DNA from: Escherichia coli
Lineage (GTDB): Bacteria; Pseudomonadota; Gammaproteobacteria; Enterobacterales; Enterobacteriaceae
DNA: 64,000 nucleotides
Strand: one strand, 5' to 3'
Assembly: GCF_003334335.1 (NCBI RefSeq)
Contig: NZ_QOWQ01000003.1
Shown here: positions 1-64,000 of the stretch, in pieces
Position numbering within the stretch: position 1 is the first letter of the stretch
Layout: each line of letters begins with the position of its first letter
Translations under genes and position numbers: made by a program
The notes under the pieces: generated by a model
The model's input: the letters and a program-made list of their open reading frames with translations, nothing else
Databases searched by the model: none
What the model was told of the DNA's origin: nothing

Positions 1-76
1 ACGCGAGGCATCGTCTTAACGAGGCACCGAGGCGTCGCATTCTTCAGATGGTTCAACCCTTAAGTTAGCGCTTATG
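1..76 (+). mobile_element. IS186 (IS4 family) right end, partial at the window edge. The 23-bp terminal inverted repeat CAACCCTTAAGTTAGCGCTTATG lies at 54-76.
   Basis: Positions 1-76 match my recollection of the IS186 right end and finish in its terminal IR. The flanking target GGGTCAGGTCTCCCC fits the G-run/spacer/C-run target preference known for IS186. The terS-like reading frame loses its meaning exactly at 76/77. Confidence 0.75.
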
Positions 77-176
77 GGGTCAGGTCTCCCCGTTCCGCAA
101 GCTGCCGCGATTTTTCCCGCCACTGCTTCACGGCGATATCATCCAGGTAGGCGGGGGCTTTCGGTGGTCTTGCCAT
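77..176 (-). pseudogene. terS: 5' fragment (34 codons) of a P27-family small terminase gene, truncated by IS186.
   Basis: A minus-strand ATG at 174-176 (below the ORF-track size cut-off) gives MARPPKAPAYLDDIAVKQWREKSRQLAERGDLTP. This fits the N-terminal pattern of P27/Terminase_4 small terminases (RPPK, then L..A..W......L...G.LT). The frame runs straight into the IS186 IR, whose TAA (72-74) ends it. Confidence 0.55.
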
Positions 177-298
177 GCTTATTTTTCGTCAGATTATTTT
201 TCAAAAAATTCCCGTGCATAAAAATTTGGGGAGGCGTTCGGTGCCCGGCGGGGTCGGGTTTGTCCTGAAAACGCCCCCCACCCCGTCATACAGCCTCA

Positions 299-481
299 TC
301 AGCGATTGCGGAAACATTCCATAACCTCGCGGTCACGGTCGGTTAATCGCTTCGCTGTGATGCGTTCTGCGCGTCCTGACGCTTTATCTTTATGCCCTGT
401 TTCCTGTGTCTTCCATGCGTCACGCTGCCTTATAAGTCCACGGATAAGGCGGTTTTGTTCCCGCTCATTCATCAGCGTCAT
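299..481 (-). CDS. Hypothetical small protein (about 57-60 aa) between the HNH gene and terS.
   Basis: This is the 3' part of track ORF 299..703. An ATG at 481 (or 472) overlaps the HNH stop codon. The upstream part of the track ORF is just an alternative frame of the HNH gene. No family recognised. Confidence 0.35.
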   Translation of the reverse strand: MTLMNEREQNRLIRGLIRQRDAWKTQETGHKDKASGRAERITAKRLTDRDREVMECFRNR

Positions 482-905
482 ACATCCAGTTATTGCGGTT
501 AGCGGCCCGTTCTTCCTCTTCACGAAATCCACCTGCGGCACGCTTGCTTTTTGTTGCCGGATCAAGCCACTTCGTTTTCTGGTTATGACACGCCTGGCAC
601 AATGGCTGATGGTTCCATTCGGGCCAGAAGAGAACATCATCACCGCCATTAATCGGGATAATGTGATCCACCACCACGGCGGGCGTATATATCCCCTTCT
701 CAAGGCATCGCACGCATAACGGGTTTTTACTCAGATACATGGCGCGGTATTTTTCCCACTGTCTGGAGTACCCACGCGCGCGGCGGTGTCCTCGTCTGGC
801 ATCCTCTGCACGCCATGCCGCCCGCCTGTGCTCCTCACACTTGCCGGACTTAACGCGCCTGTTACAGCCTGGTTCTGTACATCGTCTTAATGGTTGCCAC
901 GGCAT
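465..905 (-). CDS. HNH endonuclease (packaging-associated).
   Basis: 146 aa with a Cys-rich N-terminus and an H-N-H core (VVDHIIPI ... WNHQPLCQACHNQKT). It sits immediately upstream of terS, as in HK97-like cos-packaging systems. Its start overlaps the preceding stop (ATGA). Confidence 0.85.
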   Translation of the reverse strand: MPWQPLRRCTEPGCNRRVKSGKCEEHRRAAWRAEDARRGHRRARGYSRQWEKYRAMYLSKNPLCVRCLEKGIYTPAVVVDHIIPINGGDDVLFWPEWNHQPLCQACHNQKTKWLDPATKSKRAAGGFREEEERAANRNNWMYDADE

Positions 906-1201
906 CAGTACACCCCCACATCACGGTAAGCCGTCCAGAGCGCGCCAATCGTCATGGGTACGCGCGTTTTTGCGTTATCCGCTACCAGCTGGCGATTCTC
1001 GTACAGGTGAGCGATAAACATCATGCAGCCAATCTTTATGGCTGGCGTGAACTCCAGCCCGTCATCAAAGCGCCTGCCTATATGTATCTGGCACGCCTCA
1101 AGCGATGCGGCAATGTATCCGCTGATTAACTGGTCTTCCTCGTCGCCATCGATGCGGCAATGGAGTTTCACTTCTTCCAGGGTGATAAGTTCTTCTGTCA
1201 T
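905..1201 (-). CDS. Head-tail connector protein (gp6-like, Phage_connect_1 type).
   Basis: 98 aa, MTEELITLEEVKLHCRIDGDEEDQLISGYIAA..., which is typical of gp6-like head-tail connector proteins. It is translationally coupled to both neighbours by 4-nt ATGA overlaps. Confidence 0.7.
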   Translation of the reverse strand: MTEELITLEEVKLHCRIDGDEEDQLISGYIAASLEACQIHIGRRFDDGLEFTPAIKIGCMMFIAHLYENRQLVADNAKTRVPMTIGALWTAYRDVGVY

Positions 1202-1536
1202 TTTTCCGCGCCCTCACGACAAAGAATTTCAAGGCGTGTCCTGGCGGCATCCGGCAGCGGTTGCCCGATGATATTCAGTACACGCCCCGCCAGCGGCCCC
1301 GTACTGACCTTTATCCGGCTGGTGGCGTTGATGTCCTTCCGGTACCGTATCCAGATCCTTACGGTACCAATCGCCAGCTCTGCACCCGATGAAATGGCCT
1401 CCTTGCTGCTGATCATGTTCACGCTTGCCCAGAGTGTGTGACCGTCCTCCCACGTTTCGAGTATTTCGCCGGTTATATCCCTGGTCTGTTTCAGGGTCTG
1501 AATCGTTACCCTGTCACGCAGTCGCCCTATGTTCAT
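1198..1536 (-). CDS. Head closure / head-tail adaptor protein (SPP1 gp16-like).
   Basis: Start taken at MNIGRLRDRVTIQ... (ATG 1534-1536, overlapping the portal stop). Length (112 aa) and the RDRVTIQ motif fit phage head-tail adaptor/head-closure proteins. Confidence 0.65.
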   Translation of the reverse strand: MNIGRLRDRVTIQTLKQTRDITGEILETWEDGHTLWASVNMISSKEAISSGAELAIGTVRIWIRYRKDINATSRIKVSTGPLAGRVLNIIGQPLPDAARTRLEILCREGAEK

Positions 1537-2744
1537 TCCGGTTTTTCTCCCTCGCTGATTTTTACTTCCTGTTTCCATGCCTGGCTGAACTCATCACCAC
1601 CATCACGCGGGGACAGCCCTTCACGTTCGCGGGCTTCGTTCGGGCACATAACGCCGGATTTGATGCCGCGTTCATAGGTGGCAAAGCGTTCGCCAGGTGT
1701 GGCCCGTAACAGGTCCGCGCTGTCAAACTCCACCTGATACCGGATACCAGGTACAGGCGAGGCCACCAGCAGGGCGTTTTTTATCTGCTGCTCAAAGTTC
1801 GCCAGCCACGGGCGCATTGTCATGGTGAGAAATGCGCGGCTTGCCTCGCTGAAATTGCTGTAGGTGCTGTTGCTGTATTCCTGCAGAAAAATCGGCGAGA
1901 CGTTGAACATTCGGGCGATGTCTTCAATGGTGAAGCGACGGGAGGCCAGCCATTCAGCATCCTGATTACTCATGCCCAGCTGCTGATAGCTCATACCCCC
2001 TTCAAGGATGGGCGTTTTTCCGGCGTTTCTGGCCCCTTTGTAGCGTTCCAGTGCGGCTAATGCCTGTTTGCCCTTCACGCCGTCCAGCCATTCGCCTGAC
2101 GTGATAACCCCTGCCGCCATCATGCCATCACGCATCACGCTCGCGCCGTGGCGTTGTTGGGCCAGCCCAAGCCCCAGCGATTCGCGGCAGATGGTTACAG
2201 GTGAGCGCCCCATAAAACCGTCATCCGTGGAGTAACGAAGGTGGAGAACCTCCCACGGTAAATAGTTGCGGGTGTTTCCGGTGTAGGCGTCAGTGATGCA
2301 GTAGCGCCAGTTGTGTTCGCCTGTCTGCTCCACGTTCACCGACTGCGGCGGGTAAGGATGTAAAGCCACCGGAAAACCATCACGCCCCCACTGAATCACC
2401 GCATAAGCATTACCGTTTAACAGGCAGTGGCGGATCATCATTCGCTTAAACTGGTAGGGAGTCTGCCACGCGTTCGGGCGCTCGTTGAGGATGTGATCGA
2501 CCGGATGAGAATCAAGCCACTCGCGGGCCTCCTTCCCCTTCTCATTGCGTACCAGGTACAGGTAACACGGCATGGTAGCCACCGCCTCAGAGATGACCGT
2601 CACGGCGTTCATGACGGCGGGCAGTGATTCCGCTGTCCCCGATGATACGTACTCACCCGCCCCCGTGTTCGATGTGCCAGCCAGCGCCATAAATTCATCA
2701 AGCGTCATGCTGCGCTGCTCTTTTTTTCTTCTGAAAAGCCACAT
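1533..2744 (-). CDS. Portal protein, HK97 family.
   Basis: 403 aa. The sequence and its position next to the prohead protease and HK97-type capsid gene fit HK97-family portals (Phage_portal). Confidence 0.85.
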   Translation of the reverse strand: MWLFRRKKEQRSMTLDEFMALAGTSNTGAGEYVSSGTAESLPAVMNAVTVISEAVATMPCYLYLVRNEKGKEAREWLDSHPVDHILNERPNAWQTPYQFKRMMIRHCLLNGNAYAVIQWGRDGFPVALHPYPPQSVNVEQTGEHNWRYCITDAYTGNTRNYLPWEVLHLRYSTDDGFMGRSPVTICRESLGLGLAQQRHGASVMRDGMMAAGVITSGEWLDGVKGKQALAALERYKGARNAGKTPILEGGMSYQQLGMSNQDAEWLASRRFTIEDIARMFNVSPIFLQEYSNSTYSNFSEASRAFLTMTMRPWLANFEQQIKNALLVASPVPGIRYQVEFDSADLLRATPGERFATYERGIKSGVMCPNEAREREGLSPRDGGDEFSQAWKQEVKISEGEKPE

Positions 2745-2745
2745 A

Positions 2746-3318
2746 TCACACCCCCGCTAAATCCACCCACCAGCGGCGATTATCCGCACGCGGCATTTTT
2801 TCGGGGTGCTGCTCATACAGGGAACGGCGGGCCAGCTCCACGCCGGAATCGGGGTAAGCCGGTACCGATGTAACGGTAATTTCGTACAGTTCCGCCACCA
2901 GCACGGTGCGCACGCATGGATCTGTTGTGGTATCCCATACATCCTTACGGGAGCGAAAGCCAAAGCTCATCCCCGAGATGTCCCCACGCTTAACCAGTTC
3001 GATAACGTCGCGCCCTGTACTGGTATCCGGTGGGGTCAGTTCAAAGCGTAACCCTGTTTCGTCCTCTTCCAGTTTCAGCGTGCCGGAACGGGTACGCCCC
3101 AGCAACATGCTGTGGTCATGCTCATACAGGCCGCGAACGTCATTACCCGCCGCAAGCCATTCAGTAAACGCTCCCCGCTGGAATTTTTCGTAAAACTCCC
3201 CCCATAGCAGCTCTGAAAGCTTATCCCAGCGAACAACGTAGCCTGTAAGCGTGTTGCTGGCGCTGGTGGTGATTTCCGATGACCGGATTTCCATACTCTT
3301 CATAATTTTTTCACCCAT
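2746..3318 (-). CDS. Prohead serine protease, HK97 family (Peptidase S78/U35).
   Basis: 190-aa track ORF. The more likely start is ATG 3303 (MKSMEIR, preceded by GGTGA). The family assignment rests on overall resemblance to HK97-family prohead proteases as I recall them and on its position between the capsid and portal genes. Confidence 0.85.
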   Translation of the reverse strand: MGEKIMKSMEIRSSEITTSASNTLTGYVVRWDKLSELLWGEFYEKFQRGAFTEWLAAGNDVRGLYEHDHSMLLGRTRSGTLKLEEDETGLRFELTPPDTSTGRDVIELVKRGDISGMSFGFRSRKDVWDTTTDPCVRTVLVAELYEITVTSVPAYPDSGVELARRSLYEQHPEKMPRADNRRWWVDLAGV

Positions 3319-3357
3319 AAAACACTAAAGGGGCTTTTAAGCCCCTTCTGTATGCTG

Positions 3358-4515
3358 TTAATCGTCGTCCTGTGGCAGTTCCAGAATCTTGATCGCGTTC
3401 GAATCCACCACGCCACCGCCTAAATATTTCTGCGTGAAAATTTTGATGAAGCCCGGCTCTGTGAGGTTGTCCGGTCTGGTGCGAACACCTGTTTCGTGAT
3501 CAACAATGTAGTAACCGCGTTTGAAGTCACCCAGGGCAATAACGTTATCAGGCATAAACTCCAGATATTCGACCGGAAGGCCCAGCAACGTATCAGGATC
3601 ACCCGCCTGTAAACGGTCACGCCAGATGTAATCACCGTTCGCGTTCTTCACCTTCTGGAGTTTTGCCGCCGTCGTGGAGTTAACCACCCAGACCGCGTTT
3701 TTGCGGTATTTTTTACGTAATGCAAATTTCAGGTCGATCAGCGGGTCCGCAGATGTCCACGCCAGAGATTCGGAAGGTTTAATTACCTGCAACGTACCAA
3801 AATCACGCTCTTTGTCGTTCTTCTCTGCACGGGGTACGGATAAAAAGCCTTTTGCTTTTTTGTCACCGTCGCCCACAACCAGATCGCTTTCTTCGGTTTC
3901 CGTGAAGGTGTCGCCAATCTCGCCCGTCAGCCATGAAAGGATGTCCACATCGGAAAAATCCACGATTTCCTGTGTGGTGCGCGGGTACGCATAGACCGGA
4001 TACAGCTTAATGCTCACCTCGTTAATCTGCGGGGTGCTGGTCTGTTCGCGTGTCTTACCCTCTTCACCGTGGTTAACGGTCGCACCGCCAGCGGAAACAA
4101 GCTGCTTAAACTCGTTGCTGCTGATTTTCTTCACGGTACAGATGCGGCGCATGGTGGATTCATCCGTCAGCATTCGCATGATTTCGGTGTTCAGTTCGGG
4201 GATAACGGTATAACCACCATCAGCGGGAACGCCTGTACTTAATGCGCGGGTTTCACCTGTCAGGATGTAGTTGCGGAGTTCTGCCGGGTCAGTGGTCTGG
4301 CTGCTTTTACCTGGCTTGCTGCGCTCTTCGTCTGCAATGGCTTCAAGGCGGGAAATGTCTTTATCGAGGGATTCAGCTTTAGCGCGTAATTCGTCAAATG
4401 TTGCGCCCTCAGCATCGTTAAGACTGCGGTTTTCTTTTTCCGCGTTCTCCAGCATGTCGCGCATCTGATTTTTAATGGCGGTTTTCTGCTGGCGTAATTC
4501 GATTATTCTCGGCAT
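3358..4515 (-). CDS. Major capsid protein, HK97 family, with an N-terminal scaffolding (delta) domain.
   Basis: 385 aa. A coiled-coil-rich N-terminal stretch of about 100 aa is followed by an HK97-fold-like body. This is typical of HK97-type capsid proteins that need no separate scaffold. Confidence 0.9.
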   Translation of the reverse strand: MPRIIELRQQKTAIKNQMRDMLENAEKENRSLNDAEGATFDELRAKAESLDKDISRLEAIADEERSKPGKSSQTTDPAELRNYILTGETRALSTGVPADGGYTVIPELNTEIMRMLTDESTMRRICTVKKISSNEFKQLVSAGGATVNHGEEGKTREQTSTPQINEVSIKLYPVYAYPRTTQEIVDFSDVDILSWLTGEIGDTFTETEESDLVVGDGDKKAKGFLSVPRAEKNDKERDFGTLQVIKPSESLAWTSADPLIDLKFALRKKYRKNAVWVVNSTTAAKLQKVKNANGDYIWRDRLQAGDPDTLLGLPVEYLEFMPDNVIALGDFKRGYYIVDHETGVRTRPDNLTEPGFIKIFTQKYLGGGVVDSNAIKILELPQDDD

Positions 4516-4554
4516 AAAAAAAGTCCTGGGGTTAAGTAAGGAACTCCAGGACGC
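4516..4554 (-). terminator. Terminator-like hairpin immediately upstream of the capsid ATG. Its 3' arm contains the capsid Shine-Dalgarno sequence.
   Basis: The minus-strand RNA reads GCGTCCTGG-AGTTCCTTACTTAACC-CCAGGAC-TTTTTTT-ATG. That is a 7-bp stem (4523-4529 / 4546-4552), a 16-nt loop and a U7 run. AGGA lies inside the 3' arm, 8 nt before the ATG. Confidence 0.45.
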
Positions 4555-4707
4555 GGCAAAAACTCAACCGTTTTTCATAAGGAAATCAGCAATCGCACCG
4601 ATCGTTTTCCCGCCTGGTAATGAATATTGGCGAGAACATTAACAGGCGGAAAAGTGGCCCCAGCGTCCTGGCACCACGGGCGAGAATAATCATGATTCAG
4701 TTCGGGT

Positions 4708-4755
4708 AAAATATGCCGATCCTGTCAGTGAACAACGTGGAACAACCGCGAACAA
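4708..4755 (-). promoter_or_regulatory. Candidate promoter of the packaging/capsid operon with three helically phased direct repeats.
   Basis: GAACAA on the plus strand (TTGTTC on the minus strand) occurs at 4730, 4740 and 4750, exactly 10 bp apart. The proximal copy sits at a -35 position, 16 bp from a TATTTT -10-like hexamer (4708-4713, minus strand). Confidence 0.35.
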
Positions 4756-4773
4756 ATAATTTACAAAAAATGA

Positions 4774-4796
4774 CAAAAAGCCGGATTGCTCCGGCT
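4774..4796 (-). terminator. Rho-independent terminator after the 74-aa orphan gene.
   Basis: Minus strand: AGCCGGA-gcaa-TCCGGCT followed by TTTTTGTCATTTTTT. Confidence 0.75.
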
Positions 4797-4806
4797 GTAT
4801 GCGTGC

Positions 4807-5031
4807 TCAGTCCCTGATCCCTTTCAGAAATTCTATCAATGCATCTATCTGTTCAGGATTTACCGCCAGCATTTCACCGGACAGAGCACATCTCACAAAA
4901 CCATGCTGATCCTTTTCAATCAGTGCGCCCGTCTCCAGGAATGCGCGGTAATCATTGATGCTCATCGTCTCCATGTTGTCAGCATGGTATTTATCACGCT
5001 GTTTTAATATCTCATCAAATTTCATCGGCAT
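4807..5031 (-). CDS. Hypothetical protein (74 aa) in a stand-alone cassette.
   Basis: Track ORF 4807..5109. The preferred start is ATG 5031 (MPMKFDEILK...), preceded by GAGGAAAA. It is bracketed by two near-identical terminators. No family recognised. Confidence 0.55.
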   Translation of the reverse strand: MPMKFDEILKQRDKYHADNMETMSINDYRAFLETGALIEKDQHGFVRCALSGEMLAVNPEQIDALIEFLKGIRD

Positions 5032-5125
5032 TGTTTTTTCCTCTGTTGTGTCTGTTTGTTTCAGATAGTAACTATGCCTGACCGTGACGAAAACCCGGTA
5101 ATGCGCCATACCGTTTCAACTGGTG

Positions 5126-5150
5126 CAAAAAAAGCCGGATTTCTCCGGCT
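5126..5150 (-). terminator. Rho-independent terminator after the perC-like gene.
   Basis: Minus strand: AGCCGGA-gaaa-TCCGGCT followed by TTTTTTTG. The stem is identical to the terminator at 4774-4796. Confidence 0.75.
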
Positions 5151-5156
5151 GTGTGA

Positions 5157-5429
5157 TTAGCTGTCCTGGTAATTTCGCCATATTTCATCACCAGCACCAT
5201 CCATACCCATTTCGGCATAAGTGCGATCGACCGCCTTTTTCAGGTCTCCGTAATTATCCGGCGGCTCCGGTGGCCTCTGTGCCTTCCTGGAACATTCCAG
5301 CCGTCGCATCGTAACCTGATGCCGTTCCTTGTCTGTCTCCACCAGCAGCATGACTTCACCCCATCGCGCCGACGCCCTCCGGTAAAAGCCTTTTGCCTCG
5401 AGTTCCTCCGCTATGCGGTCATGTACCAT
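5157..5429 (-). CDS. PerC-family transcriptional regulator-like protein (90 aa).
   Basis: Start taken at MVHDRIAEELEAKGFYRRASARWGEVM... (ATG 5427-5429, RBS GAGGGGG, 10 nt after the ssb stop). The AEELE..G.YRRA..RW.EV motif resembles PerC/Pch proteins. Confidence 0.6.
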   Translation of the reverse strand: MVHDRIAEELEAKGFYRRASARWGEVMLLVETDKERHQVTMRRLECSRKAQRPPEPPDNYGDLKKAVDRTYAEMGMDGAGDEIWRNYQDS

Positions 5430-5439
5430 CGTCACCCCC

Positions 5440-5850
5440 TCAGAACGGAATATCATCACCGTAGGGGTCATCGTCTCCCGCTGGTGGCTGATTACCCTGT
5501 GTGCCTGTGGTTTTGCGTCTGTTCCCGCCAGGACGTGCCGCACGGGCACTGATTACGCTGTCTGCAATAACCTGATACCCCTGTCGTGTTTCCCCGTTCT
5601 GTCCGGTCCACTGGCTTACCTGCATCGTGCCGGATACGCTGGCAACATCGCCTTTTTGATGTTTAGCCAGGAAATCGGCCTGTTTGCCAAATGCGATAAC
5701 CGATAACCATAACGTCGCCTGTCCGTCATGTGCTTGGCTGCATGGCAACGATACCGCCATACGCGCCAGAGTCATCGGTGTGCCCTTGCTGCTCTGTTTT
5801 ACCAGCGGGTCGTCCACCAGGCGCCCGTAAGCTGCAATTTGTGCTGTCAT
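5440..5850 (-). CDS. ssb: Single-stranded DNA-binding protein.
   Basis: 136 aa with an OB-fold-like N-terminus, a Gly/Pro/Gln-rich linker and the diagnostic acidic tail DDDPYGDDIPF. Confidence 0.9.
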   Translation of the reverse strand: MTAQIAAYGRLVDDPLVKQSSKGTPMTLARMAVSLPCSQAHDGQATLWLSVIAFGKQADFLAKHQKGDVASVSGTMQVSQWTGQNGETRQGYQVIADSVISARAARPGGNRRKTTGTQGNQPPAGDDDPYGDDIPF

Positions 5851-5859
5851 ATTGCCACC

Positions 5860-6165
5860 TCAGTGAAGCGATCCGGCGTTGTTCTTTTTCATCTCTTCCA
5901 TCATTTTTTCAGTGAGCATTACGCACTGAAAACCCATGTTTTTGATGTCTACGGGTTTCATGCCTTTGTCAGTGGATATCACAGGCAGAATATCCTGATA
6001 CACATCGCGGTCAGGGTAACTAAGCACACAAAGCGCCCATGATGCCACGGGTGAGGATCCTTCGTCTGTTTCAACCCACCAGCCTGGTGTAGCTGCGCTT
6101 ATTTGCTGAATCGTGATCCGTCCGTTGTGCTTGTAAAGTTTTTCACCAAATTTTGGTTCGCTCAT
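5860..6165 (-). CDS. Hypothetical protein (101 aa).
   Basis: Track ORF in the same operon. Its start overlaps the upstream stop by 4 nt (6162-6165). No family recognised. Confidence 0.5.
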   Translation of the reverse strand: MSEPKFGEKLYKHNGRITIQQISAATPGWWVETDEGSSPVASWALCVLSYPDRDVYQDILPVISTDKGMKPVDIKNMGFQCVMLTEKMMEEMKKNNAGSLH

Positions 6166-6413
6166 GATTCCAACTCTCCGGTTTTAACGTTGATTGTTGT
6201 TACCTGTTCCGCTTCGGCAATCTCACGTTCTGTCAGCGTGGCAAAGTTTGCCGCTGCTGTGGTCATGAATGCGCTTATCAGGTCGGGATGTTCTTTCGCG
6301 TATCCTTCCCCCGCGTGGCGGTCTATCGTTCTGATTGCCACCTTTAAGGCGTGCTCTGTCATGTCTAACGCTTTATATTTTGGCTCTGTTCTGTCTCTGT
6401 GTTTTTGAGTCAT
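6162..6413 (-). CDS. Hypothetical protein (83 aa).
   Basis: Track ORF 6162..6545. The start is moved to ATG 6413 (MTQKHRDR...) because the upstream 44 codons lie in the iteron array. Confidence 0.45.
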   Translation of the reverse strand: MTQKHRDRTEPKYKALDMTEHALKVAIRTIDRHAGEGYAKEHPDLISAFMTTAAANFATLTEREIAEAEQVTTINVKTGELES

Positions 6414-6617
6414 TTGCCCACCTCTACCCACTTTTTTCGCCCACTTTTTACGTTTTCCCACTTCGTCCAACGTGGGAAATTTGGGATTTATATCATCTTG
6501 TTTCATAGGTATTTTTTTAGTGCCCACTTTTTGGGATATATACACGTGGGAAAGTGGGTAATTTTGTTAAAATTACGTTAAATCGCCCACCTTTCCCACT
6601 TTTAATGCCCACTTTTT
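6414..6617. repeat. Iteron array, the probable satellite origin of replication.
   Basis: There are 11 copies of the core CCCAC(T/C)TT. Eight are direct (about 6416, 6427, 6439, 6456, 6522, 6585, 6594, 6607), several as GCCCACTTTTT. Three are inverted (6472, 6546, 6554). They flank an AT-rich spacer (6480-6521). The array starts on the stop codon of the rep helicase gene. Confidence 0.7.
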
Positions 6618-8013
6618 ACAGTGGTCCTACATCATCACCGTCAATGTAGATCACGTCGTCTTTTTCCAGTTTGGCTAACCATCGTTTAAGGTGTTTTGTG
6701 TCATACCCCAGCTTTTTCATATCGTCACGTAACAGCGGGATCGTGCACTTGTCGCCGTGCTGTGTGCGTGAACGTATGCACCCCCATAGCGCGGTATGGT
6801 TTTCCGTCTTGTTGCCTGCCTCCTCGATGCGCTCCAGTTCAACGGGAGGGCGCGGCTTATCCACCACCACCAGCGACGTGATTAACTCCCCGTCAGCGTC
6901 GGTAAAAAGCTCCACCACCCGCAAATCATAGGCAGCCTCTTTGAGTTCCTCCGCGTCCTTCATTTTGGTGCATGAGATAACCAGCGCTTCGCTTCCTGCG
7001 TCCTCCCTGCGTATCCGGTATTCAGCATCCAGCGAAGCACGAAATGCACTGGAACCGCGCGCGCCTTTCGTCTCATCCTTGCCGGAATGGTGAACCACCA
7101 GCACCGTGGCCCCTGTGCGCCGTTTAAGCTCGTCACACCCACGGATAAACGCCCCCATATCACGGGAATCATTTTCATCATTGCCACCAAAGCAACGCGC
7201 CAGAGTATCAAGAATAATCATGCGTACAGGTTTACCCGTTTCCCGCTCCACCTGACGGGCAGCGATAACCAGTTCATCAACATCAAGCGGGACAGCCGGA
7301 AAAACTGGACGGTTTACCAGATACAGATTTTTCACCTGCTCACCGTGCACAACCTCCCAGGCTTTTACACGACGCGGAACGCCGATACCGCCTTCACCAA
7401 CCACATAGAGAACAGCGCCATGCGCCACCCTGCGGCCTCCCCACTGGCGGCCCGTGGAAACGTGACACGCCCACGAACCCGCAAGGAATGATTTATAGGA
7501 ACCGCTTGCCCCGTATATGCTGCATAGCGACGATGCCGGAATAATCCCCTTTACCACGTAATCTAATTGCGTGTCGTATCCGGCAGATCCAACGCTCATC
7601 GGTAGCGTGGTTTTTCGCTGGTGGTGTTCTTCCCCTGGCTTTTTCCCCCGCTCCCGTTCCAGATATTCGCGCCAGTTCTCCCGCTTCTGGCTGTGTATCC
7701 CTTCGGGGTAATAATTCGCATCAGTTACGCCCGCCGCCGCCAGCTTGTGCGCAATGGCATTAATATTTGATGGCCTGATGTGGCCTGCCTTGTACAGCCG
7801 GACACAATAGCGCCCCTCGTCGATGATTCTCAGGTCTGCCAGTTCATCCAGTTGATCATCAGCCAGCACAATGGGAGGCACATTATCGCCAGCCAGTCGC
7901 CCGTCCTGTTCCTGCCACTGTTTCGCATGTGCCCACGCATCACTACCCGCAAAAATGATGACTTCGGTCATCTTGTCGTAAGGCTGTTTTTTTAAGTTCG
8001 GTGCGCTTTTCAT
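6616..8013 (-). CDS. Replication initiator/helicase, RepA-like (AAA_25 / RecA-fold ATPase).
   Basis: 465 aa with Walker A GASGSYKS and Walker B MIILD, followed by VVHHSGKDETKGARGSS, typical of RepA/AAA_25 helicases of plasmids and satellites. I could not recognise a primase (toprim/EGYATA) motif in the N-terminal 150 aa. Confidence 0.8.
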   Translation of the reverse strand: MKSAPNLKKQPYDKMTEVIIFAGSDAWAHAKQWQEQDGRLAGDNVPPIVLADDQLDELADLRIIDEGRYCVRLYKAGHIRPSNINAIAHKLAAAGVTDANYYPEGIHSQKRENWREYLERERGKKPGEEHHQRKTTLPMSVGSAGYDTQLDYVVKGIIPASSLCSIYGASGSYKSFLAGSWACHVSTGRQWGGRRVAHGAVLYVVGEGGIGVPRRVKAWEVVHGEQVKNLYLVNRPVFPAVPLDVDELVIAARQVERETGKPVRMIILDTLARCFGGNDENDSRDMGAFIRGCDELKRRTGATVLVVHHSGKDETKGARGSSAFRASLDAEYRIRREDAGSEALVISCTKMKDAEELKEAAYDLRVVELFTDADGELITSLVVVDKPRPPVELERIEEAGNKTENHTALWGCIRSRTQHGDKCTIPLLRDDMKKLGYDTKHLKRWLAKLEKDDVIYIDGDDVGPL

Positions 8014-8309
8014 TTCTTGCCCCTGAATCCGTTAATCATGTTTTTCATCTTCTGAATATTGGCGCGTGCTTTCTCCCTGCTGGTGGGCACGTTACGCGGT
8101 ACGGCCTGCACCAGAGAAAAATCACGCCGGAACTGATAAACAGGCATCACGCAATCATATTCGTAACTTTCACGACGGTAGGTTACGCGCCGTTCCTCCA
8201 CGCCCTTAATCATTACCGTGCCGCCGTACTGGTCGCGGTAAATATCACCGCGCGTAAATTTAGGGTGAGTGTTGCCACTGGCAGTTAAGCCAGAATATTT
8301 AAGTTTCAT
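8010..8309 (-). CDS. Small protein (99 aa), possibly DUF4222-like.
   Basis: Track ORF whose stop overlaps the rep start (8010-8013). The central YRD..G..V.I..V...RVTYRRE.YE..CVMP...F motif resembles prophage DUF4222 proteins. The family call is tentative. Confidence 0.5.
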   Translation of the reverse strand: MKLKYSGLTASGNTHPKFTRGDIYRDQYGGTVMIKGVEERRVTYRRESYEYDCVMPVYQFRRDFSLVQAVPRNVPTSREKARANIQKMKNMINGFRGKK

Positions 8310-8314
8310 TATTT

Positions 8315-8548
8315 TTATTCTCCGGTGTGCTGTTCGTTATATCTGTCGTGCAATGTCTCTATTTCTTGTAGTTCCATTATTACAGGCTCAAGAAGCGTTA
8401 TTAATGCCGTGACAATTCTTGATTTTTGTTTGTCGCGTTCATTGTCGCCAAGTGTTTCAAGCCATATGCGCAATATTTCCAGCATGTTTTCACTGTGAGA
8501 AAGTGCAAGAAATACGCGTTCTGTTGTTTCGTGGTAAATATCACGCAT
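8315..8548 (-). CDS. Hypothetical protein (77 aa).
   Basis: Track ORF in the co-oriented early operon. No family recognised. Confidence 0.45.
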   Translation of the reverse strand: MRDIYHETTERVFLALSHSENMLEILRIWLETLGDNERDKQKSRIVTALITLLEPVIMELQEIETLHDRYNEQHTGE

Positions 8549-8620
8549 GGCTTACATCCTCAGGAAATTTTCTTCTGTAACGCGCCTCTGCCACATATTC
8601 CGCATAATCGGCGGCGATAT

Positions 8621-8773
8621 TCAGTACATCAAGCCCGTTGATTTATATTCTCTCGTGGAAAGTAAGAAAAAAGCCGCTCTAATAAGTTCTGGCATTGACG
8701 AAAGCGCATCAGCCGCATCATCAGGAACGCCGGAAAATTCTTGTTTCAGGGAATTAAAACGATCATCACGCAT
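8621..8773 (-). CDS. Hypothetical protein (about 50 aa).
   Basis: Track ORF 8621..8821. The start is placed at MRDDRF (ATG 8773), which overlaps the upstream stop (ATGCGTGA). Weak call. Confidence 0.3.
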   Translation of the reverse strand: MRDDRFNSLKQEFSGVPDDAADALSSMPELIRAAFFLLSTREYKSTGLMY

Positions 8774-8996
8774 AACCCCCCCCATTTTCACAATCAGCAA
8801 CAAGAATATTTTTAGCGTCATTCAGCGACCGCGTTGCGGTGTATCGGATACATTCCAGGGCGAATAGTGTGTATTCTTCCCTTTCTTCCCTTTCTTCCTT
8901 TTGTGCAAGCTCTGCTGTGCATTCAATATCAATAAGCGCGTGCATCAGCGTAGTGAGTGCGGCGGCGGCTGCGTCCGGTGTGGTTTTATTGCACAT
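8766..8996 (-). CDS. Hypothetical acidic protein (76 aa).
   Basis: Track ORF 8766..9050. The start is placed at MCNKTT (ATG 8996), preceded by GGAGGGG. It contains an EEREEREE acidic stretch. Confidence 0.4.
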   Translation of the reverse strand: MCNKTTPDAAAAALTTLMHALIDIECTAELAQKEEREEREEYTLFALECIRYTATRSLNDAKNILVADCENGGGYA

Positions 8997-9216
8997 GTAC
9001 CCCTCCGCATTTTTTTTCGTTAGAAATAAGCGTTCTTCTTTCCTGTTCATCGATCAGGAATACGCAGACCTCACCGCTAAGGCGTTTAAGTAAGCCGATG
9101 ATTGCCCCTGATTCGCTGTCGGTCATCATGCCTGGGTAATCCTCTGCCAGTGCGCAAATAACTTCGATTTGGTGGGCGCGTTCTGCTGCCTGTTGTAGTG
9201 TGATTTCCTGGCTCAT
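8986..9216 (-). CDS. Hypothetical protein (76 aa).
   Basis: Track ORF. Its ATG overlaps the stop of the icd-like gene (ATGA at 9213-9216). Confidence 0.45.
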   Translation of the reverse strand: MSQEITLQQAAERAHQIEVICALAEDYPGMMTDSESGAIIGLLKRLSGEVCVFLIDEQERRTLISNEKKCGGVHVQ

Positions 9217-9413
9217 AAGCCTACCCCCTGACGAATACGGGCAGCGAATACCATCACGCAGCCAGCCGGGGATTGCAGGCGTGCTTCCTGTTCGCTGGTG
9301 GCCTCAATGGTAATCACGCGCGGTTGTGCAGTGCTCAGGGCGATAAAACGCCAAATGTATTTATTCAGGTTGTGCGAGTCCCGCCCTTGCGGGTGTGTGG
9401 TATGATTTCTCAT
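9213..9413 (-). CDS. Icd-like (P4-type cell division inhibitor-like) small protein, 66 aa.
   Basis: These are the last 66 codons of the 340-aa track ORF (MRNHTTHPQGRDSHNLNKYIWRFIAL...), with a GAGG RBS. They resemble proteins annotated as Icd-like in P4-like elements, as I recall them. This is the first gene downstream of the leftward promoter. Confidence 0.55.
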   Translation of the reverse strand: MRNHTTHPQGRDSHNLNKYIWRFIALSTAQPRVITIEATSEQEARLQSPAGCVMVFAARIRQGVGL

Positions 9414-9510
9414 AGCTACCTCGATACTCTCGTTATCGTTGGTGGTTAGAAGCCCGGTTAGTGTTAGCGCACTGCCGGGTTTCGTCGTTTCTGCACCTTG
9501 CGCCAACAAG

Positions 9511-9583
9511 GTGTTGAACACCAATTTAAACCCAGGTGTTAAACACGTCAAGTGTTGAACACTTATTTTTTTTCCTGCATACT
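9511..9583. promoter_or_regulatory. Back-to-back divergent promoters with three 11-bp palindromic operators.
   Basis: GTGTTGAACAC lies at 9511-9521, GTGTTAAACAC at 9536-9546 and GTGTTGAACAC at 9552-9562. The leftward promoter has -35 TTGACG (9546-9551) and -10 TAAATT (9523-9528) with a 17-bp spacer. The rightward promoter has -35 TTGAAC (9555-9560) and -10 CATACT (9578-9583) with a 17-bp spacer. Confidence 0.6.
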
Positions 9584-9612
9584 GCATTTGTTTTTTATGA
9601 GGGGTACACCAC

Positions 9613-9792
9613 ATGGCGACAAAAGCAGTAAACGCAAAATCACAAACCGTTGCGGCAAGGGTTCCGCATGAAGTTATGAACAATGTTGAGGCGGTAAAAA
9701 TGCCTGGCGAAAGTACGGGGCAATTTGTTACTGCAGCATTAAAACGAGAAGTTGAATATCGCCAGCGGCGCAAGGCCAAAGAACCAGAGTAA
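9613..9792 (+). CDS. Ribbon-helix-helix (CopG/Arc-like) DNA-binding protein, 59 aa. Candidate satellite repressor.
   Basis: Not in the ORF track (<60 aa). ATG at 9613 with GAGGGG upstream. MATKAVNAKSQTVAARVPHEVMNNVEAVKMPGESTGQFVTAALKREVEYRQRRKAKEPE shows the strand / helix / G-x-S-x / helix pattern of RHH proteins. It is the only plus-strand gene next to the operators. Confidence 0.55.
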   Translation: MATKAVNAKSQTVAARVPHEVMNNVEAVKMPGESTGQFVTAALKREVEYRQRRKAKEPE

Positions 9793-9849
9793 TCACCATC
9801 AGCGCCGTGGTGTAAGGTATTACGGCGCATTGCTATGCAGGACAACACA

Positions 9850-10023
9850 ATGACCGATAAAGAATTGACCAAAACATTATCACCGGCACGGAAAAGACGG
9901 CGCAGAAAGATAGAGCATGAATCAGAAAGATTCGCGCCATGTGCTTTTGCCCTTGAGCAATTCCTTAAAGAGTACAGGGAAAAGCGCTCATTGCAGGTAT
10001 GGCAACGAACTGAACCAGACTGA
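9850..10023 (+). CDS. Hypothetical basic protein (57 aa).
   Basis: Track ORF 9835..10023. ATG 9850 has AGGA 7 nt upstream. It carries an RKRRRRK stretch and is co-oriented with the RHH gene, before a strong terminator. Confidence 0.35.
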   Translation: MTDKELTKTLSPARKRRRRKIEHESERFAPCAFALEQFLKEYREKRSLQVWQRTEPD

Positions 10024-10118
10024 TAGCATTGCCCACCAGCCTGATAGCGACTATCATTGCCGTTCTTATGTTTGGGATCACACACACAAACGGCGCAGCG
10101 GGTTATCTGTTCAGAAAG

Positions 10119-10146
10119 GCGGCTCCATTTCGGGGCCGCTTTTTTT
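10119..10146 (+). terminator. Rho-independent terminator of the short rightward (RHH) transcription unit.
   Basis: GCGGCTCC-atttc-GGGGCCGC (8-bp stem with one G-U pair) followed by TTTTTTT. Confidence 0.75.
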
Positions 10147-10292
10147 ATACCTGAAAAACCCCAATTTTGTTGTTTTTCAGTTTCACCAGGGCGAACGAAT
10201 CCCCGCCCACGTTCTGGCGTATATTCAATCTTCATGGTTATAGCTCTGTGTTCAGATGATTGATGTGTGGCGGCTGCGTGCCGCCAGCGTGA

Positions 10293-10481
10293 TTAATGAA
10301 CTGCCTTGCAGCTATCCTTCCAGGCCAGAACCTCGGATAAAGACCAGCCAACGGAACGACCGCCAAGTTTACGACGTGATGGGAATTGTCCGGCCTTTTC
10401 CAGGCGGTAGCGACACGTACGGCTAAGGCCGGTTAGTTTTTCGCATTCTTTTTCACGTATAAACCGATCAGTGCTTAACAC
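10293..10481 (-). CDS. alpA: AlpA-family (MerR-type HTH) phage/satellite transcriptional regulator.
   Basis: The C-terminal 62 aa read LSTDRFIREKECEKLTGLSRTCRYRLEKAGQFPSRRKLGGRSVGWSLSEVLAWK, a classic AlpA signature. The likely start is GTG 10481, preceded by AGGGGGG. The track ORF extends to ATG 10562. Confidence 0.8.
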   Translation of the reverse strand: MLSTDRFIREKECEKLTGLSRTCRYRLEKAGQFPSRRKLGGRSVGWSLSEVLAWKDSCKAVH

Positions 10482-10632
10482 TATTGCCCCCCTTTCGTTT
10501 CTTAAAGAGTCATCAGGTGTCTTATTGTGTCGTATTGTTCCCGCTAGAGTGATGAATGGCAAATATTGAGGATGTATTATTTACAGAAAATGAAACAGTA
10601 AGAATAAAATCTTTTAAATTCATGTTAATACA

Positions 10633-10665
10633 AAGGCATAAAATATTGTTTCATGCCTTTTTTTT
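10633..10665 (+). terminator. Orphan terminator-like hairpin on the plus strand in the int-alpA intergenic region.
   Basis: AAGGCATAAAA-tattg-TTTCATGCCTT (one mismatch) followed by a T-run ending at 10665. No plus-strand gene lies upstream, so the function is unknown. Confidence 0.4.
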
Positions 10666-10813
10666 CGCTCTTTAAAGAGTGATTCGCTAGTGTATAAAAA
10701 ACCAGTGACACATTAAAAATCAGCCACTTATAAATCTGTATGCTTTTTCGCCTCTTGTTCGTGGTTGTTCCACATTGTTGCTCATTGTTGCACGTTGTAT
10801 CTGTTCGCATATC

Positions 10814-10829
10814 CAGTATGCGCATACTG
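10814..10829. promoter_or_regulatory. Perfect 16-bp palindrome CAGTATGCGCATACTG just downstream of int. Candidate protein-binding site.
   Basis: The palindrome is seen directly. No U-run follows on either strand, so it is not a canonical terminator. Confidence 0.3.
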
Positions 10830-10846
10830 AAAAAACACGAAAAAAA

Positions 10847-12076
10847 TTATTTTCTTCTGGCTACGGGTAGCGTGGTTACGTTTTCATGTGTTCCCGCCAG
10901 TATCCCTAACCGCTCCGTCCACATATCCAGCGCATTGCGTTTAGCATCCAGATAACGGGAATGATTATAAACTCGCTGCATTCCTGGCATCTGGTGGCCT
11001 GTAAGCTGCTCCACGACATGCGGATCAACGCCTAAATCGTTCAGCATGGTTGTAAAGGTGCGCCGGATGTCATGCAGTGACCAGTGAGGATGATTAAGCC
11101 TCCTGTGCGCTAATCTTCCATACTGCGATACGCTGGCCTCCTGTTTCACTTCCCCCAGCAATAAGCCCGTGTGCCTGTTCTGCTCCACCAGCTGCGTGAC
11201 GAACGGCAGGATCGCTTCCGGTATGGGCCGGAATATTGCGACCTTCGTTTTGCTGTGCTCCTTCGGAACGGTCCATAGCATTTCCGTAAAATCCCACTCC
11301 CCGATCTCCGATAACCTCAGTTCTACCGTTCTGGCTCCGAAGACAATCAGGAGGCGGATTAACGCGACGTAGTAAGGGGAGAATATTTTTTTGTCCAGTG
11401 CCTGCAATAATTCGCCAAGTTCTTTGTTACTTAAGACACGTTCGCTTATATCCGGTTTTTTCCCAACGTCCGCCACGTTCAGATCGTCCAGAACGTTGCT
11501 GATTGCATAGCGCCGCCTACGGCAGAACTTAAGCGCCTGTTTGCACGCCTGTAGCACGAATCCGGCAGTAACAGGCGTTCGCTTTGCCACCTGGTCAAAA
11601 CAGGCCAGCCAGTGCCGTAGCTCGCATTTATCCAGCGGCATAGCACCAATCTGCTGTATTACGTGATTATTAAGTCGCCTTTTCAGGGCGATATAATCCA
11701 CGCGGTTTTCCTTTACGTAATACTCAAGCCAGTAGGTGAGCGCATCGCCAACCGTTACGGGCTTTAACGCTTCCTGTACGGTGTAATTCATCTCATGACG
11801 TGGATTTTTCCCCTCAGCCAGCCATGTGCGACACTGTGCGGCTTTTTCCCTGGCTGCTTTCAGGCTCAGATCAGGATAACTTCCCAGCTTAATGCGTTCG
11901 GGTCGTGTCTCCCTTCCCGTTCCGGCCCTGTATGTGAAATACCAGGTCAATTTCCCTGATGTTAAATATTTCACGCTCAGGTTTCCGCCATCACTATAAA
12001 ACGTGTTTTTCTCCGCTGGCTTACCATGAAGTTTCCTTAGCAAGGTATCGCTCAGTTTGTTCATTGCTCTGCTCAC
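10847..12076 (-). CDS. int: Tyrosine integrase, P4-like (DUF4102 N-terminal domain).
   Basis: 409 aa. It has tyrosine-recombinase catalytic-type motifs (GARTVELR, HDIRRT, YNHSRY). The GTG start at 12076 is preceded by GAGGGGG. It lies adjacent to the junction with tqsA. Confidence 0.92.
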   Translation of the reverse strand: MSRAMNKLSDTLLRKLHGKPAEKNTFYSDGGNLSVKYLTSGKLTWYFTYRAGTGRETRPERIKLGSYPDLSLKAAREKAAQCRTWLAEGKNPRHEMNYTVQEALKPVTVGDALTYWLEYYVKENRVDYIALKRRLNNHVIQQIGAMPLDKCELRHWLACFDQVAKRTPVTAGFVLQACKQALKFCRRRRYAISNVLDDLNVADVGKKPDISERVLSNKELGELLQALDKKIFSPYYVALIRLLIVFGARTVELRLSEIGEWDFTEMLWTVPKEHSKTKVAIFRPIPEAILPFVTQLVEQNRHTGLLLGEVKQEASVSQYGRLAHRRLNHPHWSLHDIRRTFTTMLNDLGVDPHVVEQLTGHQMPGMQRVYNHSRYLDAKRNALDMWTERLGILAGTHENVTTLPVARRK

Positions 12077-12099
12077 GTTTTACCCCCTCTTTACGAAAA

Positions 12100-12123
12100 A
12101 GTGACTACACCAGTGACTACACC
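12100..12123. repeat. Tandem 12-bp repeat AGTGACTACACC x2 between int and the att junction. Candidate integrase arm-type sites.
   Basis: Exact tandem duplication seen at 12100-12111 and 12112-12123, within the 175 bp that separate the int start from the tqsA junction. Confidence 0.4.
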
Positions 12124-12251
12124 GATCGTTGCACAAAGGGCTACAACGTGAAACAAGCTGGAACAAGGAAAATCACAAATCTGTTGATAATCAAAAACAT
12201 AATGCACAGCCTGAAACATTATGAAACAGCAAAAAACACTAAATGATAAAA

Positions 12252-13158
12252 TGCTGTTATTCTTAACCCGCTGGTGCAACACATGGTCCGCTGGCGTGTG
12301 CCGCGTGTACTGGCGGTGTCGATTTTGATGACCATCATCGTGATGGCGATGGTGTTGCTATTAGCTTATCTGGGTTCCGCGCTCAACGAGTTGACGCGGA
12401 CGTTACCGCAATATCGCAACTCTATTATGACGCCGCTGCAAGCGCTTGAAGCGTTGTTGCAACGCGTAGGGATTGACGTCTCAGTTGACCAGCTGGCGCA
12501 TTATATTGATCCGAACGCGGCGATGACGTTGCTCACCAACTTATTGACGCAGTTATCTAATGCCATGTCATCAATATTTTTATTGCTGCTGACGGTGCTG
12601 TTTATGCTGCTCGAAGTGCCACAATTGCCCGGAAAATTTCAGCAAATGATGGCGCGTCCGGTTGAAGGGATGGCGGCGATTCAACGTGCGATTGACAGTG
12701 TTTCTCATTATCTGGTGCTGAAAACAGCCATCAGCATCATCACCGGCCTGGTCGCCTGGGCGATGCTCGCCGCACTCGATGTTCGCTTCGCTTTTGTCTG
12801 GGGATTGCTGGCCTTTGCGCTTAATTACATCCCGAATATTGGTTCAGTCCTCGCGGCAATCCCCCCTATCGCTCAGGTACTGGTGTTTAATGGCTTCTAC
12901 GAAGCGTTGCTGGTGCTGGCGGGATATCTGCTGATTAATCTGGTCTTCGGCAATATTCTGGAGCCGCGTATCATGGGGCGTGGGCTGGGGCTTTCCACAT
13001 TGGTGGTATTTTTGTCGTTGATTTTTTGGGGATGGTTGTTAGGACCGGTGGGTATGCTGCTTTCCGTGCCGTTGACAATTATTGTCAAAATTGCGCTTGA
13101 ACAAACAGCGGGAGGTCAAAGCATCGCCGTTCTGTTAAGCGATCTCAATAAAGAGTGA
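12252..13158 (+). pseudogene. tqsA: tqsA (AI-2 exporter, AI-2E family), 5'-truncated by the satellite insertion.
   Basis: From 12253 the frame reads [22 protein letters not shown]... to the normal C-terminus ...VLLSDLNKE, matching K-12 TqsA from about residue 44 onward. An in-frame TAA lies at 12247-12249 with non-homologous island DNA upstream. Only a GTG (12274) or ATG (12283) restart is available. Confidence 0.85.
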
Positions 13159-13182
13159 CGGCCTCAGCAGAGGCCGTCAGGG

Positions 13183-14574
<1,392 letters not shown>

Positions 14575-14581
14575 TTACCCC

Positions 14582-16177
<1,596 letters not shown>

Positions 16178-16637
16178 TCATGTACGAGCTAAATGTTACT
16201 CCGTTAAAATAAATTAGTAACAAACGCCCTATAACGTACTGAAAATTATGCCTGTGATCTAGCGCCAAAAATCAGTATTTCGGCGTGAACTCGCAAAATA
16301 TTAACGATTCAGCCGTGATAGTGGGATAAACACCTTAGAACGCCGGATAAAGACTGATAATTGTCTTCGACGGTCGGGTAAAACGAGACATCGCCCCGGC
16401 ACGAATCACTACTTAACATTAAATTAACTTATACAATTCAGTTGCTTCAGTAGTAATGATGCTGATACGGCTGTTTTTTAAGCATAGACGGTCATTTGAG
16501 CAGGATTAAAATTGGCTTAAGGAATGTGATATGAAAAATGACGCAGACAGTTACACCGTTTAAATGCAATAATCAGCCACGTTTCTCGTTAATAACAATA
16601 CCAGTACCTGGTTTGCGCAAGGCGAAGGATTATTTTT

Positions 16638-17582
16638 ATGAAGCTTAAGAACACCCTCCTGGCGTCGGCACTGCTTTCTGCTACGGCATTCTCCGTTAAC
16701 GCAGCAACAGAACTGACACCGGAGCAAGCGGCAGCGGTTAAACCTTTTGACCGTGTAGTGGTTACCGGTCGTTTTAATGCTATTGGCGAAGCGGTGAAAG
16801 CCGTTTCTCGTCGCGCAGATAAAGAAGGTGCCGCCTCTTTTTATGTTGTCGACACTTCTGATTTTGGTAACAGCGGTAACTGGCGTGTGGTCGCTGACCT
16901 CTATAAAGCCGATGCTGAAAAAGCAGAAGAAACAAGTAATCGCGTAATTAACGGTGTTGTCGAACTGCCGAAAGATCAGGCTGTTCTGATTGAACCGTTT
17001 GACACGGTCACCGTCCAGGGCTTCTATCGTAGCCAGCCAGAAGTCAATGATGCCATCACCAAAGCGGCAAAAGCGAAAGGTGCCTACTCTTTCTACATCG
17101 TTCGTCAAATCGATGCCAACCAGGGCGGCAACCAGCGTATTACTGCATTCATCTATAAAAAAGATGCTAAGAAACGTATCGTCCAGAGCCCGGATGTGAT
17201 CCCGGCAGATTCCGAAGCAGGACGTGCAGCTCTGGCTGCCGGTGGCGAAGCCGCGAAGAAAGTTGAGATCCCGGGTGTTGCGACTACCGCATCACCAAGT
17301 TCTGAAGTCGGTCGCTTCTTTGAAACCCAGTCATCAAAAGGCGGGCGTTACACCGTCACGCTCCCGGATGGCACTAAAGTCGAAGAACTGAACAAAGCGA
17401 CCGCAGCGATGATGGTCCCGTTCGACAGCATCAAATTCTCTGGCAACTACGGCAACATGACCGAAGTCTCCTATCAGGTTGCGAAACGTGCCGCGAAGAA
17501 AGGTGCTAAGTATTACCACATCACCCGCCAGTGGCAGGAACGTGGTAATAACCTGACCGTCAGCGCAGATCTGTATAAATAA
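16638..17582 (+). CDS. ydgH: Periplasmic protein YdgH (three DUF1471 repeats).
   Basis: 314 aa with a signal peptide. Matches K-12 YdgH. Confidence 0.93.
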   Translation: MKLKNTLLASALLSATAFSVNAATELTPEQAAAVKPFDRVVVTGRFNAIGEAVKAVSRRADKEGAASFYVVDTSDFGNSGNWRVVADLYKADAEKAEETSNRVINGVVELPKDQAVLIEPFDTVTVQGFYRSQPEVNDAITKAAKAKGAYSFYIVRQIDANQGGNQRITAFIYKKDAKKRIVQSPDVIPADSEAGRAALAAGGEAAKKVEIPGVATTASPSSEVGRFFETQSSKGGRYTVTLPDGTKVEELNKATAAMMVPFDSIKFSGNYGNMTEVSYQVAKRAAKKGAKYYHITRQWQERGNNLTVSADLYK

Positions 17583-17600
17583 CTATTCAGTTACTCCTAT

Positions 17601-17630
17601 AAGGCGGCTTGATGCCGCCTTTCGCATTTT
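17601..17630 (+). terminator. ydgH terminator hairpin.
   Basis: AAGGCGGC-ttgat-GCCGCCTT followed by TCGCATTTTT. Confidence 0.6.
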
Positions 17631-17767
17631 TAGTCACAAATTTCCCCGCGACCATTGCATGCAGACACATCTCTTCGTAAAATCCCGCGCTTCAGTGGCA
17701 AACTCCATTTTTATGCGTTTTGCCCTAATATTTATTCTTCTTATCACGTTTTAATCACTGGATATCG

Positions 17768-19150
17768 ATGGAAAAGAAACTGGGACTGAGCGCACTCACC
17801 GCGCTGGTATTAAGCTCAATGCTGGGCGCGGGTGTTTTCAGTCTGCCGCAAAATATGGCGGCAGTTGCCAGCCCGGCAGCACTGCTCATCGGCTGGGGTA
17901 TTACTGGCGCTGGCATTTTATTGCTGGCCTTTGCCATGCTGATCCTCACGCGCATTCGTCCCGAACTTGACGGCGGTATCTTTACCTATGCCCGCGAAGG
18001 GTTTGGCGAGCTAATCGGCTTTTGTTCCGCATGGGGATACTGGCTGTGCGCAGTCATCGCCAACGTCTCCTATCTGGTGATCGTTTTTTCCGCGTTAAGC
18101 TTTTTTACGGACACGCCGGAATTGCGCCTGTTTGGCGATGGTAATACCTGGCAATCGATAGTCGGTGCATCGGCTTTATTGTGGATTGTTCACTTTTTGA
18201 TCCTGCGCGGGGTGCAAACCGCTGCCAGCATTAACCTGGTGGCGACACTGGCAAAATTGTTGCCGCTGGGTCTGTTTGTTGTGCTGGCGATGATGATGTT
18301 CAAACTGGATACCTTCAAGCTCGACTTCACCGGACTTGCACTTGGCGTACCCGTTTGGGAACAGGTGAAAAACACCATGCTGATCACCCTGTGGGTTTTC
18401 ATTGGTGTGGAAGGTGCCGTGGTTGTTTCTGCGCGTGCGCGTAATAAACGTGATGTTGGCAAAGCGACACTGCTGGCGGTTCTCTCCGCTCTGGGCGTTT
18501 ACTTGCTGGTAACGCTGCTTTCGCTGGGTGTGGTGGCACGTCCTGAACTGGCTGAAATTCGTAACCCGTCAATGGCCGGTCTGATGGTGGAAATGATGGG
18601 ACCATGGGGCGAAATCATCATCGCTGCCGGTTTGATCGTTTCCGTTTGCGGCGCGTACTTAAGCTGGACCATCATGGCAGCAGAAGTACCGTTCCTGGCC
18701 GCCACTCATAAAGCATTCCCGCGCATTTTTGCGCGCCAGAACGCACAAGCTGCGCCATCCGCCTCACTGTGGTTGACCAACATCTGCGTGCAAATTTGTC
18801 TGGTACTCATCTGGCTGACCGGTTCCGATTACAACACGTTGCTGACCATCGCCTCAGAAATGATTCTGGTGCCCTATTTCCTGGTCGGCGCGTTCTTGCT
18901 GAAAATCGCAACCCGTCCACTGCATAAAGCGGTAGGTGTCGGTGCCTGCATTTATGGCTTATGGTTATTGTACGCCTCTGGTCCAATGCACTTGCTGTTA
19001 TCCGTTGTTCTGTATGCACCGGGGCTGCTGGTTTTCCTGTACGCGCGCAAAACGCATACCCATGATAATGTACTGAACCGTCAGGAAATGGTGCTGATTG
19101 GCATGCTGTTAATTGCCTCAGTTCCGGCGACCTGGATGCTGGTGGGATAA
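17768..19150 (+). CDS. ydgI: Putative arginine:ornithine antiporter (APC family).
   Basis: 460 aa polytopic membrane protein. Matches K-12 YdgI (ArcD-like). Confidence 0.93.
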   Translation: MEKKLGLSALTALVLSSMLGAGVFSLPQNMAAVASPAALLIGWGITGAGILLLAFAMLILTRIRPELDGGIFTYAREGFGELIGFCSAWGYWLCAVIANVSYLVIVFSALSFFTDTPELRLFGDGNTWQSIVGASALLWIVHFLILRGVQTAASINLVATLAKLLPLGLFVVLAMMMFKLDTFKLDFTGLALGVPVWEQVKNTMLITLWVFIGVEGAVVVSARARNKRDVGKATLLAVLSALGVYLLVTLLSLGVVARPELAEIRNPSMAGLMVEMMGPWGEIIIAAGLIVSVCGAYLSWTIMAAEVPFLAATHKAFPRIFARQNAQAAPSASLWLTNICVQICLVLIWLTGSDYNTLLTIASEMILVPYFLVGAFLLKIATRPLHKAVGVGACIYGLWLLYASGPMHLLLSVVLYAPGLLVFLYARKTHTHDNVLNRQEMVLIGMLLIASVPATWMLVG

Positions 19151-19186
19151 CGTTCATCCCATCGTTGGATAGCAAAGGAGATAACG

Positions 19187-19909
19187 ATGGGTAAAACCCA
19201 GCCCTTGCCAATATTAATTACTGGCGGAGGTCGTCGCATCGGCCTCGCCCTCGCATGGCATTTCATTAATCAAAAGCAACCGGTGATTGTCAGCTATCGG
19301 ACACACTATCCAGCCATTGATGGACTGATTAATGCAGGTGCGCAGTGTATTCAGGCTGATTTTTCGACCAACGACGGTGTGATGGCGTTTGCCGATGAAG
19401 TACTAAAAAGCACCCATGGTCTGCGTGCTATTTTGCATAACGCCAGTGCGTGGATGGCGGAAAAACCGGGTGCGCCACTGGCCGACGTACTGGCTTGCAT
19501 GATGCAGATCCACGTTAATACCCCATACCTGCTCAACCATGCGCTGGAAAGATTACTGCGTGGGCACGGACACGCCGCCAGCGATATCATTCACTTTACC
19601 GATTATGTGGTGGAGCGCGGTAGCGACAAACATATTGCGTATGCTGCAAGCAAAGCGGCACTGGATAATATGACCCGCTCGTTTGCCCGCAAGCTGGCAC
19701 CGGAAGTGAAAGTGAATTCTATTGCGCCATCGCTGATCCTGTTTAATGAACATGATGATGCCGAATATCGACAACAGGCGCTGAATAAATCACTGATGAA
19801 AACCGCGCCTGGCGAGAAAGAAGTGATCGACCTGGTCGATTACTTACTTACCAGTTGCTTTGTCACCGGACGCAGTTTCCCACTTGATGGCGGTCGTCAT
19901 CTGCGTTAA
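19187..19909 (+). CDS. folM: Dihydromonapterin reductase / dihydrofolate reductase FolM (SDR family).
   Basis: 240 aa. Matches K-12 FolM (YdgB). Confidence 0.93.
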   Translation: MGKTQPLPILITGGGRRIGLALAWHFINQKQPVIVSYRTHYPAIDGLINAGAQCIQADFSTNDGVMAFADEVLKSTHGLRAILHNASAWMAEKPGAPLADVLACMMQIHVNTPYLLNHALERLLRGHGHAASDIIHFTDYVVERGSDKHIAYAASKAALDNMTRSFARKLAPEVKVNSIAPSLILFNEHDDAEYRQQALNKSLMKTAPGEKEVIDLVDYLLTSCFVTGRSFPLDGGRHLR

Positions 19910-20241
19910 TGCAGCTTTATCCAGCATATAATCAACACCCATGCGCTTATCCCCCAACACGCAACAGAACCAACAAAAGCGGCGGGCAAGCGCATCATTC
20001 CGGTGAAATACCACAGCGACACCAGGTAAACAAAATAGGGAATAATCGACCACATACTAAAAATGATGGTTGCGCGTAAGGCTTCAATGCCGCGTTCGCT
20101 GGCAACAATATAATGCGCGATAAGCGCAAAGGTCGGGAAAAGTGGAATCAGCCCGGCGATATAATAATTTTTCGTTTTTGCTAAAACACCAATCAACAGC
20201 ACTACCAGCGCACCGAGCGCGGCTTTGATTACCAGCCCCAT
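19906..20241 (-). CDS. ydgC: Inner membrane protein YdgC (GlpM family).
   Basis: 111 aa hydrophobic protein. Matches K-12 YdgC. Confidence 0.9.
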   Translation of the reverse strand: MGLVIKAALGALVVLLIGVLAKTKNYYIAGLIPLFPTFALIAHYIVASERGIEALRATIIFSMWSIIPYFVYLVSLWYFTGMMRLPAAFVGSVACWGISAWVLIICWIKLH

Positions 20242-20296
20242 CTTTTTACCTTAACACTTCCATAACAAGTCATCAGTAGAATACCTGATGAAAACT

Positions 20297-20313
20297 TGTT
20301 TAGAAACGATTGA
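20297..20313 (+). promoter_or_regulatory. PhoP-box-like direct repeat upstream of rstA.
   Basis: TGTTTA-gaaac-GATTGA fits the (T/G)GTTTA-N5-(T/G)GTTTA PhoP box. rstA is a known PhoP-activated gene. Confidence 0.55.
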
Positions 20314-20369
20314 TAGTAAGTAAAAACAGCGCGGTGTATTGTGACGTTTTTATATCTACCGTGAATGTT

Positions 20370-21089
20370 ATGAACACTATCGTATTTGTGGAAGATGATG
20401 CGGAAGTCGGTTCACTGATTGCCGCGTACCTGGCAAAACATGATATGCAGGTTACCGTAGAGCCGCGCGGCGACCAGGCCGAAGAAACCATTTTGCGAGA
20501 AAATCCGGATTTGGTGTTACTCGACATCATGCTACCAGGCAAGGACGGCATGACCATTTGTCGTGATTTACGCGCAAAGTGGTCTGGACCGATTGTTCTT
20601 CTAACCTCTCTCGATAGCGATATGAACCACATCCTGGCACTGGAAATGGGTGCCTGCGACTATATTCTCAAAACGACGCCCCCTGCTGTTTTGCTAGCGC
20701 GTTTACGTTTGCATTTGCGTCAGAATGAGCAAGCCACACTGACCAAAGGTCTTCAGGAAACGTCTCTGACTCCCTACAAAGCCCTGCATTTCGGCACGTT
20801 GACCATCGATCCCATCAACCGCGTAGTCACCCTGGCTAACACTGAAATCTCGCTCTCGACAGCTGATTTCGAATTATTGTGGGAATTAGCTACCCATGCC
20901 GGGCAAATCATGGACCGCGATGCATTGCTGAAAAATTTACGCGGCGTCAGTTATGACGGACTGGATCGTAGCGTGGACGTGGCTATTTCGCGGTTAAGAA
21001 AAAAACTGCTCGATAACGCCGCAGAACCTTATCGCATTAAAACTGTGCGTAACAAAGGCTATCTTTTTGCGCCTCATGCATGGGAATAA
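20370..21089 (+). CDS. rstA: Response regulator RstA (OmpR family).
   Basis: The known start MNTIVFVEDD is at 20370 and the track ORF begins earlier. Matches K-12 RstA. Confidence 0.95.
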   Translation: MNTIVFVEDDAEVGSLIAAYLAKHDMQVTVEPRGDQAEETILRENPDLVLLDIMLPGKDGMTICRDLRAKWSGPIVLLTSLDSDMNHILALEMGACDYILKTTPPAVLLARLRLHLRQNEQATLTKGLQETSLTPYKALHFGTLTIDPINRVVTLANTEISLSTADFELLWELATHAGQIMDRDALLKNLRGVSYDGLDRSVDVAISRLRKKLLDNAAEPYRIKTVRNKGYLFAPHAWE

Positions 21090-21092
21090 GCG

Positions 21093-22394
21093 ATGAAAAA
21101 ACTGTTTATCCAGTTTTACCTGTTATTGTTTGTCTGCTTCCTTGTGATGTCTCTGCTGGTTGGGCTGGTGTACAAATTTACCGCCGAACGCGCGGGCAAA
21201 CAGTCGCTGGATGATTTGATGAACAGTTCGCTGTATCTGATGCGCAGCGAATTGCGTGAGATCCCCCCACACGACTGGGGTAAAACTCTGAAAGAGATGG
21301 ATTTAAATCTCTCTTTCGATCTGCGTGTCGAGCCACTGAGTAAATACCATCTTGATGATATTTCCATGCACCGACTGCGTGGCGGCGAAATTGTCGCCCT
21401 GGACGATCAGTACACGTTTTTGCAGCGTATCCCGCGCAGCCACTACGTGCTGGCAGTTGGTCCTGTTCCTTATCTTTATTATCTCCATCAGATGCGATTG
21501 CTGGATATCGCCCTGATCGCTTTTATTGCTATTTCCCTCGCCTTTCCGGTGTTTATCTGGATGCGTCCGCACTGGCAGGATATGTTAAAACTGGAAGCAG
21601 CGGCGCAACGATTTGGCGATGGGCATCTCAATGAACGTATCCACTTTGATGAGGGTTCGAGCTTTGAACGACTTGGCGTCGCATTTAACCAGATGGCGGA
21701 CAATATCAACGCCTTAATTGCCAGCAAAAAACAGCTTATTGACGGTATCGCTCACGAACTGCGAACACCGTTAGTGCGCCTGCGTTATCGACTGGAGATG
21801 AGCGATAACCTGAGCGCCGCCGAATCCCAGGCGTTGAATCGTGATATCAGTCAACTTGAAGCTTTAATTGAAGAGCTGCTGACTTATGCCCGACTCGATC
21901 GCCCACAAAACGAGCTTCATCTTAGCGAACCAGACCTGCCGTTGTGGCTGTCAACGCATCTGGCAGATATTCAGGCAGTAACGCCCGATAAAACGGTACG
22001 GATAAAAACGCTCGTGCAAGGCCATTATGCGGCGTTGGATATGCGCTTAATGGAGCGCGTGCTGGATAATTTGCTCAATAACGCCCTGCGGTACTGCCAT
22101 TCAACGGTTGAAACCAGCCTGCTACTGTCGGGGAATAGAGCGACATTAATTGTTGAGGATGATGGCCCAGGGATTGCCCCAGAAAACCGCGAACATATCT
22201 TTGAACCTTTTGTTCGCCTCGATCCCAGCCGGGATCGCTCAACCGGCGGCTGCGGGCTGGGGCTGGCAATTGTCCACTCTATAGCACTGGCAATGGGCGG
22301 TACGGTTAATTGTGACACCAGCGAACTGGGTGGTGCCCGCTTCTCGTTTAGCTGGCCGTTATGGCATAACATCCCGCAATTTACCTCTGCCTGA
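21093..22394 (+). CDS. rstB: Sensor histidine kinase RstB.
   Basis: 433 aa with an H-box (IAHELRTPL) and HATPase motifs. Matches K-12 RstB. Confidence 0.95.
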   Translation: MKKLFIQFYLLLFVCFLVMSLLVGLVYKFTAERAGKQSLDDLMNSSLYLMRSELREIPPHDWGKTLKEMDLNLSFDLRVEPLSKYHLDDISMHRLRGGEIVALDDQYTFLQRIPRSHYVLAVGPVPYLYYLHQMRLLDIALIAFIAISLAFPVFIWMRPHWQDMLKLEAAAQRFGDGHLNERIHFDEGSSFERLGVAFNQMADNINALIASKKQLIDGIAHELRTPLVRLRYRLEMSDNLSAAESQALNRDISQLEALIEELLTYARLDRPQNELHLSEPDLPLWLSTHLADIQAVTPDKTVRIKTLVQGHYAALDMRLMERVLDNLLNNALRYCHSTVETSLLLSGNRATLIVEDDGPGIAPENREHIFEPFVRLDPSRDRSTGGCGLGLAIVHSIALAMGGTVNCDTSELGGARFSFSWPLWHNIPQFTSA

Positions 22395-22436
22395 CACTAC
22401 GCGCACGATGGTCAAGTCACCACGACTGTGCTATAA

Positions 22437-24799
<2,363 letters not shown>

Positions 24800-24912
24800 G
24801 ACCTGCTCCTCACCTGATTAATTTTTTCTTTCTGTTTTGCTTTCGTTAAGCAACTTTTAGCTCACTTATTATTTACCATTTGATAACAAATGTTTGGTCT
24901 TTCGTGCCATGT

Positions 24913-24935
24913 AAAAAAACCGCCCCGAAGGGCGG
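24913..24935 (-). terminator. fumA terminator.
   Basis: Minus strand: CCGCCC-ttcg-GGGCGG followed by TTTTTTT. Confidence 0.8.
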
Positions 24936-24941
24936 CTCTGT

Positions 24942-26588
24942 TTATTTCACACAGCGGGTGCATTGTGTGAGTTGTATCTGCTGGAAGAAGTCATTTCCTT
25001 TATCATCCACAAGGATAAACGCCGGGAAATCTTCCACTTCAATTTTCCAGATGGCTTCCATTCCCAGTTCCGGATATTCAACACATTCCAGGCTCTTAAT
25101 ACTTCCCTGCGCCAATACAGCGGCCGGACCACCGATACTGCCAAGGTAGAAGCCGCCGTGTTTTTTACAGGCATCCGTCACCTGCTGGCTGCGGTTGCCT
25201 TTCGCCAGCATGATCATACTTCCGCCCTGCGCTTGCAGTTGATCGACATAAGAATCCATCCGTCCGGCGGTCGTTGGGCCAAGAGAACCGGAGGCATAAC
25301 CTTCCGGCGTTTTGGCCGGACCCGCGTAGTAAATCGGATGATCTTTGATGTACTGCGGCAGCCCTTCACCGTTATCCATCCGCTCTTTCAGTTTGGCGTG
25401 AGCAATATCACGACCGACGATAATCGTGCCGTTAAGCGATAAGCGTGTAGAAACGGGATACTGCGACAACTGTGCGAGGATCTCTTTCATCGGACGGTTA
25501 AGGTCAACGCGCACCGCTTCGCCTTCTCCCGCTTTGCGCAGCTCTTCCGGGATATATTTGCCTGGATTATGTTCCAGTTTTTCGATCCAGATCCCCTGAC
25601 GGTTGATCTTCGCTTTGATATTACGGTCAGCAGAGCAGGAGACGCCCATACCGACCGGGCAGGATGCGCCGTGACGTGGCAGGCGAATCACGCGGATGTC
25701 GTGAGCGAAGTATTTACCACCAAACTGCGCACCCAGACCAAGATTTTGCGCTTCGATCAGCAATTCTTTTTCCAGTTCCACATCGCGGAACGCCTGACCG
25801 TGCTCATTCCCTTCCGTTGGCAGTTCATCATAGTATTTCGCGGAAGCCAGTTTCACCGTTTTAAGGTTCGTTTCTGCAGAAGTTCCACCAATAACGAACG
25901 CAATATGATACGGAGGACAGGCCGCCGTACCCAGCGTGCGCATCTTCTCAACCAGGTAATTTTTCAGTTTCCCCGGCGTCAGTAACGCTTTGGTTTCCTG
26001 ATAGAGATACGTCTTGTTTGCCGAACCACCACCTTTGGCGATACAGAGGAATTTGTATTCGTCGCCATCAACGGCATAAAGATCGATCTGCGCTGGCAGA
26101 TTGGTGCCGGTATTCACTTCTTTATACATATCCAGCGGCGCGTTTTGCGAGTAGCGCAGATTATCTTCGATATAAGTGTTATAGACACCGCGCGCCAGCG
26201 CCGCTTCATCACCACCACCGGTCCATACACGCTGCCCTTTTTTACCAACAATAATCGCGGTGCCGGTATCCTGACAGGTTGGCAGAACGCCTTTCGCCGC
26301 GATGTCGGAGTTACGCAGGAATTGCAGCGCCACATATTTATCATTTTCGCTGGCCTCCGGGTCACGCAGAATGTCGGCCACCTGTTGTTGGTGCGCCGGA
26401 CGCAGCATGAACGACGCATCATGAAACGCCTGGCGCGCCAACAGAGTTAACGCTTCGAGTGCGACTTTCAAAATCTCCTGCCCTTCAAATTCAGATACGC
26501 TAACGTGTTCGCTGGTTAGCAGGTAATACTCAGTATCATCTTTTTTGAGTGGAAAAGGAGCCTGATAATGAAAGGGTTTGTTTGACAT
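24942..26588 (-). CDS. fumA: Fumarate hydratase class I, aerobic.
   Basis: 548 aa. Matches K-12 FumA. Confidence 0.96.
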
Positions 26589-26786
26589 TGTTCTCTCACT
26601 TACTGCCTGGTTTGGTTATGCTCTGGGCGGGTGTTCCGTTGCCCTGTTAAAAGCGAGTAACAATATCCTACACACTTTTTTAACAAAAACTGAGACTAGT
26701 ACGACTTTTTGCGGCTCCAGGTTACTTCCCGTAGGATTCTTGCTTTAATAGTGGGATTAATTTCCACATTAAAACAGGGATTGATC

Positions 26787-27962
26787 ATGCAAAAACTCAT
26801 TAACTCAGTGCAAAACTATGCCTGGGGCAGCAAAACGGCGTTGACTGAACTTTATGGTATGGAAAATCCGTCCAGCCAGCCGATGGCCGAGCTGTGGATG
26901 GGCGCACATCCGAAAAGCAGTTCACGAGTGCAGAATGCCGCCGGAGATATCGTTTCACTGCGTGATGTGATTGAGAGTGATAAATCGACTCTGCTCGGAG
27001 AGGCCGTTGCCAAACGCTTTGGCGAACTGCCTTTCCTGTTCAAAGTATTATGCGCAGCACAGCCACTCTCCATTCAGGTTCATCCAAACAAACACAATTC
27101 TGAAATCGGTTTTGCCAAAGAAAATGCCGCAGGTATCCCGATGGATGCCGCCGAGCGTAACTATAAAGATCCTAACCACAAGCCGGAGCTGGTTTTTGCG
27201 CTGACGCCTTTCCTTGCGATGAACGCGTTTCGTGAATTTTCCGAGATTGTCTCCCTACTCCAGCCGGTCGCAGGTGCACATCCGGCGATTGCTCACTTTT
27301 TACAACAGCCTGATGCCGAACGTTTAAGCGAACTGTTCGCCAGCCTGTTGAATATGCAGGGTGAAGAAAAATCCCGCGCGCTGGCGATTTTAAAATCGGC
27401 CCTCGATAGCCAGCAGGGTGAACCGTGGCAAACGATTCGTTTAATTTCTGAATTTTACCCGGAAGACAGCGGTCTGTTCTCCCCGCTATTGCTGAATGTG
27501 GTGAAATTGAACCCTGGCGAAGCGATGTTCCTGTTCGCTGAAACACCGCACGCTTACCTGCAAGGCGTGGCGCTGGAAGTGATGGCAAACTCCGATAACG
27601 TGCTGCGTGCGGGTCTGACGCCTAAATACATTGATATTCCGGAACTGGTTGCCAATGTGAAATTCGAAGCCAAACCGGCTAACCAGTTGTTGACCCAGCC
27701 GGTGAAACAAGGTGCAGAACTGGACTTCCCGATTCCAGTGGATGATTTTGCCTTCTCGCTGCATGACCTTAGTGATAAAGAAACCACCATTAGCCAGCAG
27801 AGTGCCGCCATTTTGTTCTGCGTCGAAGGCGATGCAACGTTGTGGAAAGGTTCTCAGCAGTTACAGCTTAAACCGGGTGAATCAGCGTTTATTGCCGCCA
27901 ACGAATCACCGGTGACTGTCAAAGGCCACGGCCGTTTAGCGCGTGTTTACAACAAGCTGTAA
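26787..27962 (+). CDS. manA: Mannose-6-phosphate isomerase.
   Basis: The known start MQKLINSVQNYAWGS is at 26787 (391 aa). The track ORF begins 26 codons upstream. Confidence 0.96.
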   Translation: MQKLINSVQNYAWGSKTALTELYGMENPSSQPMAELWMGAHPKSSSRVQNAAGDIVSLRDVIESDKSTLLGEAVAKRFGELPFLFKVLCAAQPLSIQVHPNKHNSEIGFAKENAAGIPMDAAERNYKDPNHKPELVFALTPFLAMNAFREFSEIVSLLQPVAGAHPAIAHFLQQPDAERLSELFASLLNMQGEEKSRALAILKSALDSQQGEPWQTIRLISEFYPEDSGLFSPLLLNVVKLNPGEAMFLFAETPHAYLQGVALEVMANSDNVLRAGLTPKYIDIPELVANVKFEAKPANQLLTQPVKQGAELDFPIPVDDFAFSLHDLSDKETTISQQSAAILFCVEGDATLWKGSQQLQLKPGESAFIAANESPVTVKGHGRLARVYNKL

Positions 27963-28062
27963 GAGCTTACTGAAAAAATTAACATCTCTTGCTAAGCTTA
28001 TTAAAGGCTTATAACACCTTCAGGCGGCCAGTCCGCCTGATTTCATTTTATGGATAATCATT

Positions 28063-29571
28063 ATGAATAAATCGCTGGTAGCGGTAGGCGTCATTGTTGC
28101 GCTAGGCGTAGTCTGGACAGGCGGCGCATGGTATACAGGCAAGAAGATTGAAACCCATCTCGAAGACATGGTCGCGCAGGCGAACGCGCAACTCAAACTG
28201 ACAGCTCCTGAATCCAACCTGGAAGTGAGTTATCAAAACTATCATCGCGGCGTATTCAGCAGCCAGTTGCAACTGTTGGTGAAACCCATTGCCGGGAAAG
28301 AAAATCCGTGGATTAAAAGCGGTCAGAGCGTCATCTTCAACGAATCGGTTGATCATGGTCCCTTCCCGCTTGCCCAGCTTAAAAAACTGAACCTGATCCC
28401 GTCGATGGCATCAATTCAAACCACGCTGGTTAATAACGAAGTAAGCAAACCACTGTTTGATATGGCAAAAGGTGAAACGCCTTTTGAGATTAACTCGCGC
28501 ATTGGTTACAGCGGTGATTCCAGTTCCGATATTTCGCTCAAGCCACTGAATTACGAGCAAAAGGATGAAAAAGTCGCCTTTAGCGGCGGCGAGTTCCAGT
28601 TAAATGCTGACAGAGACGGCAAAGCCATCTCCCTTTCCGGGGAGGCGCAAAGTGGTCGGATAGACGCAGTTAACGAATACAACCAGAAAGTGCAGTTGAC
28701 CTTTAATAATCTGAAAACCGACGGTTCCAGCACGCTGGCAAGTTTTGGTGAGCGTGTAGGAAATCAAAAACTGTCACTGGAAAAAATGACCATTTCAGTG
28801 GAAGGCAAAGAACTGGCACTGCTGGAAGGCATGGAGATCAGCGGTAAATCGGATCTGGTCAATGACGGTAAAACGATCAATAGCCAACTGGATTACTCGC
28901 TAAACAGCCTGAAGGTACAGAATCAGGATCTGGGCAGCGGCAAGCTGACTTTAAAAGTCGGCCAGATTGATGGTGAAGCCTGGCATCAGTTTAGCCAGCA
29001 ATATAACGCGCAAACTCAGGCGCTGCTGGCACAGCCAGAAATTGCCAACAACCCCGAACTTTATCAGGAGAAAGTGACGGAAGCCTTCTTTAGCGCCCTG
29101 CCGCTGATGCTGAAAGGCGATCCGGTGATTACTATCGCGCCGCTAAGCTGGAAAAACAGTCAGGGTGAAAGTGCCCTGAATCTGTCGCTGTTCCTGAAAG
29201 ATCCGGCAACGACTAAAGAAGCGCCGCAAACGCTGGCGCAGGAAGTAGATCGTTCGGTTAAATCTCTGGATGCGAAACTGACCATTCCGGTGGATATGGC
29301 AACTGAGTTTATGACTCAGGTAGCGAAGCTGGAAGGTTATCAGGAAGATCAAGCGAAAAAACTGGCGAAACAGCAAGTTGAAGGTGCATCAGCAATGGGG
29401 CAGATGTTCCGTCTGACCACCTTGCAGGACAATACCATCACCACCAGCCTGCAATATGCTAACGGTCAGATAACGTTAAATGGGCAGAAAATGTCGTTAG
29501 AAGATTTTGTTGGCATGTTTGCGATGCCAGCTCTTAACGTTCCGGCTGTACCGGCAATTCCGCAGCAGTAA
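28063..29571 (+). CDS. ydgA: DUF945 family protein YdgA.
   Basis: 502 aa with an N-terminal membrane anchor. Matches K-12 YdgA. Confidence 0.93.
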   Translation: MNKSLVAVGVIVALGVVWTGGAWYTGKKIETHLEDMVAQANAQLKLTAPESNLEVSYQNYHRGVFSSQLQLLVKPIAGKENPWIKSGQSVIFNESVDHGPFPLAQLKKLNLIPSMASIQTTLVNNEVSKPLFDMAKGETPFEINSRIGYSGDSSSDISLKPLNYEQKDEKVAFSGGEFQLNADRDGKAISLSGEAQSGRIDAVNEYNQKVQLTFNNLKTDGSSTLASFGERVGNQKLSLEKMTISVEGKELALLEGMEISGKSDLVNDGKTINSQLDYSLNSLKVQNQDLGSGKLTLKVGQIDGEAWHQFSQQYNAQTQALLAQPEIANNPELYQEKVTEAFFSALPLMLKGDPVITIAPLSWKNSQGESALNLSLFLKDPATTKEAPQTLAQEVDRSVKSLDAKLTIPVDMATEFMTQVAKLEGYQEDQAKKLAKQQVEGASAMGQMFRLTTLQDNTITTSLQYANGQITLNGQKMSLEDFVGMFAMPALNVPAVPAIPQQ

Positions 29572-29583
29572 TTCACGGCCAAA

Positions 29584-29612
29584 ACGCCGGAGAATTTTCA
29601 CTCCGGCGTTTT
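29584..29612 (+). terminator. ydgA terminator hairpin.
   Basis: ACGCCGGAG-aattttca-CTCCGGCGT followed by TTT. Confidence 0.65.
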
Positions 29613-29635
29613 CATCTGAAAACAAACCAGAGATT

Positions 29636-29732
29636 GCCTGATGCGCTACGCTTATCAGGCCTACCTTTTCCTGCAACACTTTGAATTTATGAGTTTTTGT
29701 AGGCTGGATAAGGCGTTTACGCCGCATCCGGC
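29636..29732. repeat. BIME: two inverted REP elements.
   Basis: GCCTGATGCGCTACGCTTATCAGGCCTAC (29636-29664) and GTAGGCTGGATAAGGCGTTTACGCCGCATCCGGC (29699-29732) are classic E. coli REP sequences in opposite orientation. Confidence 0.85.
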
Positions 29733-29763
29733 ATAAAAAACGCGCACTTTGTCAACAATCTGA

Positions 29764-29792
29764 AACGCCGGAGATTTTTCTCTCCGGCGTTA
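29764..29792 (-). terminator. uidC terminator hairpin, a near-copy of the ydgA terminator.
   Basis: ACGCCGGAGA-tttttc-TCTCCGGCGT lies directly after the uidC stop. On the plus strand it is followed by TATTTTTT. Confidence 0.6.
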
Positions 29793-29796
29793 TTTT

Positions 29797-31062
29797 TTAC
29801 TTCAGCATAAAGTCATACTGAATACTCATTTTCACATCCCAGTAATTCAGGCGATCGCCCAGCGTACTGCCATCGCGCTTTTCCCGCCCTTTATCGGCAG
29901 CAAGAAAGAAATTCATCCCTTGTAACGGCCCTTCGCTGACCCGATAGTTCATACCACCTAAGATACCCGTGCCTTCAATCCGCACATCTCGTTTACTGGA
30001 TTCATAGCCGCGAGTCACAATCGGTGCAAATGTCAGCGTAAATTGCGGCGTTAAACGATAGTTGACGCCCAATTGCCAGGACTGCATTCCTTCACGGTTA
30101 CGATCAAGACTTAATGAAAAGGGATAGCCAATGTCGGTATCCACCACGGCACCATTCATTGCATGGCGCAAATAACCACCACTGCCAAATACACTTCCCC
30201 ACGGCGCATTCCAGGTCAATTGTCCACTAACCAACGCCGTTTCATTGGGCTGGCTGGTATTACGACTTAAACCTTCGAGCTGCGCGTAAAAGCCGAGCAA
30301 CTCCCCTTTCAACGTATAATTCGGGTCGAGCGGTATGCTTTTCTCGAGAATACTTTGTATCTGATTGGAAACATCTTTCTGTACCGATGCCCCCAGAGAA
30401 TAGCGACTGGTATCATCATGCCAACTGGCGGCTAAAAAAGAACGTGCGCGATGTTTATCGTATTTTCCCGTCTGGCTGTTATACACCCCTTCATCACGAA
30501 TACCGGTTGTTGAATCAGTCCATAAAAATACTCGTGAACGCCACATTCCCCACAGATCAATATTTGGTGTTAAAGCCCAATAACCTAATGCTCCTTCAGA
30601 AACTGTCGGTAATGTACGTTGCGAACTGCCAGCCATTAACGGAATACGATAAGGTAAGCTACCATAACTATAATCCGTCCCGAAGCGACCTAATTTAAGC
30701 AGGCTATTTTCACTGGGTTTTATTTTTACTGCCCCCAGGGCAAAGCCAAAACTTTTATCACCATCAAGATACCACCGGGTACTCATATCAGCACGAGCAC
30801 CTAATTTATAAACATAATACGCCCCGCCTTCAACGCCAATAATATTGGAATAATAACCACTATTGAAATCGAGCAATCCTCCCTGTACCCATGCGTAAAT
30901 ATCTCTTCCCGCGCCAGCACTGGGCTTATCCGCCCTGCGCAATTCGTTTTTCAGTCTGATGCGTAGTCCCGCTTCATCGTCAGCCAGTTGCGCCGCATAA
31001 GCAGAGGTAAGGCCAGAGGCAGCCGTCAGGCAAATAACGGCCATGGCCACTATTTTTCTCAT
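29797..31062 (-). CDS. uidC: Outer membrane porin for glucuronides.
   Basis: 421 aa with a signal peptide. Matches K-12 UidC (GusC). Confidence 0.94.
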   Translation of the reverse strand: MRKIVAMAVICLTAASGLTSAYAAQLADDEAGLRIRLKNELRRADKPSAGAGRDIYAWVQGGLLDFNSGYYSNIIGVEGGAYYVYKLGARADMSTRWYLDGDKSFGFALGAVKIKPSENSLLKLGRFGTDYSYGSLPYRIPLMAGSSQRTLPTVSEGALGYWALTPNIDLWGMWRSRVFLWTDSTTGIRDEGVYNSQTGKYDKHRARSFLAASWHDDTSRYSLGASVQKDVSNQIQSILEKSIPLDPNYTLKGELLGFYAQLEGLSRNTSQPNETALVSGQLTWNAPWGSVFGSGGYLRHAMNGAVVDTDIGYPFSLSLDRNREGMQSWQLGVNYRLTPQFTLTFAPIVTRGYESSKRDVRIEGTGILGGMNYRVSEGPLQGMNFFLAADKGREKRDGSTLGDRLNYWDVKMSIQYDFMLK

Positions 31063-31100
31063 AGTTGCACCTTTGATGTTCTGATTATTTTTATTGAATA

Positions 31101-34333
<3,233 letters not shown>

Positions 34334-34672
34334 TTAACCAATTCTGTGTTGCACACAGTTATCTGTGAGAAACCCATGGAAGAGAAATGGAAATAAAAAG
34401 AACTGACACCGCGATCAAAAAACCAAAAACTGCAATACCCACAGCGTGATATAGATCGCATTAATCTTTAAAACAGCGTTGACAGAAGCCATAAAATAAG
34501 CAACCGAACGTTCGTTCGAGCGTATTGGGAACGATAAACTCTCATGACATATGGCTACAGTGAATATTTTGGGGGGAATTCTCCGAAGCCGGGAAGGATA
34601 ATTTTTGCACAGAGAAATTACGATATGAAACGCGGGCACAGTTATCACCAGCCCGCCGAAAAAGAGAGAGAA

Positions 34673-35263
34673 TCAGGATGCGGTTAAGATACCGCCAATC
34701 ATCGCGCGTAATCCCTGAGCAAACGACGCTTCACGCGCCAGGTCTTCCGCTTCGATATCGGCCAGTACACCGTAGGTCAGATCCAGCAGTAAACGTGAAG
34801 TCATTGCCGTGTTGATGTCTGGGCTTATCTCGCCTTTTTGCTGGGCATCACGCATCCGCTGGGCAACAAATTCCGTGATCGTCATATGCTTATTTTTAAG
34901 CATGGCGGCGACCTGTGGGTTACGCATCCCTTCCGCCATAATTTCAACCACCAGCGCCCGTTGTCCAAAGGCTTCATGGGTGAGAGAGACAATGGACTCG
35001 ACCATATAGTCAACGAAATGAATCCCTTCAATCGGTTCCCGGAAACGGGCCAGCGCCCTCTCCTGGTCCTGTAAGATAATCGCCTGAATCAAGGCTTCTT
35101 TGGAGATGAAATGGTGATAGAGCGTCCCGGGACTAATGGCGCAAGATTTACAGATGGCTTTCATCGAGGCACTGTGAAATCCATTTTCTGAAAAAATCTC
35201 TCTGGCAGCATTGAGGATCCGGGTCCGTGTCGGTTGTGCTTCAGTCTGCATGTTATCCATCAT
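34673..35263 (-). CDS. uidR: TetR-family repressor of the uid operon.
   Basis: 196 aa. Matches K-12 UidR. Confidence 0.95.
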   Translation of the reverse strand: MMDNMQTEAQPTRTRILNAAREIFSENGFHSASMKAICKSCAISPGTLYHHFISKEALIQAIILQDQERALARFREPIEGIHFVDYMVESIVSLTHEAFGQRALVVEIMAEGMRNPQVAAMLKNKHMTITEFVAQRMRDAQQKGEISPDINTAMTSRLLLDLTYGVLADIEAEDLAREASFAQGLRAMIGGILTAS

Positions 35264-35483
35264 TAAACCATTATAGTTAGCGTGAATAACTAGTTTACCG
35301 CGTTGTCAGGTGAGCGCCTATCATTGCTGTTGAATAGTGCGAAGGCACACTCTATTCGTATACTTTTCACTCTGAAATTGGTTAACCAATAGCCGTGATT
35401 TGGCTGCCAGTTATTTAGCAGAGACGTTGATGAGTTTATCCCGGTAAACAACACGCACGGTTGTTTACCGGTCCGTTAGTGTA

Positions 35484-36251
35484 TTAATTGAGCTCCTGTA
35501 CCCCACCACCGGAGACGGTGAGAATTTGTCCGCTTACCCAGCTCGCAGCAGGCGAGCAAAGGAACAGCGCTGCGTTAGCAATATCTTGCGGTTGGCCCAG
35601 ACGTCTGATCGGCGTGTGCTGTAACATTTTTTGTTCAATTTCTGGTGTAATAACGGATTTCAGGGCATCGGTTAATATTGCCCCCGGCGCAATGCCATTT
35701 ACCCGAATATTTTTTTCACCCAGGTCAAACGCCATATTTCTGACCAGATGACTGGCCGCAGCTTTAGATGATGCATAGGAAGTCATGTTTATATTTTTAT
35801 TTTCTGCCGCCATAGAAGTGATGGTCAGAATAACGCCACCGCCATTTTTTTCCATTTCTGGCGCAACAAGTTGTGACAGATGGAAAAAAGAAAACACATT
35901 CAGTTCATAAGCACGGCGAAAATCCGCCATTGGCATATCAAACGGTTTAGGTCCACCGCCACCGGCGTTGTTAACCAGAATATCAACTTTACCCAGCTTA
36001 CTGATAGCAAAGTCTGCCAGTGCAGAGAGTTCCTGTTCGGAAGTAATATCACAACGGCAGGCAAATGCCTGACCACCCAGTTGTTGAATTTCGTCTACAA
36101 CATGGTTAGCTGCGTCGGCGTTAATATCACTGACCACCACAGATGCGCCAGCTGTCGCGAATGTAATGGCGATTTCTTTACCAATACCTGCACCCGCACC
36201 TGTGATGATGGCGCATTTTCCGTCGAGTCTCAGGTTGTCAGAATTAAACAC
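35484..36251 (-). CDS. hdhA: 7-alpha-hydroxysteroid dehydrogenase (SDR).
   Basis: 255 aa with TGAGAGIG and YASSK motifs. Matches K-12 HdhA. Confidence 0.95.
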   Translation of the reverse strand: MFNSDNLRLDGKCAIITGAGAGIGKEIAITFATAGASVVVSDINADAANHVVDEIQQLGGQAFACRCDITSEQELSALADFAISKLGKVDILVNNAGGGGPKPFDMPMADFRRAYELNVFSFFHLSQLVAPEMEKNGGGVILTITSMAAENKNINMTSYASSKAAASHLVRNMAFDLGEKNIRVNGIAPGAILTDALKSVITPEIEQKMLQHTPIRRLGQPQDIANAALFLCSPAASWVSGQILTVSGGGVQELN

Positions 36252-36362
36252 ATAAACCTCCTGTGAACTTCAGTAAAAATAAAAGGCACCGCCTGTGTGC
36301 CACATTTTTTATCATTAACCTTGAGGAAAGGACACTACCAGGTATAGCAGATAAAGAGAGGA

Positions 36363-39158
<2,796 letters not shown>

Positions 39159-39167
39159 GGATAAGAT

Positions 39168-40340
39168 ATGTTCGATTTTTCAAAGGTCGTGGATCGTCAT
39201 GGCACATGGTGTACACAGTGGGATTATGTCGCTGACCGTTTCGGCACTGCTGACCTGTTACCGTTCACGATTTCAGACATGGATTTTGCCACTGCCCCCT
39301 GCATTATCGAGGCGCTGAATCAGCGCCTGATGCACGGCGTATTTGGCTACAGCCGCTGGAAAAACGATGAGTTTCTCGCGGCTATTGCCCACTGGTTTTC
39401 CACCCAGCATTACACCGCCATCGATTCTCAGACGGTGGTGTATGGCCCTTCTGTCATCTATATGGTTTCAGAACTGATTCGTCAGTGGTCTGAAACAGGT
39501 GAAGGCGTGGTGATCCACACACCCGCCTATGACGCATTTTACAAGGCCATTGAAGGTAACCAGCGCACAGTAATGCCCGTTGCTTTAGAGAAGCAGGCTG
39601 ATGGTTGGTTTTGCGATATGGGCAAGTTGGAAGCCGTGTTGGCGAAACCAGAATGTAAAATTATGCTCCTGTGTAGCCCACAGAATCCTACCGGGAAAGT
39701 GTGGACGTGCGATGAGCTGGAGATCATGGCTGACCTGTGCGAGCGTCATGGTGTGCGGGTTATTTCCGATGAAATCCATATGGATATGGTTTGGGGCGAG
39801 CAGCCGCATATTCCCTGGAGTAATGTGGCTCGCGGAGACTGGGCGTTGCTAACGTCGGGCTCGAAAAGTTTCAATATTCCCGCCCTGACCGGTGCTTACG
39901 GGATTATAGAAAATAGCAGTAGCCGCGATGCCTATTTATCGGCACTGAAAGGCCGTGATGGGCTTTCTTCCCCTTCGGTACTGGCGTTAACTGCCCATAT
40001 CGCCGCCTATCAGCAAGGCGCGCCGTGGCTGGATGCCTTACGCATCTATCTGAAAGATAACCTGACGTATATCGCAGATAAAATGAACGCCGCGTTTCCT
40101 GAACTCAACTGGCAGATCCCACAATCCACTTATCTGGCATGGCTTGATTTACGTCCGTTGAATATTGACGACAACGCGTTGCAAAAAGCACTTATCGAAC
40201 AAGAAAAAGTCGCGATCATGCCGGGGTATACCTACGGTGAAGAAGGTCGTGGTTTTGTCCGTCTCAATGCCGGCTGCCCACGTTCGAAACTGGAAAAAGG
40301 TGTGGCTGGATTAATTAACGCCATCCGCGCTGTTCGTTAA
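39168..40340 (+). CDS. malY: Bifunctional cystathionine beta-lyase / maltose regulon modulator MalY.
   Basis: 390 aa. Matches K-12 MalY. Confidence 0.96.
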   Translation: MFDFSKVVDRHGTWCTQWDYVADRFGTADLLPFTISDMDFATAPCIIEALNQRLMHGVFGYSRWKNDEFLAAIAHWFSTQHYTAIDSQTVVYGPSVIYMVSELIRQWSETGEGVVIHTPAYDAFYKAIEGNQRTVMPVALEKQADGWFCDMGKLEAVLAKPECKIMLLCSPQNPTGKVWTCDELEIMADLCERHGVRVISDEIHMDMVWGEQPHIPWSNVARGDWALLTSGSKSFNIPALTGAYGIIENSSSRDAYLSALKGRDGLSSPSVLALTAHIAAYQQGAPWLDALRIYLKDNLTYIADKMNAAFPELNWQIPQSTYLAWLDLRPLNIDDNALQKALIEQEKVAIMPGYTYGEEGRGFVRLNAGCPRSKLEKGVAGLINAIRAVR

Positions 40341-40443
40341 CCCCAATTGCGCAACGTAAAAAATCGTTGCGCAATCGTGGATTTTTACCCTGCTTTGTTT
40401 TTATAATGGTGCGCACTTTTATATCCAGAAAAAGAGTGCGACC

Positions 40444-41445
40444 ATGATTGATACCACCCTGCCATTAACTGATATCCATCGCCACCTTGATGGCAACATT
40501 CGTCCCCAGACCATTCTTGAACTTGGCCGCCAGTATAATATCTCGCTTCCTGCACAATCCCTGGAAACACTGATTCCCCACGTTCAGGTCATTGCCAACG
40601 AACCCGATCTGGTGAGCTTTCTGACCAAACTTGACTGGGGCGTTAAAGTTCTCGCCTCTCTTGATGCCTGTCGCCGCGTGGCATTTGAAAACATTGAAGA
40701 TGCAGCCCGTCACGGCCTGCACTATGTCGAGCTGCGTTTTTCACCAGGCTACATGGCAATGGCACATCAGCTGCCTGTAGCGGGTGTTGTCGAAGCGGTG
40801 ATCGATGGCGTACGTGAAGGTTGCCGCACCTTTGGTGTGCAGGCGAAGCTTATCGGCATTATGAGCCGGACCTTCGGCGAAGCCGCCTGTCAGCAAGAGC
40901 TGGAGGCCTTTTTAGCCCACCGTGACCAGATTACCGCACTTGATTTAGCCGGTGATGAACTTGGTTTCCCGGGAAGTCTGTTCCTTTCTCACTTCAACCG
41001 CGCGCGTGATGCGGGCTGGCATATTACCGTCCATGCAGGCGAAGCTGCCGGGCCGGAAAGCATCTGGCAGGCGATTCGTGAACTGGGTGCGGAGCGTATT
41101 GGACATGGCGTAAAAGCCATTGAAGATCGGGCGCTGATGGATTTTCTCGCCGAGCAACAAATTGGTATTGAATCCTGTCTGACCTCCAATATTCAGACCA
41201 GCACCGTAGCAGAGCTGGCTGCACATCCGCTGAAAACGTTCCTTGAGCATGGCATTCGTGCCAGCATTAACACTGACGATCCCGGCGTACAGGGAGTGGA
41301 TATCATTCACGAATATACCGTTGCCGCGCCAGCTGCTGGGTTATCCCGCGAGCAAATCCGCCAGGCACAGATTAATGGTCTGGAAATGGCTTTCCTCAGC
41401 GCTGAGGAAAAACGCGCACTGCGAGAAAAAGTCGCCGCGAAGTAA
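40444..41445 (+). CDS. add: Adenosine deaminase.
   Basis: 333 aa. Matches K-12 Add. Confidence 0.96.
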
Positions 41446-41446
41446 C

Positions 41447-41478
41447 AAAATGGATGGTGCAAATGCACCATCCATTTT
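41447..41478. terminator. Bidirectional terminator between add and ydgJ.
   Basis: AAATGGATGGTGCA/TGCACCATCCATTT long inverted repeat, with an A-run before and a T-run after. Confidence 0.8.
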
Positions 41479-42519
41479 TCATGCAAGGCACAAAGTCGCG
41501 CGATGTTTGGCGGATTCGATGCCCAGCTCAATCAACTCCATTACCTGGATTGCCTGGCTTGCCGGAACCGGATTTTCACCATCGCCATTTAACGCATCAC
41601 GAATAGCCGCATAGTAAGCCGGATAATTCCCAGGCACCGTCAACAGCGTTTCTTCGACACGTTCCTCACCTTCCACGCGGGTAAGTACGCCATCACGCAT
41701 ATCGTAGCCCCAGTCTTCCTGCGGTAGACGCTCGCCATTTTTCAGACGTTCTTCCTGTGGATCGAGGCCATATTTCACATAACTGCCTCGGGATCCATGC
41801 ACGATATACCGTGCTGACTCAGCGGCTGCCAGCATGGTACCGTGTAAAATGACTCGCCGCTGTGGATAGGACAAGATGGCGTGGAAATAATCGGTCGACT
41901 GCGCTCCGGGCCGTAACTGTGCCAAATCTACCGTCATGCTGACCGGTAAACCAAAAAGCGTAATGGCCTGATCAAGAAGATGTGGTGCTAAATCGTACCA
42001 GATACCGCTGCCTGGGCCGCCCTGTTCACGCCAACGATCGCGCACCTGCGGACGGAAGCGGTCAAAATGAGACTCAAAGTAAGCAACTTCACCCAGCACG
42101 CCTTCCGCGAGTAAACCTTTTAGCGTCAAGAAATCGCTATCCCAGCGACGGTTATGGAATACAGACAGCACACGCCCCAGGCTTTTTGCCAGCGCATCCA
42201 GCTCTCGCGCTTGTGACAGTGTCACGGTAAAGGGTTTATCAACGACCACATGTTTACCCGCCTCAAGCGCCGCTTTGGCTAACGGTAAATGGGTATCGTT
42301 GGGTGTAGGAATGACAATCAGGTCTATGTTGGGATCGTTAAACAGATGCTTCGGCTCAGAGACAACCGTAACCGTTGGCCAGTCGGCTTTTACTTTTGTT
42401 TCATCACTGCTGGAGATTACCGCCAGTTCCAGCCCGGGCGTGCCCGCAATCAGGGGCGCATGGAAGGTTTTGCTCGCATAACCATACCCAATCAACCCAA
42501 CACGGATGTTGTCGCTCAT
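41479..42519 (-). CDS. ydgJ: Gfo/Idh/MocA-family oxidoreductase YdgJ.
   Basis: The known start MSDNIRVGLIGYGY is at 42519 (346 aa). The track ORF is 13 codons longer. Confidence 0.93.
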   Translation of the reverse strand: MSDNIRVGLIGYGYASKTFHAPLIAGTPGLELAVISSSDETKVKADWPTVTVVSEPKHLFNDPNIDLIVIPTPNDTHLPLAKAALEAGKHVVVDKPFTVTLSQARELDALAKSLGRVLSVFHNRRWDSDFLTLKGLLAEGVLGEVAYFESHFDRFRPQVRDRWREQGGPGSGIWYDLAPHLLDQAITLFGLPVSMTVDLAQLRPGAQSTDYFHAILSYPQRRVILHGTMLAAAESARYIVHGSRGSYVKYGLDPQEERLKNGERLPQEDWGYDMRDGVLTRVEGEERVEETLLTVPGNYPAYYAAIRDALNGDGENPVPASQAIQVMELIELGIESAKHRATLCLA

Positions 42520-42761
42520 GTCATTGCCTCTCATTGAAGTATGATGGCTATTTGACACTATCCTTTACCCACGCTCAACAGTTTAATAACCTGCCAGCAA
42601 TAAGGGATGTTGTTTAACTTAAGTCAAAAAAATAGCGAATTTTCCAACGACAAAAGCTAAATATCGCAAAAACCTCAGTAAAAATCTTGCTGGAGCTATT
42701 ATTGCTAAGTAACATTTACCCCCTGAAGTTAATGGATCAATCAAGAGAGATGTGGGCTGTA

Positions 42762-42887
42762 ATGAATCGTCTTATTGAATTAACAGGTTGGATCGTTCTT
42801 GTCGTTTCAGTCATTCTTCTTGGCGTGGCGAGTCACATTGACAACTATCAGCCACCTGAACAGAGTGCTTCGGTACAACACAAGTAA
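42762..42887 (+). CDS. blr: Small membrane protein Blr (41 aa; beta-lactam resistance / divisome-associated).
   Basis: MNRLIELTGWIVLVVSVILLGVASHIDNYQPPEQSASVQHK within track ORF 42687..42887. Matches K-12 Blr. Confidence 0.85.
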   Translation: MNRLIELTGWIVLVVSVILLGVASHIDNYQPPEQSASVQHK

Positions 42888-43159
42888 GCTCTGCACTTGT
42901 GGAGCGACATGCTGCCCGTCCGGGTGCATGTTTTCACTTGTCGGATATTAAACCAGGAATTTATTATCTTGTTCGATGTTGTTGGTGATTGTCAGGGATA
43001 GTAAAGCGCGTTACTCTTTTCAGAGCAGTTTTTCATCCCTGAATATTTGCCATCAGCGCATTCTTATTATTGTAATAACACAAGCGTTCACTTTTGGTGA
43101 AATTTTATCATCACTAATAATACCTACCCCTTTGGTATTAATTATTTTATGGACCTTTT

Positions 43160-43375
43160 ATGACTGTTCAGGACTACTTATTAAAATTTCGCAAAATCAG
43201 TTCACTCGAAAGTCTGGAAAAACTCTACGACCATCTTAATTACACCCTGACGGACGATCAGGAACTGATCAATATGTATCGTGCTGCCGATCACCGTCGC
43301 GCAGAGCTGGTTTCTGGCGGGCGTTTGTTTGACCTCGGCCAGGTACCGAAGTCCGTCTGGCACTATGTCCAATAA
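43160..43375 (+). CDS. cnu: Hha-family nucleoid-associated protein Cnu (YdgT).
   Basis: 71 aa. Matches K-12 Cnu. Confidence 0.93.
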
Positions 43376-43460
43376 AGAAAGTAGCGATCGGTTATAAAAG
43401 CCTTATAATAACGCCCCTAAAATTAGATTTGCCTGTTTGCGTCGCTATTCTGGAGAACCT

Positions 43461-43901
43461 ATGACCACCACAACGCCACAACGTATTGGAGGCTGGTTGC
43501 TTGGCCCGTTGGCCTGGCTTTTAGTCGCTCTGTTGAGTACGACGCTGGCGTTGTTGCTGTATACCGCTGCGTTATCTTCTCCGCAAACATTTCAAACGCT
43601 CGGCGGACAAGCACTGACGACACAAATCTTATGGGGCGTTTCTTTTATTACCGCTATCGCCTTGTGGTATTACACACTGTGGTTGACCATCGCTTTCTTT
43701 AAACGTCGGCGTTGTGTTCCTAAACACTATATTATCTGGCTGCTTATTTCCGTATTGCTGGCAGTAAAAGCATTCGCTTTTTCACCCGTGGAAGATGGCA
43801 TAGCCGTTCGCCAGTTGCTGTTTACTTTGTTGGCAACCGCATTGATCGTCCCCTATTTCAAACGCTCGTCGCGGGTAAAAGCGACGTTTGTGAATCCGTA
43901 A
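43461..43901 (+). CDS. ydgK: Inner membrane protein YdgK (DUF2569).
   Basis: Start at MTTTTPQRIGGW (146 aa). Matches K-12 YdgK. Confidence 0.9.
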   Translation: MTTTTPQRIGGWLLGPLAWLLVALLSTTLALLLYTAALSSPQTFQTLGGQALTTQILWGVSFITAIALWYYTLWLTIAFFKRRRCVPKHYIIWLLISVLLAVKAFAFSPVEDGIAVRQLLFTLLATALIVPYFKRSSRVKATFVNP

Positions 43902-43977
43902 TAACCTTACAGTTAACCTGTTGTCGCCTGCTCTGGATTAACGGATAATAGGCGGCTTTTTTATTTCAGGCCGAAAA

Positions 43978-44558
43978 ATGACTGACTACCTGTTACTGTT
44001 TGTCGGAACTGTACTGGTCAATAACTTTGTACTGGTCAAGTTTCTCGGTCTCTGTCCGTTTATGGGGGTTTCCAAAAAACTGGAAACCGCGATGGGCATG
44101 GGGCTGGCAACAACGTTTGTGATGACGCTGGCGTCTATTTGCGCCTGGCTTATCGATACGTGGATTTTGATCCCACTTAATCTGATTTACCTGCGCACCC
44201 TGGCATTTATTCTGGTGATTGCTGTGGTCGTGCAGTTCACCGAGATGGTGGTGCGCAAAACCAGCCCGGTGCTTTACCGTCTGCTGGGGATTTTTTTGCC
44301 GCTTATCACCACCAACTGTGCAGTGCTCGGCGTGGCGTTGCTGAATATCAATCTCGGGCACAATTTCTTGCAGTCGGCGCTGTACGGTTTTTCCGCCGCT
44401 GTCGGTTTCTCGCTGGTGATGGTGCTCTTCGCCGCCATCCGCGAACGCCTTGCTGTGGCTGATGTCCCGGCACCTTTTCGCGGTAATGCCATTGCGTTAA
44501 TTACCGCAGGTCTTATGTCTCTGGCCTTTATGGGCTTTAGTGGTTTGGTGAAGTTGTA

Positions 44559-44559
<1 letters not shown>
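43978..44559 (+). CDS. rsxA: Rnf-type ion-translocating oxidoreductase (SoxR-reducing complex) subunit A.
   Basis: 193 aa. Matches K-12 RsxA. Confidence 0.96.
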
Positions 44560-47256
<2,697 letters not shown>

Positions 47257-48315
47257 ATGGTATTCAGAATAGCTAGCTCCCCTTATACCCATAACCAGCG
47301 CCAGACATCGCGCATTATGCTGTTGGTGTTGCTCGCAGCCGTGCCAGGAATCGCAGCGCAACTGTGGTTTTTTGGTTGGGGTACTCTCGTTCAGATCCTG
47401 TTGGCATCGGTTAGTGCTCTGTTAGCCGAAGCTCTCGTACTCAAACTACGCAAGCAGTCGGTAGCCGCAACGTTGAAAGATAACTCAGCATTGCTGACAG
47501 GCTTATTGCTGGCGGTAAGTATTCCCCCCCTCGCGCCATGGTGGATGGTCGTGCTGGGTACGGTGTTTGCGGTGATCATCGCTAAACAGTTGTATGGCGG
47601 TCTGGGACAAAACCCGTTTAATCCGGCAATGATTGGTTATGTGGTCTTACTGATCTCCTTCCCCGTGCAGATGACCAGCTGGTTACCGCCACATGAAATT
47701 GCGGTCAACATCCCTGGTTTTATCGACGCCATCCAGGTTATTTTTAGCGGTCATACCGCCAGTGGTGGTGATATGAACACACTACGCTTAGGTATTGATG
47801 GCATTAGTCAGGCGACACCGCTGGATACATTTAAAACCTCTGTCCGTGCCGGTCATTCGGTTGAACAGATTATGCAATATCCGATCTACAGCGGTATTCT
47901 GGCGGGCGCTGGTTGGCAATGGGTAAATCTCGCCTGGCTGGCTGGCGGCGTATGGTTGCTATGGCAGAAAGCGATTCGCTGGCATATTCCCCTCAGCTTC
48001 TTAGTAACGCTGGCGTTATGCGCAATGTTGGGCTGGTTGTTCTCACCAGAAACACTGGCAGCACCGCAAATTCATCTGCTGTCTGGAGCGACCATGCTCG
48101 GCGCATTCTTTATTTTGACTGACCCGGTTACCGCTTCTACGACCAATCGTGGTCGTCTTATTTTCGGCGCGCTTGCGGGCTTATTAGTCTGGTTGATCCG
48201 CAGTTTCGGCGGCTATCCTGACGGCGTGGCTTTTGCCGTCCTGCTGGCGAACATCACGGTTCCTCTGATCGATTACTACACGCGTCCGCGCGTCTACGGC
48301 CATCGCAAAGGGTAA
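47257..48315 (+). CDS. rsxD: Rsx complex subunit D.
   Basis: 352 aa. Matches K-12 RsxD. Confidence 0.96.
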
Positions 48316-48318
48316 ACC

Positions 48319-48939
48319 ATGCTGAAAACTATCCGAAAACACGGCATTACGTTGGCGCTATTTGCAGCGGGTTCAACAGGGTTAACTGCGGCCATCAACC
48401 AGATGACCAAAACGACGATTGCTGAACAGGCCAGTCTGCAACAAAAGGCGTTATTTGATCAGGTGCTGCCAGCCGAACGCTATAACAATGCGCTGGCACA
48501 GAGTTGCTATCTGGTAACTGCGCCAGAGTTAGGTAAAGGTGAGCATCGGGTTTACATCGCCAAACAGGATGACAAACCGGTAGCCGCCGTTCTGGAAGCA
48601 ACCGCGCCAGATGGCTATTCCGGTGCGATTCAGCTGCTGGTGGGAGCCGATTTTAACGGCACGGTACTTGGCACGCGCGTGACAGAGCACCACGAAACGC
48701 CAGGGCTTGGCGATAAAATCGAACTGCGCCTTTCTGACTGGATCACCCATTTTGCGGGTAAAAAAATCAGTGGTGCAGATGATGCGCACTGGGCGGTGAA
48801 GAAAGATGGTGGTGATTTCGACCAGTTCACCGGCGCGACGATTACTCCCCGCGCGGTGGTTAATGCGGTAAAACGCGCCGGATTGTACGCTCAGACGTTA
48901 CCGGCACAACTTTCTCAACTTCCTGCCTGTGGAGAATAA
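48319..48939 (+). CDS. rsxG: Rsx complex subunit G.
   Basis: 206 aa. Matches K-12 RsxG. Confidence 0.96.
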
Positions 48940-48942
48940 AGC

Positions 48943-49638
48943 GTGAGCGAAATTAAAGACGTTATTGTTCAGGGGTTGTGGAAAAACAACTCTGCGCTGG
49001 TCCAGTTGCTCGGCCTTTGTCCTCTGTTGGCGGTCACGTCCACTGCCACTAACGCTCTGGGTTTAGGACTTGCGACTACGCTGGTACTGACGCTGACCAA
49101 CCTGACCATTTCGACGCTGCGTCACTGGACGCCAGCCGAGATCCGCATTCCCATTTACGTGATGATCATCGCCTCGGTGGTCAGCGCTGTACAGATGCTG
49201 ATCAACGCCTACGCCTTTGGCCTGTATCAATCATTAGGGATTTTTATTCCGCTGATTGTCACTAACTGTATCGTTGTGGGCCGCGCTGAAGCCTTCGCCG
49301 CCAAAAAAGGTCCGGCGCTTTCGGCACTGGACGGCTTTTCAATTGGTATGGGCGCAACCTGCGCCATGTTCGTGCTGGGTTCACTACGCGAAATTATCGG
49401 CAATGGCACATTGTTTGACGGTGCAGATGCGCTGTTAGGTAGCTGGGCAAAAGTATTACGCGTGGAGATTTTCCACACCGACTCCCCTTTCCTGCTGGCG
49501 ATGCTGCCACCAGGTGCATTTATTGGCCTGGGACTGATGCTGGCAGGAAAATACCTGATTGATGAAAGAATGAAAAAGCGCCGTGCTGAAGCAGCTGCAG
49601 AACGTGCATTGCCAAACGGTGAAACAGGGAATGTCTGA
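48943..49638 (+). CDS. rsxE: Rsx complex subunit E.
   Basis: 231 aa. Matches K-12 RsxE. Confidence 0.96.
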
Positions 49639-50273
49639 TGAATAAAGCAAAACGCCTGGAGATCCTCACTCGCCTGCGTGAGAACAATCCTCATCCCACC
49701 ACCGAGCTTAATTTCAGTTCGCCTTTTGAATTGCTGATTGCCGTACTGCTTTCCGCTCAGGCGACCGATGTCAGTGTTAATAAGGCGACGGCGAAACTCT
49801 ACCCGGTGGCGAATACGCCTGCAGCGATGCTTGAACTGGGCGTTGAAGGGGTGAAAACCTATATCAAAACGATTGGGCTTTATAACAGCAAAGCAGAAAA
49901 TATCATCAAAACCTGCCGTATCTTGCTGGAGCAGCATAATGGCGAGGTTCCGGAAGATCGTGCTGCGCTTGAAGCCCTGCCCGGCGTAGGTCGTAAAACA
50001 GCCAACGTCGTATTAAACACTGCATTCGGCTGGCCGACTATTGCTGTCGACACGCACATTTTCCGCGTTTGTAATCGTACTCAATTTGCGCCGGGGAAAA
50101 ACGTCGAACAGGTAGAAGAAAAGCTACTGAAAGTGGTTCCAGCAGAGTTTAAAGTCGACTGCCACCATTGGTTGATCCTGCACGGGCGTTATACCTGCAT
50201 TGCCCGCAAGCCCCGCTGTGGCTCTTGTATTATTGAAGATCTTTGTGAATACAAAGAGAAAGTTGACATCTGA
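49638..50273 (+). CDS. nth: Endonuclease III.
   Basis: 211 aa with an HhH-GPD motif and a C-terminal 4Fe-4S Cys cluster. Matches K-12 Nth. Confidence 0.97.
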   Translation: MNKAKRLEILTRLRENNPHPTTELNFSSPFELLIAVLLSAQATDVSVNKATAKLYPVANTPAAMLELGVEGVKTYIKTIGLYNSKAENIIKTCRILLEQHNGEVPEDRAALEALPGVGRKTANVVLNTAFGWPTIAVDTHIFRVCNRTQFAPGKNVEQVEEKLLKVVPAEFKVDCHHWLILHGRYTCIARKPRCGSCIIEDLCEYKEKVDI

Positions 50274-50883
50274 AGAAAAGGGGTAACACCGATTACCCCA
50301 TTGATAACCTTTCTTTATCCTCTTTTAAAACATCTTTTTAACGTCAATGATGCCATTGCTTAGCGTTATCATCAGGTAATCCGTTTGCGGATAACCAAAA
50401 ATGCAGGTTAATTGTTTTTTTAATAGCGAAATTTTCTATTCATTCGTGATCAAGATCACGATGCTGTCGCAATGTAAAAACATTGCAAGAATCAGGTTAA
50501 AATCATTTAAATTTACACACGCAACAAATATTGACCTACAAAACATTACACTGGCTATTTTTCAGAAACTGGACTATCTCACTAGTAAAAACGCTAAATA
50601 GCAGAACATATCGCCGTTAAGCCATCACCCCCCTCTCAGTGCAGTGAAAAAATCTGCCGTTACGTTTTTTGAAAAATTTAACGCTGGATAACATTTCCCG
50701 GAATGGTTGAATTCCCCGCCTCAGTTATATGTAACAGATTATTACAAAGGACTTGTCTGAAAGTGCAAGATAGTGAACATTACCTGCCGTTTCCCCTCCC
50801 ACTATATCAATTGCGCGTATGTTTTTTATACATAACGCGAGAAAGCACCCCCGTTAATATGGGATGTAAAAAAAGAGGTAAAA

Positions 50884-52386
50884 GTGTCCACTGCAAACCA
50901 AAAACCAACTGAAAGCGTCAGTTTGAACGCTTTCAAACAACCGAAGGCGTTCTATCTCATCTTCTCGATTGAGTTATGGGAACGTTTTGGTTATTACGGC
51001 CTACAAGGAATTATGGCTGTTTACCTGGTTAAACAACTGGGTATGTCTGAAGCGGATTCAATCACCCTTTTCTCTTCCTTTAGTGCCCTGGTTTATGGTC
51101 TGGTCGCTATCGGCGGCTGGTTAGGTGACAAGGTACTGGGTACTAAACGCGTAATTATGCTCGGCGCTATTGTGCTGGCGATTGGTTATGCTCTGGTTGC
51201 CTGGTCTGGTCACGACGCCGGTATCGTTTATATGGGTATGGCGGCTATTGCGGTCGGTAACGGCCTGTTTAAAGCTAACCCGTCTTCTCTGCTTTCTACA
51301 TGCTATGAGAAAAACGACCCGCGTCTGGACGGTGCATTCACCATGTACTACATGTCCGTCAACATCGGCTCTTTCTTCTCTATGATTGCTACGCCGTGGC
51401 TGGCCGCGAAATACGGCTGGAGTGTTGCGTTTGCGTTGAGCGTTGTAGGCCTGCTGATCACTATCGTTAACTTCGCCTTCTGCCAACGCTGGGTTAAACA
51501 GTACGGTTCAAAACCAGACTTCGAGCCTATCAACTACCGTAACCTGCTGCTGACCATTATTGGTGTTGTGGCACTGATCGCTATCGCCACCTGGCTGCTG
51601 CACAATCAGGAAGTTGCGCGTATGGCGCTGGGCGTTGTTGCCTTCGGTATCGTGGTTATCTTCGGTAAAGAAGCCTTCGCGATGAAAGGTGCTGCGCGTC
51701 GTAAAATGATCGTTGCCTTCATCCTGATGCTCGAAGCCATTATCTTCTTCGTGCTGTACAGCCAGATGCCAACGTCACTGAACTTCTTTGCGATTCGTAA
51801 CGTTGAGCACTCCATTCTGGGTCTGGCCGTAGAACCTGAGCAGTATCAGGCACTGAACCCGTTCTGGATCATCATCGGTAGTCCGATTCTGGCCGCTATC
51901 TATAACAAGATGGGCGATACCCTGCCGATGCCAACCAAGTTTGCAATCGGCATGGTGATGTGTTCTGGTGCGTTCCTGATTCTGCCGCTGGGTGCAAAAT
52001 TCGCGTCTGACGCTGGTATCGTGTCTGTAAGCTGGCTGGTCGCAAGCTATGGCCTGCAGAGCATCGGGGAACTGATGATCTCTGGTCTGGGTCTGGCAAT
52101 GGTTGCTCAACTCGTTCCGCAGCGTCTGATGGGCTTCATTATGGGTAGCTGGTTCCTGACCACTGCCGGTGCAAACCTGATTGGTGGTTATGTTGCGGGT
52201 ATGATGGCTGTGCCGGATAACGTTACCGATCCGCTGATGTCACTGGAAGTCTATGGTCGCGTATTCTTGCAGATTGGTGTCGCTACTGCCGTTATTGCAG
52301 TACTGATGCTGCTGACCGCGCCGAAACTGCACCGCATGACGCAGGATGACGCTGCAGACAAAGCGGCGAAAGCAGCCGTAGCGTAA
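50884..52386 (+). CDS. dtpA: Di-/tripeptide:H+ symporter DtpA (TppB, POT family).
   Basis: 500 aa with a GTG start at 50884. Matches K-12 DtpA. Confidence 0.95.
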
Positions 52387-52407
52387 AATTCAGGGAAACT
52401 CTTTTAC

Positions 52408-52443
52408 AAGCCGCTAACTTTTCGTTAGCGGCTTTTTTTTTGT
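52408..52443 (+). terminator. dtpA terminator.
   Basis: AAGCCGCTAAC-ttttc-GTTAGCGGCTT followed by a long T-run. Confidence 0.85.
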
Positions 52444-52491
52444 TCAGCAACGCACTACCATACTTTAAACCACAGACAAAAGGAGTTACCG

Positions 52492-53097
52492 ATGAAATTG
52501 TTCTACAAACCGGGTGCCTGCTCTCTCGCTTCCCATATCACCCTGCGTGAGAGCGGAAAGGATTTTACCCTCGTCAGTGTGGATTTAATGAAAAAACGTC
52601 TCGAAAACGGTGACGATTACTTTGCCGTTAACCCTAAGGGGCAGGTGCCTGCATTGCTGCTGGATGACGGTACTTTGCTGACGGAAGGCGTAGCGATTAT
52701 GCAGTATCTTGCCGACAGCGTCCCCGACCGCCAGTTGCTGGCACCGGTAAACAGTATTTCCCGCTATAAAACCATCGAATGGCTGAATTACATCGCCACC
52801 GAGCTGCATAAAGGTTTCACACCTCTGTTTCGCCCTGATACACCGGAAGAGTACAAACCGACAGTTCGCGCGCAGCTGGAGAAGAAGCTGCAATATGTGA
52901 ACGAGGCACTGAAGGATGAGCACTGGATCTGCGGGCAAAGATTTACAATTGCTGATGCCTATCTGTTTACGGTTCTGCGCTGGGCATACGCGGTGAAACT
53001 GAATCTGGAAGGGTTAGAGCACATTGCAGCATTTATGCAACGTATGGCTGAACGTCCGGAAGTACAAGACGCGCTGTCAGCGGAAGGCTTAAAGTAA
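52492..53097 (+). CDS. gstA: Glutathione S-transferase.
   Basis: 201 aa. Matches K-12 GstA. Confidence 0.96.
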
Positions 53098-53140
53098 TAG
53101 CCATCGGCCCACAGGTCGTTGTGGGCCGAAATGAGATATT

Positions 53141-54004
53141 TCAGAGCTTTGTTGCGCTGAAGTAATGTTCTGGTTTGGCAATACGATCCTGAGCAGCCAC
53201 CACTTGCAGCTCATATTCCTGCATTGCTTTGGTGGTCACCATGATTTCGTAGACTGCAGCGGTCACATGTTCCAGCGCCTCCTGCAGCGTTGCCCCCTGA
53301 AGCAGTTTCACCAGCAGTAAACCGCTCGTCACATCACCAACACCTACCGGCTGGCGCATACCAAAATCCACCAGCGGACGGCTGATATGCCAGGCTTCAT
53401 CGGCGGTGACCAGCAGCATTTCAAAACGGTCACGGCTGTAGCCAGCTCGCGCCAGGTGTTTAACCAACACAATTTGTGGCCCTTGCGCAATGAGTTCGCG
53501 CGCTGCCAGAACCGCTTCTTCGACGTTATTTACCGCATGCTCACAGAGTATTTCCAGCTCAACCAGATTTGGCGCAATGATATCGCTGGCAGGCAAACCG
53601 TGCCGCACATGAAACTCTGCGACACCCGGTGCAACGATACAGCCTTTTTCCGGATGACCCATTACCGGATCGCAAAAATATTTCGCCTGCGGATTCGCGG
53701 CTTTCACCTGACGGACGATACCGAGGATATGTTCACCCTGCTCCGCCGATCCCAGATAGCCACTTAATACGGCATCACAGGTGTGTAATTTATCAATGGC
53801 GGCAATGCCTTGCACAATTTCGGTTAAATGGCTGGGCGGCATCACGCAGCCAGTCCATTTGCCGTATTGGGTGTGATTAGAAAATTGAACGGTGTTCAGC
53901 GGCCAGACGTTCGCGCCCAGGCGGCGCATCGGAAACTCTGCCGCACTGTTACCCGCATGACCATAAACAACGTGAGACTGGATAGCGAGAATATTTTTCA
54001 TCAT
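53141..54004 (-). CDS. pdxY: Pyridoxal kinase 2.
   Basis: 287 aa. Matches K-12 PdxY. Confidence 0.96.
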
Positions 54005-54015
54005 GTTCCCTGTAT

Positions 54016-54047
54016 AAAAACCAGGGGGAGTGATTTCTCACTCCCCC
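54016..54047 (-). terminator. Terminator/attenuator between tyrS and pdxY.
   Basis: Minus strand: GGGGGAGTGA-gaaa-TCACTCCCCC followed by TGGTTTTT. Confidence 0.7.
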
Positions 54048-54062
54048 TTTCCACTTAATGCA

Positions 54063-55337
54063 TTATTTCCAGCAAATCAGACAGTAATTCTTTTTACCGC
54101 GACGCAGTAAGGTAAAACGACCAAACAGACGATCTTCTTCTTTAAAGAAGTATTCAGGATCGGACTGTTTTTCACCGTTAATGGTGATGGCATTGGAGGC
54201 GATAGTTTTACGTGCCTGACCACGGGAAGGTTGCAGTTCAGAATCGACCAGTGCCTGCATCAGGTCTGCGCCCTTTTCCATCTCAACCATCGGTACGCCG
54301 TCCTGCGCCAGCTGTTCGAAGTCCGCTTCACTCAGCGCACTCAAAGAACCGCTGAACAGGCATTCGGTAATACGTTTTGCCGCCTGTAAACCTTCTTCAC
54401 CGTGAACCAGACGAGTCACCTGCTCCGCCAGTACATACTGGGCGCGCGGTGCTTTACCGCTGTTTTTATCTTCTTCTTCCAGGGCGTTGATCTCTTCAAT
54501 GCTCATAAAGGTGAAGAACTTCAGGAAGCGGTAAACGTCGGCATCCGCAGTGTTGATCCAGAACTGGTAGAATTTGTACGGGCTGGTTTTCTTCGGATCC
54601 AACCAGACTGCGCCGCCTTCAGTTTTACCAAATTTGGTGCCATCTGCTTTAGTGATCAGCGGAACGGTCAGGCCAAACACCTGATTCTGATGCAGACGAC
54701 GGGTCAGGTCGATACCAGAAGTGATGTTACCCCACTGGTCAGAACCACCAATTTGCAGCACCACACCGTACTGTTTGTTCAGACAGGCGAAGTCATAACC
54801 CTGCAACAGGTTGTAGGAAAACTCAGTGAACGAAATCCCCTGATCTTCACGGTTGAGACGCTGCTTAACCGCTTCTTTGTTGATCATCTGGTTAACGGAG
54901 AAGTGTTTGCCAATATCGCGCAGGAAGGTCAGCACATTCATATTGCCGAACCAGTCATAGTTGTTCGCCGCGATAGCAGAGTTTTCTCCACAGTCGAAAT
55001 CGAGGAACGGGGCAACCTGCTTACGGATTTTGTCCACCCACTCCTGAACAGTTTCTTCGGTGTTCAGCTTACGCTCGGCAGCTTTGAAGCTCGGGTCGCC
55101 AATCAGACCCGTCGCGCCGCCTACCAGCGCAACCGGCTTGTGGCCCGCCTGCTGGAAGCGTTTCAGGCATAACAATGGAACAAGATGCCCCAAATGCAAG
55201 CTGTCAGCGGTAGGATCGAAGCCGCAATAGAGCGCGATCGGGCCTTGCGCCAGTCGCTCTGCTAACGCTTCCTCGTCCGTCACCTGGGCTACCAGCCCCC
55301 GCTCTTGCAATTGTTTAATCAAGTTACTGCTTGCCAT
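54063..55337 (-). CDS. tyrS: Tyrosine--tRNA ligase.
   Basis: The known start [14 protein letters not shown] is at 55337 (424 aa), with HIGH (HLGH) and KMSKS-like (KFGKT) motifs. The track ORF is 4 codons longer. Confidence 0.97.
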
Positions 55338-55465
55338 CAAAATCTCCATGTATATAACGACTGCACCTTTGCCGGTACACGACTTTTCGCCAGATGCGAA
55401 AGAGACATAGAATAAAGTGCCAGAATCAGGAGTACCAGCGATTAAAGCAAGATTTTTGCATCTTT

Positions 55466-56122
55466 TCAGGGTGCAAGACGATCAATCTTCCACGCATCAT
55501 TTTCACGCTGGTACAAAAAGCGGTCATGCAGGCGATGCTCACCACCCTGCCAGAACTCAATCTGTTCAAGGCTGACGCGAAAACCGCCCCAAAAGCTCGG
55601 CAATGGCACTTCGCCCTGTTGAAACTTCTGCTTCAGCTCCAGGAATTTACTTTCAAGGATACCGCGGGCAGAAATGCGACTGGACTGCTTCGAAACCCAT
55701 GCACCAATCTGGCTATCACGCGGGCGGCTATGAAAATATTTCATCACTTCGAGAGTCGAAAGTCGTTCTGCTTTACCGATCACCATCACCTGGCGCTCAA
55801 GGGTATGCCACGGGAACAGCAGGCTAACGCGCGGATTATTTTCGATTTGATGTGCTTTACGGCTGCCGAGGTTGGTGTAAAACACCATGCCTTTTTCGTC
55901 GTAATGTTTGAGTAAAACGATGCGCTGATAAGGCTGACCATGTTCATCCACGGTAGCGACCACCATCGCGGTAGGGTCCGCCAGTTTGGCTTCACAAGCC
56001 TGAGAGAGCCAACGTTCAAAAAGGGTTAATGGATCGGCGGGAAGATCGCGGCGGCGTAACCCGCCTTTGGTGTATTCACGGCGCAGATGCGCGATTTGCT
56101 GCAATTCGTCGTTATCAGACAT
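55466..56122 (-). CDS. pdxH: Pyridoxine/pyridoxamine 5'-phosphate oxidase.
   Basis: 218 aa. Matches K-12 PdxH. Confidence 0.96.
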
Positions 56123-56180
56123 GGTTTTCTTTACGGATTGTCAGTGGGTGACGCTATTGTGCGCCGCCCCTGGAAAAATC

Positions 56181-56510
56181 TCAACGCTGTGGATTTTGTA
56201 ACTGACAGTTATTCAAGACGATGCGGTCGCGTTTATAGACAGTCGCTTCATCGCCTTTCGACCAGAAAACATAGATTCCGTCAGTGTAACGCGCGCCAGA
56301 GGCTGAAATGCCCTGTTTGAGATGCAGTAGTTGATTATCGTAAACAAAACTGACCTCCTGGCGCGGATTATTCAGTTTGACCGTCAACGGTTTTTCATCA
56401 CACTGGTATTCCAGCGTATCGGTTTGCATGCGCTCAACCAGCTGATTAAAGGCGCTACAGCCGGAGAGAAGGACCGGCAAAATGATAATTAACAGTTTTT
56501 TCATAGTCAT
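56181..56510 (-). CDS. mliC: Membrane-bound lysozyme inhibitor of C-type lysozyme (lipoprotein).
   Basis: 109 aa with the lipobox LLSGC. Matches K-12 MliC (YdhA). Confidence 0.93.
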
Positions 56511-56607
56511 ATCCCGAAGACTTTCCTGGTCTGGAGGGCAATACGCCCTCCCTAACGTTCCAAGTGTAACGGCAGACGCGGTAAGAAAAATTCAGTTAAC
56601 TCTGATA

Positions 56608-57717
56608 TCACGGGTTAGCGGGGAAAATAGCCCCCAGTACCGTCTCCTGGCTTGCGCCAGTGACGGAAGGCAGATTTCCTGGTAATCCCGCCAGCGTCCG
56701 CCAGGCAAGCCAGGCGAAAGCCAATGCTTCCATGTCATCGCCACTAATGCCAACGGCATCGGTGGTGGTGACTTCTGTGCCTGGCAGTAATGCCGCCAGA
56801 CGCGCCATGAGTAGCGGATTACGACTACCTCCACCACATACCATCAATCGTTCGCAGCCACCGCTCAACAAAACTTGTTCAGAAATGGTCACGGCGGTGA
56901 GTTCTGCCAGTGTCGCCTGCACATCTCGGGGATCAACACCCGGAAAATGGCGCAAATGGCGCTCCAGCCAACCATAGTTAAAGTATTCGCGTCCGGTGCT
57001 TTTCGGTGCAGGTTGCGAGAAATACGGGTCGCTGAGCATATTTTGCAGCAGTGGGAGAATAACTTTACCCGCCCGTGCCCACTCGGCATCTTTATCGTAA
57101 GGTTTACCGGCCTGACGCCAGATCCAGGCATCCATCAGCATGTTACCAGGACCGGTATCGTAGCCCCCAACCGGCTGCCCAGGAATGAGCAGTGACAGAT
57201 TGGCGATGCCGCCAATATTGAGCACCATTCGTCGCTCGGTTGGGTGAGCCAGCAGCGCATGATGGAACGCAGGTACCAGCGGTGCGCCTTGTCCTCCCAA
57301 GGCAATATCGCGACGGCGAAAATCACCGACAACCGTAATTCCGGTGCGTGCCACAATTTGATTGTTATCGCCAATCTGTAAAGTGTGTGGTGCCACGCCC
57401 GTCGGTTCATGCCAGACGGTTTGACCGTGACAACCGATCGCAACTATATCTCTTGCCTGCAGATTTTGTTCCTTAAGCAAGGCATTGACCGCATCAGCAA
57501 AAAGTCGCCCGAGTTGAGTATCAAGCTGTCCAAACTGCGAAAGTGTAAGCTGCTGGCCCTGGCAAATATCCAGTACAGCCTGTTTCAGAGATACCGGGAT
57601 CGGCCAACTCAAACTTGCCAGCTGTGCGACCCGGTGTTCATCAATTGTCGCCAACACAACATCAACACCATCAAGGCTGGTGCCTGACATAACGCCAATA
57701 AAGCGGCCCGATTTCAT
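56608..57717 (-). CDS. anmK: Anhydro-N-acetylmuramic acid kinase.
   Basis: 369 aa. Matches K-12 AnmK (YdhH). Confidence 0.95.
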
Positions 57718-57850
57718 AGTTCATCCTTTTTCAATCTGACGTTTGCGCACCACTCAAACATAAACTTTTCGTGAATACCATGCGGAATGACCGATTTTTA
57801 CCGTTGGTAGTAAAACATTATCTTCAAATCAATAATCATCATGAATGTTT

Positions 57851-57867
57851 TGTTTATAATTGGTTGA
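57851..57867 (+). promoter_or_regulatory. PhoP box upstream of slyB.
   Basis: TGTTTA-taatt-GGTTGA fits the PhoP box consensus. slyB is a known PhoP regulon member. Confidence 0.6.
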
Positions 57868-57990
57868 TCCTACTTTCATTATGATTTGCTCATATTTGGT
57901 AGAACATGTAACCATGGATTCACATATGCCATATACTTTGACCATGAGGGATGCTTGCGTGGCGTTTCATGGTGAACAGGAGATTTTTCA

Positions 57991-58458
57991 ATGATTAAAC
58001 GCGTATTGGTTGTTTCAATGGTAGGTCTGTCTCTTGTCGGTTGTGTTAATAACGACACCCTGTCAGGGGATGTTTATACCGCTTCTGAAGCGAAACAAGT
58101 ACAGAATGTCAGCTATGGCACCATCGTTAACGTACGTCCGGTACAGATTCAGGGCGGTGATGATTCCAACGTTATCGGTGCAATTGGCGGTGCTGTTCTT
58201 GGTGGTTTCCTGGGGAATACTGTTGGTGGCGGAACCGGGCGTTCTCTGGCTACTGCAGCAGGCGCTGTTGCAGGTGGCGTAGCTGGTCAGGGCGTACAGA
58301 GTGCAATGAACAAAACGCAGGGTGTCGAGCTGGAAATTCGTAAAGACGATGGTAATACCATCATGGTGGTACAGAAACAAGGCAACACTCGTTTCTCTCC
58401 GGGCCAACGTGTCGTACTGGCCAGCAATGGCAGTCAGGTGACCGTTTCTCCGCGCTAA
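57991..58458 (+). CDS. slyB: Outer membrane lipoprotein SlyB.
   Basis: 155 aa with the lipobox LVGC and Gly-rich repeats. Matches K-12 SlyB. Confidence 0.95.
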   Translation: MIKRVLVVSMVGLSLVGCVNNDTLSGDVYTASEAKQVQNVSYGTIVNVRPVQIQGGDDSNVIGAIGGAVLGGFLGNTVGGGTGRSLATAAGAVAGGVAGQGVQSAMNKTQGVELEIRKDDGNTIMVVQKQGNTRFSPGQRVVLASNGSQVTVSPR

Positions 58459-58466
58459 ATAAGTTT

Positions 58467-58494
58467 GCGTGTGGTCAGGTTACTGACCACACGC
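58467..58494. terminator. 12-bp-stem hairpin between the convergent slyB and slyA genes.
   Basis: GCGTGTGGTCAG-gtta-CTGACCACACGC. There is no clear U-run, so this is a possible bidirectional terminator or stabiliser. Confidence 0.5.
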
Positions 58495-58504
58495 CCCCTT
58501 CATT

Positions 58505-58945
58505 TCACCCTTTGGCCTGTAACTCAATGATATTATGCTCAAGTTTTGCGATGAGCGTAATCAGTTGCTCCAGTTCCTCTGCGGAGATGCCATGTAATAT
58601 TTCCGCGCGGGTTTTGTTAATAACAGCTTCCATTTCGCTGATCAGCGGCTCTGCCTTTTCCGTCAGTTTAATACGTTTAGCCCGACGATCGCTGGCACAA
58701 GTTTGACGCGAAATTAACCCTTTTTCTTCCAGTTGGTCCAGAGTACGGACCAGTGATGGCTGCTCGATGCCAATCGCTTTTGCCAGTTGAATTTGCGACT
58801 GGTCTGGAGGTAACTGATGGATATTGTGTAACGTAACCCAATGGGTTTGTGTTAACTCCAGCGGTTTCAGGCGATGGTCTATCAGAGCACGCCATATGCG
58901 CACCAACCGTGCCAGATCAGAACCTAGTGGCGATTCCAATTTCAT
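58505..58945 (-). CDS. slyA: MarR-family transcriptional regulator SlyA.
   Basis: Matches K-12 SlyA. The track start is ATG 58945 (146 aa). The curated K-12 start is the TTG two codons downstream (144 aa). Confidence 0.95.
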
Positions 58946-59139
58946 CTCCTTATAATTAGCTTGCTAAGATATTATGCGGCTTTTAGAATAGTGTGCAGCA
59001 ATTGTATTGCTAAAACAAATGTATTGCTGCATTTGGTTACCGTCAGACATATTTTTCAGAAATTGCGCGTAAATTTTTCGCACTTAAAGAATATTTATTA
59101 ATCTAACGCAATATATTCGGTCGTAAAGGAATCTACTTT

Positions 59140-59376
59140 GTGAAGTTTATGCTCAATGCAACAGGATTGCCCTTACAAGATCTGGTGTTCGGTGCGTCCG
59201 TCTACTTTCCTCCGTTTTTCAAAGCATTCGCGTTTGGATTCGTCATCTGGCTTGTCGTACACCGCCTGCTTCGTGGCTGGATCTACGCCGGTGACATCTG
59301 GCATCCCTTGTTAATGGATTTATCGCTGTTTGCGATTTGCGTTTGCCTTGCTCTGGCAATACTGATTGCGTGGTAA
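59140..59376 (+). CDS. ydhI: Small inner membrane protein YdhI (DUF1656, AaeX-like).
   Basis: 78 aa. Matches K-12 YdhI. Confidence 0.9.
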
Positions 59377-59378
59377 CT

Positions 59379-60236
59379 ATGTCAATTAAAACAATTAAGT
59401 ATTTCTCAACAATCATTGTAGCGGTAGTTGCGGTTCTTGCCGGATGGTGGCTGTGGAATTATTACATGCAATCTCCGTGGACACGCGACGGGAAAATACG
59501 CGCAGAACAGGTTTCTATCACCCCACAGGTGTCGGGACGTATTGTTGAGCTGAATATAAAAGACAACCAGCTGGTTAACGCGGGGGATCTTCTGCTCACG
59601 ATCGATAAAACGCCCTTTCAGATCGCCGAGCTGAACGCACAGGCTCAGCTGGCGAAAGCGCAATCTGACCTCGCAAAAGCCAATAACGAAGCGAATCGTC
59701 GTCGTCATCTCTCACAAAATTTTATTTCTGCCGAAGAACTCGATACCGCTAACCTCAATGTTAAAGCGATGCAGGCCAGTGTTGATGCCGCACAGGCGAC
59801 GCTGAAACAGGCACAATGGCAACTGGCGCAAACGGAAATTCGCGCCCCGGTGAGTGGATGGGTGACTAACCTTACTACCCGCATCGGCGATTACGCTGAT
59901 ACCGGGAAACCGCTGTTTGCCCTTGTCGACAGCCACTCGTTTTACGTCATTGGTTATTTTGAAGAAACCAAGTTGCGCCATATCCGCGAAGGTGCACCAG
60001 CACAAATTACCCTCTATAGTGATAACAAAACGTTACAGGGTCACGTTTCCAGTATCGGTCGGGCGATTTATGATCAGAGCGTTGAAAGTGACTCAAGCCT
60101 TATTCCGGATGTTAAACCTAACGTCCCCTGGGTTCGACTCGCCCAACGCGTTCCCGTCCGCTTTGCGCTGGATAAAGTCCCAGGCGATGTCACGTTGGTG
60201 TCGGGCACCACCTGTAGCATTGCCGTAGGTCAATAA
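59379..60236 (+). CDS. ydhJ: HlyD-family membrane fusion protein YdhJ (AaeA-like).
   Basis: Start [11 protein letters not shown] at 59379 (285 aa). The track ORF begins 14 codons upstream, overlapping ydhI. Confidence 0.92.
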
Positions 60237-62248
60237 TGAACGCATCGTCATGGTCCTTGCGCAATTTGCCCTGGTTCAGGGCCACGCTGGCGCAATGGCG
60301 TTATGCGTTACGCAATACCATTGCCATGTGTCTGGCGCTGACGGTTGCCTATTATTTAAATCTGGATGAACCCTATTGGGCGATGACCTCGGCTGCAGTG
60401 GTTAGCTTTCCCACCGTTGGCGGTGTTATCAGCAAAAGCCTCGGACGCATCGCTGGCAGTTTGCTCGGAGCCATTGCGGCACTGCTTCTTGCCGGGCATA
60501 CGCTCAATGAGCCGTGGTTTTTTCTATTGAGCATGTCGGCGTGGCTTGGCTTTTGTACCTGGGCCTGTGCGCACTTCACGAATAACGTCGCGTATGCATT
60601 TCAACTGGCGGGCTACACGGCTGCCATCATCGCCTTTCCGATGGTTAATATTACTGAGGCCAGCCAGCTGTGGGATATCGCTCAGGCGCGCGTTTGCGAG
60701 GTAATAGTCGGTATTTTGTGCGGCGGCATGATGATGATGATCCTGCCGAGCAGTTCCGATGCTACTGCCCTTTTAACCGCATTGAAAAACATGCACGCCC
60801 GATTACTGGAACATGCCAGTTTACTCTGGCAGCCTGAAACAACCGATGCCATTCGTGCAGCACATGAAGGGGTGATTGGGCAGATACTGACCATGAATTT
60901 GCTGCGTATCCAGGCTTTCTGGAGCCACTATCGTTTTCGCCAGCAAAACGCGCGCCTTAATGCGCTGCTCCACCAGCAATTACGTATGACCAGTGTCATC
61001 TCCAGCCTGCGACGTATGTTGCTCAACTGGCCCTCACCGCCAGGTGCCACACGAGAAATTCTCGAACAGTTGCTGACGGCGCTCGCCAGTTCGCAAACAG
61101 ATGTTTACACCGTCGCACGTATTATCGCCCCGCTACGCCCGACCAACGTCGCCGACTATCGGCACGTCGCCTTCTGGCAGCGACTACGTTATTTTTGCCG
61201 CCTTTATCTGCAAAGTAGTCAGGAATTACATCGTCTGCAAAGCGGTGTAGATGATCATACCAGACTCCCACGGACATCCGGCCTGGCTCGTCATACCGAT
61301 AACGCCGAAGCTATGTGGAGCGGGCTGCGTACATTTTGTACGTTGATGATGATTGGCGCATGGAGTATTGCTTCGCAATGGGATGCCGGTGCCAATGCAT
61401 TAACGCTGGCAGCAATTAGCTGCGTACTCTACTCCGCCGTCGCAGCACCGTTTAAGTCGTTGTCACTTCTGATGCGCACGCTGGTGTTACTTTCGCTATT
61501 CAGCTTTGTGGTCAAATTTGGTCTGATGGTCCAGATTAGCGATCTGTGGCAATTTTTACTGTTTCTCTTTCCACTGCTGGCGACAATGCAGCTTCTTAAA
61601 TTGCAGATGCCAAAATTTGCCGCATTGTGGGGGCAACTGATTGTTTTTATGGGTTCTTTTATCGCTGTCACTAATCCCCCGGTGTATGATTTTGCTGATT
61701 TTCTTAACGATAATCTGGCAAAAATCGTTGGCGTCGCGTTGGCGTGGTTAGCGTTCGCCATTCTGCGTCCAGGATCGGATGCTCGTAAAAGCCGCCGCCA
61801 TATTCGCGCGCTGCGCCGGGATTTTGTCGATCAGCTAAGCCGCCATCCAACACTGAGTGAAAGCGAATTTGAATCGCTCACTTATCATCACGTCAGTCAG
61901 TTGAGTAACAGCCAGGATGCGCTGGCTCGCCGTTGGTTATTACGCTGGGGTGTAGTGCTGCTGAACTGTTCTCATGTTGTCTGGCAATTGCGCGACTGGG
62001 AATCGCGTTCCGATCCGTTATCGCGAGTACGGGATAACTGTATTTCACTGTTGCGGGGAGTGATGAGTGAGCGTGGCGTTCAGCAAAAATCACTGGCGGC
62101 CACACTTGAAGAATTACAGCGGATTTGCGACAGCCTTGCCCGTCATCATCAACCTGCCGCCCGTGAGCTGGCGGCAATTGTCTGGCGGCTGTACTGCTCG
62201 CTTTCGCAACTTGAGCAAGCACCACCGCAAGGTACGCTGGCCTCTTAA
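60236..62248 (+). CDS. ydhK: FUSC-family efflux protein YdhK (AaeB-like).
   Basis: 670 aa polytopic protein. Matches K-12 YdhK. Confidence 0.93.
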
Positions 62249-62770
62249 TTACTTAATTACACCACAGGCATAGCGTTCACCGCCACCGCCCAGCGGTTTA
62301 GGTTGATCGGACATATTATCGCCGCCAACGTGGACCATCAGCGCTTTGTCTTTGATTTCATCCAGTGATTTCAGACGAGGCGCGATGACGGCATCGGTAG
62401 CTTTGCCGTCATTATTGACGACCAGTGCAGGCAGATCGCCTAAATGCCCGGCACCTTCTGGCCCTTCATGTTTACCGGTATTTTGTGGATCAAGATGCCC
62501 GCCTGCGGATTCCGCGGCGCTGGCTTTGCCATCTTTGGTGGCTGGCTGGCAGCTTCCTTTGGCATGAATATGGAAGCCATGTTCACCGGGGGGTAATGCT
62601 TTCAGATCGGGCGAAAACTCCAGACCTTTATCGGTTTCAGTAATGGTGACGCTACCAATTGACTGCCCTACCCCTTGCGACGTGACGAGGTTCATCTCGA
62701 CTTTTTCACTGGCAGCTTGTGCGCCGGTTGCAACAACCAGCGCCAGAATAGCCAGACTAAAACGTTTCAT
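62249..62770 (-). CDS. sodC: Periplasmic Cu,Zn superoxide dismutase.
   Basis: The known start MKRFSLAILALVV is at 62770 (173 aa). The track ORF is 17 codons longer. Confidence 0.95.
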   Translation of the reverse strand: MKRFSLAILALVVATGAQAASEKVEMNLVTSQGVGQSIGSVTITETDKGLEFSPDLKALPPGEHGFHIHAKGSCQPATKDGKASAAESAGGHLDPQNTGKHEGPEGAGHLGDLPALVVNNDGKATDAVIAPRLKSLDEIKDKALMVHVGGDNMSDQPKPLGGGGERYACGVIK

Positions 62771-62850
62771 AGGACCTCCGTTCATTGTGCATTCCTGAAT
62801 AAGTGTAAACCAGTGACACATTTTTGAACGGCGGCTATTCCTAAAAGTGC

Positions 62851-63747
62851 TTACGGTACGTCGTACCCCAGTGCCGCTTTACGGATACGAAACCATTGTT
62901 GACGGGTCATTTTCAGTGTTTCTGCTTCGACAGCTGCCCGTACGCGCTCAATTTTACCTGAACCGATAATTGGCAGCGGCTGCGATGGTAAACGTAATAC
63001 CCAGGCGTAAACCACCTGTTCAATCGAGCCCGCGTTTAACTCCTCTGCCACCACAGCCAGTTCATCACGCAGCGGCTGGAAATAATCATCATTAAACAGA
63101 CGACCACCACCAAGGCAGGACCACGCCATCGGACGAACACGCAGTTGTTGTAGTTGGTCGAGCGTGCCATCCAGCAGTAACGGCTGATGCACCGGGGATA
63201 TTTCCACCTGATTAGTGGCAAGGGTAAACGGCAGACGTGATTGCAACAGGGCAAATTGCGCAGGCGTAAAGTTCGATACGCCAAAATGACGCACTTTGCC
63301 GCTCTGATGCAGATGTTTGAACGCGTCCGCCACTTCATCGGCATCCATTAACGGGTCTGGTCGGTGGATTAACAGCAAATCCAGATGATCGGTCGCGAGA
63401 TTAATTAGCGACTGTTCGGCGCTCTTAATGATGTGATCGCGGTCAGTGATGTAATGACCAATGACGTTTTCTTCACGCGCGGTCGTCGCGATACCGCATT
63501 TACTGACGATTTCCATCCGTTCACGCAGGTGAGGTGCCAGTTTCAGTGCCTCGCCAAACGCCGCTTCGCACTGATAGCCACCATAAATATCAGCATGGTC
63601 CACGGTGGTCACGCCGAGATCCAGATGCTCTTCAATAAAACTGACCAGCTGGCGGGCGGACATATTCCAGTCCATCAATCGCCAGTAGCCCATCACAAAA
63701 CGGGAAAACTCCGGGCCTTGCGGCGCAATAGTAATACGCTGAACCAT
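62851..63747 (-). CDS. ydhF: Aldo-keto reductase family oxidoreductase YdhF.
   Basis: 298 aa. Matches K-12 YdhF. Confidence 0.94.
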   Translation of the reverse strand: MVQRITIAPQGPEFSRFVMGYWRLMDWNMSARQLVSFIEEHLDLGVTTVDHADIYGGYQCEAAFGEALKLAPHLRERMEIVSKCGIATTAREENVIGHYITDRDHIIKSAEQSLINLATDHLDLLLIHRPDPLMDADEVADAFKHLHQSGKVRHFGVSNFTPAQFALLQSRLPFTLATNQVEISPVHQPLLLDGTLDQLQQLRVRPMAWSCLGGGRLFNDDYFQPLRDELAVVAEELNAGSIEQVVYAWVLRLPSQPLPIIGSGKIERVRAAVEAETLKMTRQQWFRIRKAALGYDVP

Positions 63748-63795
63748 AATCGCTTCCTCTTATCAGATATGAGAGGAGTATACGCAAGATTAGGT

Positions 63796-64000
63796 TCAAA
63801 AGAGTGATGGTTGCTCCGGTTCGTCTGATGACGCTGGCTTATTTGCGCGTAATTTGCGCATTAATCGCTGCCGACAAAGGCGCAGCACCTCTTGTTTTTC
63901 GCCATCGCTCATTTTATTCCAGTTAAAACGCTCATCACGACTACGAAAACAGCCGCGACAAAACCCGCGTTCGTCAGACTGGCAAATTCCCCGGCACGGG
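63796..64000 (-). CDS. ydhL: DUF1289 protein YdhL, 5' end cut by the window edge.
   Basis: The minus-strand frame reads ...CRGICQSDERGFCRGCFRSRDERFNWNKMSDGEKQEVLRLCRQRLMRKLRANKPASSDEPEQPSLF and stops at 63796-63798. Not in the ORF track because it is truncated. Confidence 0.85.
   Translation of the reverse strand, partial: PCRGICQSDERGFCRGCFRSRDERFNWNKMSDGEKQEVLRLCRQRLMRKLRANKPASSDEPEQPSLF

Follow-up and report, generated by a model that had tools for sequence, protein, structure and literature searches.

Phage-inducible chromosomal islands of the capsid-forming kind (cf-PICIs) have been defined experimentally on EcCIEDL933, the family prototype, which lies between roxA and phoQ in E. coli O157:H7 EDL933 (NZ_CP008957.1, ~1,680.2-1,695 kb). 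EcCIEDL933 is induced by phages HK106, its helper, and HK446 in an AlpA-dependent manner, and AlpA expression is needed for both induction and transfer. Each knock-out in its packaging module abolishes transfer with replication unaffected, and transfer requires helper tails. The EcCIEDL933 capsid is a T=4 particle of 47.5 nm, cleaved at residue 93, and cohesive ends are present on its DNA, as on that of cf-PICIs generally. The published gene order, conserved among proteobacterial cf-PICIs, runs capsid-protease-portal-connectors and then hnh-terS-terL; helper-tail specificity is set by the adaptor and the connector/closure protein, the head closure protein Hc1 being the "head-tail connector" of the cf-PICI papers.

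Two other groups of elements invite comparison. Classical Gram-negative PICIs (EcCICFT073, EcCIED1a) and P4 redirect or remodel helper capsids and are devoid of capsid, portal, protease, adaptor and terL. Phages HK97 and HK106, at ~40 kb, build T=7 heads, carry tail, lysis and immunity genes, and arrange their head genes as terS-terL-portal-protease-capsid-Ad1-Hc1; in a published comparison, their proteins show low identity to those of cf-PICIs. Here we analyze a 64-kb stretch of E. coli DNA (the window), whose initial annotation had proposed a tail-less satellite that brings HK97-type head genes of its own and either belongs to the cf-PICIs or is related to them.

Results

We assign positions 77-12260 of the window, with high confidence, to a cf-PICI of the EcCIEDL933 lineage, cut short by IS186/IS421 within the window's view (Table 1). 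No sequence feature speaks against this placement. All genes of the element lie on the minus strand, from the integrase through AlpA, the Icd-like gene, the RepA-type helicase, SSB and PerC to the head and packaging set, whose head, connector and packaging proteins match HK97-type families in Pfam, PHROGs and NCBIfam far above threshold; no ORF in the element matches tail, baseplate, tape-measure or lysis families in the same three resources. The gene list of the initial annotation, its lack of tail, baseplate, tape-measure and lysis genes, and the start/stop overlaps chaining portal to HNH (ATGA/TGATG) were all recovered. Homology of the ORFs at 1533-4515 to portal, protease and capsid families, on which that annotation had made its reading depend, is strong throughout, and near-identity to EcCIEDL933 bears out the class proposed. 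Across 76-5861 the two elements show 97.9% DNA identity and 96.4-100% protein identity, with the shared order capsid, protease, portal, closure, adaptor, HNH, 60-aa ORF, terS. The capsid protein matches both PDB 9gyi and the EDL933 protein, which have the same sequence, at 384/385 residues (sole difference T39K), and the first residue of its cleavage motif, STGVPAD, is residue 93.

Table 1. Features of the element and its boundaries in the window.
Feature	Position	Strand	Evidence
Right end of IS186/IS421 (IS4 family)	1-76	.	46-nt terminal repeat exact at 31-76
P27-family terS, first 33 codons	77-176	-	100% identical to N-terminus of 118-aa terS (H19, O157:H7, EDL933, L005)
Intergenic stretch, 60-aa ORF to terS	177-298	-	Position only
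60-aa ORF	299-481	-	100% identical to EDL933 ORF between HNH and terS
HNH endonuclease	465-905	-	PF01844 1.8e-8; phrog_144 8.6e-45; 98.6% identical to EDL933 protein
gp6-like head-tail adaptor (Ad1)	905-1201	-	PF05135 1.9e-11; phrog_40; TIGR01560
Head closure protein (Hc1)	1198-1536	-	PF05521 5e-23; phrog_25; TIGR01563
HK97-family portal	1533-2744	-	PF04860 9e-91; TIGR01537
HK97-family prohead serine protease (S78)	2746-3318	-	PF04586 4e-48; TIGR01543 5e-53
HK97-fold major capsid	3358-4515	-	TIGR01554 1.6e-87
Untranslated capsid-operon leader, 263 nt	4516-4778	-	Conserved box TTTTGTAAATTATTTGT (4752-4768); three conserved hairpins
Terminator-like hairpin after 74-aa ORF	4779-4796	-	AGCCGGAGCAATCCGGCT then T run
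74-aa ORF	4807-5031	-	phrog_1957; 100% identical in EDL933
Terminator-like hairpin after perC	5133-5150	-	AGCCGGAGAAATCCGGCT then T7
PerC-family regulator	5157-5429	-	PF06069 2.7e-44
SSB	5440-5850	-	PF00436 6.5e-16; phrog_44
101-aa ORF (5860-6165) and 83-aa ORF (6162-6413)	5860-6413	-	phrog_27268, phrog_1231
Iteron cluster	6425-6617	.	Six exact and several degenerate CCCACTTT copies, both orientations
RepA-family (AAA_25) replicative helicase, 465 aa	6616-8013	-	PF13481 1.7e-44; phrog_2850 full length
Small accessory ORFs	8010-9216	-	DUF4222 8010-8309; 77-aa 8315-8548; frameshifted phrog_2512 gene 8621-9050; 76-aa 8986-9216
Icd-like protein (host cell division inhibitor family)	9213-9413	-	NF033153 3.3e-18; phrog_6196
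AlpA	10293-10481	-	PF05930 1.5e-16; 100% identical to EcCIEDL933 AlpA
P4-type tyrosine integrase	10847-12076	-	PF13356 (Arm-DNA-bind_3) and PF00589 (Phage_integrase)
attR core TGCTGTTAT, 9 bp	12252-12260	.	Empty site (L003) vs H19 attL/attR vs window

The head gene order had been described as that of HK97 reversed, which holds in part: capsid-protease-portal and closure-adaptor are each reversed, but HNH-terS-terL is collinear with HK97/HK106, and the supposedly notable "reverse" arrangement is the cf-PICI organization already published. HNH proteins serve as packaging cofactors for HK97-type terminases, and, by analogy with HNH-dependent cos packaging of the HK97 type, the stretch between the 60-aa ORF and terS probably holds the cos site. 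The 60-aa ORF, which has no match in Pfam or PADLOC, appears to be the positional counterpart of EcCIEDL933 "gene 1792", going by an inferred gene numbering; mutating gene 1792 severely reduces transfer.

Among the maintenance genes, AlpA is 100% identical to that of the prototype, but others differ. The integrase is 91% identical to that of EcCIEDL933 and is tqsA-specific, as against the roxA-phoQ site; the RepA AAA_25 helicase of the window, with its own iterons, takes the place of a 710-aa DUF927 primase in EcCIEDL933; and a different set of accessory ORFs lies between icd and DUF4222. The helicase is the predicted initiator of the satellite and the iteron cluster (repeat families D1-D3, D10, D13 and I1-I6) its probable replication origin. 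An iteron origin beside the RepA-like helicase, as initially proposed, is supported because all six exact CCCACTTT copies of the 64-kb window, against 2.0 expected over its length, sit within 6427-6615, directly after the repA stop. The initial list had passed over the 60-aa ORF, PerC (a common accessory gene in Gram-negative PICIs), DUF4222 and the frameshifted accessory gene; strain H19 is annotated with this frameshift too, and L007 has an intact 148-aa version. Only the last 66 codons of a mechanical 340-aa ORF at 9213-10235 are real, and the 101-aa and 83-aa ORFs have no match in Pfam or PADLOC.

At its right bound the element meets the 3' part of tqsA (12274-13158, plus strand), which is without about 40 N-terminal profile positions, its AI-2E transporter match beginning at profile position 40. 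The empty tqsA site is seen in other strains. In the window tqsA is split by the island's insertion, and the integrase is specific here for a site inside it. Two draft genomes, L005 (GCA_041727335.1) and L012 (GCA_014141135.1), hold intact tqsA copies of 15.1 and 15.0 kb that are 99.94% identical to window 76-12400 (5-6 substitutions, 1-2 indels), with TGCTGTTAT repeats in tqsA at both bounds and with the attR and flanking genes of the window. These copies end terS-terL-orf93-attL, followed by the 5' piece of tqsA, ydgV and mdtJI. Tail or lysis genes past the IS186 would, according to the initial annotation, have pointed to a prophage fragment; beyond terS the intact copies have none, and only terL, a 93-aa ORF and attL lie there. 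Like H19 (L001), both are free of the IS and carry the full 118-aa terS, a terL of 553 aa (526 aa in L012), the 93-aa ORF and attL, the whole unit measuring 15.0-15.3 kb. Among 5426 complete E. coli genomes, some 160 have at least 80% of the block; the gene set recurs in other genera, and 475 indexed blocks of an assembly collection carry the identical portal protein.

In the window, by contrast with EcCIEDL933 and these intact copies, terS is cut by IS186. Over positions 1-76 the sequence shows 100% identity with ends of RefSeq-annotated IS4-like IS421-family transposase elements, no exact occurrence of the 46-nt terminal repeat is expected by chance, and similarity to cf-PICI relatives begins at base 76; the body of IS186/IS421 is located upstream, outside the window. 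In the intact copy, the sequence hit by the insertion reads GGGGGTCAGGTCTCCCC. The start of a P27-type terS recognized initially is borne out by its 33 codons, after which the frame enters the IS and halts after codon 34 of the translation. The 64-kb window contains no other fragment of terS and none of terL, and the exact IS-terS junction is absent from the species-representative genome collection and the metagenomes searched.

Two terminators and a structured leader had been noted between the replication and packaging modules, and both hairpins, which are near-duplicates of one another, were found. The folding of the 263-nt leader beats that of 200/200 shuffles (z = -3.6). The last of its hairpins (GTCCTGG...CCAGGAC, then U7) takes in the AGGA ribosome-binding site and stops 7 nt short of the ATG. 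Each of the 26 distinct relatives examined (26/26) has a single copy of the box TTTTGTAAATTATTTGT, placed 220-260 nt upstream of its capsid gene, and in L074 the loops of the leader have diverged with the stems retained. Leader, box and terminator-like hairpins are also present in EcCIEDL933, whereas HK97 and HK106 show zero DNA similarity to the leader.

Discussion

By its near-identity to EcCIEDL933, for which the steps are experimental, an intact element of this kind would have its alpA turned on by a helper phage, would then excise, and would replicate from the iteron origin with its own RepA-type helicase and SSB. Expression of the capsid operon (capsid, protease, portal, closure, adaptor, HNH, 60-aa ORF, terS, terL) would allow small T=4 HK97-fold heads to assemble, the element's own ~15-kb cos DNA to be packaged by its own HNH-TerS-TerL, and helper-made tails to be attached via its adaptor and closure proteins. 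Helper range and inducibility of the tqsA variant are extrapolated from EcCIEDL933, since the RepA AAA_25 module and the integrase specificity differ.

Could the block instead be a decayed HK97-like prophage that has shed its tail, lysis and immunity genes? Its head and packaging proteins do belong to the families of the HK97 and HK106 proteins, having in common with them an HK97-fold capsid whose delta domain is cleaved by the protease, a cos terminase that depends on HNH, and the connectors Ad1 and Hc1, and this copy is visibly IS-damaged. We nonetheless hold such decay to be very improbable: the intact relatives are complete units between att repeats, the same gene set recurs across so many complete genomes and in other genera, the gene order is unlike that of HK97/HK106, and int, alpA, icd and repA are of PICI/P4 type. 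Furthermore, in a published comparison no phage genome has more than 6 homologs with EcCIEDL933, mostly at <40% identity, and EcCIEDL933 is experimentally an autonomous, tail-dependent satellite. Those same maintenance genes could suggest an element that remodels helper capsids, either a P4-like satellite or a classical PICI of the EcCICFT073 type, with unrelated head genes beside it by chance. Indeed, the P4-type integrase, AlpA (with its induction logic), the Icd-like gene and PerC, along with a size of 10-15 kb and helper-phage dependence, are common to the window element, classical Gram-negative PICIs and P4, and the cf-PICI paper describes int, alpA and rep of EcCIEDL933 as identical to those of classical PICIs. 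Yet the head genes stand on the same strand within one att-bounded unit, general Pfam and PHROGs scans gave zero ORF matches to the Psu, Sid and Delta families, and the PICI model of SatelliteFinder lists portal, adaptor and connector as "forbidden" because they are cf-PICI markers. Of the set absent from classical PICIs only terL is missing here, and we give chance neighborhood hardly any credence.

For the cf-PICI itself, the question is whether this copy still moves. Since terS knock-outs abolish transfer of EcCIEDL933, the copy, with terS broken after codon 33, is most likely unable to package itself; excision, replication and the assembly of empty heads would be the most it could achieve, and self-packaging and transfer should need TerS in trans, plus TerL if terL is gone. 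Mobility could persist if the IS186 insertion were simple, with the 3' part of terS, terL and attL intact beyond it, and if TerS came from a second cf-PICI in the cell or the IS were precisely lost. IS186 favors GGGG(N6-7)CCCC targets, and the junction here, shaped GGGG-N8-CCCC, might hint at simple transposition; every other gene is full length, with 96-100% identity to EcCIEDL933 proteins that are functional, and genomes with several satellites exist. However, the ~1.3 kb of the IS would enlarge the unit from 15.1 to ~16.4 kb, the capsid being described as suited to ~15.5 kb; no second cf-PICI is visible within the 64-kb window; and the window starts inside the IS, its left side out of view. 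We therefore regard continued mobility as unlikely.

The element is not new: it is common and structurally solved, and near-identical to the well-studied prototype EcCIEDL933. The window holds an ordinary copy of it, and probably a crippled one. The conserved box and hairpin-rich leader 5' of the capsid gene may be previously undescribed.

A capsid-forming satellite of the EcCIEDL933 lineage

The element at 77-12260 belongs to the capsid-forming PICIs (phage-inducible chromosomal islands), or cf-PICIs, a named family that is already known and has been characterised both experimentally and structurally, and it sits within the prototype's own lineage. EcCIEDL933, the 15.4-kb element from E. coli O157:H7 EDL933 that served to define the family, was located in NZ_CP008957.1 between roxA and phoQ and shares 97.9% DNA identity with the window over 76-5861. 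At the protein level, identity to EcCIEDL933 is complete for the 60-aa ORF, the terS stub and AlpA (100% each), and reaches 99.7% for the capsid, 99.3% for the portal, 99.0% for the adaptor, 98.9% for the protease, 98.6% for HNH and 96.4% for the closure protein. The capsid protein matches PDB entry 9gyi ('Major head protein', four chains) at 384 of 385 residues, the sole difference being T39K; since residue 39 is K in EDL933, 9gyi carries the EDL933 sequence. At residue 93, the window capsid has the SxGxxAD cleavage motif described in the literature.

All substantial genes of 77-12260 lie on the minus strand, with family matches (Pfam, PHROGs, NCBIfam) well over curated thresholds. The initial annotation had listed maintenance genes alongside a head and packaging set, partly chained by start-stop overlaps, and had read the block as a tail-less satellite encoding its own capsid. 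Every listed gene was found again by family match, the ATGA/TGATG overlaps are present, and the gene set together with the DNA identity to EcCIEDL933 supports that reading as cf-PICI membership.

Features of the element, with family matches
Feature	Coordinates	Strand	Family or remark
P4-type tyrosine integrase	10847-12076	minus	PF13356 + PF00589
AlpA	10293-10481	minus	PF05930; 100% identical to EcCIEDL933 AlpA
Icd-like protein	9213-9413	minus	
DUF4222	8010-8309	minus	
RepA-family AAA_25 helicase	6616-8013	minus	
SSB	5440-5850	minus	
PerC-family regulator	5157-5429	minus	
HK97-type major capsid protein	3358-4515	minus	TIGR01554
S78 prohead protease	2746-3318	minus	TIGR01543
Portal	1533-2744	minus	PF04860, phrog_12
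Head-closure protein (connector)	1198-1536	minus	PF05521, phrog_25
gp6-like adaptor	905-1201	minus	PF05135, phrog_40
HNH endonuclease	465-905	minus	PF01844, phrog_144
60-aa ORF	299-481	minus	
P27-family terS	77-176	minus	codons 1-33 only

The SatelliteFinder definition of a cf-PICI comprises 11 core components and forbids tails and holins; we assigned the components by Pfam and PHROGs. Integrase, AlpA regulator, replicase, capsid, protease, portal, adaptor, connector and HNH are all present, with the primase-replicase slot filled by the RepA-family helicase and its iterons. The iteron origin claimed initially is supported as probable by exact copies of CCCACTTT, six of six in the 64-kb window falling within 6427-6615, directly past the repA stop. 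As for the terminase, terS retains codons 1-33 before the IS186 end and is complete in copies 99.94% identical to this one; no piece of terL lies in the window, its position would be beyond the window start, and it is present in intact relatives. Tail, baseplate, tape-measure, holin and endolysin families matched none of the ORFs of 77-12260 in the Pfam and PHROGs scans.

EcCIEDL933 differs from the window element in a modular fashion: several small accessory ORFs are not alike, its integrase is 91% identical to the window's and uses a different attachment site, and its replication module is a DUF927 primase where the window has a RepA AAA_25 helicase. This is a third module type: tqsA-integrated cf-PICIs with identical portal proteins (L010, L011 and L087, compared with window 6616-8013) already have at least two, either a RepA AAA_25 helicase or a D5_N/DUF5906 primase. 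The D5-type primase in other tqsA-integrated copies shows that replication modules are frequently and freely swapped within this lineage.

The accessory region holds several smaller observations. A 340-aa ORF at 9213-10235 was rejected as a true long protein: matches are confined to its final 66-88 residues (Icd-like), and the N-terminal 250 aa appear to be non-coding. The phrog_2512 accessory gene (8621-9050, minus) is frameshifted into ORFs of 94 and 66 aa, a frameshift also annotated in strain H19, while locus L007 keeps an intact 148-aa form. PADLOC matched no defence genes among the small ORFs. The sole hit to a known RNA family in 1-12400 is a sub-threshold match to the SymR antitoxin RNA at 9414-9486 (plus strand; Rfam, 33 bits where the gathering score is 61, E = 0.004). 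This match is antisense to the stretch immediately before the start codon of the icd-like gene, within the variable alpA-icd region, and is probably due to chance.

The head genes had initially been described as running in the reverse of the usual HK97 phage order, which holds in part. In HK106, a helper phage of EcCIEDL933, the order is terS, terL, portal, protease, capsid, Ad1 (adaptor), Hc1 (head closure) ... HNH. The capsid-protease-portal and closure-adaptor blocks of the window element are each reversed relative to HK106, on the same strand, whereas HNH-terS-terL keeps the order of the circular phage map. Such an arrangement has been published as the conserved layout of proteobacterial cf-PICIs.

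Boundaries, intact relatives and rival readings

The right boundary of the element is attR, with the 9-bp core TGCTGTTAT at 12252-12260, as found by comparing the empty tqsA site of strain 98-3133, attL and attR of H19 (a strain with an intact island copy in tqsA) and the window. The island inserted 144 nt into tqsA, the AI-2 exporter gene; the downstream ORF at 12274-13158 is tqsA lacking ~40 N-terminal profile positions, so the gene is split. Previous work has reported tqsA as a gene disrupted, and its integrity controlled, by integrative elements. The chromosomal DNA that flanks the island is that of ordinary E. coli, 99.9-100% identical (pntAB, rstAB, tus, fumCB, manA, uidABC, rsx and adjacent genes).

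Of 5426 complete E. coli genomes, 160 carry the island block at ≥80% coverage; the top identity is 97%, and none of the complete RefSeq E. coli genomes exceeds that value. An exact look-up of the portal protein returned ten intact loci, every one in tqsA. Two of these ten, L005 (GCA_041727335.1) and L012 (GCA_014141135.1), are 99.94% identical to the window over 76-12400; past the terS stub they carry the full terS (118 aa), terL (553 aa; 526 aa in L012) and a 93-aa ORF, followed by ~0.7 kb of non-coding DNA, attL, and then the tqsA 5' stub, ydgV and mdtJI. The units measure 15,109 bp (L005), 15,027 bp (L012) and 15,282 bp (H19). None of these three units contains tail or lysis genes, and no tail or holin genes lie between attL and attR of the intact relatives.

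These relatives bear directly on whether the block might be a decayed HK97-like prophage. The initial annotation had held that tail and lysis genes beyond IS186 would make it an ordinary prophage fragment; the intact relatives have none, which answers the point for the lineage rather than for this genome. Furthermore, an HK97-like temperate prophage spans ~40 kb with tail, lysis and immunity modules, and these modules are missing both from the window block and from its 15-kb att-bounded relatives. Such att-bounded units recur across many genomes and genera, and the prototype EcCIEDL933 has been studied experimentally; the prophage reading is excluded on these grounds. Also excluded are a P4-like satellite and a classical PICI, the head genes sitting within the unit itself. 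What the element shares with P4-like satellites is limited to its integrase, AlpA and Icd-like genes, and general scans against Pfam and PHROGs matched no ORF to the P4 markers Psu, Sid, Delta and alpha primase. The model for classical PICIs (EcCICFT073 type) forbids portal, adaptor and connector, whereas the window element has all three.

Interruption of terS by IS186

Unlike the right edge, the left edge of the element in the window is formed by an insertion sequence and not by an att site: an exact IS186 terminal repeat occupies bases 31-76, and bases 1-76 are identical to ends of elements placed by RefSeq in the IS4-like IS421 family. IS186 entered terS at the sequence GGGGGTCAGGTCTCCCC, and the terS reading frame ends one codon into the IS. 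IS186 prefers targets of the form GGGG(N6-7)CCCC, and the resemblance of the GGGGGTCAGGTCTCCCC site to this preference offers a lead. A search of the window for a relocated terS or terL matched only the 69-nt stub.

The exact 58-nt IS186/terS junction had no match in collections of genome contigs and metagenome contigs. A look-up of the TerS fusion product (34 aa) returned five draft contigs (L087-L091), all stopping at most 3 nt from the junction, so that none shows the far side of the IS. These come from unrelated draft assemblies with cf-PICIs of differing replication modules, whose contigs end at the GGGGGTCAGGTCTCCCC junction (window 72-110). We suggest that terS may contain a recurrent hot spot for IS or repeat insertion.

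Inactivation of terS by IS186 is the only feature specific to this copy. With terS cut after codon 33, the copy should be crippled, failing to package itself. If this was a simple insertion, the sequence beyond would comprise ~1.3 kb of IS186, a duplicated GGGGTCAGGTCTCCCC-type target, terS codons 34-118, terL, orf93, attL (TGCTGTTAT) and the tqsA 5' end, and the unit would lengthen to ~16.4 kb. Whether excision is still possible depends on survival of terL and attL beyond the IS. That the copy is still mobile through trans-complementation is conceivable but unlikely.

A conserved region upstream of the capsid gene

The region before the capsid gene (window 4516-4800, minus) was compared with those upstream of the capsid genes of L015, L016-L020 and L028-L076. 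It holds a promoter-like box, TTTTGTAAATTATTTGT, at 4752-4768 (minus) with a TAAATT -10-like hexamer. A TTTGTAA-containing box occurs once, 220-260 nt before the capsid ATG, in all 26 distinct relatives examined, a set with capsid identities of 66-100% that includes Rosenbergiella, Citrobacter, Erwinia and Gilliamella loci as well as IMG/VR contigs. The structured leader proposed from the sequence proved real: its 263 nt fold with z = -3.6, better than 200 of 200 shuffles. At least two leader sequence types exist, both hairpin-rich and each ending in a hairpin over the ribosome-binding site. In the window type, the last hairpin is terminator-like, buries the Shine-Dalgarno 7 nt before the capsid ATG and is followed by a U7 run reaching the ATG. 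The divergent L074 leader keeps the stems with replaced loops, and the second type retains one long hairpin at its centre, which has 3-5 compensatory pairs. Covariation is weak overall, and strong support from it was not obtained, the term being ~0 in both alignments because close relatives are too alike.

The two terminators that had been claimed are present as near-identical terminator-like hairpins at 5150-5133 and 4796-4779, just upstream of the box. They differ at one position (AGCCGGAGAAATCCGGCT vs AGCCGGAGCAATCCGGCT; both minus) and flank a 74-aa ORF, which would fit the duplication or insertion of a small cassette between perC and the capsid leader. The stretch separating the capsid and protease genes has another terminator-like hairpin (3327-3348, minus), which may set the capsid-to-protease ratio; in HK106, terminators are annotated after the portal and capsid genes.

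Several possible origins and partners of this region were considered and set aside. Borrowing of the leader or box from helper phages found no backing, as a BLAST search with the leader in 50,697 phage records yielded no match at an E-value < 0.3; the box has only the TAAATT hexamer in common with the HK106 pR' region, and its single 3-mismatch match in HK106 is at chance level. Neither the leader BLAST nor the pR' comparison revealed a link to the helper's late promoter. A common regulator acting through a second box before alpA was also rejected: both the window and EDL933 have a look-alike ~100 nt upstream of alpA, but L016, L020, L072, L074 and L076 lack it. The words promoter and terminator do not occur in two cf-PICI preprints, where a capsid control region goes unmentioned, though other literature may describe it.

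Discussion

The cycle of EcCIEDL933 provides a template for this copy. Its induction requires alpA and is triggered by the helper phages HK106 and HK446; each gene of the packaging module, terS included, is required for transfer but dispensable for replication. The island makes capsids of its own (47.5 nm, T=4, HK97-fold), which have room for ~15.5 kb and shut out the 41.5-kb helper genome, packages its DNA as cos DNA and requires only tails from the helper, tail fit being decided by the adaptor and connector proteins. Given near-identity to this prototype, the window copy would follow a similar cycle as far as head assembly, replicating from the iteron cluster beside repA. From protein identities of 96-100%, we infer that an intact element of this type would form its own small capsids, package only itself and take helper tails alone, the behaviour that defines cf-PICIs functionally.

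As a discovery the copy matters little: cf-PICIs were described in 2022-2023, the capsid structure has been solved, detection software places them in 13% of Enterobacteriaceae genomes, and the copy comes from the prototype's lineage. For annotation, the block is best labelled a cf-PICI (EcCIEDL933-like, tqsA-integrated, terS::IS186) and not a prophage remnant, and the annotation of this strain should note that tqsA is disrupted. Satellite researchers could also make use of terS::IS186 as a natural knock-out, which possibly lies at a recurrent IS target. The conserved box and leader are a candidate handle on control of capsid-operon expression. It is conceivable, if rather doubtful, that the proteobacterial cf-PICI capsid operon is gated by a dedicated conserved control region made up of box, leader and final hairpin; if so, a factor from the helper phage or the island, be it an antiterminator, an activator or a translational de-repressor, would license capsid production there.

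Follow-up and report, generated by a model that had tools for sequence, protein, structure and literature searches.

In proteobacterial capsid-forming PICIs (cf-PICIs), the genes for capsid, protease, portal and head connectors are arranged in this order and are followed by hnh-terS-terL (10.1101/2022.09.08.507074). The prototype is EcCIEDL933 of Escherichia coli O157:H7 EDL933, which is 15.4 kb in size and whose packaging genes include those for HNH and for the small and large terminases (10.1101/2022.09.08.507074). It is the only element for which induction by a helper phage, and transfer in small satellite-encoded capsids fitted with tails of the helper, were shown (10.1101/2022.09.08.507074). 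Its packaging-module genes were mutated one by one. All mutants lost transfer except that of gene 1792, in which it was severely reduced; they replicated normally and left the helper phage unaffected, no PICI-sized packaged DNA was found, and transfer was restored by complementation in trans (10.1101/2022.09.08.507074). Mutation of the homologous genes of the helper eliminated phage transfer and kept island transfer (10.1101/2022.09.08.507074), which indicated that the packaging systems of satellite and helper are independent. HNH, TerS and TerL are needed for the HK97-type cos packaging of helpers such as HK106, and the same has been stated for cf-PICIs. The packaging proteins of these helpers were reported to be non-interchangeable with those of the satellite, so that rescue by a helper TerS is not expected.

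The stretch of DNA analysed here (the window, 64 kb) opened 76 bases inside a copy of IS186, and the right end of this copy was precise and abutted codon 34 of terS. The island behind the junction is a cf-PICI of the EcCIEDL933 type, located in tqsA next to pntBA. The overall explanation, to which we assign a probability of about 85%, is that IS186 cut terS of this cf-PICI, most likely by simple insertion, and that the island lost its own packaging. The locus is best annotated as an EcCIEDL933-type cf-PICI in tqsA, with terS as a pseudogene interrupted by IS186. Its features are listed in Table 1.

Table 1. Features of the disrupted island and of the adjoining IS186 end, in window positions (a dot marks features given without strand).
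Feature	Position	Strand	Basis
IS186 right (insL-distal) end	1..76	+	76/76 with K-12 IS186A
IS186 23-bp terminal inverted repeat CAACCCTTAAGTTAGCGCTTATG	54..76	.	Exact at both K-12 IS186 ends
Truncated terS, 34 codons + TAA	72..176	-	34/34 with WP_000113645.1 N-terminus
Putative copy of 10-bp target-site duplication GGGTCAGGTC	77..86	.	By analogy with other IS186 copies
Candidate cos/packaging-recognition intergenic region, G/C-rich	177..298	-	Position; intact in window
60-aa conserved ORF between HNH and terS	299..481	-	100% with EcCIEDL933 copy
HNH endonuclease, packaging module	465..905	-	PF01844, E=1.8e-8; 98.6% with EcCIEDL933
Head-tail connector (gp6-like)	905..1201	-	Pfam (PF05135/PF05521 for the pair with head closure); full length vs H19
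Head closure protein	1198..1536	-	Pfam (PF05135/PF05521 for the pair with gp6-like connector); full length vs H19
Portal	1533..2744	-	Pfam (PF04860, PF04586, PF05065 for portal, protease and capsid as a trio)
Prohead protease	2746..3318	-	Pfam (same trio)
Major capsid protein	3358..4515	-	Pfam (same trio)
Regulation/replication part	4807..10481	-	Full length vs H19; Pfam assignments of the same genes in relatives
RepA-type helicase	6616..8013	-	Full length vs H19
AlpA-type HTH	10293..10481	-	Full length vs H19
Tyrosine integrase, 409 aa	10847..12076	-	99.5% with H19 island integrase
att repeat at integrase end of island, in split tqsA (ydgG) beside pntB	12094..12134	.	

On the minus strand, from 12076 to 77, the gene order was int, alpA, small ORFs (one Icd-like), DUF4222, RepA helicase, SSB and PerC, then capsid, protease, portal, head closure, gp6-like connector, HNH, the 60-aa ORF and terS. 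The part between 4807 and 10481 comprised a 74-aa ORF, PerC, SSB, the RepA-type helicase, DUF4222, small ORFs, an Icd-like protein and the AlpA-type HTH. Integrase, AlpA-type regulator and replication module were thus found at one end of an island that had its own capsid, protease, portal, connector and hnh genes, terS as a 5' fragment, and terL beyond the window. Between the att repeat (12094-12134) and the junction there was no tail or lysis gene. The att repeat was exact at the integrase-side end of the island in strain H19, which is bordered by tqsA fragments; the repeat at the far end of that island (L002, 5107-5146) matched it over 41 nt (90%). The visible 12.06 kb together with the ~2.9 kb expected from H19 (L002, 5107-8000) amounted to an island of ~15 kb.

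The sequence-only reading had held that the integrase, switch, replication module and capsid genes of the satellite were intact, and this was borne out for the part of the island in the window. All 21 annotated genes on the corresponding side of the H19 island, from the 60-aa ORF to the integrase, were present at full length in the window, with protein identities of 87-100% except for a diverged YlcI/YnfO-like ORF. Portal, protease and capsid were full length and 99-100% identical to those of both H19 and EDL933. The 60-aa ORF was found in 11,015 blocks of the indexed assembly collection, and in all ten places shown it lay between HNH and terS. An ORF of 340 aa without a Pfam family was observed between alpA and the small replication-side ORFs (9213-10235, minus strand), and a 59-aa ORF with weak similarity to YlcI/YnfO was nested in it on the plus strand (9613-9792). 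This pair was also called in L039, L041, L045 and L046, and in the annotation of H19 this region is an Icd-like pseudogene.

The intergenic region at 177-298 contained nested inverted repeats (229-238/270-279 and 249-258/276-285) and was near-invariant across six island variants with differing replication modules. The cos site was not mapped in the description of the cf-PICIs (10.1101/2022.09.08.507074); by its position, this region is a candidate for cos or for the terminase-recognition site.

EcCIEDL933 was located in the EDL933 chromosome (NZ_CP008957.1, 1680329-1694760) between roxA and phoQ. It resembled the window island in gene order (int-alpA-rep...SSB-PerC-capsid...HNH-60-aa ORF-terS), and its packaging module was 98.5% identical at the DNA level to window bases 77-4600. 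The packaging proteins shared 96-100% identity (98.6-100% for capsid, portal, protease, HNH and the 60-aa ORF), and the N-terminus of TerS was identical over 34 residues. The two islands differed in site, replication protein and integrase. EcCIEDL933 occupies the roxA-phoQ site, whereas the window island lies in tqsA beside pntB; EcCIEDL933 has a DUF927 replication protein, whereas the window island has a RepA-type AAA_25 helicase; and the integrases are 91% identical. In addition, terS is intact in EcCIEDL933, whereas that of the window island is cut by IS186. Close relatives were the intact islands in tqsA of H19 (NZ_AP027165.1) and of the draft genomes L041, L042, L044, L046 and L048, which shared the insertion site and RepA with the window island; the latter five were 99.7% identical to it in DNA over 15.9 kb. 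All six had a full 118-aa terS without IS186, whereas terS in the window was truncated.

A survey of E. coli complete genomes and of loci L030-L048 showed that the near-identical packaging module was joined to at least four replication types (AAA_25 RepA, D5_N/DUF5906, D5_N/DUF5906/Pox_D5 and DUF927). It also occurred in at least three chromosomal contexts, namely tqsA-pntB, roxA-phoQ and, in L033, beside thiamine-kinase-like genes.

IS186 belongs to the IS4 family; copies in K-12 are IS186A, IS186B and IS186C, and the lon promoter is a hot spot in E. coli B. The last 76 bases of K-12 IS186A (L008, 1654-1729) were the same as window bases 1-76 at every position (script comparison, and 100% by blastn), and their counterpart in K-12 is downstream of the insL1 stop codon. 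Bases 54-76 were the exact reverse complement of the 23-bp perfect terminal repeat of IS186, CATAAGCGCTAACTTAAGGGTTG. In reverse complement, CAACCCTTAAGTTAGCGCTTATG was also the left end of K-12 IS186, and IS186 copies of other genomes ended in the identical 23-mer. The IS186 right end and the 23-bp repeat had been proposed from the letters alone at these same positions, and both were confirmed. The remaining ~1,263 bases of the element lie to the left of base 1, outside the window. The insL transposase gene would be found there, reading towards the junction and convergent with terS. A start 76 nt inside IS186 is what one would see if a short-read contig broke off in a collapsed repeat; the source is probably a draft assembly, whose record may never show the left side of the IS.

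In every comparison made, homology of the island DNA to intact relatives began exactly at base 76/77. The junction read IS186/GGGTCAGG, and the uninterrupted sequence across the same site was GACCTGACCCCCGCCGACTGG. When the window was aligned with O157:H7 strain 2571, which has an intact island, homology started from the run GGGGTCAGGTCTCCCC, where the intact island reads ...CCAGTCGGCGGGGGTCAGGTCTCCCC...; the breakpoint against the closer relative L041 was identical.

The minus-strand ORF from 176 to 72 translated to MARPPKAPAYLDDIAVKQWREKSRQLAERGDLTP, that is, 34 codons and then a TAA supplied by the IS. The stop lay within the IS186 terminal repeat, in the context ...ACC C/CA TAA GCG, where the slash marks the junction; bases 77-176 belonged to terS, and the CA of codon 34 and the stop were derived from the IS. 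Intact islands encode here a 118-aa protein, WP_000113645.1 ('phage terminase small subunit P27 family'), and all 34 residues of the ORF were the same as its N-terminus; this protein is the TerS of EcCIEDL933, strain H19 and strain 2571 alike. The claim that the interrupted ORF is the terS of the satellite was thereby upheld. The intact 118-aa TerS matched Pfam PF05119 (Terminase_4) over residues 16-110 (E=1.3e-23), and the stump retained ~19 of the 95 residues of this domain. A Pfam search with the 34-aa stump alone gave no match, including to the P27-family profile, so its identity as TerS was drawn from the intact homologues. What the window contains is therefore a piece of a P27-family member, not a functional member. 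In uninterrupted E. coli islands, which the sequence-only reading had named as the proper comparison, the full 118-aa terS was followed by a gene for a 553-aa TerL that overlapped it by 17 nt, and then by a 93-aa ORF; terL came directly after terS in 18 of the 18 intact relatives examined.

The ORF at 72-176 has a start and a stop codon and nothing more to suggest that it is a complete, unrelated small gene with nothing interrupted. Its residues are the first 34 of a 118-aa TerS that is conserved across hundreds of genomes, and its stop sits inside the IS186 terminal repeat at the point where homology to intact islands breaks. An unrelated small gene was refuted by these three results.

The target preference of IS186 was measured from its flanks at 21 loci in species-representative genomes and in K-12. 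The usual flank directly past the IS186 end was GG-N6-CCCC, and copies with both flanks visible had 10-bp duplications in GGGG-N6-CCCC targets. The flank here, GGGTCAGGTCTCCCC, was similar in its G and C runs but read GG-N9-CCCC, with the C run 3 bases further out than usual. In the intact target CGGCGGGGGTCAGGTCTCCCC the arrangement was G5-N8-C4; the runs were 8 bases apart, and only one half-site was at the standard distance. If the duplication was 10 bp (GGGTCAGGTC), the far flank would read GA-N6-CCCC past the IS end, and the G5 run would have the standard spacing. The target therefore matched the preferred one in part: of the earlier proposal that IS186 had chosen its favoured G-run/C-run target, the G/C-run character stood, whereas the spacing departed from GG-N6-CCCC.

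The window shows only the right side of IS186, and the left IS end, the duplication, the 3' part of terS and terL are inferred. It is likely that the insertion was simple and that the rest of terS and terL are found behind the IS. IS186 would have transposed into the G5-N8-C4 site in terS, and beyond the 1.34-kb IS one would most likely find the 3' remainder of terS, then terL, the 93-aa ORF and the other att site. The other junction would then read ...CTCCAGTCGGCGGGGGTCAGGTC(TCC) joined to CATAAGCGCTAACTT, followed by terL; more specifically, GCGCTTATG would be followed by GACCTGACCCCCGCC if the duplication was 10 bp and by GGAGACCTGACCCCCGCC if it was 13 bp.

A less likely course of events is that a deletion or rearrangement, bordered by IS186, arose after the insertion or via recombination between IS186 copies, and that the 3' part of terS, terL, the 93-aa ORF and attR were lost or moved. 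Neither distal island sequence nor a second IS186 copy was present in the 64-kb window; however, the window extends rightwards only, and the absence of distal sequence in it is uninformative. None of the collections searched contained the other junction, but this reflects the absence of the source genome from them. Packaging genes do decay in relatives, as with the 27-aa TerL deletion in four of five and the split capsid gene of L030 described below. On the other hand, the exact IS end in a plausible IS186 target is what primary transposition predicts, and most genomic IS copies are simple insertions, which we counted against a deletion. If a deletion had occurred, the island would have no terminase subunit and would lack one att site, and normal excision would be impossible.

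The start of the window also raises the question of the assembly. A leftover of 76 nt would fit the edge of a repeat in a short-read assembler with k=77, and in many strains draft contigs are broken within the 5' part of terS. A collapsed IS186 repeat k-mer could then have been misattached at the contig end, with the real terS intact. Such an artefact is very improbable. The IS stops at its exact last base, terS begins at once after it, and the site has a G run and a C run such as IS186 uses. In addition, de Bruijn contigs hold only k-mers of reads, so that reads spanning the IS end and terS must exist, and an intact terS would have run on as ...GACCCCCGCC.

IS186 in terS very probably leaves this copy of the island without self-packaging and spread. 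The loss of self-packaging, which had been proposed before, is backed by the mutant data of EcCIEDL933 (10.1101/2022.09.08.507074). Since the TerS protein is the same as in EcCIEDL933, we infer that the window island is unable to start packaging. Upon helper induction, the island should remain able to excise, to replicate and to assemble small procapsids, but packaging of the island DNA would fail to start, and no autonomous transfer would follow. The expression of terL, which would now lie behind 1.3 kb of antisense IS186, would probably be reduced too, because the IS runs against the packaging operon and terS and terL are normally coupled. A terminator scan of IS186 found one hairpin with a T-run on the strand of island transcription (L008, 1176-1157), a count within chance, and as a sign of polarity on terL it gives a weak hint. 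The suggestion that the island might interfere with its helper did not fare well, since EcCIEDL933 did not block helper phages: neither the titre nor the plating of the helper was reduced by this element (10.1101/2022.09.08.507074). Helper interference by the window island is thus unlikely.

Two further outcomes can be imagined for the disrupted island. A co-resident cf-PICI with identical TerS and TerL could package it in trans, which would make it a dependent of another satellite, or the host could retain an island that a helper induces to make capsids but that is unable to leave. Packaging in trans is conceivable because the upstream candidate cos region and the capsid and replication genes are all intact. 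Co-residence does occur: among the complete E. coli genomes, the 701-bp probe described below hit 558 places in 515 genomes (~8% excess), up to 5 per genome. Nothing within the 64-kb window supported a second cf-PICI in the source strain, and we regard the two outcomes together as improbable.

The disruption was searched for in several collections. A megablast of window bases 1-1500 against 5,426 complete E. coli genomes showed 355 genomes covering at least 80% of the query; the best matches, up to 99.8% identical, all spanned bases 76-1500, and none of them included bases 1-75. The 701-bp probe centred on the site was found in 515 of these 5,426 genomes. Each of the 515 carriers covered at least 80% of the probe, the terS region was interrupted in none of them, and all 60 sampled rows had essentially full coverage (99.7-100%) in one piece. 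No IS186 junction at the terS site was present in the complete E. coli genomes in either orientation (a synthetic junction was used for the opposite one), and none was present among the 21 loci with IS186 ends in species-representative genomes. Exact and gapped junction patterns found no match in viral contigs or in metagenome contigs. When the exact proteins (34-aa stump, 60-aa ORF and RepA) were looked up, the matches were all either fragments at contig ends or intact islands. The terS disruption is rare and specific to a strain or lineage and, with 0 of 515 complete genomes interrupted, it is probably recent. The same count bears on the idea that the island is on its way to domestication, which is speculation: it points to a rare, recent accident and to no trend. 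An intact terS in all 515 carriers suggests that function is maintained in these satellites or that they are young, and that decay at terS is not common.

Five draft contigs belonging to different island variants ended at most 3 nt from the site, and the target specificity of IS186 is strong, as would be expected if terS were a recurrent IS186 hot spot and its inactivation a selected route to island domestication. We consider this barely credible. N-terminal TerS fragments of 27, 29, 30, 32, 33, 34, 36, 37, 46, 50, 51, 53, 54 and 55 aa were found, each on 2-14 contigs, and the 34-aa form, on 4 contigs, was not enriched. This indicated that contigs break all over the terS region. None of those contig ends carried IS186 sequence, and two of the contigs ran on intact. 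The spread of fragment lengths and the uninterrupted complete genomes, which had no IS186 junction in either orientation, largely refuted terS as an IS186 hot spot.

The window island is a natural knockout of a gene in the packaging module, which experiments showed to be needed for transfer in EcCIEDL933-type satellites, and studies of packaging or trans-complementation could use its source strain as a ready-made control. It is an ordinary case of gene inactivation at an IS186 boundary; a known element has gained a further disrupted allele, with little significance beyond annotation.

Changes in packaging genes were also observed in related islands. Four of the five closest intact relatives (L041, L044, L046 and L048) had a 27-aa in-frame deletion in TerL, which removed residues 203-229 (NGVYSALELGMGARPEGLLFAITTSGS) in the ATPase domain (terL at 18178-19758, compared with 18178-19839 in L042). 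With this deletion, packaging may already be impaired in part of the lineage. In L030 (GCA_040493315.1), where the island lies beside phoQ, the capsid gene (5967-7124) was split into ORFs of 275 aa and 109 aa, and terS (10239-10565) was called at 108 aa; here the packaging module decayed by another route.

Exact IS186 ends were also seen on short, often low-coverage contigs (L010, L019, L022, L024, L026 and L028) in draft genomes of Marinobacter, Kocuria, Bradyrhizobium, Streptosporangium, Enhygromyxa and Corallococcus, all of them non-enterobacterial. Several of the flanks were identical to an E. coli chromosomal flank; GGAGTGATCCCCGCCACTTTACAGGTG, for instance, borders K-12 IS186A on the dnaJ side. 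The IS186 ends in these assemblies look like E. coli contamination.

What the first reader, a model, noticed from the sequence alone, without database searches (positions are those of the whole stretch)
4516..4760. Capsid operon leader with phased upstream repeats and competing terminator/antiterminator pairings that also hide the capsid RBS
The head module is insulated from upstream transcription by two terminators and has its own leader of about 290 bp. Three things are visible in it.

1. GAACAA repeats occur at 4730, 4740 and 4750, exactly one helical turn apart. The proximal copy sits at the -35 position of a TATTTT -10-like box. This looks like an activator-dependent promoter.

2. Directly before the capsid ATG the RNA can fold as GTCCTGG-N16-CCAGGAC-UUUUUUU. 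This is an intrinsic-terminator shape whose 3' arm contains the AGGA Shine-Dalgarno sequence.

3. About 110 nt upstream the RNA contains CCAGGACGC (plus strand gcgtcctgg, 4663-4671). It is perfectly complementary over 9 nt to the 5' arm GCGUCCUGG (4546-4554). This gives a longer alternative pairing that would prevent terminator formation and free the RBS.

The implication is that capsid production is gated at both transcription and translation. That would make sense for a satellite that must time head synthesis to the helper's late phase.
Basis: seen in the sequence. Interest (0 to 1): 0.6.

Follow-up and report, generated by a model that had tools for sequence, protein, structure and literature searches.

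The report
Switchable leader RNA before satellite capsid gene
The capsid operon of this E. coli phage satellite (an EcCIEDL933/CP-933C-type capsid-forming PICI) starts with a structured leader RNA of about 160 nt that can fold in two mutually exclusive ways; one fold forms a terminator-shaped hairpin that hides the ribosome-binding site, and relatives keep the same three-piece design, so it is probably a real but undescribed control element.

Summary
All three sequence observations are real, sit at the stated coordinates and exceed chance.

**Supported**
- The head module sits behind two terminators.
- A conserved upstream block precedes it: TTGTAAAT plus three phased TTGTTC repeats.
- Its leader ends in a hairpin plus U7 that buries AGGA.
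- The upstream CCAGGACGC can pair with the hairpin's 5' arm.
- The same three-element design (5'-proximal copy, complementary arm, SD-containing arm) recurs in two other cf-PICI leader types of different sequence. One compensatory change falls on a base that is bulged in the SD hairpin.

**Revised**
The repeats then lie at about -53 to -89.
- CCAGGACGC is not free. It is the apex of a conserved hairpin, HP1, at the predicted 5' end of the transcript.
- The U-tract is found only in this E. coli/Shigella lineage. Across the family, the conserved feature is SD occlusion.
- At equilibrium the closed, terminator state wins by 6-10 kcal/mol. The alternative pairing is the best fold only for nascent RNA, before the 3' arm exists.

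No regulator, transcription start or 3' end has been shown. No Rfam family matches. The published cf-PICI papers I read do not analyse this promoter or leader.

The parts
5133..5150 (-). Intrinsic terminator after the PerC-family gene (AGCCGGAGAAATCCGGCT + T7)
   Evidence: PerC assignment
4807..5031 (-). 74-aa conserved small protein (phrog_1957, unknown function). It is encoded directly upstream of the capsid leader in the six cf-PICIs where the neighbouring gene was translated, and a matching C-terminal reading frame is visible in several other loci.
   Evidence: C-terminal frames in other loci; AF2 pLDDT 90 with no fold match
4771..4796 (-). Intrinsic terminator (AGCCGGAGCAATCCGGCT + TTTTTGTCATTTTTT) that closes the upstream transcription unit
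4759..4766 (-). TTGTAAAT box. It is present in most relatives at a fixed distance (89-90 nt before HP1 in 99 of about 120 fetched islands), at about -82 to -89 from the predicted start.
4730..4755 (-). Three TTGTTC repeats at 10-bp spacing (about -53 to -78). Presumed binding array for an unidentified activator.
   Evidence: conserved in L001 and in window-type variants; degenerate TGTTYMC-like repeats in other types
4705..4710 (-). -35-like TTTACC (4 of 6). It aligns with the conserved TTTAC(A/T/C) box of relatives.
4683..4688 (-). -10-like TATTCT, with a 16-nt spacer. It aligns with the conserved T-A-(T/A)-N-T-T box that lies exactly 5 nt before HP1 in more than 100 leaders.
4654..4677 (-). 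HP1: predicted 5'-terminal hairpin GUGGUGCCAG-GACG-CUGGGGCCAC (-15.6 kcal/mol). Its apex CCAGGACGC (4671-4663) is the upstream competitor.
   Evidence: homologous hairpin with 3 compensatory pairs in 96 relatives; covariance-model match
4606..4653 (-). HP2: long hairpin UUUUCCGCCUG...CAGGCGGGAAAA abutting HP1
   Evidence: all 10 basal pairs compensatory in relatives; U-G to C-G change in window-type variants; covariance-model match
4584..4603 (-). Small predicted hairpin in the linker (GAUCGGU...GCUGAUU). Support is weak.
4546..4554 (-). GCGUCCUGG: the shared segment. It is the 5' arm of the SD/terminator hairpin and the partner of the HP1 apex. It is invariant in 28 window-type variants.
4523..4552 (-). 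HP3: GUCCUGG-A-GUU / loop 8 / AAC-C-CCAGGAC. The 3' arm holds AGGA (4527-4524).
   Evidence: wobble-compatible and pair-creating variants
4516..4522 (-). U7 tract (U7-U8 in variants). It serves both as the terminator tail and as the SD-to-AUG spacer.
3358..4515 (-). HK97-fold major capsid gene, the first gene of the packaging operon

Best explanation
**What it is.** A bistable cis-acting leader RNA of the cf-PICI capsid operon.

**Inferred promoter.** A weak sigma-70-type promoter (TTTACC, 16 nt, TATTCT) is served by an upstream array of TTGTAAAT plus three phased TTGTTC repeats. It probably starts transcription at about G4677.

**Closed state.** The first 24 nt fold at once into HP1, followed by HP2. 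In this state HP1 and HP3 coexist. HP3 plus U7 has the form of an intrinsic terminator ending at 4522-4516, and it buries the AGGA Shine-Dalgarno. Transcripts would therefore stop just before the capsid ATG, and any read-through mRNA would be poorly translated.

**Open state.** The apex of HP1 (CCAGGACGC) pairs with GCGUCCUGG. HP3 then cannot form, so RNA polymerase passes the U-tract and the SD is free.

**How the choice is made (inferred).** The open pairing is the best fold only during the roughly 25-nt interval after the 5' arm has been made and before the 3' arm exists. The choice is therefore kinetic. It depends on how fast the nascent 5' arm invades HP1 through its GACG loop, compared with how fast polymerase reaches the 3' arm. 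Anything that slows polymerase there or loosens HP1 would turn capsid synthesis on.

**Family-wide versus lineage-specific.** Across the family, the conserved output is SD occlusion versus exposure. The E. coli/Shigella EDL933-type lineage has added a U-tract, so the same switch would also act as a transcription attenuator.

**Shown versus inferred.**
- Shown: sequence, structures, conservation, covariation and energetics.
- Inferred: the transcription start, actual termination, the direction of regulation and the trigger.
For: **Structure**
- z = -6.5 against shuffles.
- HP1, HP2 and HP3 appear in the minimum-energy and centroid folds.

**Homology of HP1 and HP2**
- A covariance model built from 96 relatives matches window 4677-4576 with E = 4.6e-6.

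**Covariation in relatives**
- HP1 has 3 of 9 pairs compensatory.
- HP2 has 10 of 10 pairs compensatory.
- 96.9% of cells are paired, against about 40% when the partners are slid.

**Alternative helix in type-A leaders**
- 13 pairs are 98% paired.
- Pair 15-129 is U-A in 90 sequences and G-C in 6, with none unpaired. Position 129 is a bulge in HP3, so HP3 pairing does not constrain it; the alternative helix does.

**Recurrence in other leader types**
- The window type keeps complementarity although both partners differ from type A: CCAG-GACG-C pairs with G-CGUC-CUGG, versus A-GACG-UGA with UCA-CGUC-U.
- Type C has CAUGUAGG near the 5' end pairing with CCUGCAUG, the 5' arm of its SD hairpin. 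In 6 of the 7 type-C leaders folded, the long-range helix is the minimum-energy fold.

**Nascent-RNA folding**
- Window transcripts ending at 4546-4530 fold into the alternative helix. From 4523 onward, HP1 plus HP3 wins.
- In type A the alternative helix is in the minimum-energy fold for 56 of 96 truncated leaders, but for only 1 of 96 full-length leaders.

**Conservation within the window type**
- HP1 and the 5' arm are unchanged in 27 of 28 window-type variants (the exception turns the closing G-C pair of HP1 into G-U; the 5' arm is unchanged in all 28).
- Changes in the 3' arm are mostly wobble-compatible or create a pair.
- The tail is U7-U8 in all.

**Rarity of the terminator shape**
- 2 per 64 kb, against 0.1 in shuffles.

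**Promoter boxes**
- They are conserved at fixed spacing from HP1.
Against: - At equilibrium the closed state is favoured by 6.0 to 9.7 kcal/mol, and the predicted probability of the alternative pair is about 0.
- HP1 forms first and is stable, so the switch needs a kinetic route or a factor. None was found. There is no conserved leader ORF, no complementary RNA elsewhere in the window and no Rfam aptamer.
- Double-sided covariation for the alternative helix inside type A rests on one change shared by 6-7 sequences, probably a single event. The other pairs are invariant or vary only by wobble.
- The U-tract exists only in one nearly clonal lineage with 95-100% identity.
- Three natural variants carry changes that weaken HP3.
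- The transcription start and the 3' ends are predictions only.
Confidence: 0.5

Rival explanations
1. This is translation and stability control only. HP3 is just an SD-occluding hairpin. The U-run is an A/U-rich SD-to-AUG spacer rather than a working terminator. HP1 is a 5'-terminal stem-loop that protects the mRNA from 5'-end-dependent decay. The HP1-HP3 complementarity tunes ribosome access, for example by giving a short co-transcriptional window for ribosome loading, and has no effect on transcription.
For: - Type-A leaders have the SD hairpin and the alternative pairing but no U-tract.
- HP1 begins at the predicted +1.
- The alternative fold is transient in both leader types.
Against: - In this lineage the hairpin is directly followed by U7-U8, kept in all 28 variants. 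That geometry is rare by chance.
- Other leader types carry terminator-like hairpins with U-tracts inside the leader: L048, L049 and type D.
Confidence: 0.2
2. Processive antitermination decides expression. RNA polymerase is made terminator-resistant by a factor loaded at a promoter (an AlpA- or Q-like protein) or by the HP1-HP2 RNA itself (in the manner of HK022 put). It then reads through the leader terminator and the one after the capsid gene. The HP1-HP3 complementarity is secondary.
For: - The island encodes a PF05930 AlpA protein.
- P. aeruginosa AlpA is an antiterminator whose targets have an intrinsic terminator just upstream of the first gene (PMC7969949).
- Four minus-strand terminators lie in series: 5150, 4796, 4552 and 3348.
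- HP1 plus HP2 form two adjacent stem-loops of about 72 nt at the 5' end, as put does (PMC9378689).
- Leader terminators sit at different places in different leader types.
- TTGTTC arrays also lie upstream of alpA and of int in this island. AlpA activates its own promoter in EcCICFT073, whose int and alpA are reported to be identical to those of EcCIEDL933 (PMC6092414; 10.1101/2022.09.08.507074).
Against: - No P. aeruginosa-type ABE (GGGACG-N5-GGTA) lies in the leader or between the -35 and -10 boxes.
- The leader model finds nothing in the HK022 immunity region, where the put sites lie.
- An island with different AlpA proteins and no TTGTTC array near them keeps the same TTGTTC array at its capsid leader.
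- This model does not explain the compensatory change at a bulged base.
Confidence: 0.12
3. The repeated heptamers are DNA sites for a protein. CCAGGAC(GC) occurs in three copies (two forward, one inverted), and the type-A equivalents are AGACGTGA and TCACGTCT. These would be operator-like sites for one DNA-binding protein. Their co-variation would reflect a change in that protein's specificity rather than RNA pairing.
For: - The motif copies co-vary together.
- The island has DNA-binding proteins of unknown target.
Against: - HP1 and HP2 show many compensatory changes outside the shared motif, which only a folded single strand explains.
- The second and third copies sit exactly around the SD and start codon.
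- The spacing between copies varies from 100 to 140 nt.
Confidence: 0.05
4. The element has no regulatory function. The complementarity would be a by-product of how HP3 was rebuilt from HP1-like sequence, and the hairpin merely a leftover.
For: - The window-type leader is nearly clonal.
- An 11-bp complementarity nearby (4690-4680 with 4510-4500) proved to be unconserved.
Against: - Three sequence-distinct leader types share the same design.
- HP1 and the 5' arm are unchanged in 27 of 28 window-type variants, the 5' arm in all 28.
Confidence: 0.05

Closest known systems
Classical terminator/antiterminator attenuators (trp-type four-segment leaders; expression platforms of transcriptional riboswitches)
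   Same: - Four segments pair as 1:2 and 3:4 (HP1 and HP3), or alternatively 2:3.
- Segment pair 3:4 is a hairpin followed by a U-tract directly upstream of the first gene.
- The outcome is decided during transcription.
   Different: - There is no conserved leader peptide.
- There is no recognised ligand- or tRNA-binding domain.
- The same hairpin also hides the SD.
- In most relatives there is no U-tract, so the output is translational.
SD-sequestering leaders opened by an upstream competing element (rpoS leader with DsrA, phage Mu mom with Com, lambda cIII alternative structures, kinetic control of the MS2 maturation gene). Recalled from general knowledge and not tested here.
   Same: - An inhibitory stem covers the ribosome-binding site.
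- A competing pairing exposes it.
- Nascent RNA and refolded RNA differ in accessibility.
   Different: - Here the competitor is in cis and is itself locked in a 5' hairpin.
- No trans RNA or protein partner is known.
Lambda Q (pR'-tR') and P. aeruginosa AlpA antitermination (PMC7969949, PMC9371919)
   Same: - A late or lysis-type operon is preceded by a promoter, a short leader and an intrinsic terminator just before the first gene.
- The island's master inducer belongs to the AlpA family.
   Different: - No ABE- or QBE-like element lies between the -35 and -10 boxes.
- The repeats lie upstream, at about -53 to -89.
- No evidence exists that the PICI AlpA binds RNA polymerase.
HK022 put RNA (PMC9378689)
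   Same: - It is a two-stem-loop RNA of about 70 nt.
- It lies at the start of a transcript in an element whose head genes are HK97/HK022-like.
- Terminators follow it.
   Different: - No sequence or structure similarity was detected with the leader model.
- HP2 is conserved only as a helix.
- The HP1 apex is complementary to the SD hairpin, which put does not need.

Membership tests
Intrinsic (Rho-independent) terminator | G+C-rich stem-loop immediately followed by a U-tract | tested here: met
   Seven perfect pairs plus three more, an 8-nt loop, -13.0 kcal/mol, and U7 starting at the base after the stem. U7-U8 in 28 variants.
Intrinsic (Rho-independent) terminator | RNA 3' ends in the U-tract in vivo or in vitro | not testable with these tools
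   No transcript data are available.
Terminator/antiterminator attenuator | An upstream segment pairs with the terminator's 5' arm, excluding the terminator | tested here: met
   A 9-nt perfect complement at 4671-4663 with 4554-4546. It is the minimum-energy fold of transcripts ending at 4546-4530. The equivalent pairing is conserved in types A and C.
Terminator/antiterminator attenuator | A sensor that biases the choice (leader peptide, ligand pocket, RNA-binding protein or tRNA) | tested here: not met
   The ATG of the only candidate leader ORF is not conserved and lies upstream of the predicted start. There is no Rfam aptamer. No complementary RNA occurs in the window.
AlpA/Q-type promoter-loaded antitermination | Factor-binding element embedded between the -35 and -10 boxes (P. 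aeruginosa ABE: GGGACG-N5-GGTA) | tested here: not met
   No match within 4516-4800 at up to 2 mismatches. Window-wide counts equal chance.
AlpA/Q-type promoter-loaded antitermination | An AlpA-family protein is encoded, and an intrinsic terminator lies just upstream of the first gene of the target operon | tested here: met
   PF05930 at 10293-10562. Terminator-shaped hairpin at 4552-4516.
HK022 put RNA | Sequence and structure relatedness to putL/putR | tested here: not met
   The leader covariance model gives only E > 4 in HK022 27.6-30.1 kb with filters off. This is a one-directional test. No put model was available.
cf-PICI capsid-leader RNA of type A (defined here by model R1) | 5' hairpin with a GACG loop, followed directly by a long second hairpin | tested here: met
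   Window 4677-4576, 19.7 bits, E = 4.6e-6 in a 601-nt search with filters off. Nothing passed the default filters on the full 64 kb.
cf-PICI capsid-leader RNA of type A (defined here by model R1) | SD hairpin GGUUUC(A)CGU/ACGGAAACC just before the ATG | tested here: not met
   The model skips this part. The window keeps the 5' half (CGUCCUG...CUUAACC, as in the L001 subtype) but pairs it with a new 3' arm.
Any Rfam family | Match at or near the gathering score | tested here: not met
   Only hits of at most 19 bits, to the upstream terminator.

The most novel reading that the evidence does not exclude
The HP1-HP2-HP3 leader is a previously undescribed family of kinetically controlled riboregulators found in many capsid-forming phage satellites of Enterobacterales. 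It would set when and how much capsid protein is made by coupling translation to the act of transcription, and in the EDL933 lineage it would also control transcription read-through. It might respond to polymerase speed or to a satellite or helper factor that acts on the invariant GACG-loop hairpin. In the EDL933 lineage the terminated leader of about 160 nt could additionally be a stable small RNA with targets of its own.
Probability: 0.3. Interest if true: 0.7.

Novelty: new variant of a known kind. Interest (0 to 1): 0.6.

Why it matters
Capsid-forming PICIs build their own heads and steal only tails. How they switch on the head operon has not been described: the cf-PICI papers I read contain no promoter or leader analysis.

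This work yields three things:
- a defined promoter candidate;
- a conserved upstream binding array;
- a leader with two testable conformations.

Together these make the question directly approachable with a handful of point mutants and reporter fusions.

If the switch works, it would add a factor-independent or new-factor attenuator to satellite biology. It would also matter for engineering cf-PICI particles as delivery vehicles, because it would limit capsid yield.

Tried and rejected
Rejected, because the TATTTT position is not conserved as a -10 box and overlaps the conserved -35-like box.
2. **A leader peptide starting at ATG 4692.** Rejected, because the ATG is absent in many relatives and lies upstream of the predicted start.
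3. **The 11-bp closing stem (4690-4680 with 4510-4500) seen in the first fold.** Rejected, because a T-to-G change breaks it in 5 variants without compensation.
4. **AlpA as the protein that binds the repeats.**
   - For: this island has further TTGTTC arrays before alpA and int, and AlpA auto-activates.
   - Against: an island with other AlpA alleles has the array only at the capsid leader.
   - Left open.
6. **Relation to HK022 put.** No similarity.
7. **P. aeruginosa ABE motif.** Absent.
8. **Known RNA families.** None match.
9. **A trans partner RNA in the window.** None found.
10. **A wider type-C data set by pattern search.** The pattern was too unspecific and yielded only one new leader.
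11. **Transcript-mapping papers for CP-933C/SpLE2.** Nothing usable was found.
12. **cos site or replication iterons as explanations for the repeats.** Judged unlikely for two reasons. The array travels with the capsid module regardless of replicase type. The HNH-terS region, where HK97-type cos sites lie (general knowledge), is elsewhere.
Full report
**Context**

The left 12 kb of the window, read on the minus strand, is a capsid-forming phage-inducible chromosomal island of the EcCIEDL933 / CP-933C type. The gene order is:

| Coordinates | Feature |
|---|---|
| 12076-10847 | integrase |
| 10562-10293 | AlpA-family regulator (PF05930) |
| 8013-6616 | AAA_25 helicase |
| 5850-5440 | SSB |
| 5549-5157 | PerC-family protein |
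| 5031-4807 | small conserved protein |
| 4515-3358 | HK97-fold capsid |
| 3318-2746 | S78 protease |
| 2744-1533 | portal |
| 1578-465 | head completion protein, connector, HNH |

This rests.
- The same DNA is in 689 of 5426 complete E. coli genomes, including O157:H7 strains.
- One capsid homologue is annotated by its source as the capsid of prophage CP-933C.
- The published descriptions of this satellite family that I read contain no analysis of the promoter or leader of the packaging operon.

**The observation**

- Repeats. TTGTTC repeats lie at 4755-4750, 4745-4740 and 4735-4730, at exact 10-bp spacing. The exact two-copy pattern is found only three times in 64 kb. The relaxed pattern gives 19 matches against 6.5 expected.
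- Hairpin. It is GUCCUGG (4552-4546) and CCAGGAC (4529-4523), followed by U7 (4522-4516) and the ATG at 4515.
  - Three further pairs reduce the loop to 8 nt.
  - The energy is -13 to -14 kcal/mol.
  - A perfect 7-bp stem abutting at least 6 T occurs only twice in the window on both strands, against 0.1 in shuffles.
- Third copy. CCAGGACGC (4671-4663) is a perfect 9-nt complement of GCGUCCUGG (4554-4546). The probability in the upstream 230 nt is about 4e-4.
- Insulating terminators. Two nearly identical terminators (5150-5133 and 4796-4779) precede the region.
- Overall fold. The leader folds far better than shuffles, with z = -6.5.

**Comparative material**

Within E. coli and Shigella this leader is 95-100% identical, so I collected relatives in several ways.
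- 80 loci from species-representative genomes, using a capsid alignment.
- 120 satellite-sized viral contigs, using a degenerate pattern for the first hairpin.
- 58 viral contigs, using the window's capsid.
- Full islands from Citrobacter, Salmonella and E. coli.

The leaders fall into types.

| Type | Hosts | Main features |
|---|---|---|
| A | many Enterobacterales | shares the first two hairpins with the window |
| B | Xenorhabdus | short leader |
| C | Xenorhabdus, Photorhabdus, Arsenophonus | different structured leader |
| D, E | other hosts | differ again |

**Promoter**

I anchored more than 100 distinct upstream regions on the first hairpin. This shows:
- a box T-A-(T/A)-N-T-T exactly 5 nt before the hairpin (TATCTT, TATGTT, TATATT, TAAATT);
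- a TTTAC(A/T/C) box 16 nt further upstream;
- three degenerate repeats of 10-11 bp period;
- a TTGTAAAT box, present in most, 89-90 nt before the hairpin.

In the window these elements are:

| Element | Coordinates |
|---|---|
| TATTCT (-10) | 4688-4683 |
| TTTACC (-35) | 4710-4705 |
| TTGTTC repeats | 4755-4730 |
| TTGTAAAT | 4766-4759 |

The two promoter boxes are unchanged in 28 window-type variants. TTGTAAAT is also unchanged, and the repeats carry only a few point changes.

This places the start at about G4677, the first base of the hairpin, and the repeats at about -53 to -89.

In types A1, B and C an intrinsic terminator with covarying stem lies between the repeats and the -10 box. In the window and its nearest relatives it lies just upstream of TTGTAAAT. 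Either way, upstream transcription is stopped immediately before this promoter. The start site itself is an inference.

**The leader RNA**

From the predicted start the RNA folds as follows:

| Element | Coordinates | Description |
|---|---|---|
| HP1 | 4677-4654 | GUGGUGCCAG-GACG-CUGGGGCCAC, -15.6 kcal/mol |
| HP2 | 4653-4606 | long hairpin |
| weak hairpin | 4603-4584 | low support |
| HP3 + U7 | 4552-4516 | SD/terminator hairpin and tail |

The evidence for HP1 and HP2 in relatives is strong.
- An alignment of 96 distinct type-A leaders gives HP1 with 3 of 9 pairs changed on both sides.
- All 10 basal pairs of HP2 change on both sides.
- Overall, 96.9% of cells are paired, against about 40% when partners are slid.
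- A covariance model from that alignment matches window 4677-4576 at E = 4.6e-6 in a filter-free local search. It aligns HP1 and HP2 as predicted, but not HP3.

So CCAGGACGC is not a free upstream segment. It comprises the upper 5' arm, the GACG loop and the first base of the 3' arm of a conserved hairpin at the predicted 5' end.

**The competing pairing**

In type A, the HP1 apex AGACGUGA is complementary to UCACGUCU. That sequence is the 5' arm of the hairpin GGUUUC(A)CGU/ACGGAAACC, which sits just before the capsid ATG and holds the weak SD.

- The helix extends to 13 pairs, with 98% of cells paired.
- In a sub-clade, HP1 reads CUCC-GACG-GGAG and the distal arm reads UUUCCCGUC. The correlation is perfect (92 and 7 distinct sequences; U-A in 90 and G-C in 6 within the alignment).
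- The changed base in the distal arm is the bulged A of the SD hairpin, so pairing within HP3 puts no constraint on it, whereas the long-range helix does.
- This is one event, not many. The other pairs are invariant or vary by wobble only.

Independent support comes from the other leader types.
- Window type. The 5' half of its HP3 (CGUCCUG...CUUAACC) is homologous to that of the L001 subtype of type A. It pairs with a new 3' arm, however, and the HP1 upper stem has changed from CUCA/UGAG to CCAG/CUGG. The HP1-HP3 complementarity is thereby kept on the other side of the GACG:CGUC core.
- Type C. CAUGUAGG, about 10 nt from the predicted start, pairs with CCUGCAUG, the 5' arm of CUGCAUG-N19-CAUGCAG-AGG. 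With a 6-bp extension this long-range helix is the minimum-energy fold in 6 of the 7 type-C leaders folded. Its natural variants are wobble-to-Watson-Crick changes.

Three sequence-distinct leaders therefore share one logic: a 5'-proximal copy of the SD-containing arm competes for the same complementary segment.

**Energetics**

- In the window, the closed state (HP1 plus HP3) beats the forced alternative by 6.0 kcal/mol for the leader with 30 nt of coding sequence, and by 7.6-9.7 kcal/mol for the transcript lengths tested. The equilibrium probability of the alternative pair is about 0.
- For nascent transcripts ending between 4546 and 4530, however, the alternative helix is the minimum-energy fold. 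HP1 plus HP3 takes over once the 3' arm (4529-4523) exists.
- Type A behaves the same way. The alternative is in the best fold for 56 of 96 truncated leaders but for only 1 of 96 full-length ones. The SD hairpin is present in 83 of 96 full-length folds.
- The mean cost of the alternative in type A is 6.1 kcal/mol, with a range of 0-12.

This is the signature of a switch decided during transcription, not of a simple longer-wins competition.

**Terminator or translational hairpin?**

- The U-tract directly after the SD hairpin is found only in the window type, where all 28 variants keep U7 or U8.
- Type A has no U-tract.
- Some type-C members (L048, L049) and type D carry separate terminator-like hairpins with U-tracts inside the leader.

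I conclude two things:
- SD occlusion versus exposure is the family-wide output;
- the EDL933 lineage has added transcription attenuation to it.

Within the window type, HP1 is unchanged in 27 of 28 variants (one turns its closing pair into G-U) and the shared 5' arm in all 28. The 3' arm shows C-to-U changes that keep or create pairs, and three variants have disruptive changes.

**Who acts on it?**

Unknown.
- TTGTTC arrays almost identical to the leader's, spacers included, lie at 10755-10810 on the plus strand, between int and alpA. A weaker one lies at 12166-12143, upstream of int.
- AlpA activates its own promoter in EcCICFT073, whose int and alpA are reported to be identical to those of EcCIEDL933 (PMC6092414; 10.1101/2022.09.08.507074).
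- This makes AlpA a candidate binder in this island. But another E. coli cf-PICI, with different AlpA-like proteins and no array near them, has the same array at its capsid leader. The link is therefore uncertain.
- A small protein (phrog_1957, window 5031-4807) is encoded directly upstream of the leader in all six cf-PICIs where I translated the neighbouring gene. A matching C-terminal frame is visible in several other loci. Its model is confident, but it has no structural relative.
- P. aeruginosa AlpA is an antiterminator whose targets carry a terminator just before the first gene. Its binding motif is absent here, however.
- The two-hairpin 5' module recalls HK022 put RNA in size and position, but the leader model finds nothing in the HK022 immunity region.
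- No Rfam family matches.
- The leader occurs in satellite-sized records rather than in tailed phage genomes.

**Verdict**

The element is best described as a bistable, co-transcriptionally decided leader that gates capsid translation and, in this lineage, probably transcription.

Its mechanism belongs to a known kind, attenuation by alternative RNA pairing. The RNA itself and its use in phage satellites are not described. The trigger, the transcription start and actual termination remain to be shown.

Noticed in passing
window 10755-10810 (+ strand) and 12143-12166 (- strand): There are further arrays of the same phased repeat. One is TTGTTCgtggTTGTTCcacaTTGTTGctcaTTGTTGcacgTTGTAT, between int and alpA and inverted relative to the capsid copy. 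A weaker one lies upstream of int. The spacers are nearly identical to the leader's, which suggests a shared binding protein or a recent duplication.
   Followed up: partly
window 10625-10825 versus 10293-10562 (- strand): The 66-aa ORF next to int is not AlpA; its translation looks like noise. The real PF05930 AlpA gene is 10293-10562, so the int-alpA intergenic region is about 285 bp long and rich in repeats.
   Followed up: yes
window 10814-10829: A perfect 16-bp palindrome, CAGTATGCGCATACTG, lies just downstream of the int stop codon and next to the repeat array. It could be an operator.
   Followed up: no
window 5133-5150 and 4779-4796: The two terminators flanking the small-protein gene are nearly identical (AGCCGGAG[A/C]AATCCGGCT). 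Some E. coli islands lack the stretch between them (hits H11-H14). This is consistent with deletion or insertion by recombination between the copies.
   Followed up: partly
window 4807-5031 (- strand): A small protein of PHROG family 1957 is encoded directly upstream of the capsid leader in the six cf-PICIs where the neighbouring gene was translated. The AlphaFold model is confident (pLDDT 90, alpha-alpha-beta3-alpha) but has no structural relative in the PDB. The ORF list gives a 100-aa version, but the start with a good SD is at 5031.
   Followed up: partly
window 4680-4690 with 4500-4510: An 11-bp perfect complementarity links the -10 region to capsid codons 2-5 and closes the whole leader in the first fold. 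A T-to-G change breaks it in five natural variants without compensation, so it is probably chance.
   Followed up: yes
window 4570-4578 (- strand): ATGAAAAAC in the linker resembles the capsid start of relatives (ATGAAAAAACT...). This capsid instead begins MPRII, not the family's MKKLL. Together with the new 3' arm of HP3, this hints that the 5' end of the gene and the end of the leader were rebuilt in this lineage.
   Followed up: no
window 4530-4536 with 4563-4569 (- strand): The HP3 loop and upper stem contain CUUAACC, a motif also present in the loops of the L001-subtype and type-C hairpins. It is complementary to GGUUGAG just upstream of HP3, so a pseudoknot is possible.
   Followed up: no
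window 3327-3348 (- strand): A strong terminator-like hairpin (GAAGGGGCUU...AAGCCCCUUU) lies between the capsid and protease genes. It could lower downstream expression, or it could require read-through.
   Followed up: no
L001 3190-3732 (E. coli 2014C-3075 cf-PICI): In this related island the position held by PerC in the window is occupied by a ProQ/FinO-family RNA chaperone gene, two genes upstream of a type-A capsid leader. FinO-type proteins promote pairing between stem-loops (general knowledge).
   Followed up: no
window 9414-9486 (+ strand): A weak match to the SymR antitoxin RNA family (33 bits; gathering score 61; E = 0.005 in a 14-kb search), antisense to the 340-aa ORF.
   Followed up: no

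Follow-up and report, generated by a model that had tools for sequence, protein, structure and literature searches.

The 64,000-nucleotide stretch of Escherichia coli DNA analysed here (contig NZ_QOWQ01000003.1; hereafter, the window) contains a dense array of short repeats that ends at the stop codon of a helicase-like gene, rep. This arrangement raises the question of whether array and gene together form a replication module and, if they do, which part of the protein would read the repeats and where its primers would come from.

The island and its repeat array

Pfam searches identified genes for an integrase, a DUF4222 protein, Rep, SSB, an HK97-type capsid, an S78 protease, a portal, a head completion protein, a connector and an HNH protein. 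The island is a capsid-forming PICI (cf-PICI) in E. coli, and it continues past the left end of the window. Islands of the EcCIEDL933 family are of this type, with an integrase, rep, an HK97-type capsid, a protease, a portal, connectors and HNH (bioRxiv 10.1101/2022.09.08.507074), their rep and ori not having been dissected in that report. TerS and TerL were seen only in a related locus, L001, which matches the window at 97% identity across the rep region and has no tail genes. The genes around the repeats are as follows.

10847..12076, minus strand: tyrosine integrase, at the island end beside pntB/pntA
8010..8309, minus strand: DUF4222 gene, its stop overlapping the rep start (ATGA); in E. 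coli it immediately precedes rep in each of the four motor classes
6616..8013, minus strand: rep, encoding a 465-aa initiator-helicase with an N-domain, a linker, an AAA_25 motor and a predicted C-terminal winged helix (open reading frame, Pfam, phrog_2850)
6414..6620, minus strand: probable ori, with 11 iteron cores (core counts; positional conservation in 17 related origins)
6162..6413, minus strand: downstream 83-aa gene, function unassigned (phrog_1231), in its short form (RefSeq start, phrog match)
5440..5850, minus strand: island SSB (Pfam SSB, E 6.5e-16; NCBIfam)

The SSB match agrees with the initial annotation, which had the island supplying its own SSB. Roughly one in four complete E. 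coli genomes carries the rep-ori module, and strains of O157:H7 have it at ~90% nucleotide identity. Searches of a phage database gave no match at the DNA level and four at the protein level, three of them in short records (3–17 kb) resembling satellite records.

Copies of the 5-bp core CCCAC/GTGGG were counted in 6410–6620, where 11 were found, all within 6417–6612. At a background expectation of 0.275 per 211 bp, the Poisson probability of 11 copies is ~1e-14, and every other 211-bp stretch of the window contains at most 3. CCCAC starts on the plus strand at 6417, 6427, 6440, 6457, 6523, 6586, 6595 and 6608, and the inverted copies (GTGGG) start at 6472, 6546 and 6554, so that the earlier count of 8 direct and 3 inverted copies stands. 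The repeat unit given in the initial annotation, CCCAC(T/C)TT, fits 7 of the 11 copies exactly, with the other four having the CCCAC core only; all 7 exact matches to CCCACYTT in the entire 64-kb window fall inside 6427–6615. The last copy had been described as overlapping the rep stop codon (6616–6618). Its 8-bp core (6608–6615) abuts the codon instead, and only the extended A/T tract, CCCACTTTTT, overlaps it, by 2 nt. A first iteron abutting or overlapping the rep stop codon is also found in 17 related loci.

The array extends from the rep stop codon to the next gene and is centred on an AT-rich core, with 6 repeat cores towards rep and 5 beyond it; copies in opposite orientation lie on both sides (6546 and 6554 on the rep side, 6472 on the far side). 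In rep orientation, the order is three direct copies, an AT spacer, an inverted pair, TGTATA, one direct copy, the AT-rich core, one inverted copy and four direct copies.

6586..6617, minus strand: rep-proximal iteron set, cores at 6608, 6595 and 6586 (core positions, conservation)
6559..6585: second AT-rich spacer
6546..6558, plus strand: inverted iteron pair, GTGGG at 6546 and 6554
6539..6544, minus strand: TGTATA motif (invariant columns T84 and T86–A89)
6478..6522 (approximate limits), no strand: central AT-rich segment, 73–80% A+T in 30-nt windows, presumed DNA-unwinding element
6417..6476, minus strand: rep-distal set, inverted copy at 6472 and direct copies at 6457, 6440, 6427 and 6417

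The iteron units are 8–10 bp long and irregularly spaced, at 8–17 bp within each set. TGTATA is unchanged in 17 of 17 aligned origins, those with GTGCG-type iterons included. No DnaA box (≤1 mismatch) was found in 6414–6620, which also lacks the 17–22-bp iterons in helical phase that, with DnaA boxes, define iteron-plasmid origins. The role of the central segment is presumed by analogy with the PICI origins described in PMC6092414 and PMC9371898.

Origins of Gram-negative PICIs directly follow the 3′ end of rep and have an AT-rich region with an iteron set on either side (Fillol-Salom 2018, PMC6092414). The array shows this layout, as had been proposed from the position of the iterons directly 3′ of the initiator gene, and 6414–6620 is very probably an origin of this known kind, with useful new detail. 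The rep-ori of one such island, EcCICFT073, drives plasmid replication (PMC6092414); it is a D5_N-class module and the sole version tested experimentally. The two islands share a gene context of DUF4222, Rep, ori, small gene, SSB and PerC, an ori that directly follows rep and has an AT-rich region flanked by iterons of both orientations, and a Rep N-domain that is 63% identical between them. No similarity between the two Reps remains past aa 125. EcCICFT073 Rep has 584 aa, a D5_N/DUF5906/Pox_D5 (SF3-type) motor and GGTAGA(C/T)A iterons, whereas the window Rep combines an AAA_25 (RecA-fold) motor with another C-terminal domain and AAAGTGGG iterons. The D5_N class is a different allele sharing the N-domain of the window Rep.

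Architecture of Rep

Rep matched phrog_2850 over its full length, and in a 97%-identical locus the protein is named 'helicase RepA family protein' by RefSeq. Three domains were delimited.

7651..8013, minus strand: N-terminal α/β domain, aa 1–121, with a probably TOPRIM-like fold in which the acidic catalytic residues are missing
7072..7578, minus strand: RecA-fold AAA_25 (RSF1010 RepA-like) helicase core, aa 146–314 (Pfam, 1g8y alignment, Foldseek)
6619..6816, minus strand: predicted C-terminal winged-helix domain, aa 400–465, proposed iteron reader (AF2, covariation)

The Pfam AAA_25 match to aa 146–314 is strong (E 1.7e-44; 152 bits, with the gathering cutoff at 27). A phmmer comparison with RSF1010 RepA (1g8y) aligned aa 147–319 at E 0.0075, and Foldseek matched the motor to RadA/Rad51 and T7 gp4. 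Walker A reads GASGSYKS (aa 168–175, nt 7489–7512) and Walker B reads IILD (aa 266–269, nt 7207–7218). Tyr stands before the Lys of Walker A, where P-loops normally carry Gly, and AF2 confidence is low in the motor (pLDDT <50 across several segments); for these two reasons, ATPase competence is only assumed.

The motor had been read as RepA/AAA_25 rather than P4 alpha-like, and AAA_25 was indeed the only model matched by Pfam; Rep has no D5_N and SF3 motor and is not a P4 alpha-type primase-helicase. P4 alpha is likewise a satellite initiator-helicase acting with octamer iterons, and it has a C-terminal winged-helix origin-binding domain (PDB 1KA8). It combines an active TOPRIM primase (EGYATA motif) with an SF3 motor and the iteron TGTTCACC, none of which is found in the window Rep or its island. 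The absence of TGTTCACC from the island bears out the initial statement that the iteron differs from that of P4. The reverse complement of TGTTCACC, GGTGAACA, serves as iteron in D5_N-class relatives of the window Rep.

With RSF1010 RepA (PDB 1g8y), Rep shares a homologous helicase core (Pfam AAA_25). RSF1010 RepA is a 279-aa motor without a DNA-reading domain and relies on two other proteins, RepC as initiator and RepB' as primase. Rep is not a stand-alone motor of this style: unlike RSF1010 RepA, it has the motor flanked by the N-domain and a predicted winged helix, has its own iteron origin and carries Tyr for Gly in Walker A. Among the scanned island ORFs, no RepB/RepC-like match was found. 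T7 gp4 and Twinkle, in which TOPRIM is joined to a RecA-fold helicase, are also among the closest known systems.

No Pfam model covers the N-domain, and structure prediction, which the initial annotation had suggested for the N-terminal 150 aa, gave a confidently folded α/β domain. Among solved structures, the TOPRIM domains of DnaG-type primases, T7 gp4 and Twinkle come closest to it in fold. These folds, a match to a PHROG annotated as DNA primase and the use of the term primase for such proteins in databases and the PICI literature would all suit an active primase of unusual chemistry, making Rep a true Pri-Rep. The catalytic positions argue against this. Ala22 occupies the place of the TOPRIM Glu and R72-L-Y74 that of the DxD motif, in keeping with the earlier failure to see primase or TOPRIM motifs in the N-terminal 150 aa; the equivalent motifs read AGSDA and R72-L-Y74-K-A-G, and neither position is acidic in any of 23 diverse homologs. 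A profile search of 1.84 billion representatives returned 136 matches, all with the same N-domain ahead of motor classes seen in the other comparisons and none of them a catalytically intact relative. Pfam scans of remote N-domain homologs matched no domain within the first 150 aa, and comparison of the N-domain profile with PDB sequences gave nothing useful. We consider an active primase improbable. The proteins of enterobacterial PICIs called 'Pri-Rep' or 'DNA primase' share this N-domain, which lacks primase catalytic residues, and so, judging from sequence, their primase annotation is probably wrong.

Conservation of the array and identification of its probable reader

Related loci were compared for what accompanies the repeats. 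If the array were mainly an operator rather than an origin, Rep or another protein would use it to control transcription or translation of the small gene, SSB, PerC and capsid. Such a role would suit the position of the last rep-distal iteron, GAGGTGGG, which overlaps the ribosome-binding region 3–10 nt upstream of the next gene's ATG, and the location of the array within a one-directional operon. However, the array is kept with rep where the downstream gene has been replaced (L037, L038, L040 and L043–L046), neither a promoter nor a terminator was found in the origin region, and the two iteron sets and AT-rich core match the working origins of EcCICFT073 and SaPIs. A main function as operator is thus very unlikely, and a secondary regulatory role may exist beside that of origin.

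The sequence of the iterons was then set against that of Rep in 18 AAA_25 modules, retrieved individually and belonging to one mosaic, related family. Residue 441, where the third helix of the predicted winged helix begins (codon 6691–6693 for the His of the window Rep), is the sole column among ~470 that splits the iteron classes in these loci: His is found with GTGGG (9 loci), Asn with GTGAG (7 loci) and Gly or Ser with GTGCG (2 loci, both divergent). Across the 17 aligned origins, the G-to-A change is concerted over all iteron slots. The O157:H7 version (L034) has Asn at 441 and AAAGTGAG iterons, and L033 and L038 have C-domains identical save residue 441 and differ in their iterons. On trees from any part of the protein, the His/Asn state changes 5–6 times and is scattered over 5–6 backgrounds, and this holds for the tree of residues 442–465, which lie between codon 441 and ori. 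A Fisher test of His/Asn against G/A gave ~1e-4 uncorrected, which becomes borderline after correction for ~470 columns.

AF2 modelled the C-terminal domain with good confidence (pLDDT 86–95) and an H-H-H-β-β pattern. The winged-helix fold is predicted from this secondary-structure pattern, and no relative of the domain was found among PDB sequences. SaPI Reps read their iterons by a C-terminal winged helix (PMC9371898), and we propose that the C-terminal winged helix, through residue 441, and not the N-domain is the iteron reader of Rep, DNA binding being predicted. The logic of the SaPI systems is the same in that a helicase-initiator would act on short iterons directly 3′ of its own gene, in both orientations and flanking an AT-rich region. 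The motors differ, SaPI Reps being AAA+ helicases (PMC9371898) and the window motor a RecA-fold AAA_25; as no sequence similarity between SaPI Rep and the window Rep was detected, the two are analogous, not homologous.

The initial annotation had proposed the N-terminal domain (aa 1–150) as a candidate novel origin-binding or primase-recruiting module. The domain is well folded and conserved, has no assigned function or Pfam coverage and sits at one end of the initiator, all of which would be compatible with origin binding. The suggested comparison of N-domains and iterons across islands, however, showed no covariation. A genome scan with a Rep alignment was keyed on N-domain patterns and returned mostly other motor classes, revealing that the domain is modular: the same N-domain (45–63% identical) precedes four unrelated motor types, the origins of which carry unrelated iterons. 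Those found behind it are GGTGAACA, GGTAGACA, GGGACAAC, TGAACCAC, TAACCCAC, GGTGGAACA and GCGGCA. Within the AAA_25 class, the N-domain of L031 has been exchanged naturally for one that is 45% identical, with the iterons unchanged, whereas L034 has a 94%-identical N-domain and changed iterons, and no N-domain column separates the iteron classes among the 18 modules. Origin binding by the N-domain is very unlikely, and that part of the proposal is not retained; the domain may instead recruit a primase or another partner.

It is scarcely credible that the repeats are instead coding sequence of the long ORF 6162–6545, the reading named at the outset as a refutation, or a packaging (cos/pac) site: a 127-aa ORF is open over part of the array in the window and HNH and terminase genes would give the island packaging machinery of its own, but the long form is not conserved, having an in-frame stop 1–2 codons upstream of the downstream gene's ATG in L033, L039 and L042 and an interruption 25 codons upstream of it in L034, RefSeq annotates the short form in the 97%-identical locus (starting at the ATG equivalent to window position 6413), concerted G-to-A changes in repeats of both orientations fit coding constraint poorly, and the array moves with rep and not with the terminase genes. 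The array is non-coding.

A proposed model for initiation

It is highly probable that 6414–8013 is the replication module of the cf-PICI, with a three-part, self-loading Rep that reads AAAGTGGG iterons by its C-terminal winged helix. In the mechanism we infer, Rep is both initiator and helicase. His441 would contact the fourth base of GTGGG, and Rep would assemble on the two iteron sets flanking the AT-rich core and then open the core. The RecA-fold AAA_25 motor would load there and unwind the DNA once the core has opened, with the island SSB coating the single strands. As Rep is without recognisable primase chemistry, primers would have to come from host DnaG or from a partner that Rep recruits. 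The N-domain would serve as a constant, non-catalytic TOPRIM-like adaptor or collar, not as the origin reader.

A wider reading can be offered tentatively, and we consider it possible but doubtful as a whole: enterobacterial satellite Reps may consist of a constant, catalytically dead TOPRIM-like adaptor joined to an exchangeable cassette of motor, winged helix and iterons, with at least four unrelated helicase families in the motor slot. The adaptor would dock a fixed partner, whether host DnaG, another part of the replisome or the co-encoded DUF4222 protein. In the AAA_25 cassette, exchanging a single residue together with a single base (His, Asn or Gly/Ser at 441 with G, A or C in GTGNG) would create origin-specificity groups, which, if this reading is true, would allow co-resident islands to replicate without cross-talk.

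As phage satellites go, the origin is an ordinary one, but two details could be useful: the pairing of residue 441 with the iteron base and an N-domain without primase residues. The latter bears on where these satellites obtain their primers and on what the N-domain binds. The residue-441 pairing yields a simple prediction of how initiators may discriminate their own origin from a neighbour's, and it bears on the compatibility of co-resident satellites and on the engineering of orthogonal replicons.

The iteron array and the coding alternative

All genes across window positions 1-12,100 lie on the minus strand in the ORF list, and a 202-bp gap, dense in one short word, separates the stop of the 465-aa ORF (rep, 6616-8013) from the start codon of the gene that follows (ATG, 6413). 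Exact CCCACYTT occurs seven times in the 64-kb window, with all seven copies inside 6427-6615. The 5-bp core was counted 11 times in 6410-6620 against an expectation of 0.275 (P ~1e-14), and other equal-length stretches of the window hold at most three. The repeat count and layout of the initial annotation were thus correct (eight CCCAC, three GTGGG and an AT-rich segment). Its description of 11 copies of CCCAC(T/C)TT holds for the seven exact copies, the other four being alike in the 5-bp core alone; likewise, the last copy overlaps the rep stop only by its A/T tract (2 nt), the 8-mer itself abutting the stop. The AT-rich segment spans 45 bp (6478-6522; A+T up to 73-80%), with a second AT-rich spacer at 6559-6585.

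Features of the rep-ori region
10847-12076, minus: integrase
Between the integrase and DUF4222 gene, minus: small genes, one with an Icd-like domain
8010-8309, minus: DUF4222 gene
Descending coordinates, minus: rep, then the repeats, then genes of 83 aa and 101 aa
5440-5850, minus: SSB
Below SSB in coordinate, minus: HK97-type capsid, S78 prohead protease, portal, head-completion protein, connector, HNH
Starts 6417, 6427, 6440, 6457, 6523, 6586, 6595, 6608, plus: CCCAC cores (n = 8)
Starts 6472, 6546, 6554, plus: GTGGG cores (n = 3)
Origin order, rep orientation: three direct iterons, AT spacer, inverted pair, TGTATA, one direct, AT-rich core, one inverted, four direct

The TGTATA motif (6539-6544, minus), which follows the inverted pair and precedes the next iteron, shows no variation in 17 of 17 aligned origins. 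It is kept even with GTGCG iterons, and also in the Enterobacter and Citrobacter origins, whose iterons differ; it might bind a host factor or mark where melting begins. Searches within the origin for a DnaA box, a promoter-like site or a terminator-like site found none. The last iteron (GAGGTGGG, 6414-6424) is a Shine-Dalgarno-like sequence 3-10 nt before the ATG of the 83-aa gene and, given this position in its ribosome-binding region, Rep binding there could affect translation of that gene.

A reading of the repeats as coding sequence was rejected: in L001, a locus 97% identical over the rep region, the RefSeq annotation begins the downstream gene at the counterpart of the 6413 ATG. Among the related rep-ori loci compared, an in-frame stop lies one or two codons before this ATG in L033, L039 and L042 and 25 codons before it in L034 (O157:H7), and in L037, L038, L040 and L043-L046 the downstream gene differs while the array stays attached to rep. 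Across the aligned origins, a G-to-A change hits every repeat slot in both orientations, which a reading frame does not explain. On these comparisons, the repeat region is non-coding.

Iteron specificity and the C-terminal domain of Rep

The only Pfam match on Rep is AAA_25 (aa 146-314), and the nearest solved sequence relative of the motor is RSF1010 RepA, supporting the earlier reading of a RepA-like motor. In an AlphaFold2 model built on a 30-sequence alignment, both end domains were predicted with confidence (pLDDT 84-93 for the N-terminal and 86-95 for the C-terminal domain), in contrast to the linker and some of the motor. The three helices and β-hairpin of the C-terminal domain follow a winged-helix pattern. 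The Walker A motif (GASGSYKS, aa 168-175, window 7489-7512, minus; GPSGSYKS in two distant loci) has Tyr before the Lys, unlike RSF1010 RepA (GGAGKS) and other P-loop NTPases, which have Gly; this Tyr is kept in 18 of 18 AAA_25-type Reps examined.

Specificity was compared across 18 AAA_25-type modules. L031 has iterons identical to those of the window with a C-domain 100% and an N-domain only 45% identical, whereas L034, 94% identical in the N-domain and 97% in the motor, has AAAGTGAG instead. When origins were classed by dominant core and every Rep alignment column was scanned for disjoint residues, a single column separated the iteron classes: residue 441. Nine loci combine His with GTGGG, seven combine Asn with GTGAG, and two have Gly or Ser with GTGCG. 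In the predicted winged helix, this residue stands just ahead of helix three (residue numbers in the model are one lower than in the protein). The C-domains of L033 and L038 differ at residue 441 alone, and their iterons differ. The His/Asn state requires five to six changes among 16 taxa on neighbour-joining trees, whether these are built from full-length Rep, from the N-domain, from the motor, from the C-domain minus residue 441, or from residues 442-465. Residues 442-465, between codon 441 and the origin, do not track iteron class, and simple physical linkage therefore fails to explain the pairing. The pattern agrees with SaPI Reps, in which the C-terminal winged helix reads the iterons (PMC9371898). 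Iteron specificity thus appears to lie in the C-terminal domain, at residue 441, with borderline statistics: Fisher P is ~1e-4 uncorrected and borderline after correction for column number, in a small sample (18) of related loci.

The N-terminal domain as a shared module

Searches with aa 1-145 returned proteins 62-75% identical there that continue into D5_N, DUF927-like sequence or AAA_25. Scanning a single genome from each species yielded 29 loci, in Enterobacterales and one Pasteurellaceae, falling into four motor classes: AAA_25, D5_N+DUF5906+Pox_D5, DUF927, and DUF5906-only. Most carry a dense repeat cluster directly 3' of rep, with differing words (GGTGAACA, GGTAGACA, GGGACAAC, TGAACCAC, TAACCCAC, GGTGGAACA, GGTATACA, GCGGCA); in a few (e.g. 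L026, L030), no clearly enriched word was found there. Only 136 members emerged when 1.84 billion representative proteins were searched with a profile, the full-length ones (~440-740 aa) with the domain at the N-terminus and none with a Pfam model over it. DNA comparisons place a recombination point at the boundary of the domain: rep is matched at nt 1-367 only in some E. coli loci and from nt 393 onward only in others. The proposal that this domain reads the origin was not supported, as the same domain precedes four motor classes with different iteron words; judged by these combinations, it is a shared module and not an origin reader.

The best Foldseek match of the whole Rep model, T7 gp4, and an N-domain match to a PHROG annotated DNA primase both hint weakly at TOPRIM likeness. 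The TOPRIM Glu position is Ala22 (in AGSDA), the DxD position is R72-L-Y74, and across 23 diverse homologs no acidic residue occupies either position, so the initial annotation was right that a primase motif is absent. The domain may have the fold of an inactive TOPRIM, an assignment that is not secure.

The DUF4222 gene stop overlaps the rep start; in E. coli, DUF4222 immediately precedes rep in each of the four motor classes (AAA_25, D5_N and DUF927 among them), and tblastn found it in 18 of the 29 loci. Its protein is a possible partner of the conserved N-domain.

Among Reps that share this N-domain, those of the D5_N class have GGTGAACA as their iteron (L006, L008, L010, L011, L018, L022-L024). 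This word is the reverse complement of TGTTCACC, the P4 ori word given in the initial annotation, linking the class to P4 alpha. In several database proteins (P0134, P0135, P0195 and P0198) the N-domain is joined straight to an SSB domain, and L031 carries truncated small-gene and SSB remnants (2616-2944); together these suggest decaying islands with repeated deletions of motor, origin and neighbouring genes.

Precedent, proposed mechanism and distribution

Fillol-Salom et al. (PMC6092414) report four allelic variants of Pri-Rep among E. coli PICIs and show that the rep-ori segment of EcCICFT073 rescues a temperature-sensitive plasmid, with rep and ori both needed. We located EcCICFT073 in the CFT073 chromosome. 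Its context is that of the window (DUF4222, Rep, ori, a homologous small gene, SSB, PerC), which supports the PICI-type origin reading, but its 584-aa Rep resembles the window Rep only over aa 1-125 (63% identity), the remainder being unrelated, and its origin has 11 GGTAGA(C/T)A repeats, unlike the window iterons. The layout is therefore already known and tested, but in a different allele. The window origin belongs to this published kind, which is very common in E. coli. What is new is the pairing of residue 441 with an iteron base and a modular N-domain without catalytic residues, findings that are modestly interesting and directly testable.

In the most likely mechanism, Rep would bind both iteron sets via its winged helix. 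We infer the steps after sequence recognition: Rep would assemble on either side of the AT-rich core, open it and self-load as a hexameric helicase of RecA fold, the island SSB would coat the single strands, and priming would fall to host DnaG or to some recruited partner. The N-domain would act as a constant adaptor or collar, with DnaG, a different replisome protein and the DUF4222 protein as candidate partners.

By gene set (reference, bioRxiv 10.1101/2022.09.08.507074), the island is a capsid-forming PICI. L001, 97% identical over the rep region, has TerS and TerL further along, no tail genes, and a site between phoQ and roxA. The window island adjoins pntAB and is cut by the window's left edge, so TerS/TerL fall outside view. 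Among 5,426 complete E. coli genomes, 1,452-1,660 match the rep-ori DNA, the number varying with query span, and these include O157:H7 strains (~90% identity); phage records gave no match. Insertion sites vary among close relatives, from the pntAB side in the window to phoQ/roxA in L001 and CFT073 (L049). A 340-aa ORF (9213-10235, minus) has no family match for the 250 aa upstream of an Icd-like cell-division-inhibitor domain confined to its C-terminus (aa 293-336); in L001, the Icd-like gene is a stand-alone 62-aa ORF beside an ash pseudogene.

Follow-up and report, generated by a model that had tools for sequence, protein, structure and literature searches.

How is a Gram-negative phage satellite kept quiet in the chromosome of its host, when no repressor is known for satellites of this kind? 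The question is raised by a short region of the Escherichia coli chromosome, in a capsid-forming PICI (cf-PICI) inserted in tqsA, where three palindromes lie between an Icd-like gene and a divergent small gene. We analysed this region within a window of 64 kb (the whole stretch of DNA under study) and compared it with related islands. The answer that we propose is a small, swappable control cassette, in which a predicted ribbon-helix-helix (RHH) protein is matched by three putative operators on the early promoter of the satellite. This cassette provides a testable repressor candidate.

Palindromes and promoters

The palindromes read GTGTTGAACAC, GTGTTAAACAC and GTGTTGAACAC (GTGTT-N-AACAC; positions in Table 1) and they are the only exact matches to GTGTTNAACAC in the window. 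Four other hits have one mismatch each and are scattered, whereas about 2.45 hits at up to one mismatch are expected by chance. As an exact palindrome with 10 specified bases is expected about 0.06 times in 64 kb, three copies within 52 bp are far beyond chance.

The palindromes interleave with two divergent sigma-70-like promoters. A consensus scan found the leftward promoter with 9 of 12 matches. The rightward promoter is present in the sequence, but it scores only 8 of 12 and the scan did not report it. The original prediction, which described the palindromes, both promoters, a 59-aa gene, a 57-aa gene and a strong terminator, was therefore confirmed as an observation. One correction is needed, because one palindrome had been said to cover both -35 boxes. 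Actually, the third palindrome covers the rightward -35 but only abuts the leftward one, and it is the second palindrome that overlaps the last base of the leftward -35.

The terminator is formed by a GC stem (10118-10139) followed by U7 up to 10146, with a fold of -23.7 kcal/mol (z = -4.1). Conservation of the palindromes in related islands had been named as a check beforehand, and all 65 fetched loci that encode this RHH type keep the three palindromes at the same spacing, the only variation being at the central, non-palindromic base.

Table 1. Features of the cassette and its neighbours, with positions in the window; promoters, operators and the antisense RNA are predictions.
Feature	Position	Strand	Description
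O1	9511-9521		Putative operator, GTGTTGAACAC; 2 bp downstream of the leftward -10, over the predicted leftward transcription start (about 9516)
O2	9536-9546		Putative operator, GTGTTAAACAC; in the spacer of the leftward promoter
O3	9552-9562		Putative operator, GTGTTGAACAC; on the rightward -35
P_left	9523-9551	-	Predicted early promoter: TTGACG (9551-9546), 17-bp spacer, TAAATT (9528-9523); would drive the icd-like gene, the small ORFs, the AAA_25 replication protein, ssb and perC
P_right	9555-9583	+	Predicted weak promoter of the RHH gene: TTGAAC (9555-9560), 17-bp spacer, CATACT (9578-9583); predicted rightward transcription start about 9590
RHH gene	9613-9792	+	59-aa YlcI/YnfO-family protein, candidate operator-binding repressor
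ORF2	9850-10023	+	57-aa basic protein of unknown function, downstream of the RHH gene
Terminator	10113-10146	+	Intrinsic terminator of the rightward transcript
Antisense RNA	9414-9490	+	Predicted cis-antisense small RNA, SymR-like, about 77 nt; complementary to the leader, Shine-Dalgarno sequence and start region of the icd-like mRNA
Extended -10-like element	9398-9406	+	TGgTATGAT, inside the icd-like coding sequence; candidate promoter of the antisense RNA (inferred only)
Icd-like gene	9213-9413	-	66 aa, first gene of the leftward operon, with a good Shine-Dalgarno sequence (GAGG)
Stop-free frame	9213-10235	-	340 codons, in phase with the icd-like gene; antisense through the operators, the RHH gene, ORF2 and the terminator; open up to the alpA stop codon (10293-10295)
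alpA	10293-10481	-	Phage_AlpA, published activator of Gram-negative PICIs, upstream of the cassette on the strand of the early operon; PGAP's GTG start (the longest ORF starts at a TTG at 10562)

Genes of the island

The island has the arrangement of a Gram-negative cf-PICI, with int, alpA, the cassette, the Icd-like gene, DUF4222, a replication protein (an AAA_25-domain protein in the window, annotated as a DNA primase family protein in the near-identical RefSeq island), ssb, perC and HK97 capsid genes. AlpA was identified by Pfam PF05930 (E = 1.5e-16) and PGAP annotation, and its function is taken from PMC6092414 and PMC11773190. The Icd-like protein matched NF033153 (69.1 bits) and phrog_6196 and is annotated as such by PGAP, although PHROGs labels this family 'transcriptional repressor'.

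The 59-aa protein scored 59.7 bits against NCBIfam NF041551 (YlcI/YnfO family; cutoff 30), and RefSeq gives it this name in a 98.6%-identical island. Therefore the gene was not entirely unknown, although no function of it was found in the literature that we could search. It is predicted to have the N-terminal strand followed by two helices, about 45 residues in all, of the MetJ/Arc/CopG superfamily, and UniRef names a 57%-identical homologue a CopG-like RHH. However, no Pfam RHH family (Arc PF03869, RHH_1 PF01402 and others) reached its gathering threshold with this protein. The Arc-like proteins of allelic cassettes gave only sub-threshold Arc, RHH_1 and HicB hits, whereas the YnfO-like variants matched DUF3950 above threshold. 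Pfam gave no meaningful hit for ORF2 or the Icd-like protein either. ORF2 matched phrog_21027, shows a protein-like conservation pattern, was found in E. coli and Shigella only, and is annotated by PGAP in CFT073.

Alternative cassettes in related islands

The main evidence is comparative. Next to Icd-like genes that are 92-100% identical in nearly all IMG/VR loci, the fetched loci carry more than 20 different small RHH proteins. Most cassette types repeat their own 9-12 bp motif at three fixed positions, about -100, -76 and -31 from the RHH ATG in the YlcI-type cassettes, or in two to three copies in the shorter Arc-like cassettes. Other RHH types have a different type-specific motif at the position of O1, and in every YlcI-type cassette the 12 bp before the conserved (G/T)TCAA, where O2 lies, carry the type-specific motif. 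In most other cassette types the third site lies just after the rightward -10 instead of at the position of O3. The same AlpA protein (WP_000953272.1) sits beside both the GTGTTGAACAC type and the GGTAATTACC type, and therefore the only cassette-specific protein is the RHH. The module is also present in the model islands, namely EcCICFT073 (the GGTGTGGCCCAC type) and the O157 cf-PICI next to roxA (the GGTAATTACC type).

The variation among the RHH proteins is concentrated in residues 11-15, before an invariant R16. These residues align by hhalign with the Arc beta-strand, the predicted DNA-reading strand; in Arc, Q9, N11 and R13 contact bases. Strand similarity predicts operator similarity (Mantel r = 0.51, p = 5e-5). 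Nevertheless, this covariation could partly reflect linkage within one recombining cassette, so the argument rests on the triple repetition within each cassette rather than on the Mantel test alone.

The promoter geometry is also conserved. A promoter of 7-11 of 12 matches sits at the place of P_left in all 21 cassette representatives examined, with TTGAC conserved in most. A rightward -10 (mostly TATACT) ends 29-30 nt before the RHH ATG in most cassette types, but its -35 region is poor and T-rich.

A one-mismatch palindrome at the alpA start (10471-10481) was considered as a fourth operator and rejected, because the same sequence is present in islands with other RHH types.

Antisense RNA and stop-free frame

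Two further layers had been missed by the original prediction. One is the putative antisense RNA over the icd ribosome-binding site. Rfam SymR scored 33.0 bits in the window and 40.4 bits at the homologous place in the locus L004, both below the gathering score of 61, and at gathering thresholds Rfam gave no hit over the whole window. The sub-threshold hits align over the whole model. The plus strand folds at -34.2 kcal/mol against -22.1 kcal/mol for the minus strand, and it is more stable in 57 of 57 leaders. Furthermore, 12 of 19 pairs show compensatory changes, which was reached by 0 of 500 shuffles. The candidate -10 is TGgTATAAT in the Nissle island, and -10-like elements sit at the matching place in diverged loci.

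The other layer is the stop-free frame. In 20 of 22 cassette representatives the in-phase frame has 0 stops in the intergenic region and the RHH gene, against 0-9 stops in each of the other two frames. The median was 263 open codons over 65 unique loci, the frame is 367 codons in CFT073, and in Klebsiella its start overlaps the stop of the upstream gene (ATGA). The shuffle probabilities were 0.03-0.18 per full-length YlcI-type cassette. However, the frame is closed or frameshifted in about a third of loci and in Edwardsiella and Pectobacterium. The periodicity of substitutions could not decide between ORF2 and this frame, because both share wobble positions.

Proposed mechanism

We consider it more likely than not that the region is the control cassette of the island and that its RHH protein is an island-specific, self-regulated repressor of the early promoter. 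In this view, the protein would be made from the weak rightward promoter and would bind the three GTG-N5-CAC operators, presumably as a dimer. O1 over the start site and O2 in the spacer would shut the strong leftward promoter, and with it the icd-like gene and the replication operon, whereas O3 would limit the synthesis of the protein itself. It would thus act as a maintenance or immunity repressor, in the manner of P22 Mnt at Pant/Pmnt, and the many alternative protein/operator pairs would let different islands be controlled independently (heteroimmunity). A constitutive SymR-like antisense RNA would be a second lock, neutralising leaky leftward transcripts.

Induction most likely does not need an antirepressor. 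Published work on EcCICFT073 found that AlpA is an activator, that it is required for induction, that AlpA over-expression alone, without a helper phage, starts excision and replication, that helpers act by switching on alpA, and that a reporter fused to 'ORF3' downstream of alpA depends on alpA (PMC6092414). We propose that AlpA-driven transcription from upstream reads leftward through the cassette and is translated all the way through the stop-free frame, which would protect it from Rho and from the hairpins. It would also collide with rightward transcription, so that repressor supply falls and P_left opens. This read-through part is pure inference.

What the analysis establishes is the sequence features, their conservation, the covariation and the fold prediction, whereas DNA binding, repression, the transcription starts, the existence of the RNA, the induction steps and read-through are all inferred. 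Some points weaken the proposal. P_right is weak by consensus, the operator centres are 25 and 16 bp apart, which is not an obvious arrangement for cooperative RHH binding, and, since AlpA over-expression alone induces EcCICFT073, the RHH protein may be dispensable for the on/off decision.

A wider reading remains possible, although we hold it only tentatively. The early operon of Gram-negative PICIs would have two modes of expression. In the quiescent mode, the repressor and the antisense RNA would lock P_left and the icd start. In the induced mode, AlpA-driven transcription would be translated continuously through a frame of about 300 codons that runs antisense across the terminator, ORF2, the RHH gene, the promoters, the operators and the RNA gene and fuses to Icd. 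The cassette would then be a regulatory module overprinted on the opposite strand of a frame that selection keeps free of stop codons for the act of translation and not for its protein sequence, and the passing polymerase would switch the repressor off by convergent interference.

Alternative explanations

The interpretation in the original prediction was only partly supported. The comparison supports that the palindromes are cognate sites of the divergently encoded small protein, that this protein has an RHH fold, that the sites sit on a conserved strong leftward promoter and on the protein's own promoter, and that the analogy with P22 Arc/Mnt is apt. However, the original prediction also proposed that the protein is the Stl-equivalent master repressor, inactivated by a helper-phage protein, and this appears unlikely. 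The divergent layout does resemble stl-str, the hypervariability of the RHH proteins would be expected in an arms race with phage inducers, some variants carry a C-terminal extension of about 45 aa that could bind a partner, and a phage accessory protein (the T7-group orf24 of Silas et al.) triggers Icd-dependent growth arrest from a related element in ECOR61. But the AlpA data mean that antirepression cannot be the only or obligatory trigger, the 59-aa form is essentially a bare DNA-binding domain without a sensor domain, and variation that is concentrated in the DNA-reading strand and tracks the operators fits specificity divergence better than inducer escape. It is even less likely that the cassette mainly guards a toxic abortive-infection effector, with the Icd-like cell-division inhibitor kept silent until a phage signal and control of replication being secondary. 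The SymR-like layout matches a type I toxin-antitoxin design, and the ECOR61 data implicate the Icd-like protein as the effector of the phage-triggered arrest. Nevertheless, adjacent ORFs overlap by 4 nt at two points (Icd-like with the next ORF, and DUF4222 with the replication protein), which suggests one translationally coupled operon reaching the replication gene, so the same promoter would also control replication. Moreover, no PADLOC defence family matched any of the five proteins searched, and reconstituting the ECOR61 effect needed all six linked genes.

Two other explanations are very unlikely. An RHH gene followed by a small basic protein, with palindromes near its own promoter and a shared terminator, is the usual order of a type II antitoxin-toxin pair, in which the palindromes would serve only autoregulation. 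We rejected this because ORF2 is missing from the Xenorhabdus, Klebsiella, Pectobacterium and Edwardsiella loci, which keep the RHH gene and its three sites, because ORF2 matches no toxin, Pfam or PADLOC family, and because two of the three sites lie on the opposite promoter in every YlcI-type cassette. The repeats might instead be bound by AlpA, a host factor or a helper-phage regulator, as the assignment to the RHH protein is made without binding data and a one-mismatch copy overlaps the alpA start. However, islands with an identical AlpA and near-identical Icd-like proteins have entirely different repeats, the alpA-start copy does not follow the RHH type, and a host factor could not explain more than 15 different motifs at the same positions.

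Comparison with known systems

i) Phage P22 immI. In P22 a small RHH maintenance repressor (Mnt) is encoded divergently from the operon it silences, its operator lies within back-to-back overlapping promoters, so that repressing the strong promoter should favour the weak promoter of the repressor, and a small antisense RNA (sar) covers a ribosome-binding site in the regulated operon. The cassette shares this design by prediction only. It has one RHH protein instead of two, and three separate 11-bp sites rather than one operator of 17-21 bp. The regulated genes would be an Icd-like gene and a replication operon, and no Ant or BRO domain was found among the leftward ORFs scanned, although some related islands carry BRO or AntA/AntB genes (PMC13612085). 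There is no detectable sequence relationship beyond the fold (hhalign E = 0.009, probability 4%), and the cassette sits inside a stop-free antisense frame downstream of alpA.

ii) Phage P1/P7 immI (c4, icd, ant) and P4 CI RNA immunity. An icd-type gene opens the operon and an antisense RNA controls its translation. In P1, translation of icd is needed for transcription to continue downstream because of Rho-dependent polarity, which is the logic that we propose for the stop-free frame. C4/isrK-type immunity RNAs have been noted in some Gram-negative PICIs (PMC10111431). The RNA predicted here would be a true cis-antisense RNA transcribed from inside icd, it gave no Rfam C4 or isrK hit, and a protein repressor with operators would be added.

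iii) Stl (Rpr) repressors of SaPIs and PICIs of Gram-positive cocci. The candidate repressor is likewise encoded divergently from the replication operon of a satellite, with sites in the intergenic region on P_left and with highly diverse alleles. However, Stl proteins are much larger helix-turn-helix proteins with inducer-binding domains. They are inactivated by helper proteins, whereas induction of Gram-negative PICIs goes through AlpA (PMC6092414). The 59-aa protein has a predicted RHH fold and no further domain.

iv) SymR/SymE of E. coli (Rfam RF01809). SymR is a two-hairpin RNA of about 77 nt encoded opposite the 5' end of a toxic-protein gene, with its promoter inside the coding sequence (PMC1891008), and the predicted RNA has this position. 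The target differs, as it is an Icd-like protein and not the AbrB-fold SymE, and its promoter would be controlled by an RHH protein rather than by LexA.

v) Immunity regions of lambdoid phages (cI-OR-cro). Interchangeable repressor-plus-operator cassettes are flanked by conserved sequence, and three operators are shared by divergent promoters. But the candidate repressor has a predicted RHH fold, not a helix-turn-helix fold, and no S24 self-cleavage domain. No Cro-like antagonist was recognised, since the first leftward gene is Icd-like, the next ORFs show no DNA-binding domain and ORF2 has no recognisable domain. Therefore a bistable two-repressor switch is not supported, with the caveat of the PHROGs label of the Icd-like family.

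vi) Plasmid RHH regulators (CopG, omega of pSM19035). The genetic context is different, and so are repeat length and spacing, 11 bp at 25 and 16 bp centre-to-centre rather than contiguous heptads.

Occurrence and relevance

Literature searches on YlcI/YnfO function, a cf-PICI repressor, RHH proteins in PICIs and SymR with Icd found no description of this cassette. The control of Gram-negative PICIs is only half understood, and a later preprint calls the gene downstream of alpA variable and of unknown function (10.1101/2025.02.11.637232). The cassette sits in exactly that place in EcCICFT073 and in the O157 cf-PICI, and in the O157 record it is unannotated and a pseudogene is called over it. 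It offers a concrete repressor candidate, a candidate antisense RNA and a natural set of more than 20 matched protein/operator pairs, useful as orthogonal parts and as a readout of RHH recognition rules.

An Rfam search of 10400-11000 for the int-alpA RNA gave no hit, although that family is present in the Pectobacterium locus L003. The phage-genome collection gave a single hit, a 16.5 kb "induced prophage" record that is probably itself a cf-PICI, and therefore the family looks satellite-specific. These islands, which move virulence, resistance and defence genes, are widespread, and the 1.1 kb query matched 1704 of 5426 complete E. coli genomes.

Structure of the island and of the control region

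We found a phage satellite of the capsid-forming PICI kind in the window. An integrase gene and alpA lie on the minus strand, and after an interval come an Icd-like gene, small ORFs, a DUF4222 gene and a gene for an AAA_25-domain replication protein, the position at which the near-identical RefSeq island has a DNA primase family protein. These are followed by ssb, perC and HK97-type capsid genes. A RefSeq chromosome that is 98.6% identical over the query shows the island inserted in tqsA, next to pntBA, and RefSeq annotates the remaining tqsA as missing its N-terminus.

Coordinates of the features of the island and of related loci
Feature	Sequence	Coordinates	Strand	Remarks
Phage satellite	window	about 3358-12076		capsid-forming PICI kind
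Integrase	window	10847-12076	-
alpA	window	10293-10481	-	PGAP's GTG start; the longest ORF starts at 10562; stop codon 10293-10295
Icd-like gene	window	9213-9413	-
AAA_25-domain replication protein	window	6616-8013
ORF2	window	9850-10023	+	57 aa
Rfam SymR match	window	9414-9486	+	below the gathering score
Predicted antisense RNA	window	9414-9490	+	about 77 nt
Extended -10 element	window	9398-9406	+	TGgTATGAT; inside the Icd-like coding sequence
Stop-free frame	window	9213-10235	-	340 codons; open to the alpA stop codon
One-mismatch copy of the operator	window	10471-10481		GTGCTTAACAC
GC-rich hairpin	window	about 10266-10284	minus-strand transcript	GGCGGCACGCAGCCGCC; no U run
Conserved inverted repeat	window	about 10190-10222	minus-strand transcript	inside the first codons of the long frame
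Interrupted tqsA region	window	12054-12960
Arc-like RHH gene and ORF2	L017 (O157:H7 island next to roxA)	2264-2498		not annotated in RefSeq
Rfam int-alpA RNA (RF02996)	L003 (Pectobacterium island)	5853-5921		above the gathering threshold

The finding concerns the interval between alpA and the Icd-like gene. The observation of the original prediction held, since the three palindromes, both proposed promoters, the 59-aa and 57-aa ORFs and the terminator are all where they had been placed. The palindromes are the only exact GTGTTNAACAC copies in 64 kb. The predicted leftward promoter is a good consensus match (TTGACG, 17-bp spacer, TAAATT), whereas the predicted rightward promoter (TTGAAC, 17-bp spacer, CATACT) is weak and fell below the threshold of the promoter scan. 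However, one detail needs correcting, because the third palindrome, which had been said to cover both -35 boxes, covers the rightward -35 and only abuts the leftward one. A one-mismatch copy of the operator also overlaps PGAP's GTG start codon of alpA, but the same sequence is present in islands with other RHH types and therefore it is probably coincidental.

Regarding the flanking intervals, a GC-rich hairpin lies directly after the alpA stop codon, and a second, conserved inverted repeat is found downstream of it. The Rfam int-alpA RNA scores above its gathering threshold in a related Pectobacterium island, whereas the int-alpA interval of the window has no counterpart.

The small protein

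The 59-aa protein matches the NCBIfam YlcI/YnfO family (59.7 bits against a cutoff of 30) and phrog_949, and it has no Pfam hit. An AlphaFold model built on 29 homologues (pLDDT 79) has an extended segment at residues 10-18, followed by helices at 19-28 and 35-56. A Foldseek search found nothing significant. Nevertheless, hhalign places KSQTVAARVPHEV opposite KMPQFNLRWPREV of Arc, so that the invariant R16 corresponds to Arc R13, and the variable residues 11-15 cover the Arc positions that read bases. The evidence for the RHH fold is consistent but statistically modest. We found no published function for YlcI/YnfO proteins.

Comparison of cassette types

The core of the case is comparative. 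We retrieved 15 loci from reference genomes and 137 from IMG/VR, and we added the annotated regions of an O157:H7 strain, Nissle 1917 and CFT073. These loci come largely from E. coli and its relatives and are not phylogenetically independent. Beside Icd-like genes that are 92-100% identical in nearly all IMG/VR loci, the divergent small gene encodes one of more than 20 different proteins. Most of them are of the YlcI/YnfO type, 59-106 aa long, and some are Arc/CopG-like, 57-64 aa long and ending in RGIEPKG. Some RHH variants of 99-106 aa (in the related loci L020, L021, L041, L071, L091 and others) carry a shared C-terminal extension (…AEGSGENPL..S..ALAQVEKLGIKAAEEIGQLVTVAREELQRRK) that could mediate oligomerisation or partner binding.

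Each type has its own motif, repeated at the same places. In the YlcI-type cassettes these places are just after the leftward -10, in the leftward spacer next to a conserved TTGAC, and just after a conserved rightward -10 (TATACT), about 30 nt before the ATG. The window type is unusual only in having its third site at the rightward -35.

Repeated motifs of different RHH types
RHH type (strand residues or locus)	Repeated motif
KKLEA	GTGTCAGCCAC
AKKNI	TGTGCGCACA
QKLQA	TGGATTCCA
QALKA (EcCICFT073)	GGTGTGGCCCAC
O157 Arc-like protein	GGTAATTACC
Another Arc-like protein	GGTGTACACC
Klebsiella locus	GTGYACCCCCAC

An identical AlpA protein (WP_000953272.1) sits beside both the GTGTTGAACAC and the GGTAATTACC cassettes, and the Icd-like protein is nearly constant. 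Therefore, the RHH protein is the only cassette-specific protein that could impose three matching sites, and we infer from this comparison that it is the binder.

Specificity appears to map to the predicted strand. Variation among the proteins is concentrated in residues 11-15, and proteins with similar strands have similar sites: QMTTV and QLTTV go with GTGTrTTTCAy, whereas QSLTA and QSVTA go with GTGTAAG. A Mantel test of strand distance against site distance gave r = 0.51 (p = 5e-5). Linkage within a cassette inflates such a test, so we give more weight to the triple repetition within each cassette. All 65 loci of the window type keep the three palindromes and vary only at the central base.

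The 57-aa ORF2 has a conserved core, SPxRKRRRRK..EHESERFAPCAFxLExFLKEY. It is confined to E. coli and Shigella islands and matches no known family.

A predicted antisense RNA and a stop-free frame

A match to the Rfam family SymR was found on the plus strand, at 33 bits against a gathering score of 61, and it recurs at the homologous place in a Pectobacterium locus (L004) with 40.4 bits, also below threshold. The segment is antisense to the leader, Shine-Dalgarno sequence and start of the Icd-like mRNA. It starts just after an extended -10 element, which reads TGgTATAAT in Nissle, and it ends in a hairpin followed by a U-rich run. Across 57 distinct leaders the plus strand folds at a mean of -34.2 kcal/mol, against -22.1 for the minus strand, and it is the more stable strand in all 57 because of many G-U pairs. 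In an alignment of 20 sequences, 95% of the cells pair and 12 of 19 pairs show compensatory changes, which none of 500 shuffles reached, whereas slid controls fell to 35-50%. The layout matches SymR/SymE, where the promoter of the RNA lies within the toxin gene (PMC1891008). However, by the threshold of Rfam this predicted RNA is not a member of that family.

The minus-strand frame in phase with the Icd-like gene is free of stop codons and passes antisense through the operators, the RHH gene, ORF2 and the terminator. Over 65 unique loci the median open length upstream of the icd ATG is 263 codons, while the other two frames carry a dozen or more stops each in nearly all loci. In 20 of 22 cassette representatives the in-phase frame has no stop in the intergenic region or the RHH gene. 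Dinucleotide shuffles of the operator part alone gave a stop-free probability of 0.03-0.18 per full-length YlcI-type cassette. The amino-acid composition of the RHH gene makes its antisense frame fairly easy to keep open (0.13-0.82), and therefore the signal comes mainly from the non-coding part. The RHH ATG lies at an offset of 1 mod 3 from the icd ATG in 20 of 22 cassettes, so the two strands share wobble positions.

The frame is 367 codons long in CFT073, where it starts 38 nt after alpA. In Klebsiella its ATG overlaps the stop of the upstream gene, and in Xenorhabdus it spans from near alpA to icd. Its sequence is not conserved across cassettes, so what is preserved, across most cassette types and in CFT073, O157, Nissle, Klebsiella and Xenorhabdus, is openness and not a protein. 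PGAP calls pieces of it "Icd-like, incomplete" pseudogenes.

Proposed mode of action

The sequence features, their conservation and the covariation come directly from the analysis, whereas everything that concerns DNA binding, repression, transcript ends, the existence of the RNA and read-through is predicted. From geometry and analogy, the RHH protein would most likely bind the first two palindromes (O1 and O2) to block the strong early promoter, P_left, and the third (O3) to limit its own promoter, P_right. As the -35 boxes are 3 bp apart, shutting P_left should also free P_right, as at Pant/Pmnt of P22. The antisense RNA would be a second lock on the icd start. The diversity of cassettes is best read as heteroimmunity between islands.

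It has been published that AlpA is required for induction, activates its own promoter and is switched on by helper phages, that its over-expression alone suffices for excision and replication of EcCICFT073, and that a reporter fused to "ORF3" downstream of alpA depends on alpA (PMC6092414; see also PMC11773190). EcCICFT073 carries this very cassette, and therefore induction can bypass or override the RHH protein. We propose, as an inference, that AlpA-driven transcripts read leftward through the cassette while being translated in the stop-free frame. Translation would protect them from Rho-dependent termination, which is the logic of P1 immI and P4 immunity, and they would also interfere with convergent RHH transcription. 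In this view P_left would matter when no repressor is present, for example on entry into a new cell, or once the supply of repressor falls.

Alternative explanations

The interpretation given in the original prediction was only partly supported, and the support does not extend to its proposal that the RHH protein is an Stl-like master repressor relieved by an inducer from the helper phage. Such an antirepressor model remains possible but unlikely, because the AlpA data and the bare-domain size of the protein weaken it. The cassette might instead mainly guard a toxic Icd effector, a defence reading which fits the result from ECOR61, where the data implicate an Icd-like protein in phage-triggered growth arrest, although the same promoter probably also drives replication genes. 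A toxin-antitoxin pair made of the RHH protein and ORF2 fails as an explanation, since ORF2 is missing from the Xenorhabdus, Klebsiella, Pectobacterium and Edwardsiella loci, which keep the RHH gene and its sites, and moreover ORF2 matches no toxin, Pfam or PADLOC family. Finally, binding of the repeats by AlpA or a host factor is excluded, on the sequence evidence, by the cassette-specific motifs beside an identical AlpA.

Relation to known systems

In working terms the closest match is P22 immI (Mnt). The cassette combines elements of P1 immI, where icd comes first under antisense RNA control, and of SymR/SymE, and it also has the cassette-swapping behaviour of lambdoid immunity regions. The protein belongs to the RHH superfamily, by its predicted fold, and to the YlcI/YnfO family. 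On the other hand, it is not a member of the Stl family, and the cassette is neither a lambda CI/Cro switch nor a toxin-antitoxin pair.

The cassette is not described in the literature that could be searched. One paper recognises a "dynamic zone" with P4-type immunity RNAs in some Gram-negative PICIs (PMC10111431), and another notes a variable gene of unknown function downstream of alpA. The cassette bears directly on the question of how Gram-negative PICIs are kept silent, and it sits in the model islands. In the O157 cf-PICI (locus L017), the equivalent Arc-like RHH gene (57 aa) and ORF2 lack an annotation, and a pseudogene is called on the opposite strand instead.

Follow-up and report, generated by a model that had tools for sequence, protein, structure and literature searches.

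The window analysed here, a 64-kb stretch of Escherichia coli DNA, opens with the right end of an IS421 copy. Positions 76-12251 belong to one mobile element, all recognisable genes of which lie on the minus strand. The island extends from a truncated terS gene through packaging, head, replication and regulatory genes to a tyrosine integrase, and is followed, after a short integrase-proximal arm, by the 3′ part of tqsA on the plus strand (Table 1). Comparison loci are cited below as L001 (K-12), L002 (strain 300709), L003, L004 (phoQ/roxA site) and L005 (IS421).

Table 1. Features of the island and of the tqsA junction, in window coordinates.
Feature	Position	Strand	Basis
Right end of an IS421 (IS4-family) copy inside island terS	1..75	.	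Terminal inverted repeat 54-75
Truncated TerS, P27 family; 33 of 118 codons, then one IS-derived codon, stop 72-74	75..176	-	Matches H19 TerS residues 1-33
HNH endonuclease, packaging module	465..905	-	Pfam HNH E 1.8e-8; phrog_144 E 8.6e-45
Head-tail connector (adaptor)	905..1201	-	Pfam Phage_connect_1; phrog_40, head-tail adaptor Ad1
Head completion / head closure protein	1198..1578	-	Pfam Phage_HCP E 5e-23; phrog_25
Portal protein	1533..2744	-	Pfam Phage_portal E 9e-91; phrog_12
HK97-type prohead protease	2746..3318	-	Pfam Peptidase_S78 E 4e-48
HK97-fold major capsid protein	3358..4515	-	Pfam Phage_capsid E 2e-61; phrog_10
PerC-family transcriptional activator, island cargo	5157..5549	-	Pfam PerC E 8e-44
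Single-strand DNA-binding protein	5440..5850	-	Pfam SSB E 6.5e-16
RepA-type helicase, island replication protein	6616..8013	-	Pfam AAA_25 E 1.7e-44; phrog_2850 full length; phrog_906 DNA polymerase/primase
DUF4222 protein	8010..8309	-	Pfam DUF4222 E 6e-23; beside the replication gene likewise in L002, L003 and L004
AlpA-family regulator/excisionase	10293..10562	-	Pfam Phage_AlpA E 1.5e-16; phrog_2790 excisionase and transcriptional regulator; 189-nt version in the annotation of relatives
Tyrosine integrase, P4-type domain layout, 409 aa, GTG start	10847..12076	-	Pfam Arm-DNA-bind_3 E 1.4e-18, Phage_integrase E 2.9e-16
Integrase-proximal arm, island side of attR	12077..12251	.	Between int start and core; absent from K-12, conserved in L002 and L003
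Arm module, ca. 80-100 bp, with tandem 12-mers, TGCAC motif, GAAACA/GGAACA repeats	12089..12190	+	Recurs in opposite arm
Tandem pair of the 12-mer AGTGACTACACC, candidate arm-type integrase sites	12100..12123	+	Copies at 12100-12111 and 12112-12123
Island-borne TGA and TAA in tqsA frame	12244..12249	+	Reading frame
att core TGCTGTTAT, 9 bp, tqsA nt 129-137, codons 43-46	12252..12260	+	Overlap of attL and attR in relatives
tqsA 3′ part, promoterless, codons 44-344 and stop	12253..13158	+	NCBIfam PRK12287, E 6e-173, profile positions 52-344; aligns to residues 44-344 of PDB 7nb6

Results

When window 12077-13158 was compared by megablast with 5,426 complete E. coli genomes, most of them, K-12 included, matched from query base 176 only, that is from window 12252. 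Direct comparison with the K-12 locus returned a single block, in which window 12252-14658 aligned to L001:1501-3907 with 99.96% identity, and no further K-12 sequence from the tqsA locus in the whole 64-kb window. K-12 tqsA is 1035 nt long and starts at L001:1373, which places window 12252 at nt 129 of the gene and makes Ala44 (12253-12255) the first tqsA codon to be whole in the window. The initial annotation, made from the sequence before any search, had put the beginning of tqsA homology at about 12252 and about residue 44, and the alignment bears this out. Just 5′ of the core the island contributes two stop codons in the tqsA frame, the TAA at 12247-12249 that had been noticed before and, directly ahead of it, a TGA at 12244-12246. 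GTG 12274 and ATG 12283, pointed out earlier as possible starts of a truncated reading frame, both proved to lie in the tqsA frame. The distance of 175 bp given for the integrase gene was likewise accurate, since the int ORF, on the minus strand, starts at 12076 and leaves 12077-12251 up to the junction. The remnant differed from K-12 TqsA by one substitution, P110A, and PGAP annotates it in relatives as a pseudogene without N-terminus. With two stops and no island-borne N-terminus, the claim that a protein-coding gene is interrupted here and not made good by the incoming DNA stood: at the level of sequence, a site-specific insertion of a satellite inside tqsA, splitting the gene near codon 44, was confirmed. 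A plus-strand ORF at 11959-12246 was considered as an island-borne N-terminus that would restore tqsA; it stops at the TGA/TAA and overlaps the int start, and was judged spurious. The substituted residue 110 (window 12580-12582) is found at the periplasmic end of helix H3.

The extent of the attachment core could be read from two relatives, strains H19 and 300709, in which the left island end holds the tqsA promoter and 5′ end, annotated by PGAP as a pseudogene missing its C-terminus. At this end tqsA is unbroken through nt 137; at the right junction it restarts at nt 129. Because attL thus keeps tqsA nt 1-137 and attR begins at nt 129, the core is the 9-bp sequence TGCTGTTAT, the direct repeat that had been expected from 12252 onward. 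The published core ATAACAGCA is its reverse complement. Rejoining the attL and attR halves of H19 and 300709 at the core in silico gave 344 aa identical to K-12 TqsA, and therefore precise excision would restore tqsA. That the first 43 or so codons sit at the other end of the island, as the initial annotation supposed, was correct for H19 and 300709, where they lie at the left end. The window island itself runs off the left edge, and sequence comparison found no tqsA 5′ sequence in the whole 64 kb. Its attL would join the tqsA 5′ fragment to the island at TTATTGCTGTTAT/ATATAAC, i.e. TTATTTATTGCTGTTAT/ATATAAC (the stroke marking the joint), and the intact attB sequence after excision would be TTATTGCTGTTATTCTTAAC.

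The arm between int and the core carries the tandem repeat that had already been singled out as a pair of candidate arm sites. L002, L003 and L004 have the pair of 12-mers, with the same 12-bp spacing and orientation, in each of the two island arms; recurring thus in both arms of three related islands, it is not a chance repeat. Outside this pair, the plus strand of the 64-kb window had no copy of the 8-mer ACTACACC. An alignment of six left and right arms (A1) had a mean column identity of 79% with long invariant blocks, and the invariant blocks of the arm module were common to tqsA-type and phoQ-type islands. The 12-mers are laid out like arm-type sites and, judging from this layout only, may be bound by the integrase. 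The right arm also contains a 37-nt imperfect direct repeat (12143-12179 and 12206-12242) built of TGCAC and GAAACA/GGAACA elements. Repeats of these elements were seen in both arms compared (window 12089-12242 and L003:3095-3200); they could be sites for AlpA/excisionase or for a host factor.

The gene content of the island comprised int, alpA and rep of PICI type and a head module of its own, with major capsid protein, protease, portal and head-tail connectors. In the packaging module hnh was present and IS421 interrupted terS behind its codon 33; the rest of terS and terL, which relatives possess, would lie outside the window. Gene set and order are those published by Alqurainy et al. (bioRxiv 10.1101/2022.09.08.507074). 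Tail and lysis genes were found neither among the scanned ORFs of 76-12076 nor in the annotated relatives, and no scanned island ORF had a Pfam or PHROG match to Psu, Sid, Delta or alpha-primase. The integrase matched NCBIfam PRK09692 weakly, with 52 bits against a cut-off of 434. Judged by its genes, the island is a capsid-forming PICI (cf-PICI) and not the P4-like satellite that the initial annotation implied; the P4-type layout is confined to the integrase. The PerC gene among its cargo is of relevance given that the carriers include strains labelled O26:H11, O103 and O111. A 340-aa open frame at 9213-10235 matched the Icd-like/repressor family phrog_6196 over its last 90 or so residues only; in relatives, this region is annotated as an Icd-like pseudogene, with a small gene of the YlcI/YnfO family at 9613-9792 on the other strand.

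The left end of the island is out of sight, since the window begins within the IS421 copy that interrupts terS. Bases 1-78 had 8,423 matches, spread over 2,144 E. coli genomes. The L005 copy of this sequence follows an IS421 transposase gene and closes an element whose inverted ends, ATAAGCGCTAACTTAAGGGTTG, are 22 bp long and whose target duplication measures 13 bp; the duplication made in the terS of this island would lie around GGGGTCAGGTC. A P27-family terminase small subunit is annotated at the TerS position in relatives. The IS421-terS junction was present in none of the complete E. coli genomes of the collection, and the 34-aa truncated TerS ORF was found in five draft contigs, all of which end at the IS junction. 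From its sequence, packaging of this island copy is probably blocked by the insertion; int, alpA and the arm that lies inside the window are undamaged. Five draft assemblies had contig ends at the same terS position, one of them in an island whose replication gene differs (D5_N/Pox_D5 primase), which suggests that terS of cf-PICIs is a recurrent hot spot for IS421. The target flanking IS421, GGGGTCAGGTCTCCCC, has the form GGGG-N8-CCCC. One match to window 1-75 was annotated ltrA, and the end of a group II intron was considered for these bases. This was rejected: IS421 itself sits in ltrA there, and the 75 bases are an IS421 end with its 22-bp inverted repeat. An Rfam search of window 1-13200 at the gathering threshold gave no match.

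Among related islands, the 15.3-kb tqsA island of H19 shared 97% DNA identity with the window island over 97% of the latter's length. The O157:H7 island between phoQ and roxA, which we take to be EcCIEDL933, was about 94% identical. The integrase was identical at all 409 positions (409/409) to that of the 11-kb tqsA island of 300709, at 99.5% to that of H19 and at 91.0% to the phoQ/roxA-site enzyme. Both the 11-kb and the 15-kb island types sit at the identical tqsA nucleotide. As the 11-kb island, with its identical integrase, occupies the same nucleotide, we consider tqsA a dedicated site used by different elements. In the 300709 island (L002:9216-20176) both the replication gene (DNA primase family) and the capsid gene are of another kind, a head decoration gene is present, and portal, protease and terminase are missing from the annotation. 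Set against window 76-12251, its annotated gene content shows modules exchanged behind a fixed int-att unit. The tqsA-site and phoQ/roxA-site integrases (10847-12076 and L004:18374-19603), 91% identical, act at unrelated published cores (ATAACAGCA and GGACATATTT) with conserved arm modules, and 18 of their 37 differences fall within the first 66 residues, in the arm-binding domain; they form a compact natural pair for the study of a change in core specificity.

For the frequency of the insertion, a 240-bp probe over the intact K-12 site and an equivalent probe over the attR junction of the window were used. The intact site was covered in 5,170 of the 5,426 complete E. coli genomes and the attR junction in 247 (4.6%). 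Many of the best-matching carriers were O26:H11, O103 and O111 strains, accompanied by unrelated human, pig and environmental isolates. In a scan of one genome per species, a 25-mer spanning the island end and the core had 0 matches; the arm-site pattern found the Shigella flexneri representative, with an island at the phoQ/roxA site, and five hits in unrelated taxa. With no match to the 25-mer and the S. flexneri island at phoQ/roxA, these scans provide no evidence for use of the tqsA site across species.

As to the TqsA protein, the part cut off comprises, in the solved structure of the pentameric transporter (PDB 7nb6, 344 aa), helix H1 and one half of helix H2, and promoter and start codon go with it; the loss is thus larger than the first transmembrane segment named in the initial annotation. 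The split falls within the conserved AI-2E_transport domain. A crude scan of 11900-12500, of little weight either way, revealed no sigma-70-like promoter for int or for the tqsA remnant, transcription of int points away from the remnant, and inspection of the sequence upstream of GTG 12274 and ATG 12283 showed nothing resembling a Shine-Dalgarno sequence. From the sequence we infer, with good support, that tqsA would have lost its function for as long as the island is resident. In K-12, deletion of tqsA is reported to raise intracellular AI-2, lsr expression, motility and biofilm (Herzberg 2006).

Discussion

The best overall explanation of these data, in which we have high confidence, takes window 12077-12260 as the attR junction of a cf-PICI. 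An integrase of P4-type layout recombined the attP of the island with the 9-bp core at tqsA codons 43-46. Integration parted codons 44-344 from the first 43 codons and the promoter of tqsA, the island side adding the two in-frame stops and no replacement N-terminus. Upon induction by a helper phage, AlpA would be expressed, and Int, probably with AlpA, would excise the island at the core. This would rebuild an intact tqsA, normally in a cell about to lyse. Induction and transfer of Gram-negative PICIs need alpA, which the helper phage turns on (bioRxiv 10.1101/2022.09.08.507074), and because of this requirement we expect excision to be coupled to the lytic cycle of the helper and not to a surviving cell. 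The outcome in carrier lineages would be a stable, heritable loss of tqsA, and a stable natural tqsA knockout is the likely state of the carriers.

Two other readings concern the nature of the element and the fate of the remnant. An accidental insertion of a P4-like satellite at a secondary, non-tRNA site could call upon the Arm-DNA-bind_3 and Phage_integrase layout typical of P4-type integrases and upon the AlpA/Vis-like gene in the island. However, no scanned island ORF matches Psu, Sid, Delta or alpha-primase, and the island has a full HK97-type head module instead. The junction is moreover identical in 247 genomes and in published PICIs, and tqsA is therefore a dedicated primary site and not an accident, so that we give this reading hardly any credence. 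It is also very improbable, if slightly less so, that the insertion is nearly neutral for AI-2 export, with an internal start at GTG 12274 or ATG 12283 still yielding a partly functional, N-truncated transporter. A 294-aa ORF is indeed open from GTG 12274 and retains the greater part of the Pfam domain (profile positions 40-326). Yet neither a promoter-like site in 11900-12500 nor Shine-Dalgarno-like bases before either start were seen, int is transcribed in the direction away from the remnant, and PGAP calls the remnant a pseudogene.

Less improbable than these two, although still unlikely, is the idea of regulated gene integrity or active lysogeny, in which the island would excise and re-integrate in surviving cells on a signal, with the switching of TqsA, AI-2 export and biofilm as its selected function. 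The disruption of the AI-2E_transport domain in a gene that is not restored, the use of one and the same nucleotide by different islands, and the undamaged halves, which on rejoining give the wild-type protein, are compatible with such a switch. The same kind of evidence placed tqsA among the 19 new candidates of Mageeney (2020), and a tqsA deletion is reported to raise intracellular AI-2, biofilm and motility (Herzberg 2006). The requirement for alpA, however, couples excision to lytic growth of the helper, and the resident prophages of EDL933 failed to induce the prototype cf-PICI (bioRxiv 10.1101/2022.09.08.507074). The many O26:H11, O103 and O111 strains among the best-matching carriers point to stable vertical inheritance, and over such short divergence intact halves weigh little. 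A literature search found no report of excision without lysis, nor of a phenotype of natural tqsA::PICI strains. Because PICI excision depends on helper-phage induction, a reversible quorum-sensing switch is unlikely, and we keep the stable knockout as the preferred reading.

The tqsA site, its core and the idea of regulated gene integrity are already known from the literature. The PICIs EcCI042 and EcCIK1516 were assigned to an attC site in tqsA with core ATAACAGCA (Fillol-Salom et al. 2018, ISME J, Table S1), and tqsA is among the core genes disrupted by prophage integration (Bobay et al. 2013). The window island shares with these two PICIs the target gene, the 9-bp core and the PICI family; with EcCI042, which lists perC among its accessory genes, it also shares PerC. 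EcCI042 and EcCIK1516 are, however, classical PICIs of about 11 kb without head module, as in strain 300709, whereas the window holds the 15-kb capsid-forming type with terS broken by IS421. Specific to the window is thus this cf-PICI variant with IS421 in terS. The prototype cf-PICI, EcCIEDL933, has the same gene order (int, alpA, rep, capsid, protease, portal, connectors, hnh, terS); it is induced by a helper via AlpA and packaged in its own small capsids, which are joined to helper tails (bioRxiv 10.1101/2022.09.08.507074). At the ycfD-phoQ site the published core is GGACATATTT (Fillol-Salom et al. 2018). The O157:H7 island with its 91% identical integrase occupies this intergenic phoQ/roxA (ycfD) site and breaks no gene, whereas the window island splits tqsA.

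Closest to the present analysis in kind are the elements Eco282.16.tqsA, Eco33.11.tqsA and Eco557.15.tqsA, listed as candidates for regulated gene integrity with mention of quorum sensing (Mageeney et al. 2020, NAR). For these TIGER elements the gene, the domain disruption without restoration and the switch hypothesis are the same as here; that study, too, was computational and gave no phenotype. We read the numbers 16, 11 and 15 in their names as kb, in which case they would agree with the 11-kb and 15-kb types described above. Known cases of regulated gene integrity are the prophage insertions in mlrA of E. coli and comK of Listeria (Mageeney 2020). As in tqsA, a mobile element lies within a coding gene that is tied to biofilm or to a trait of development and that can become whole again through precise excision. 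For mlrA and comK, however, excision or a phenotypic effect was shown by experiment, and comK excision occurs without lysis, whereas the tqsA PICI is helper-dependent, and we know of nothing comparable for it.

Conclusion

As a discovery our analysis adds little, since the site, the core and the hypothesis are already in print; in the main it bears out what the initial annotation had read from the sequence. Its meaning lies in the carriers: to judge by sequence, some 4.6% of the complete E. coli genomes, strains labelled O26:H11, O103 and O111 among them, are natural tqsA knockouts, and the insertion could matter when AI-2 signalling or biofilm is compared between strains. It is doubtful that a PICI in tqsA serves as selected, reversible control of AI-2 export, with low-level excision, helper-free or after abortive helper induction, restoring TqsA in a surviving subpopulation. 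If this were true, the subpopulation would change AI-2 retention, lsr expression and biofilm, and lineages such as O26:H11 would keep both tqsA halves intact for the sake of this control. All in all, the carriers of tqsA islands offer a ready natural system in which the published, unproven idea of gene integrity regulated by mobile elements at tqsA may be tested.
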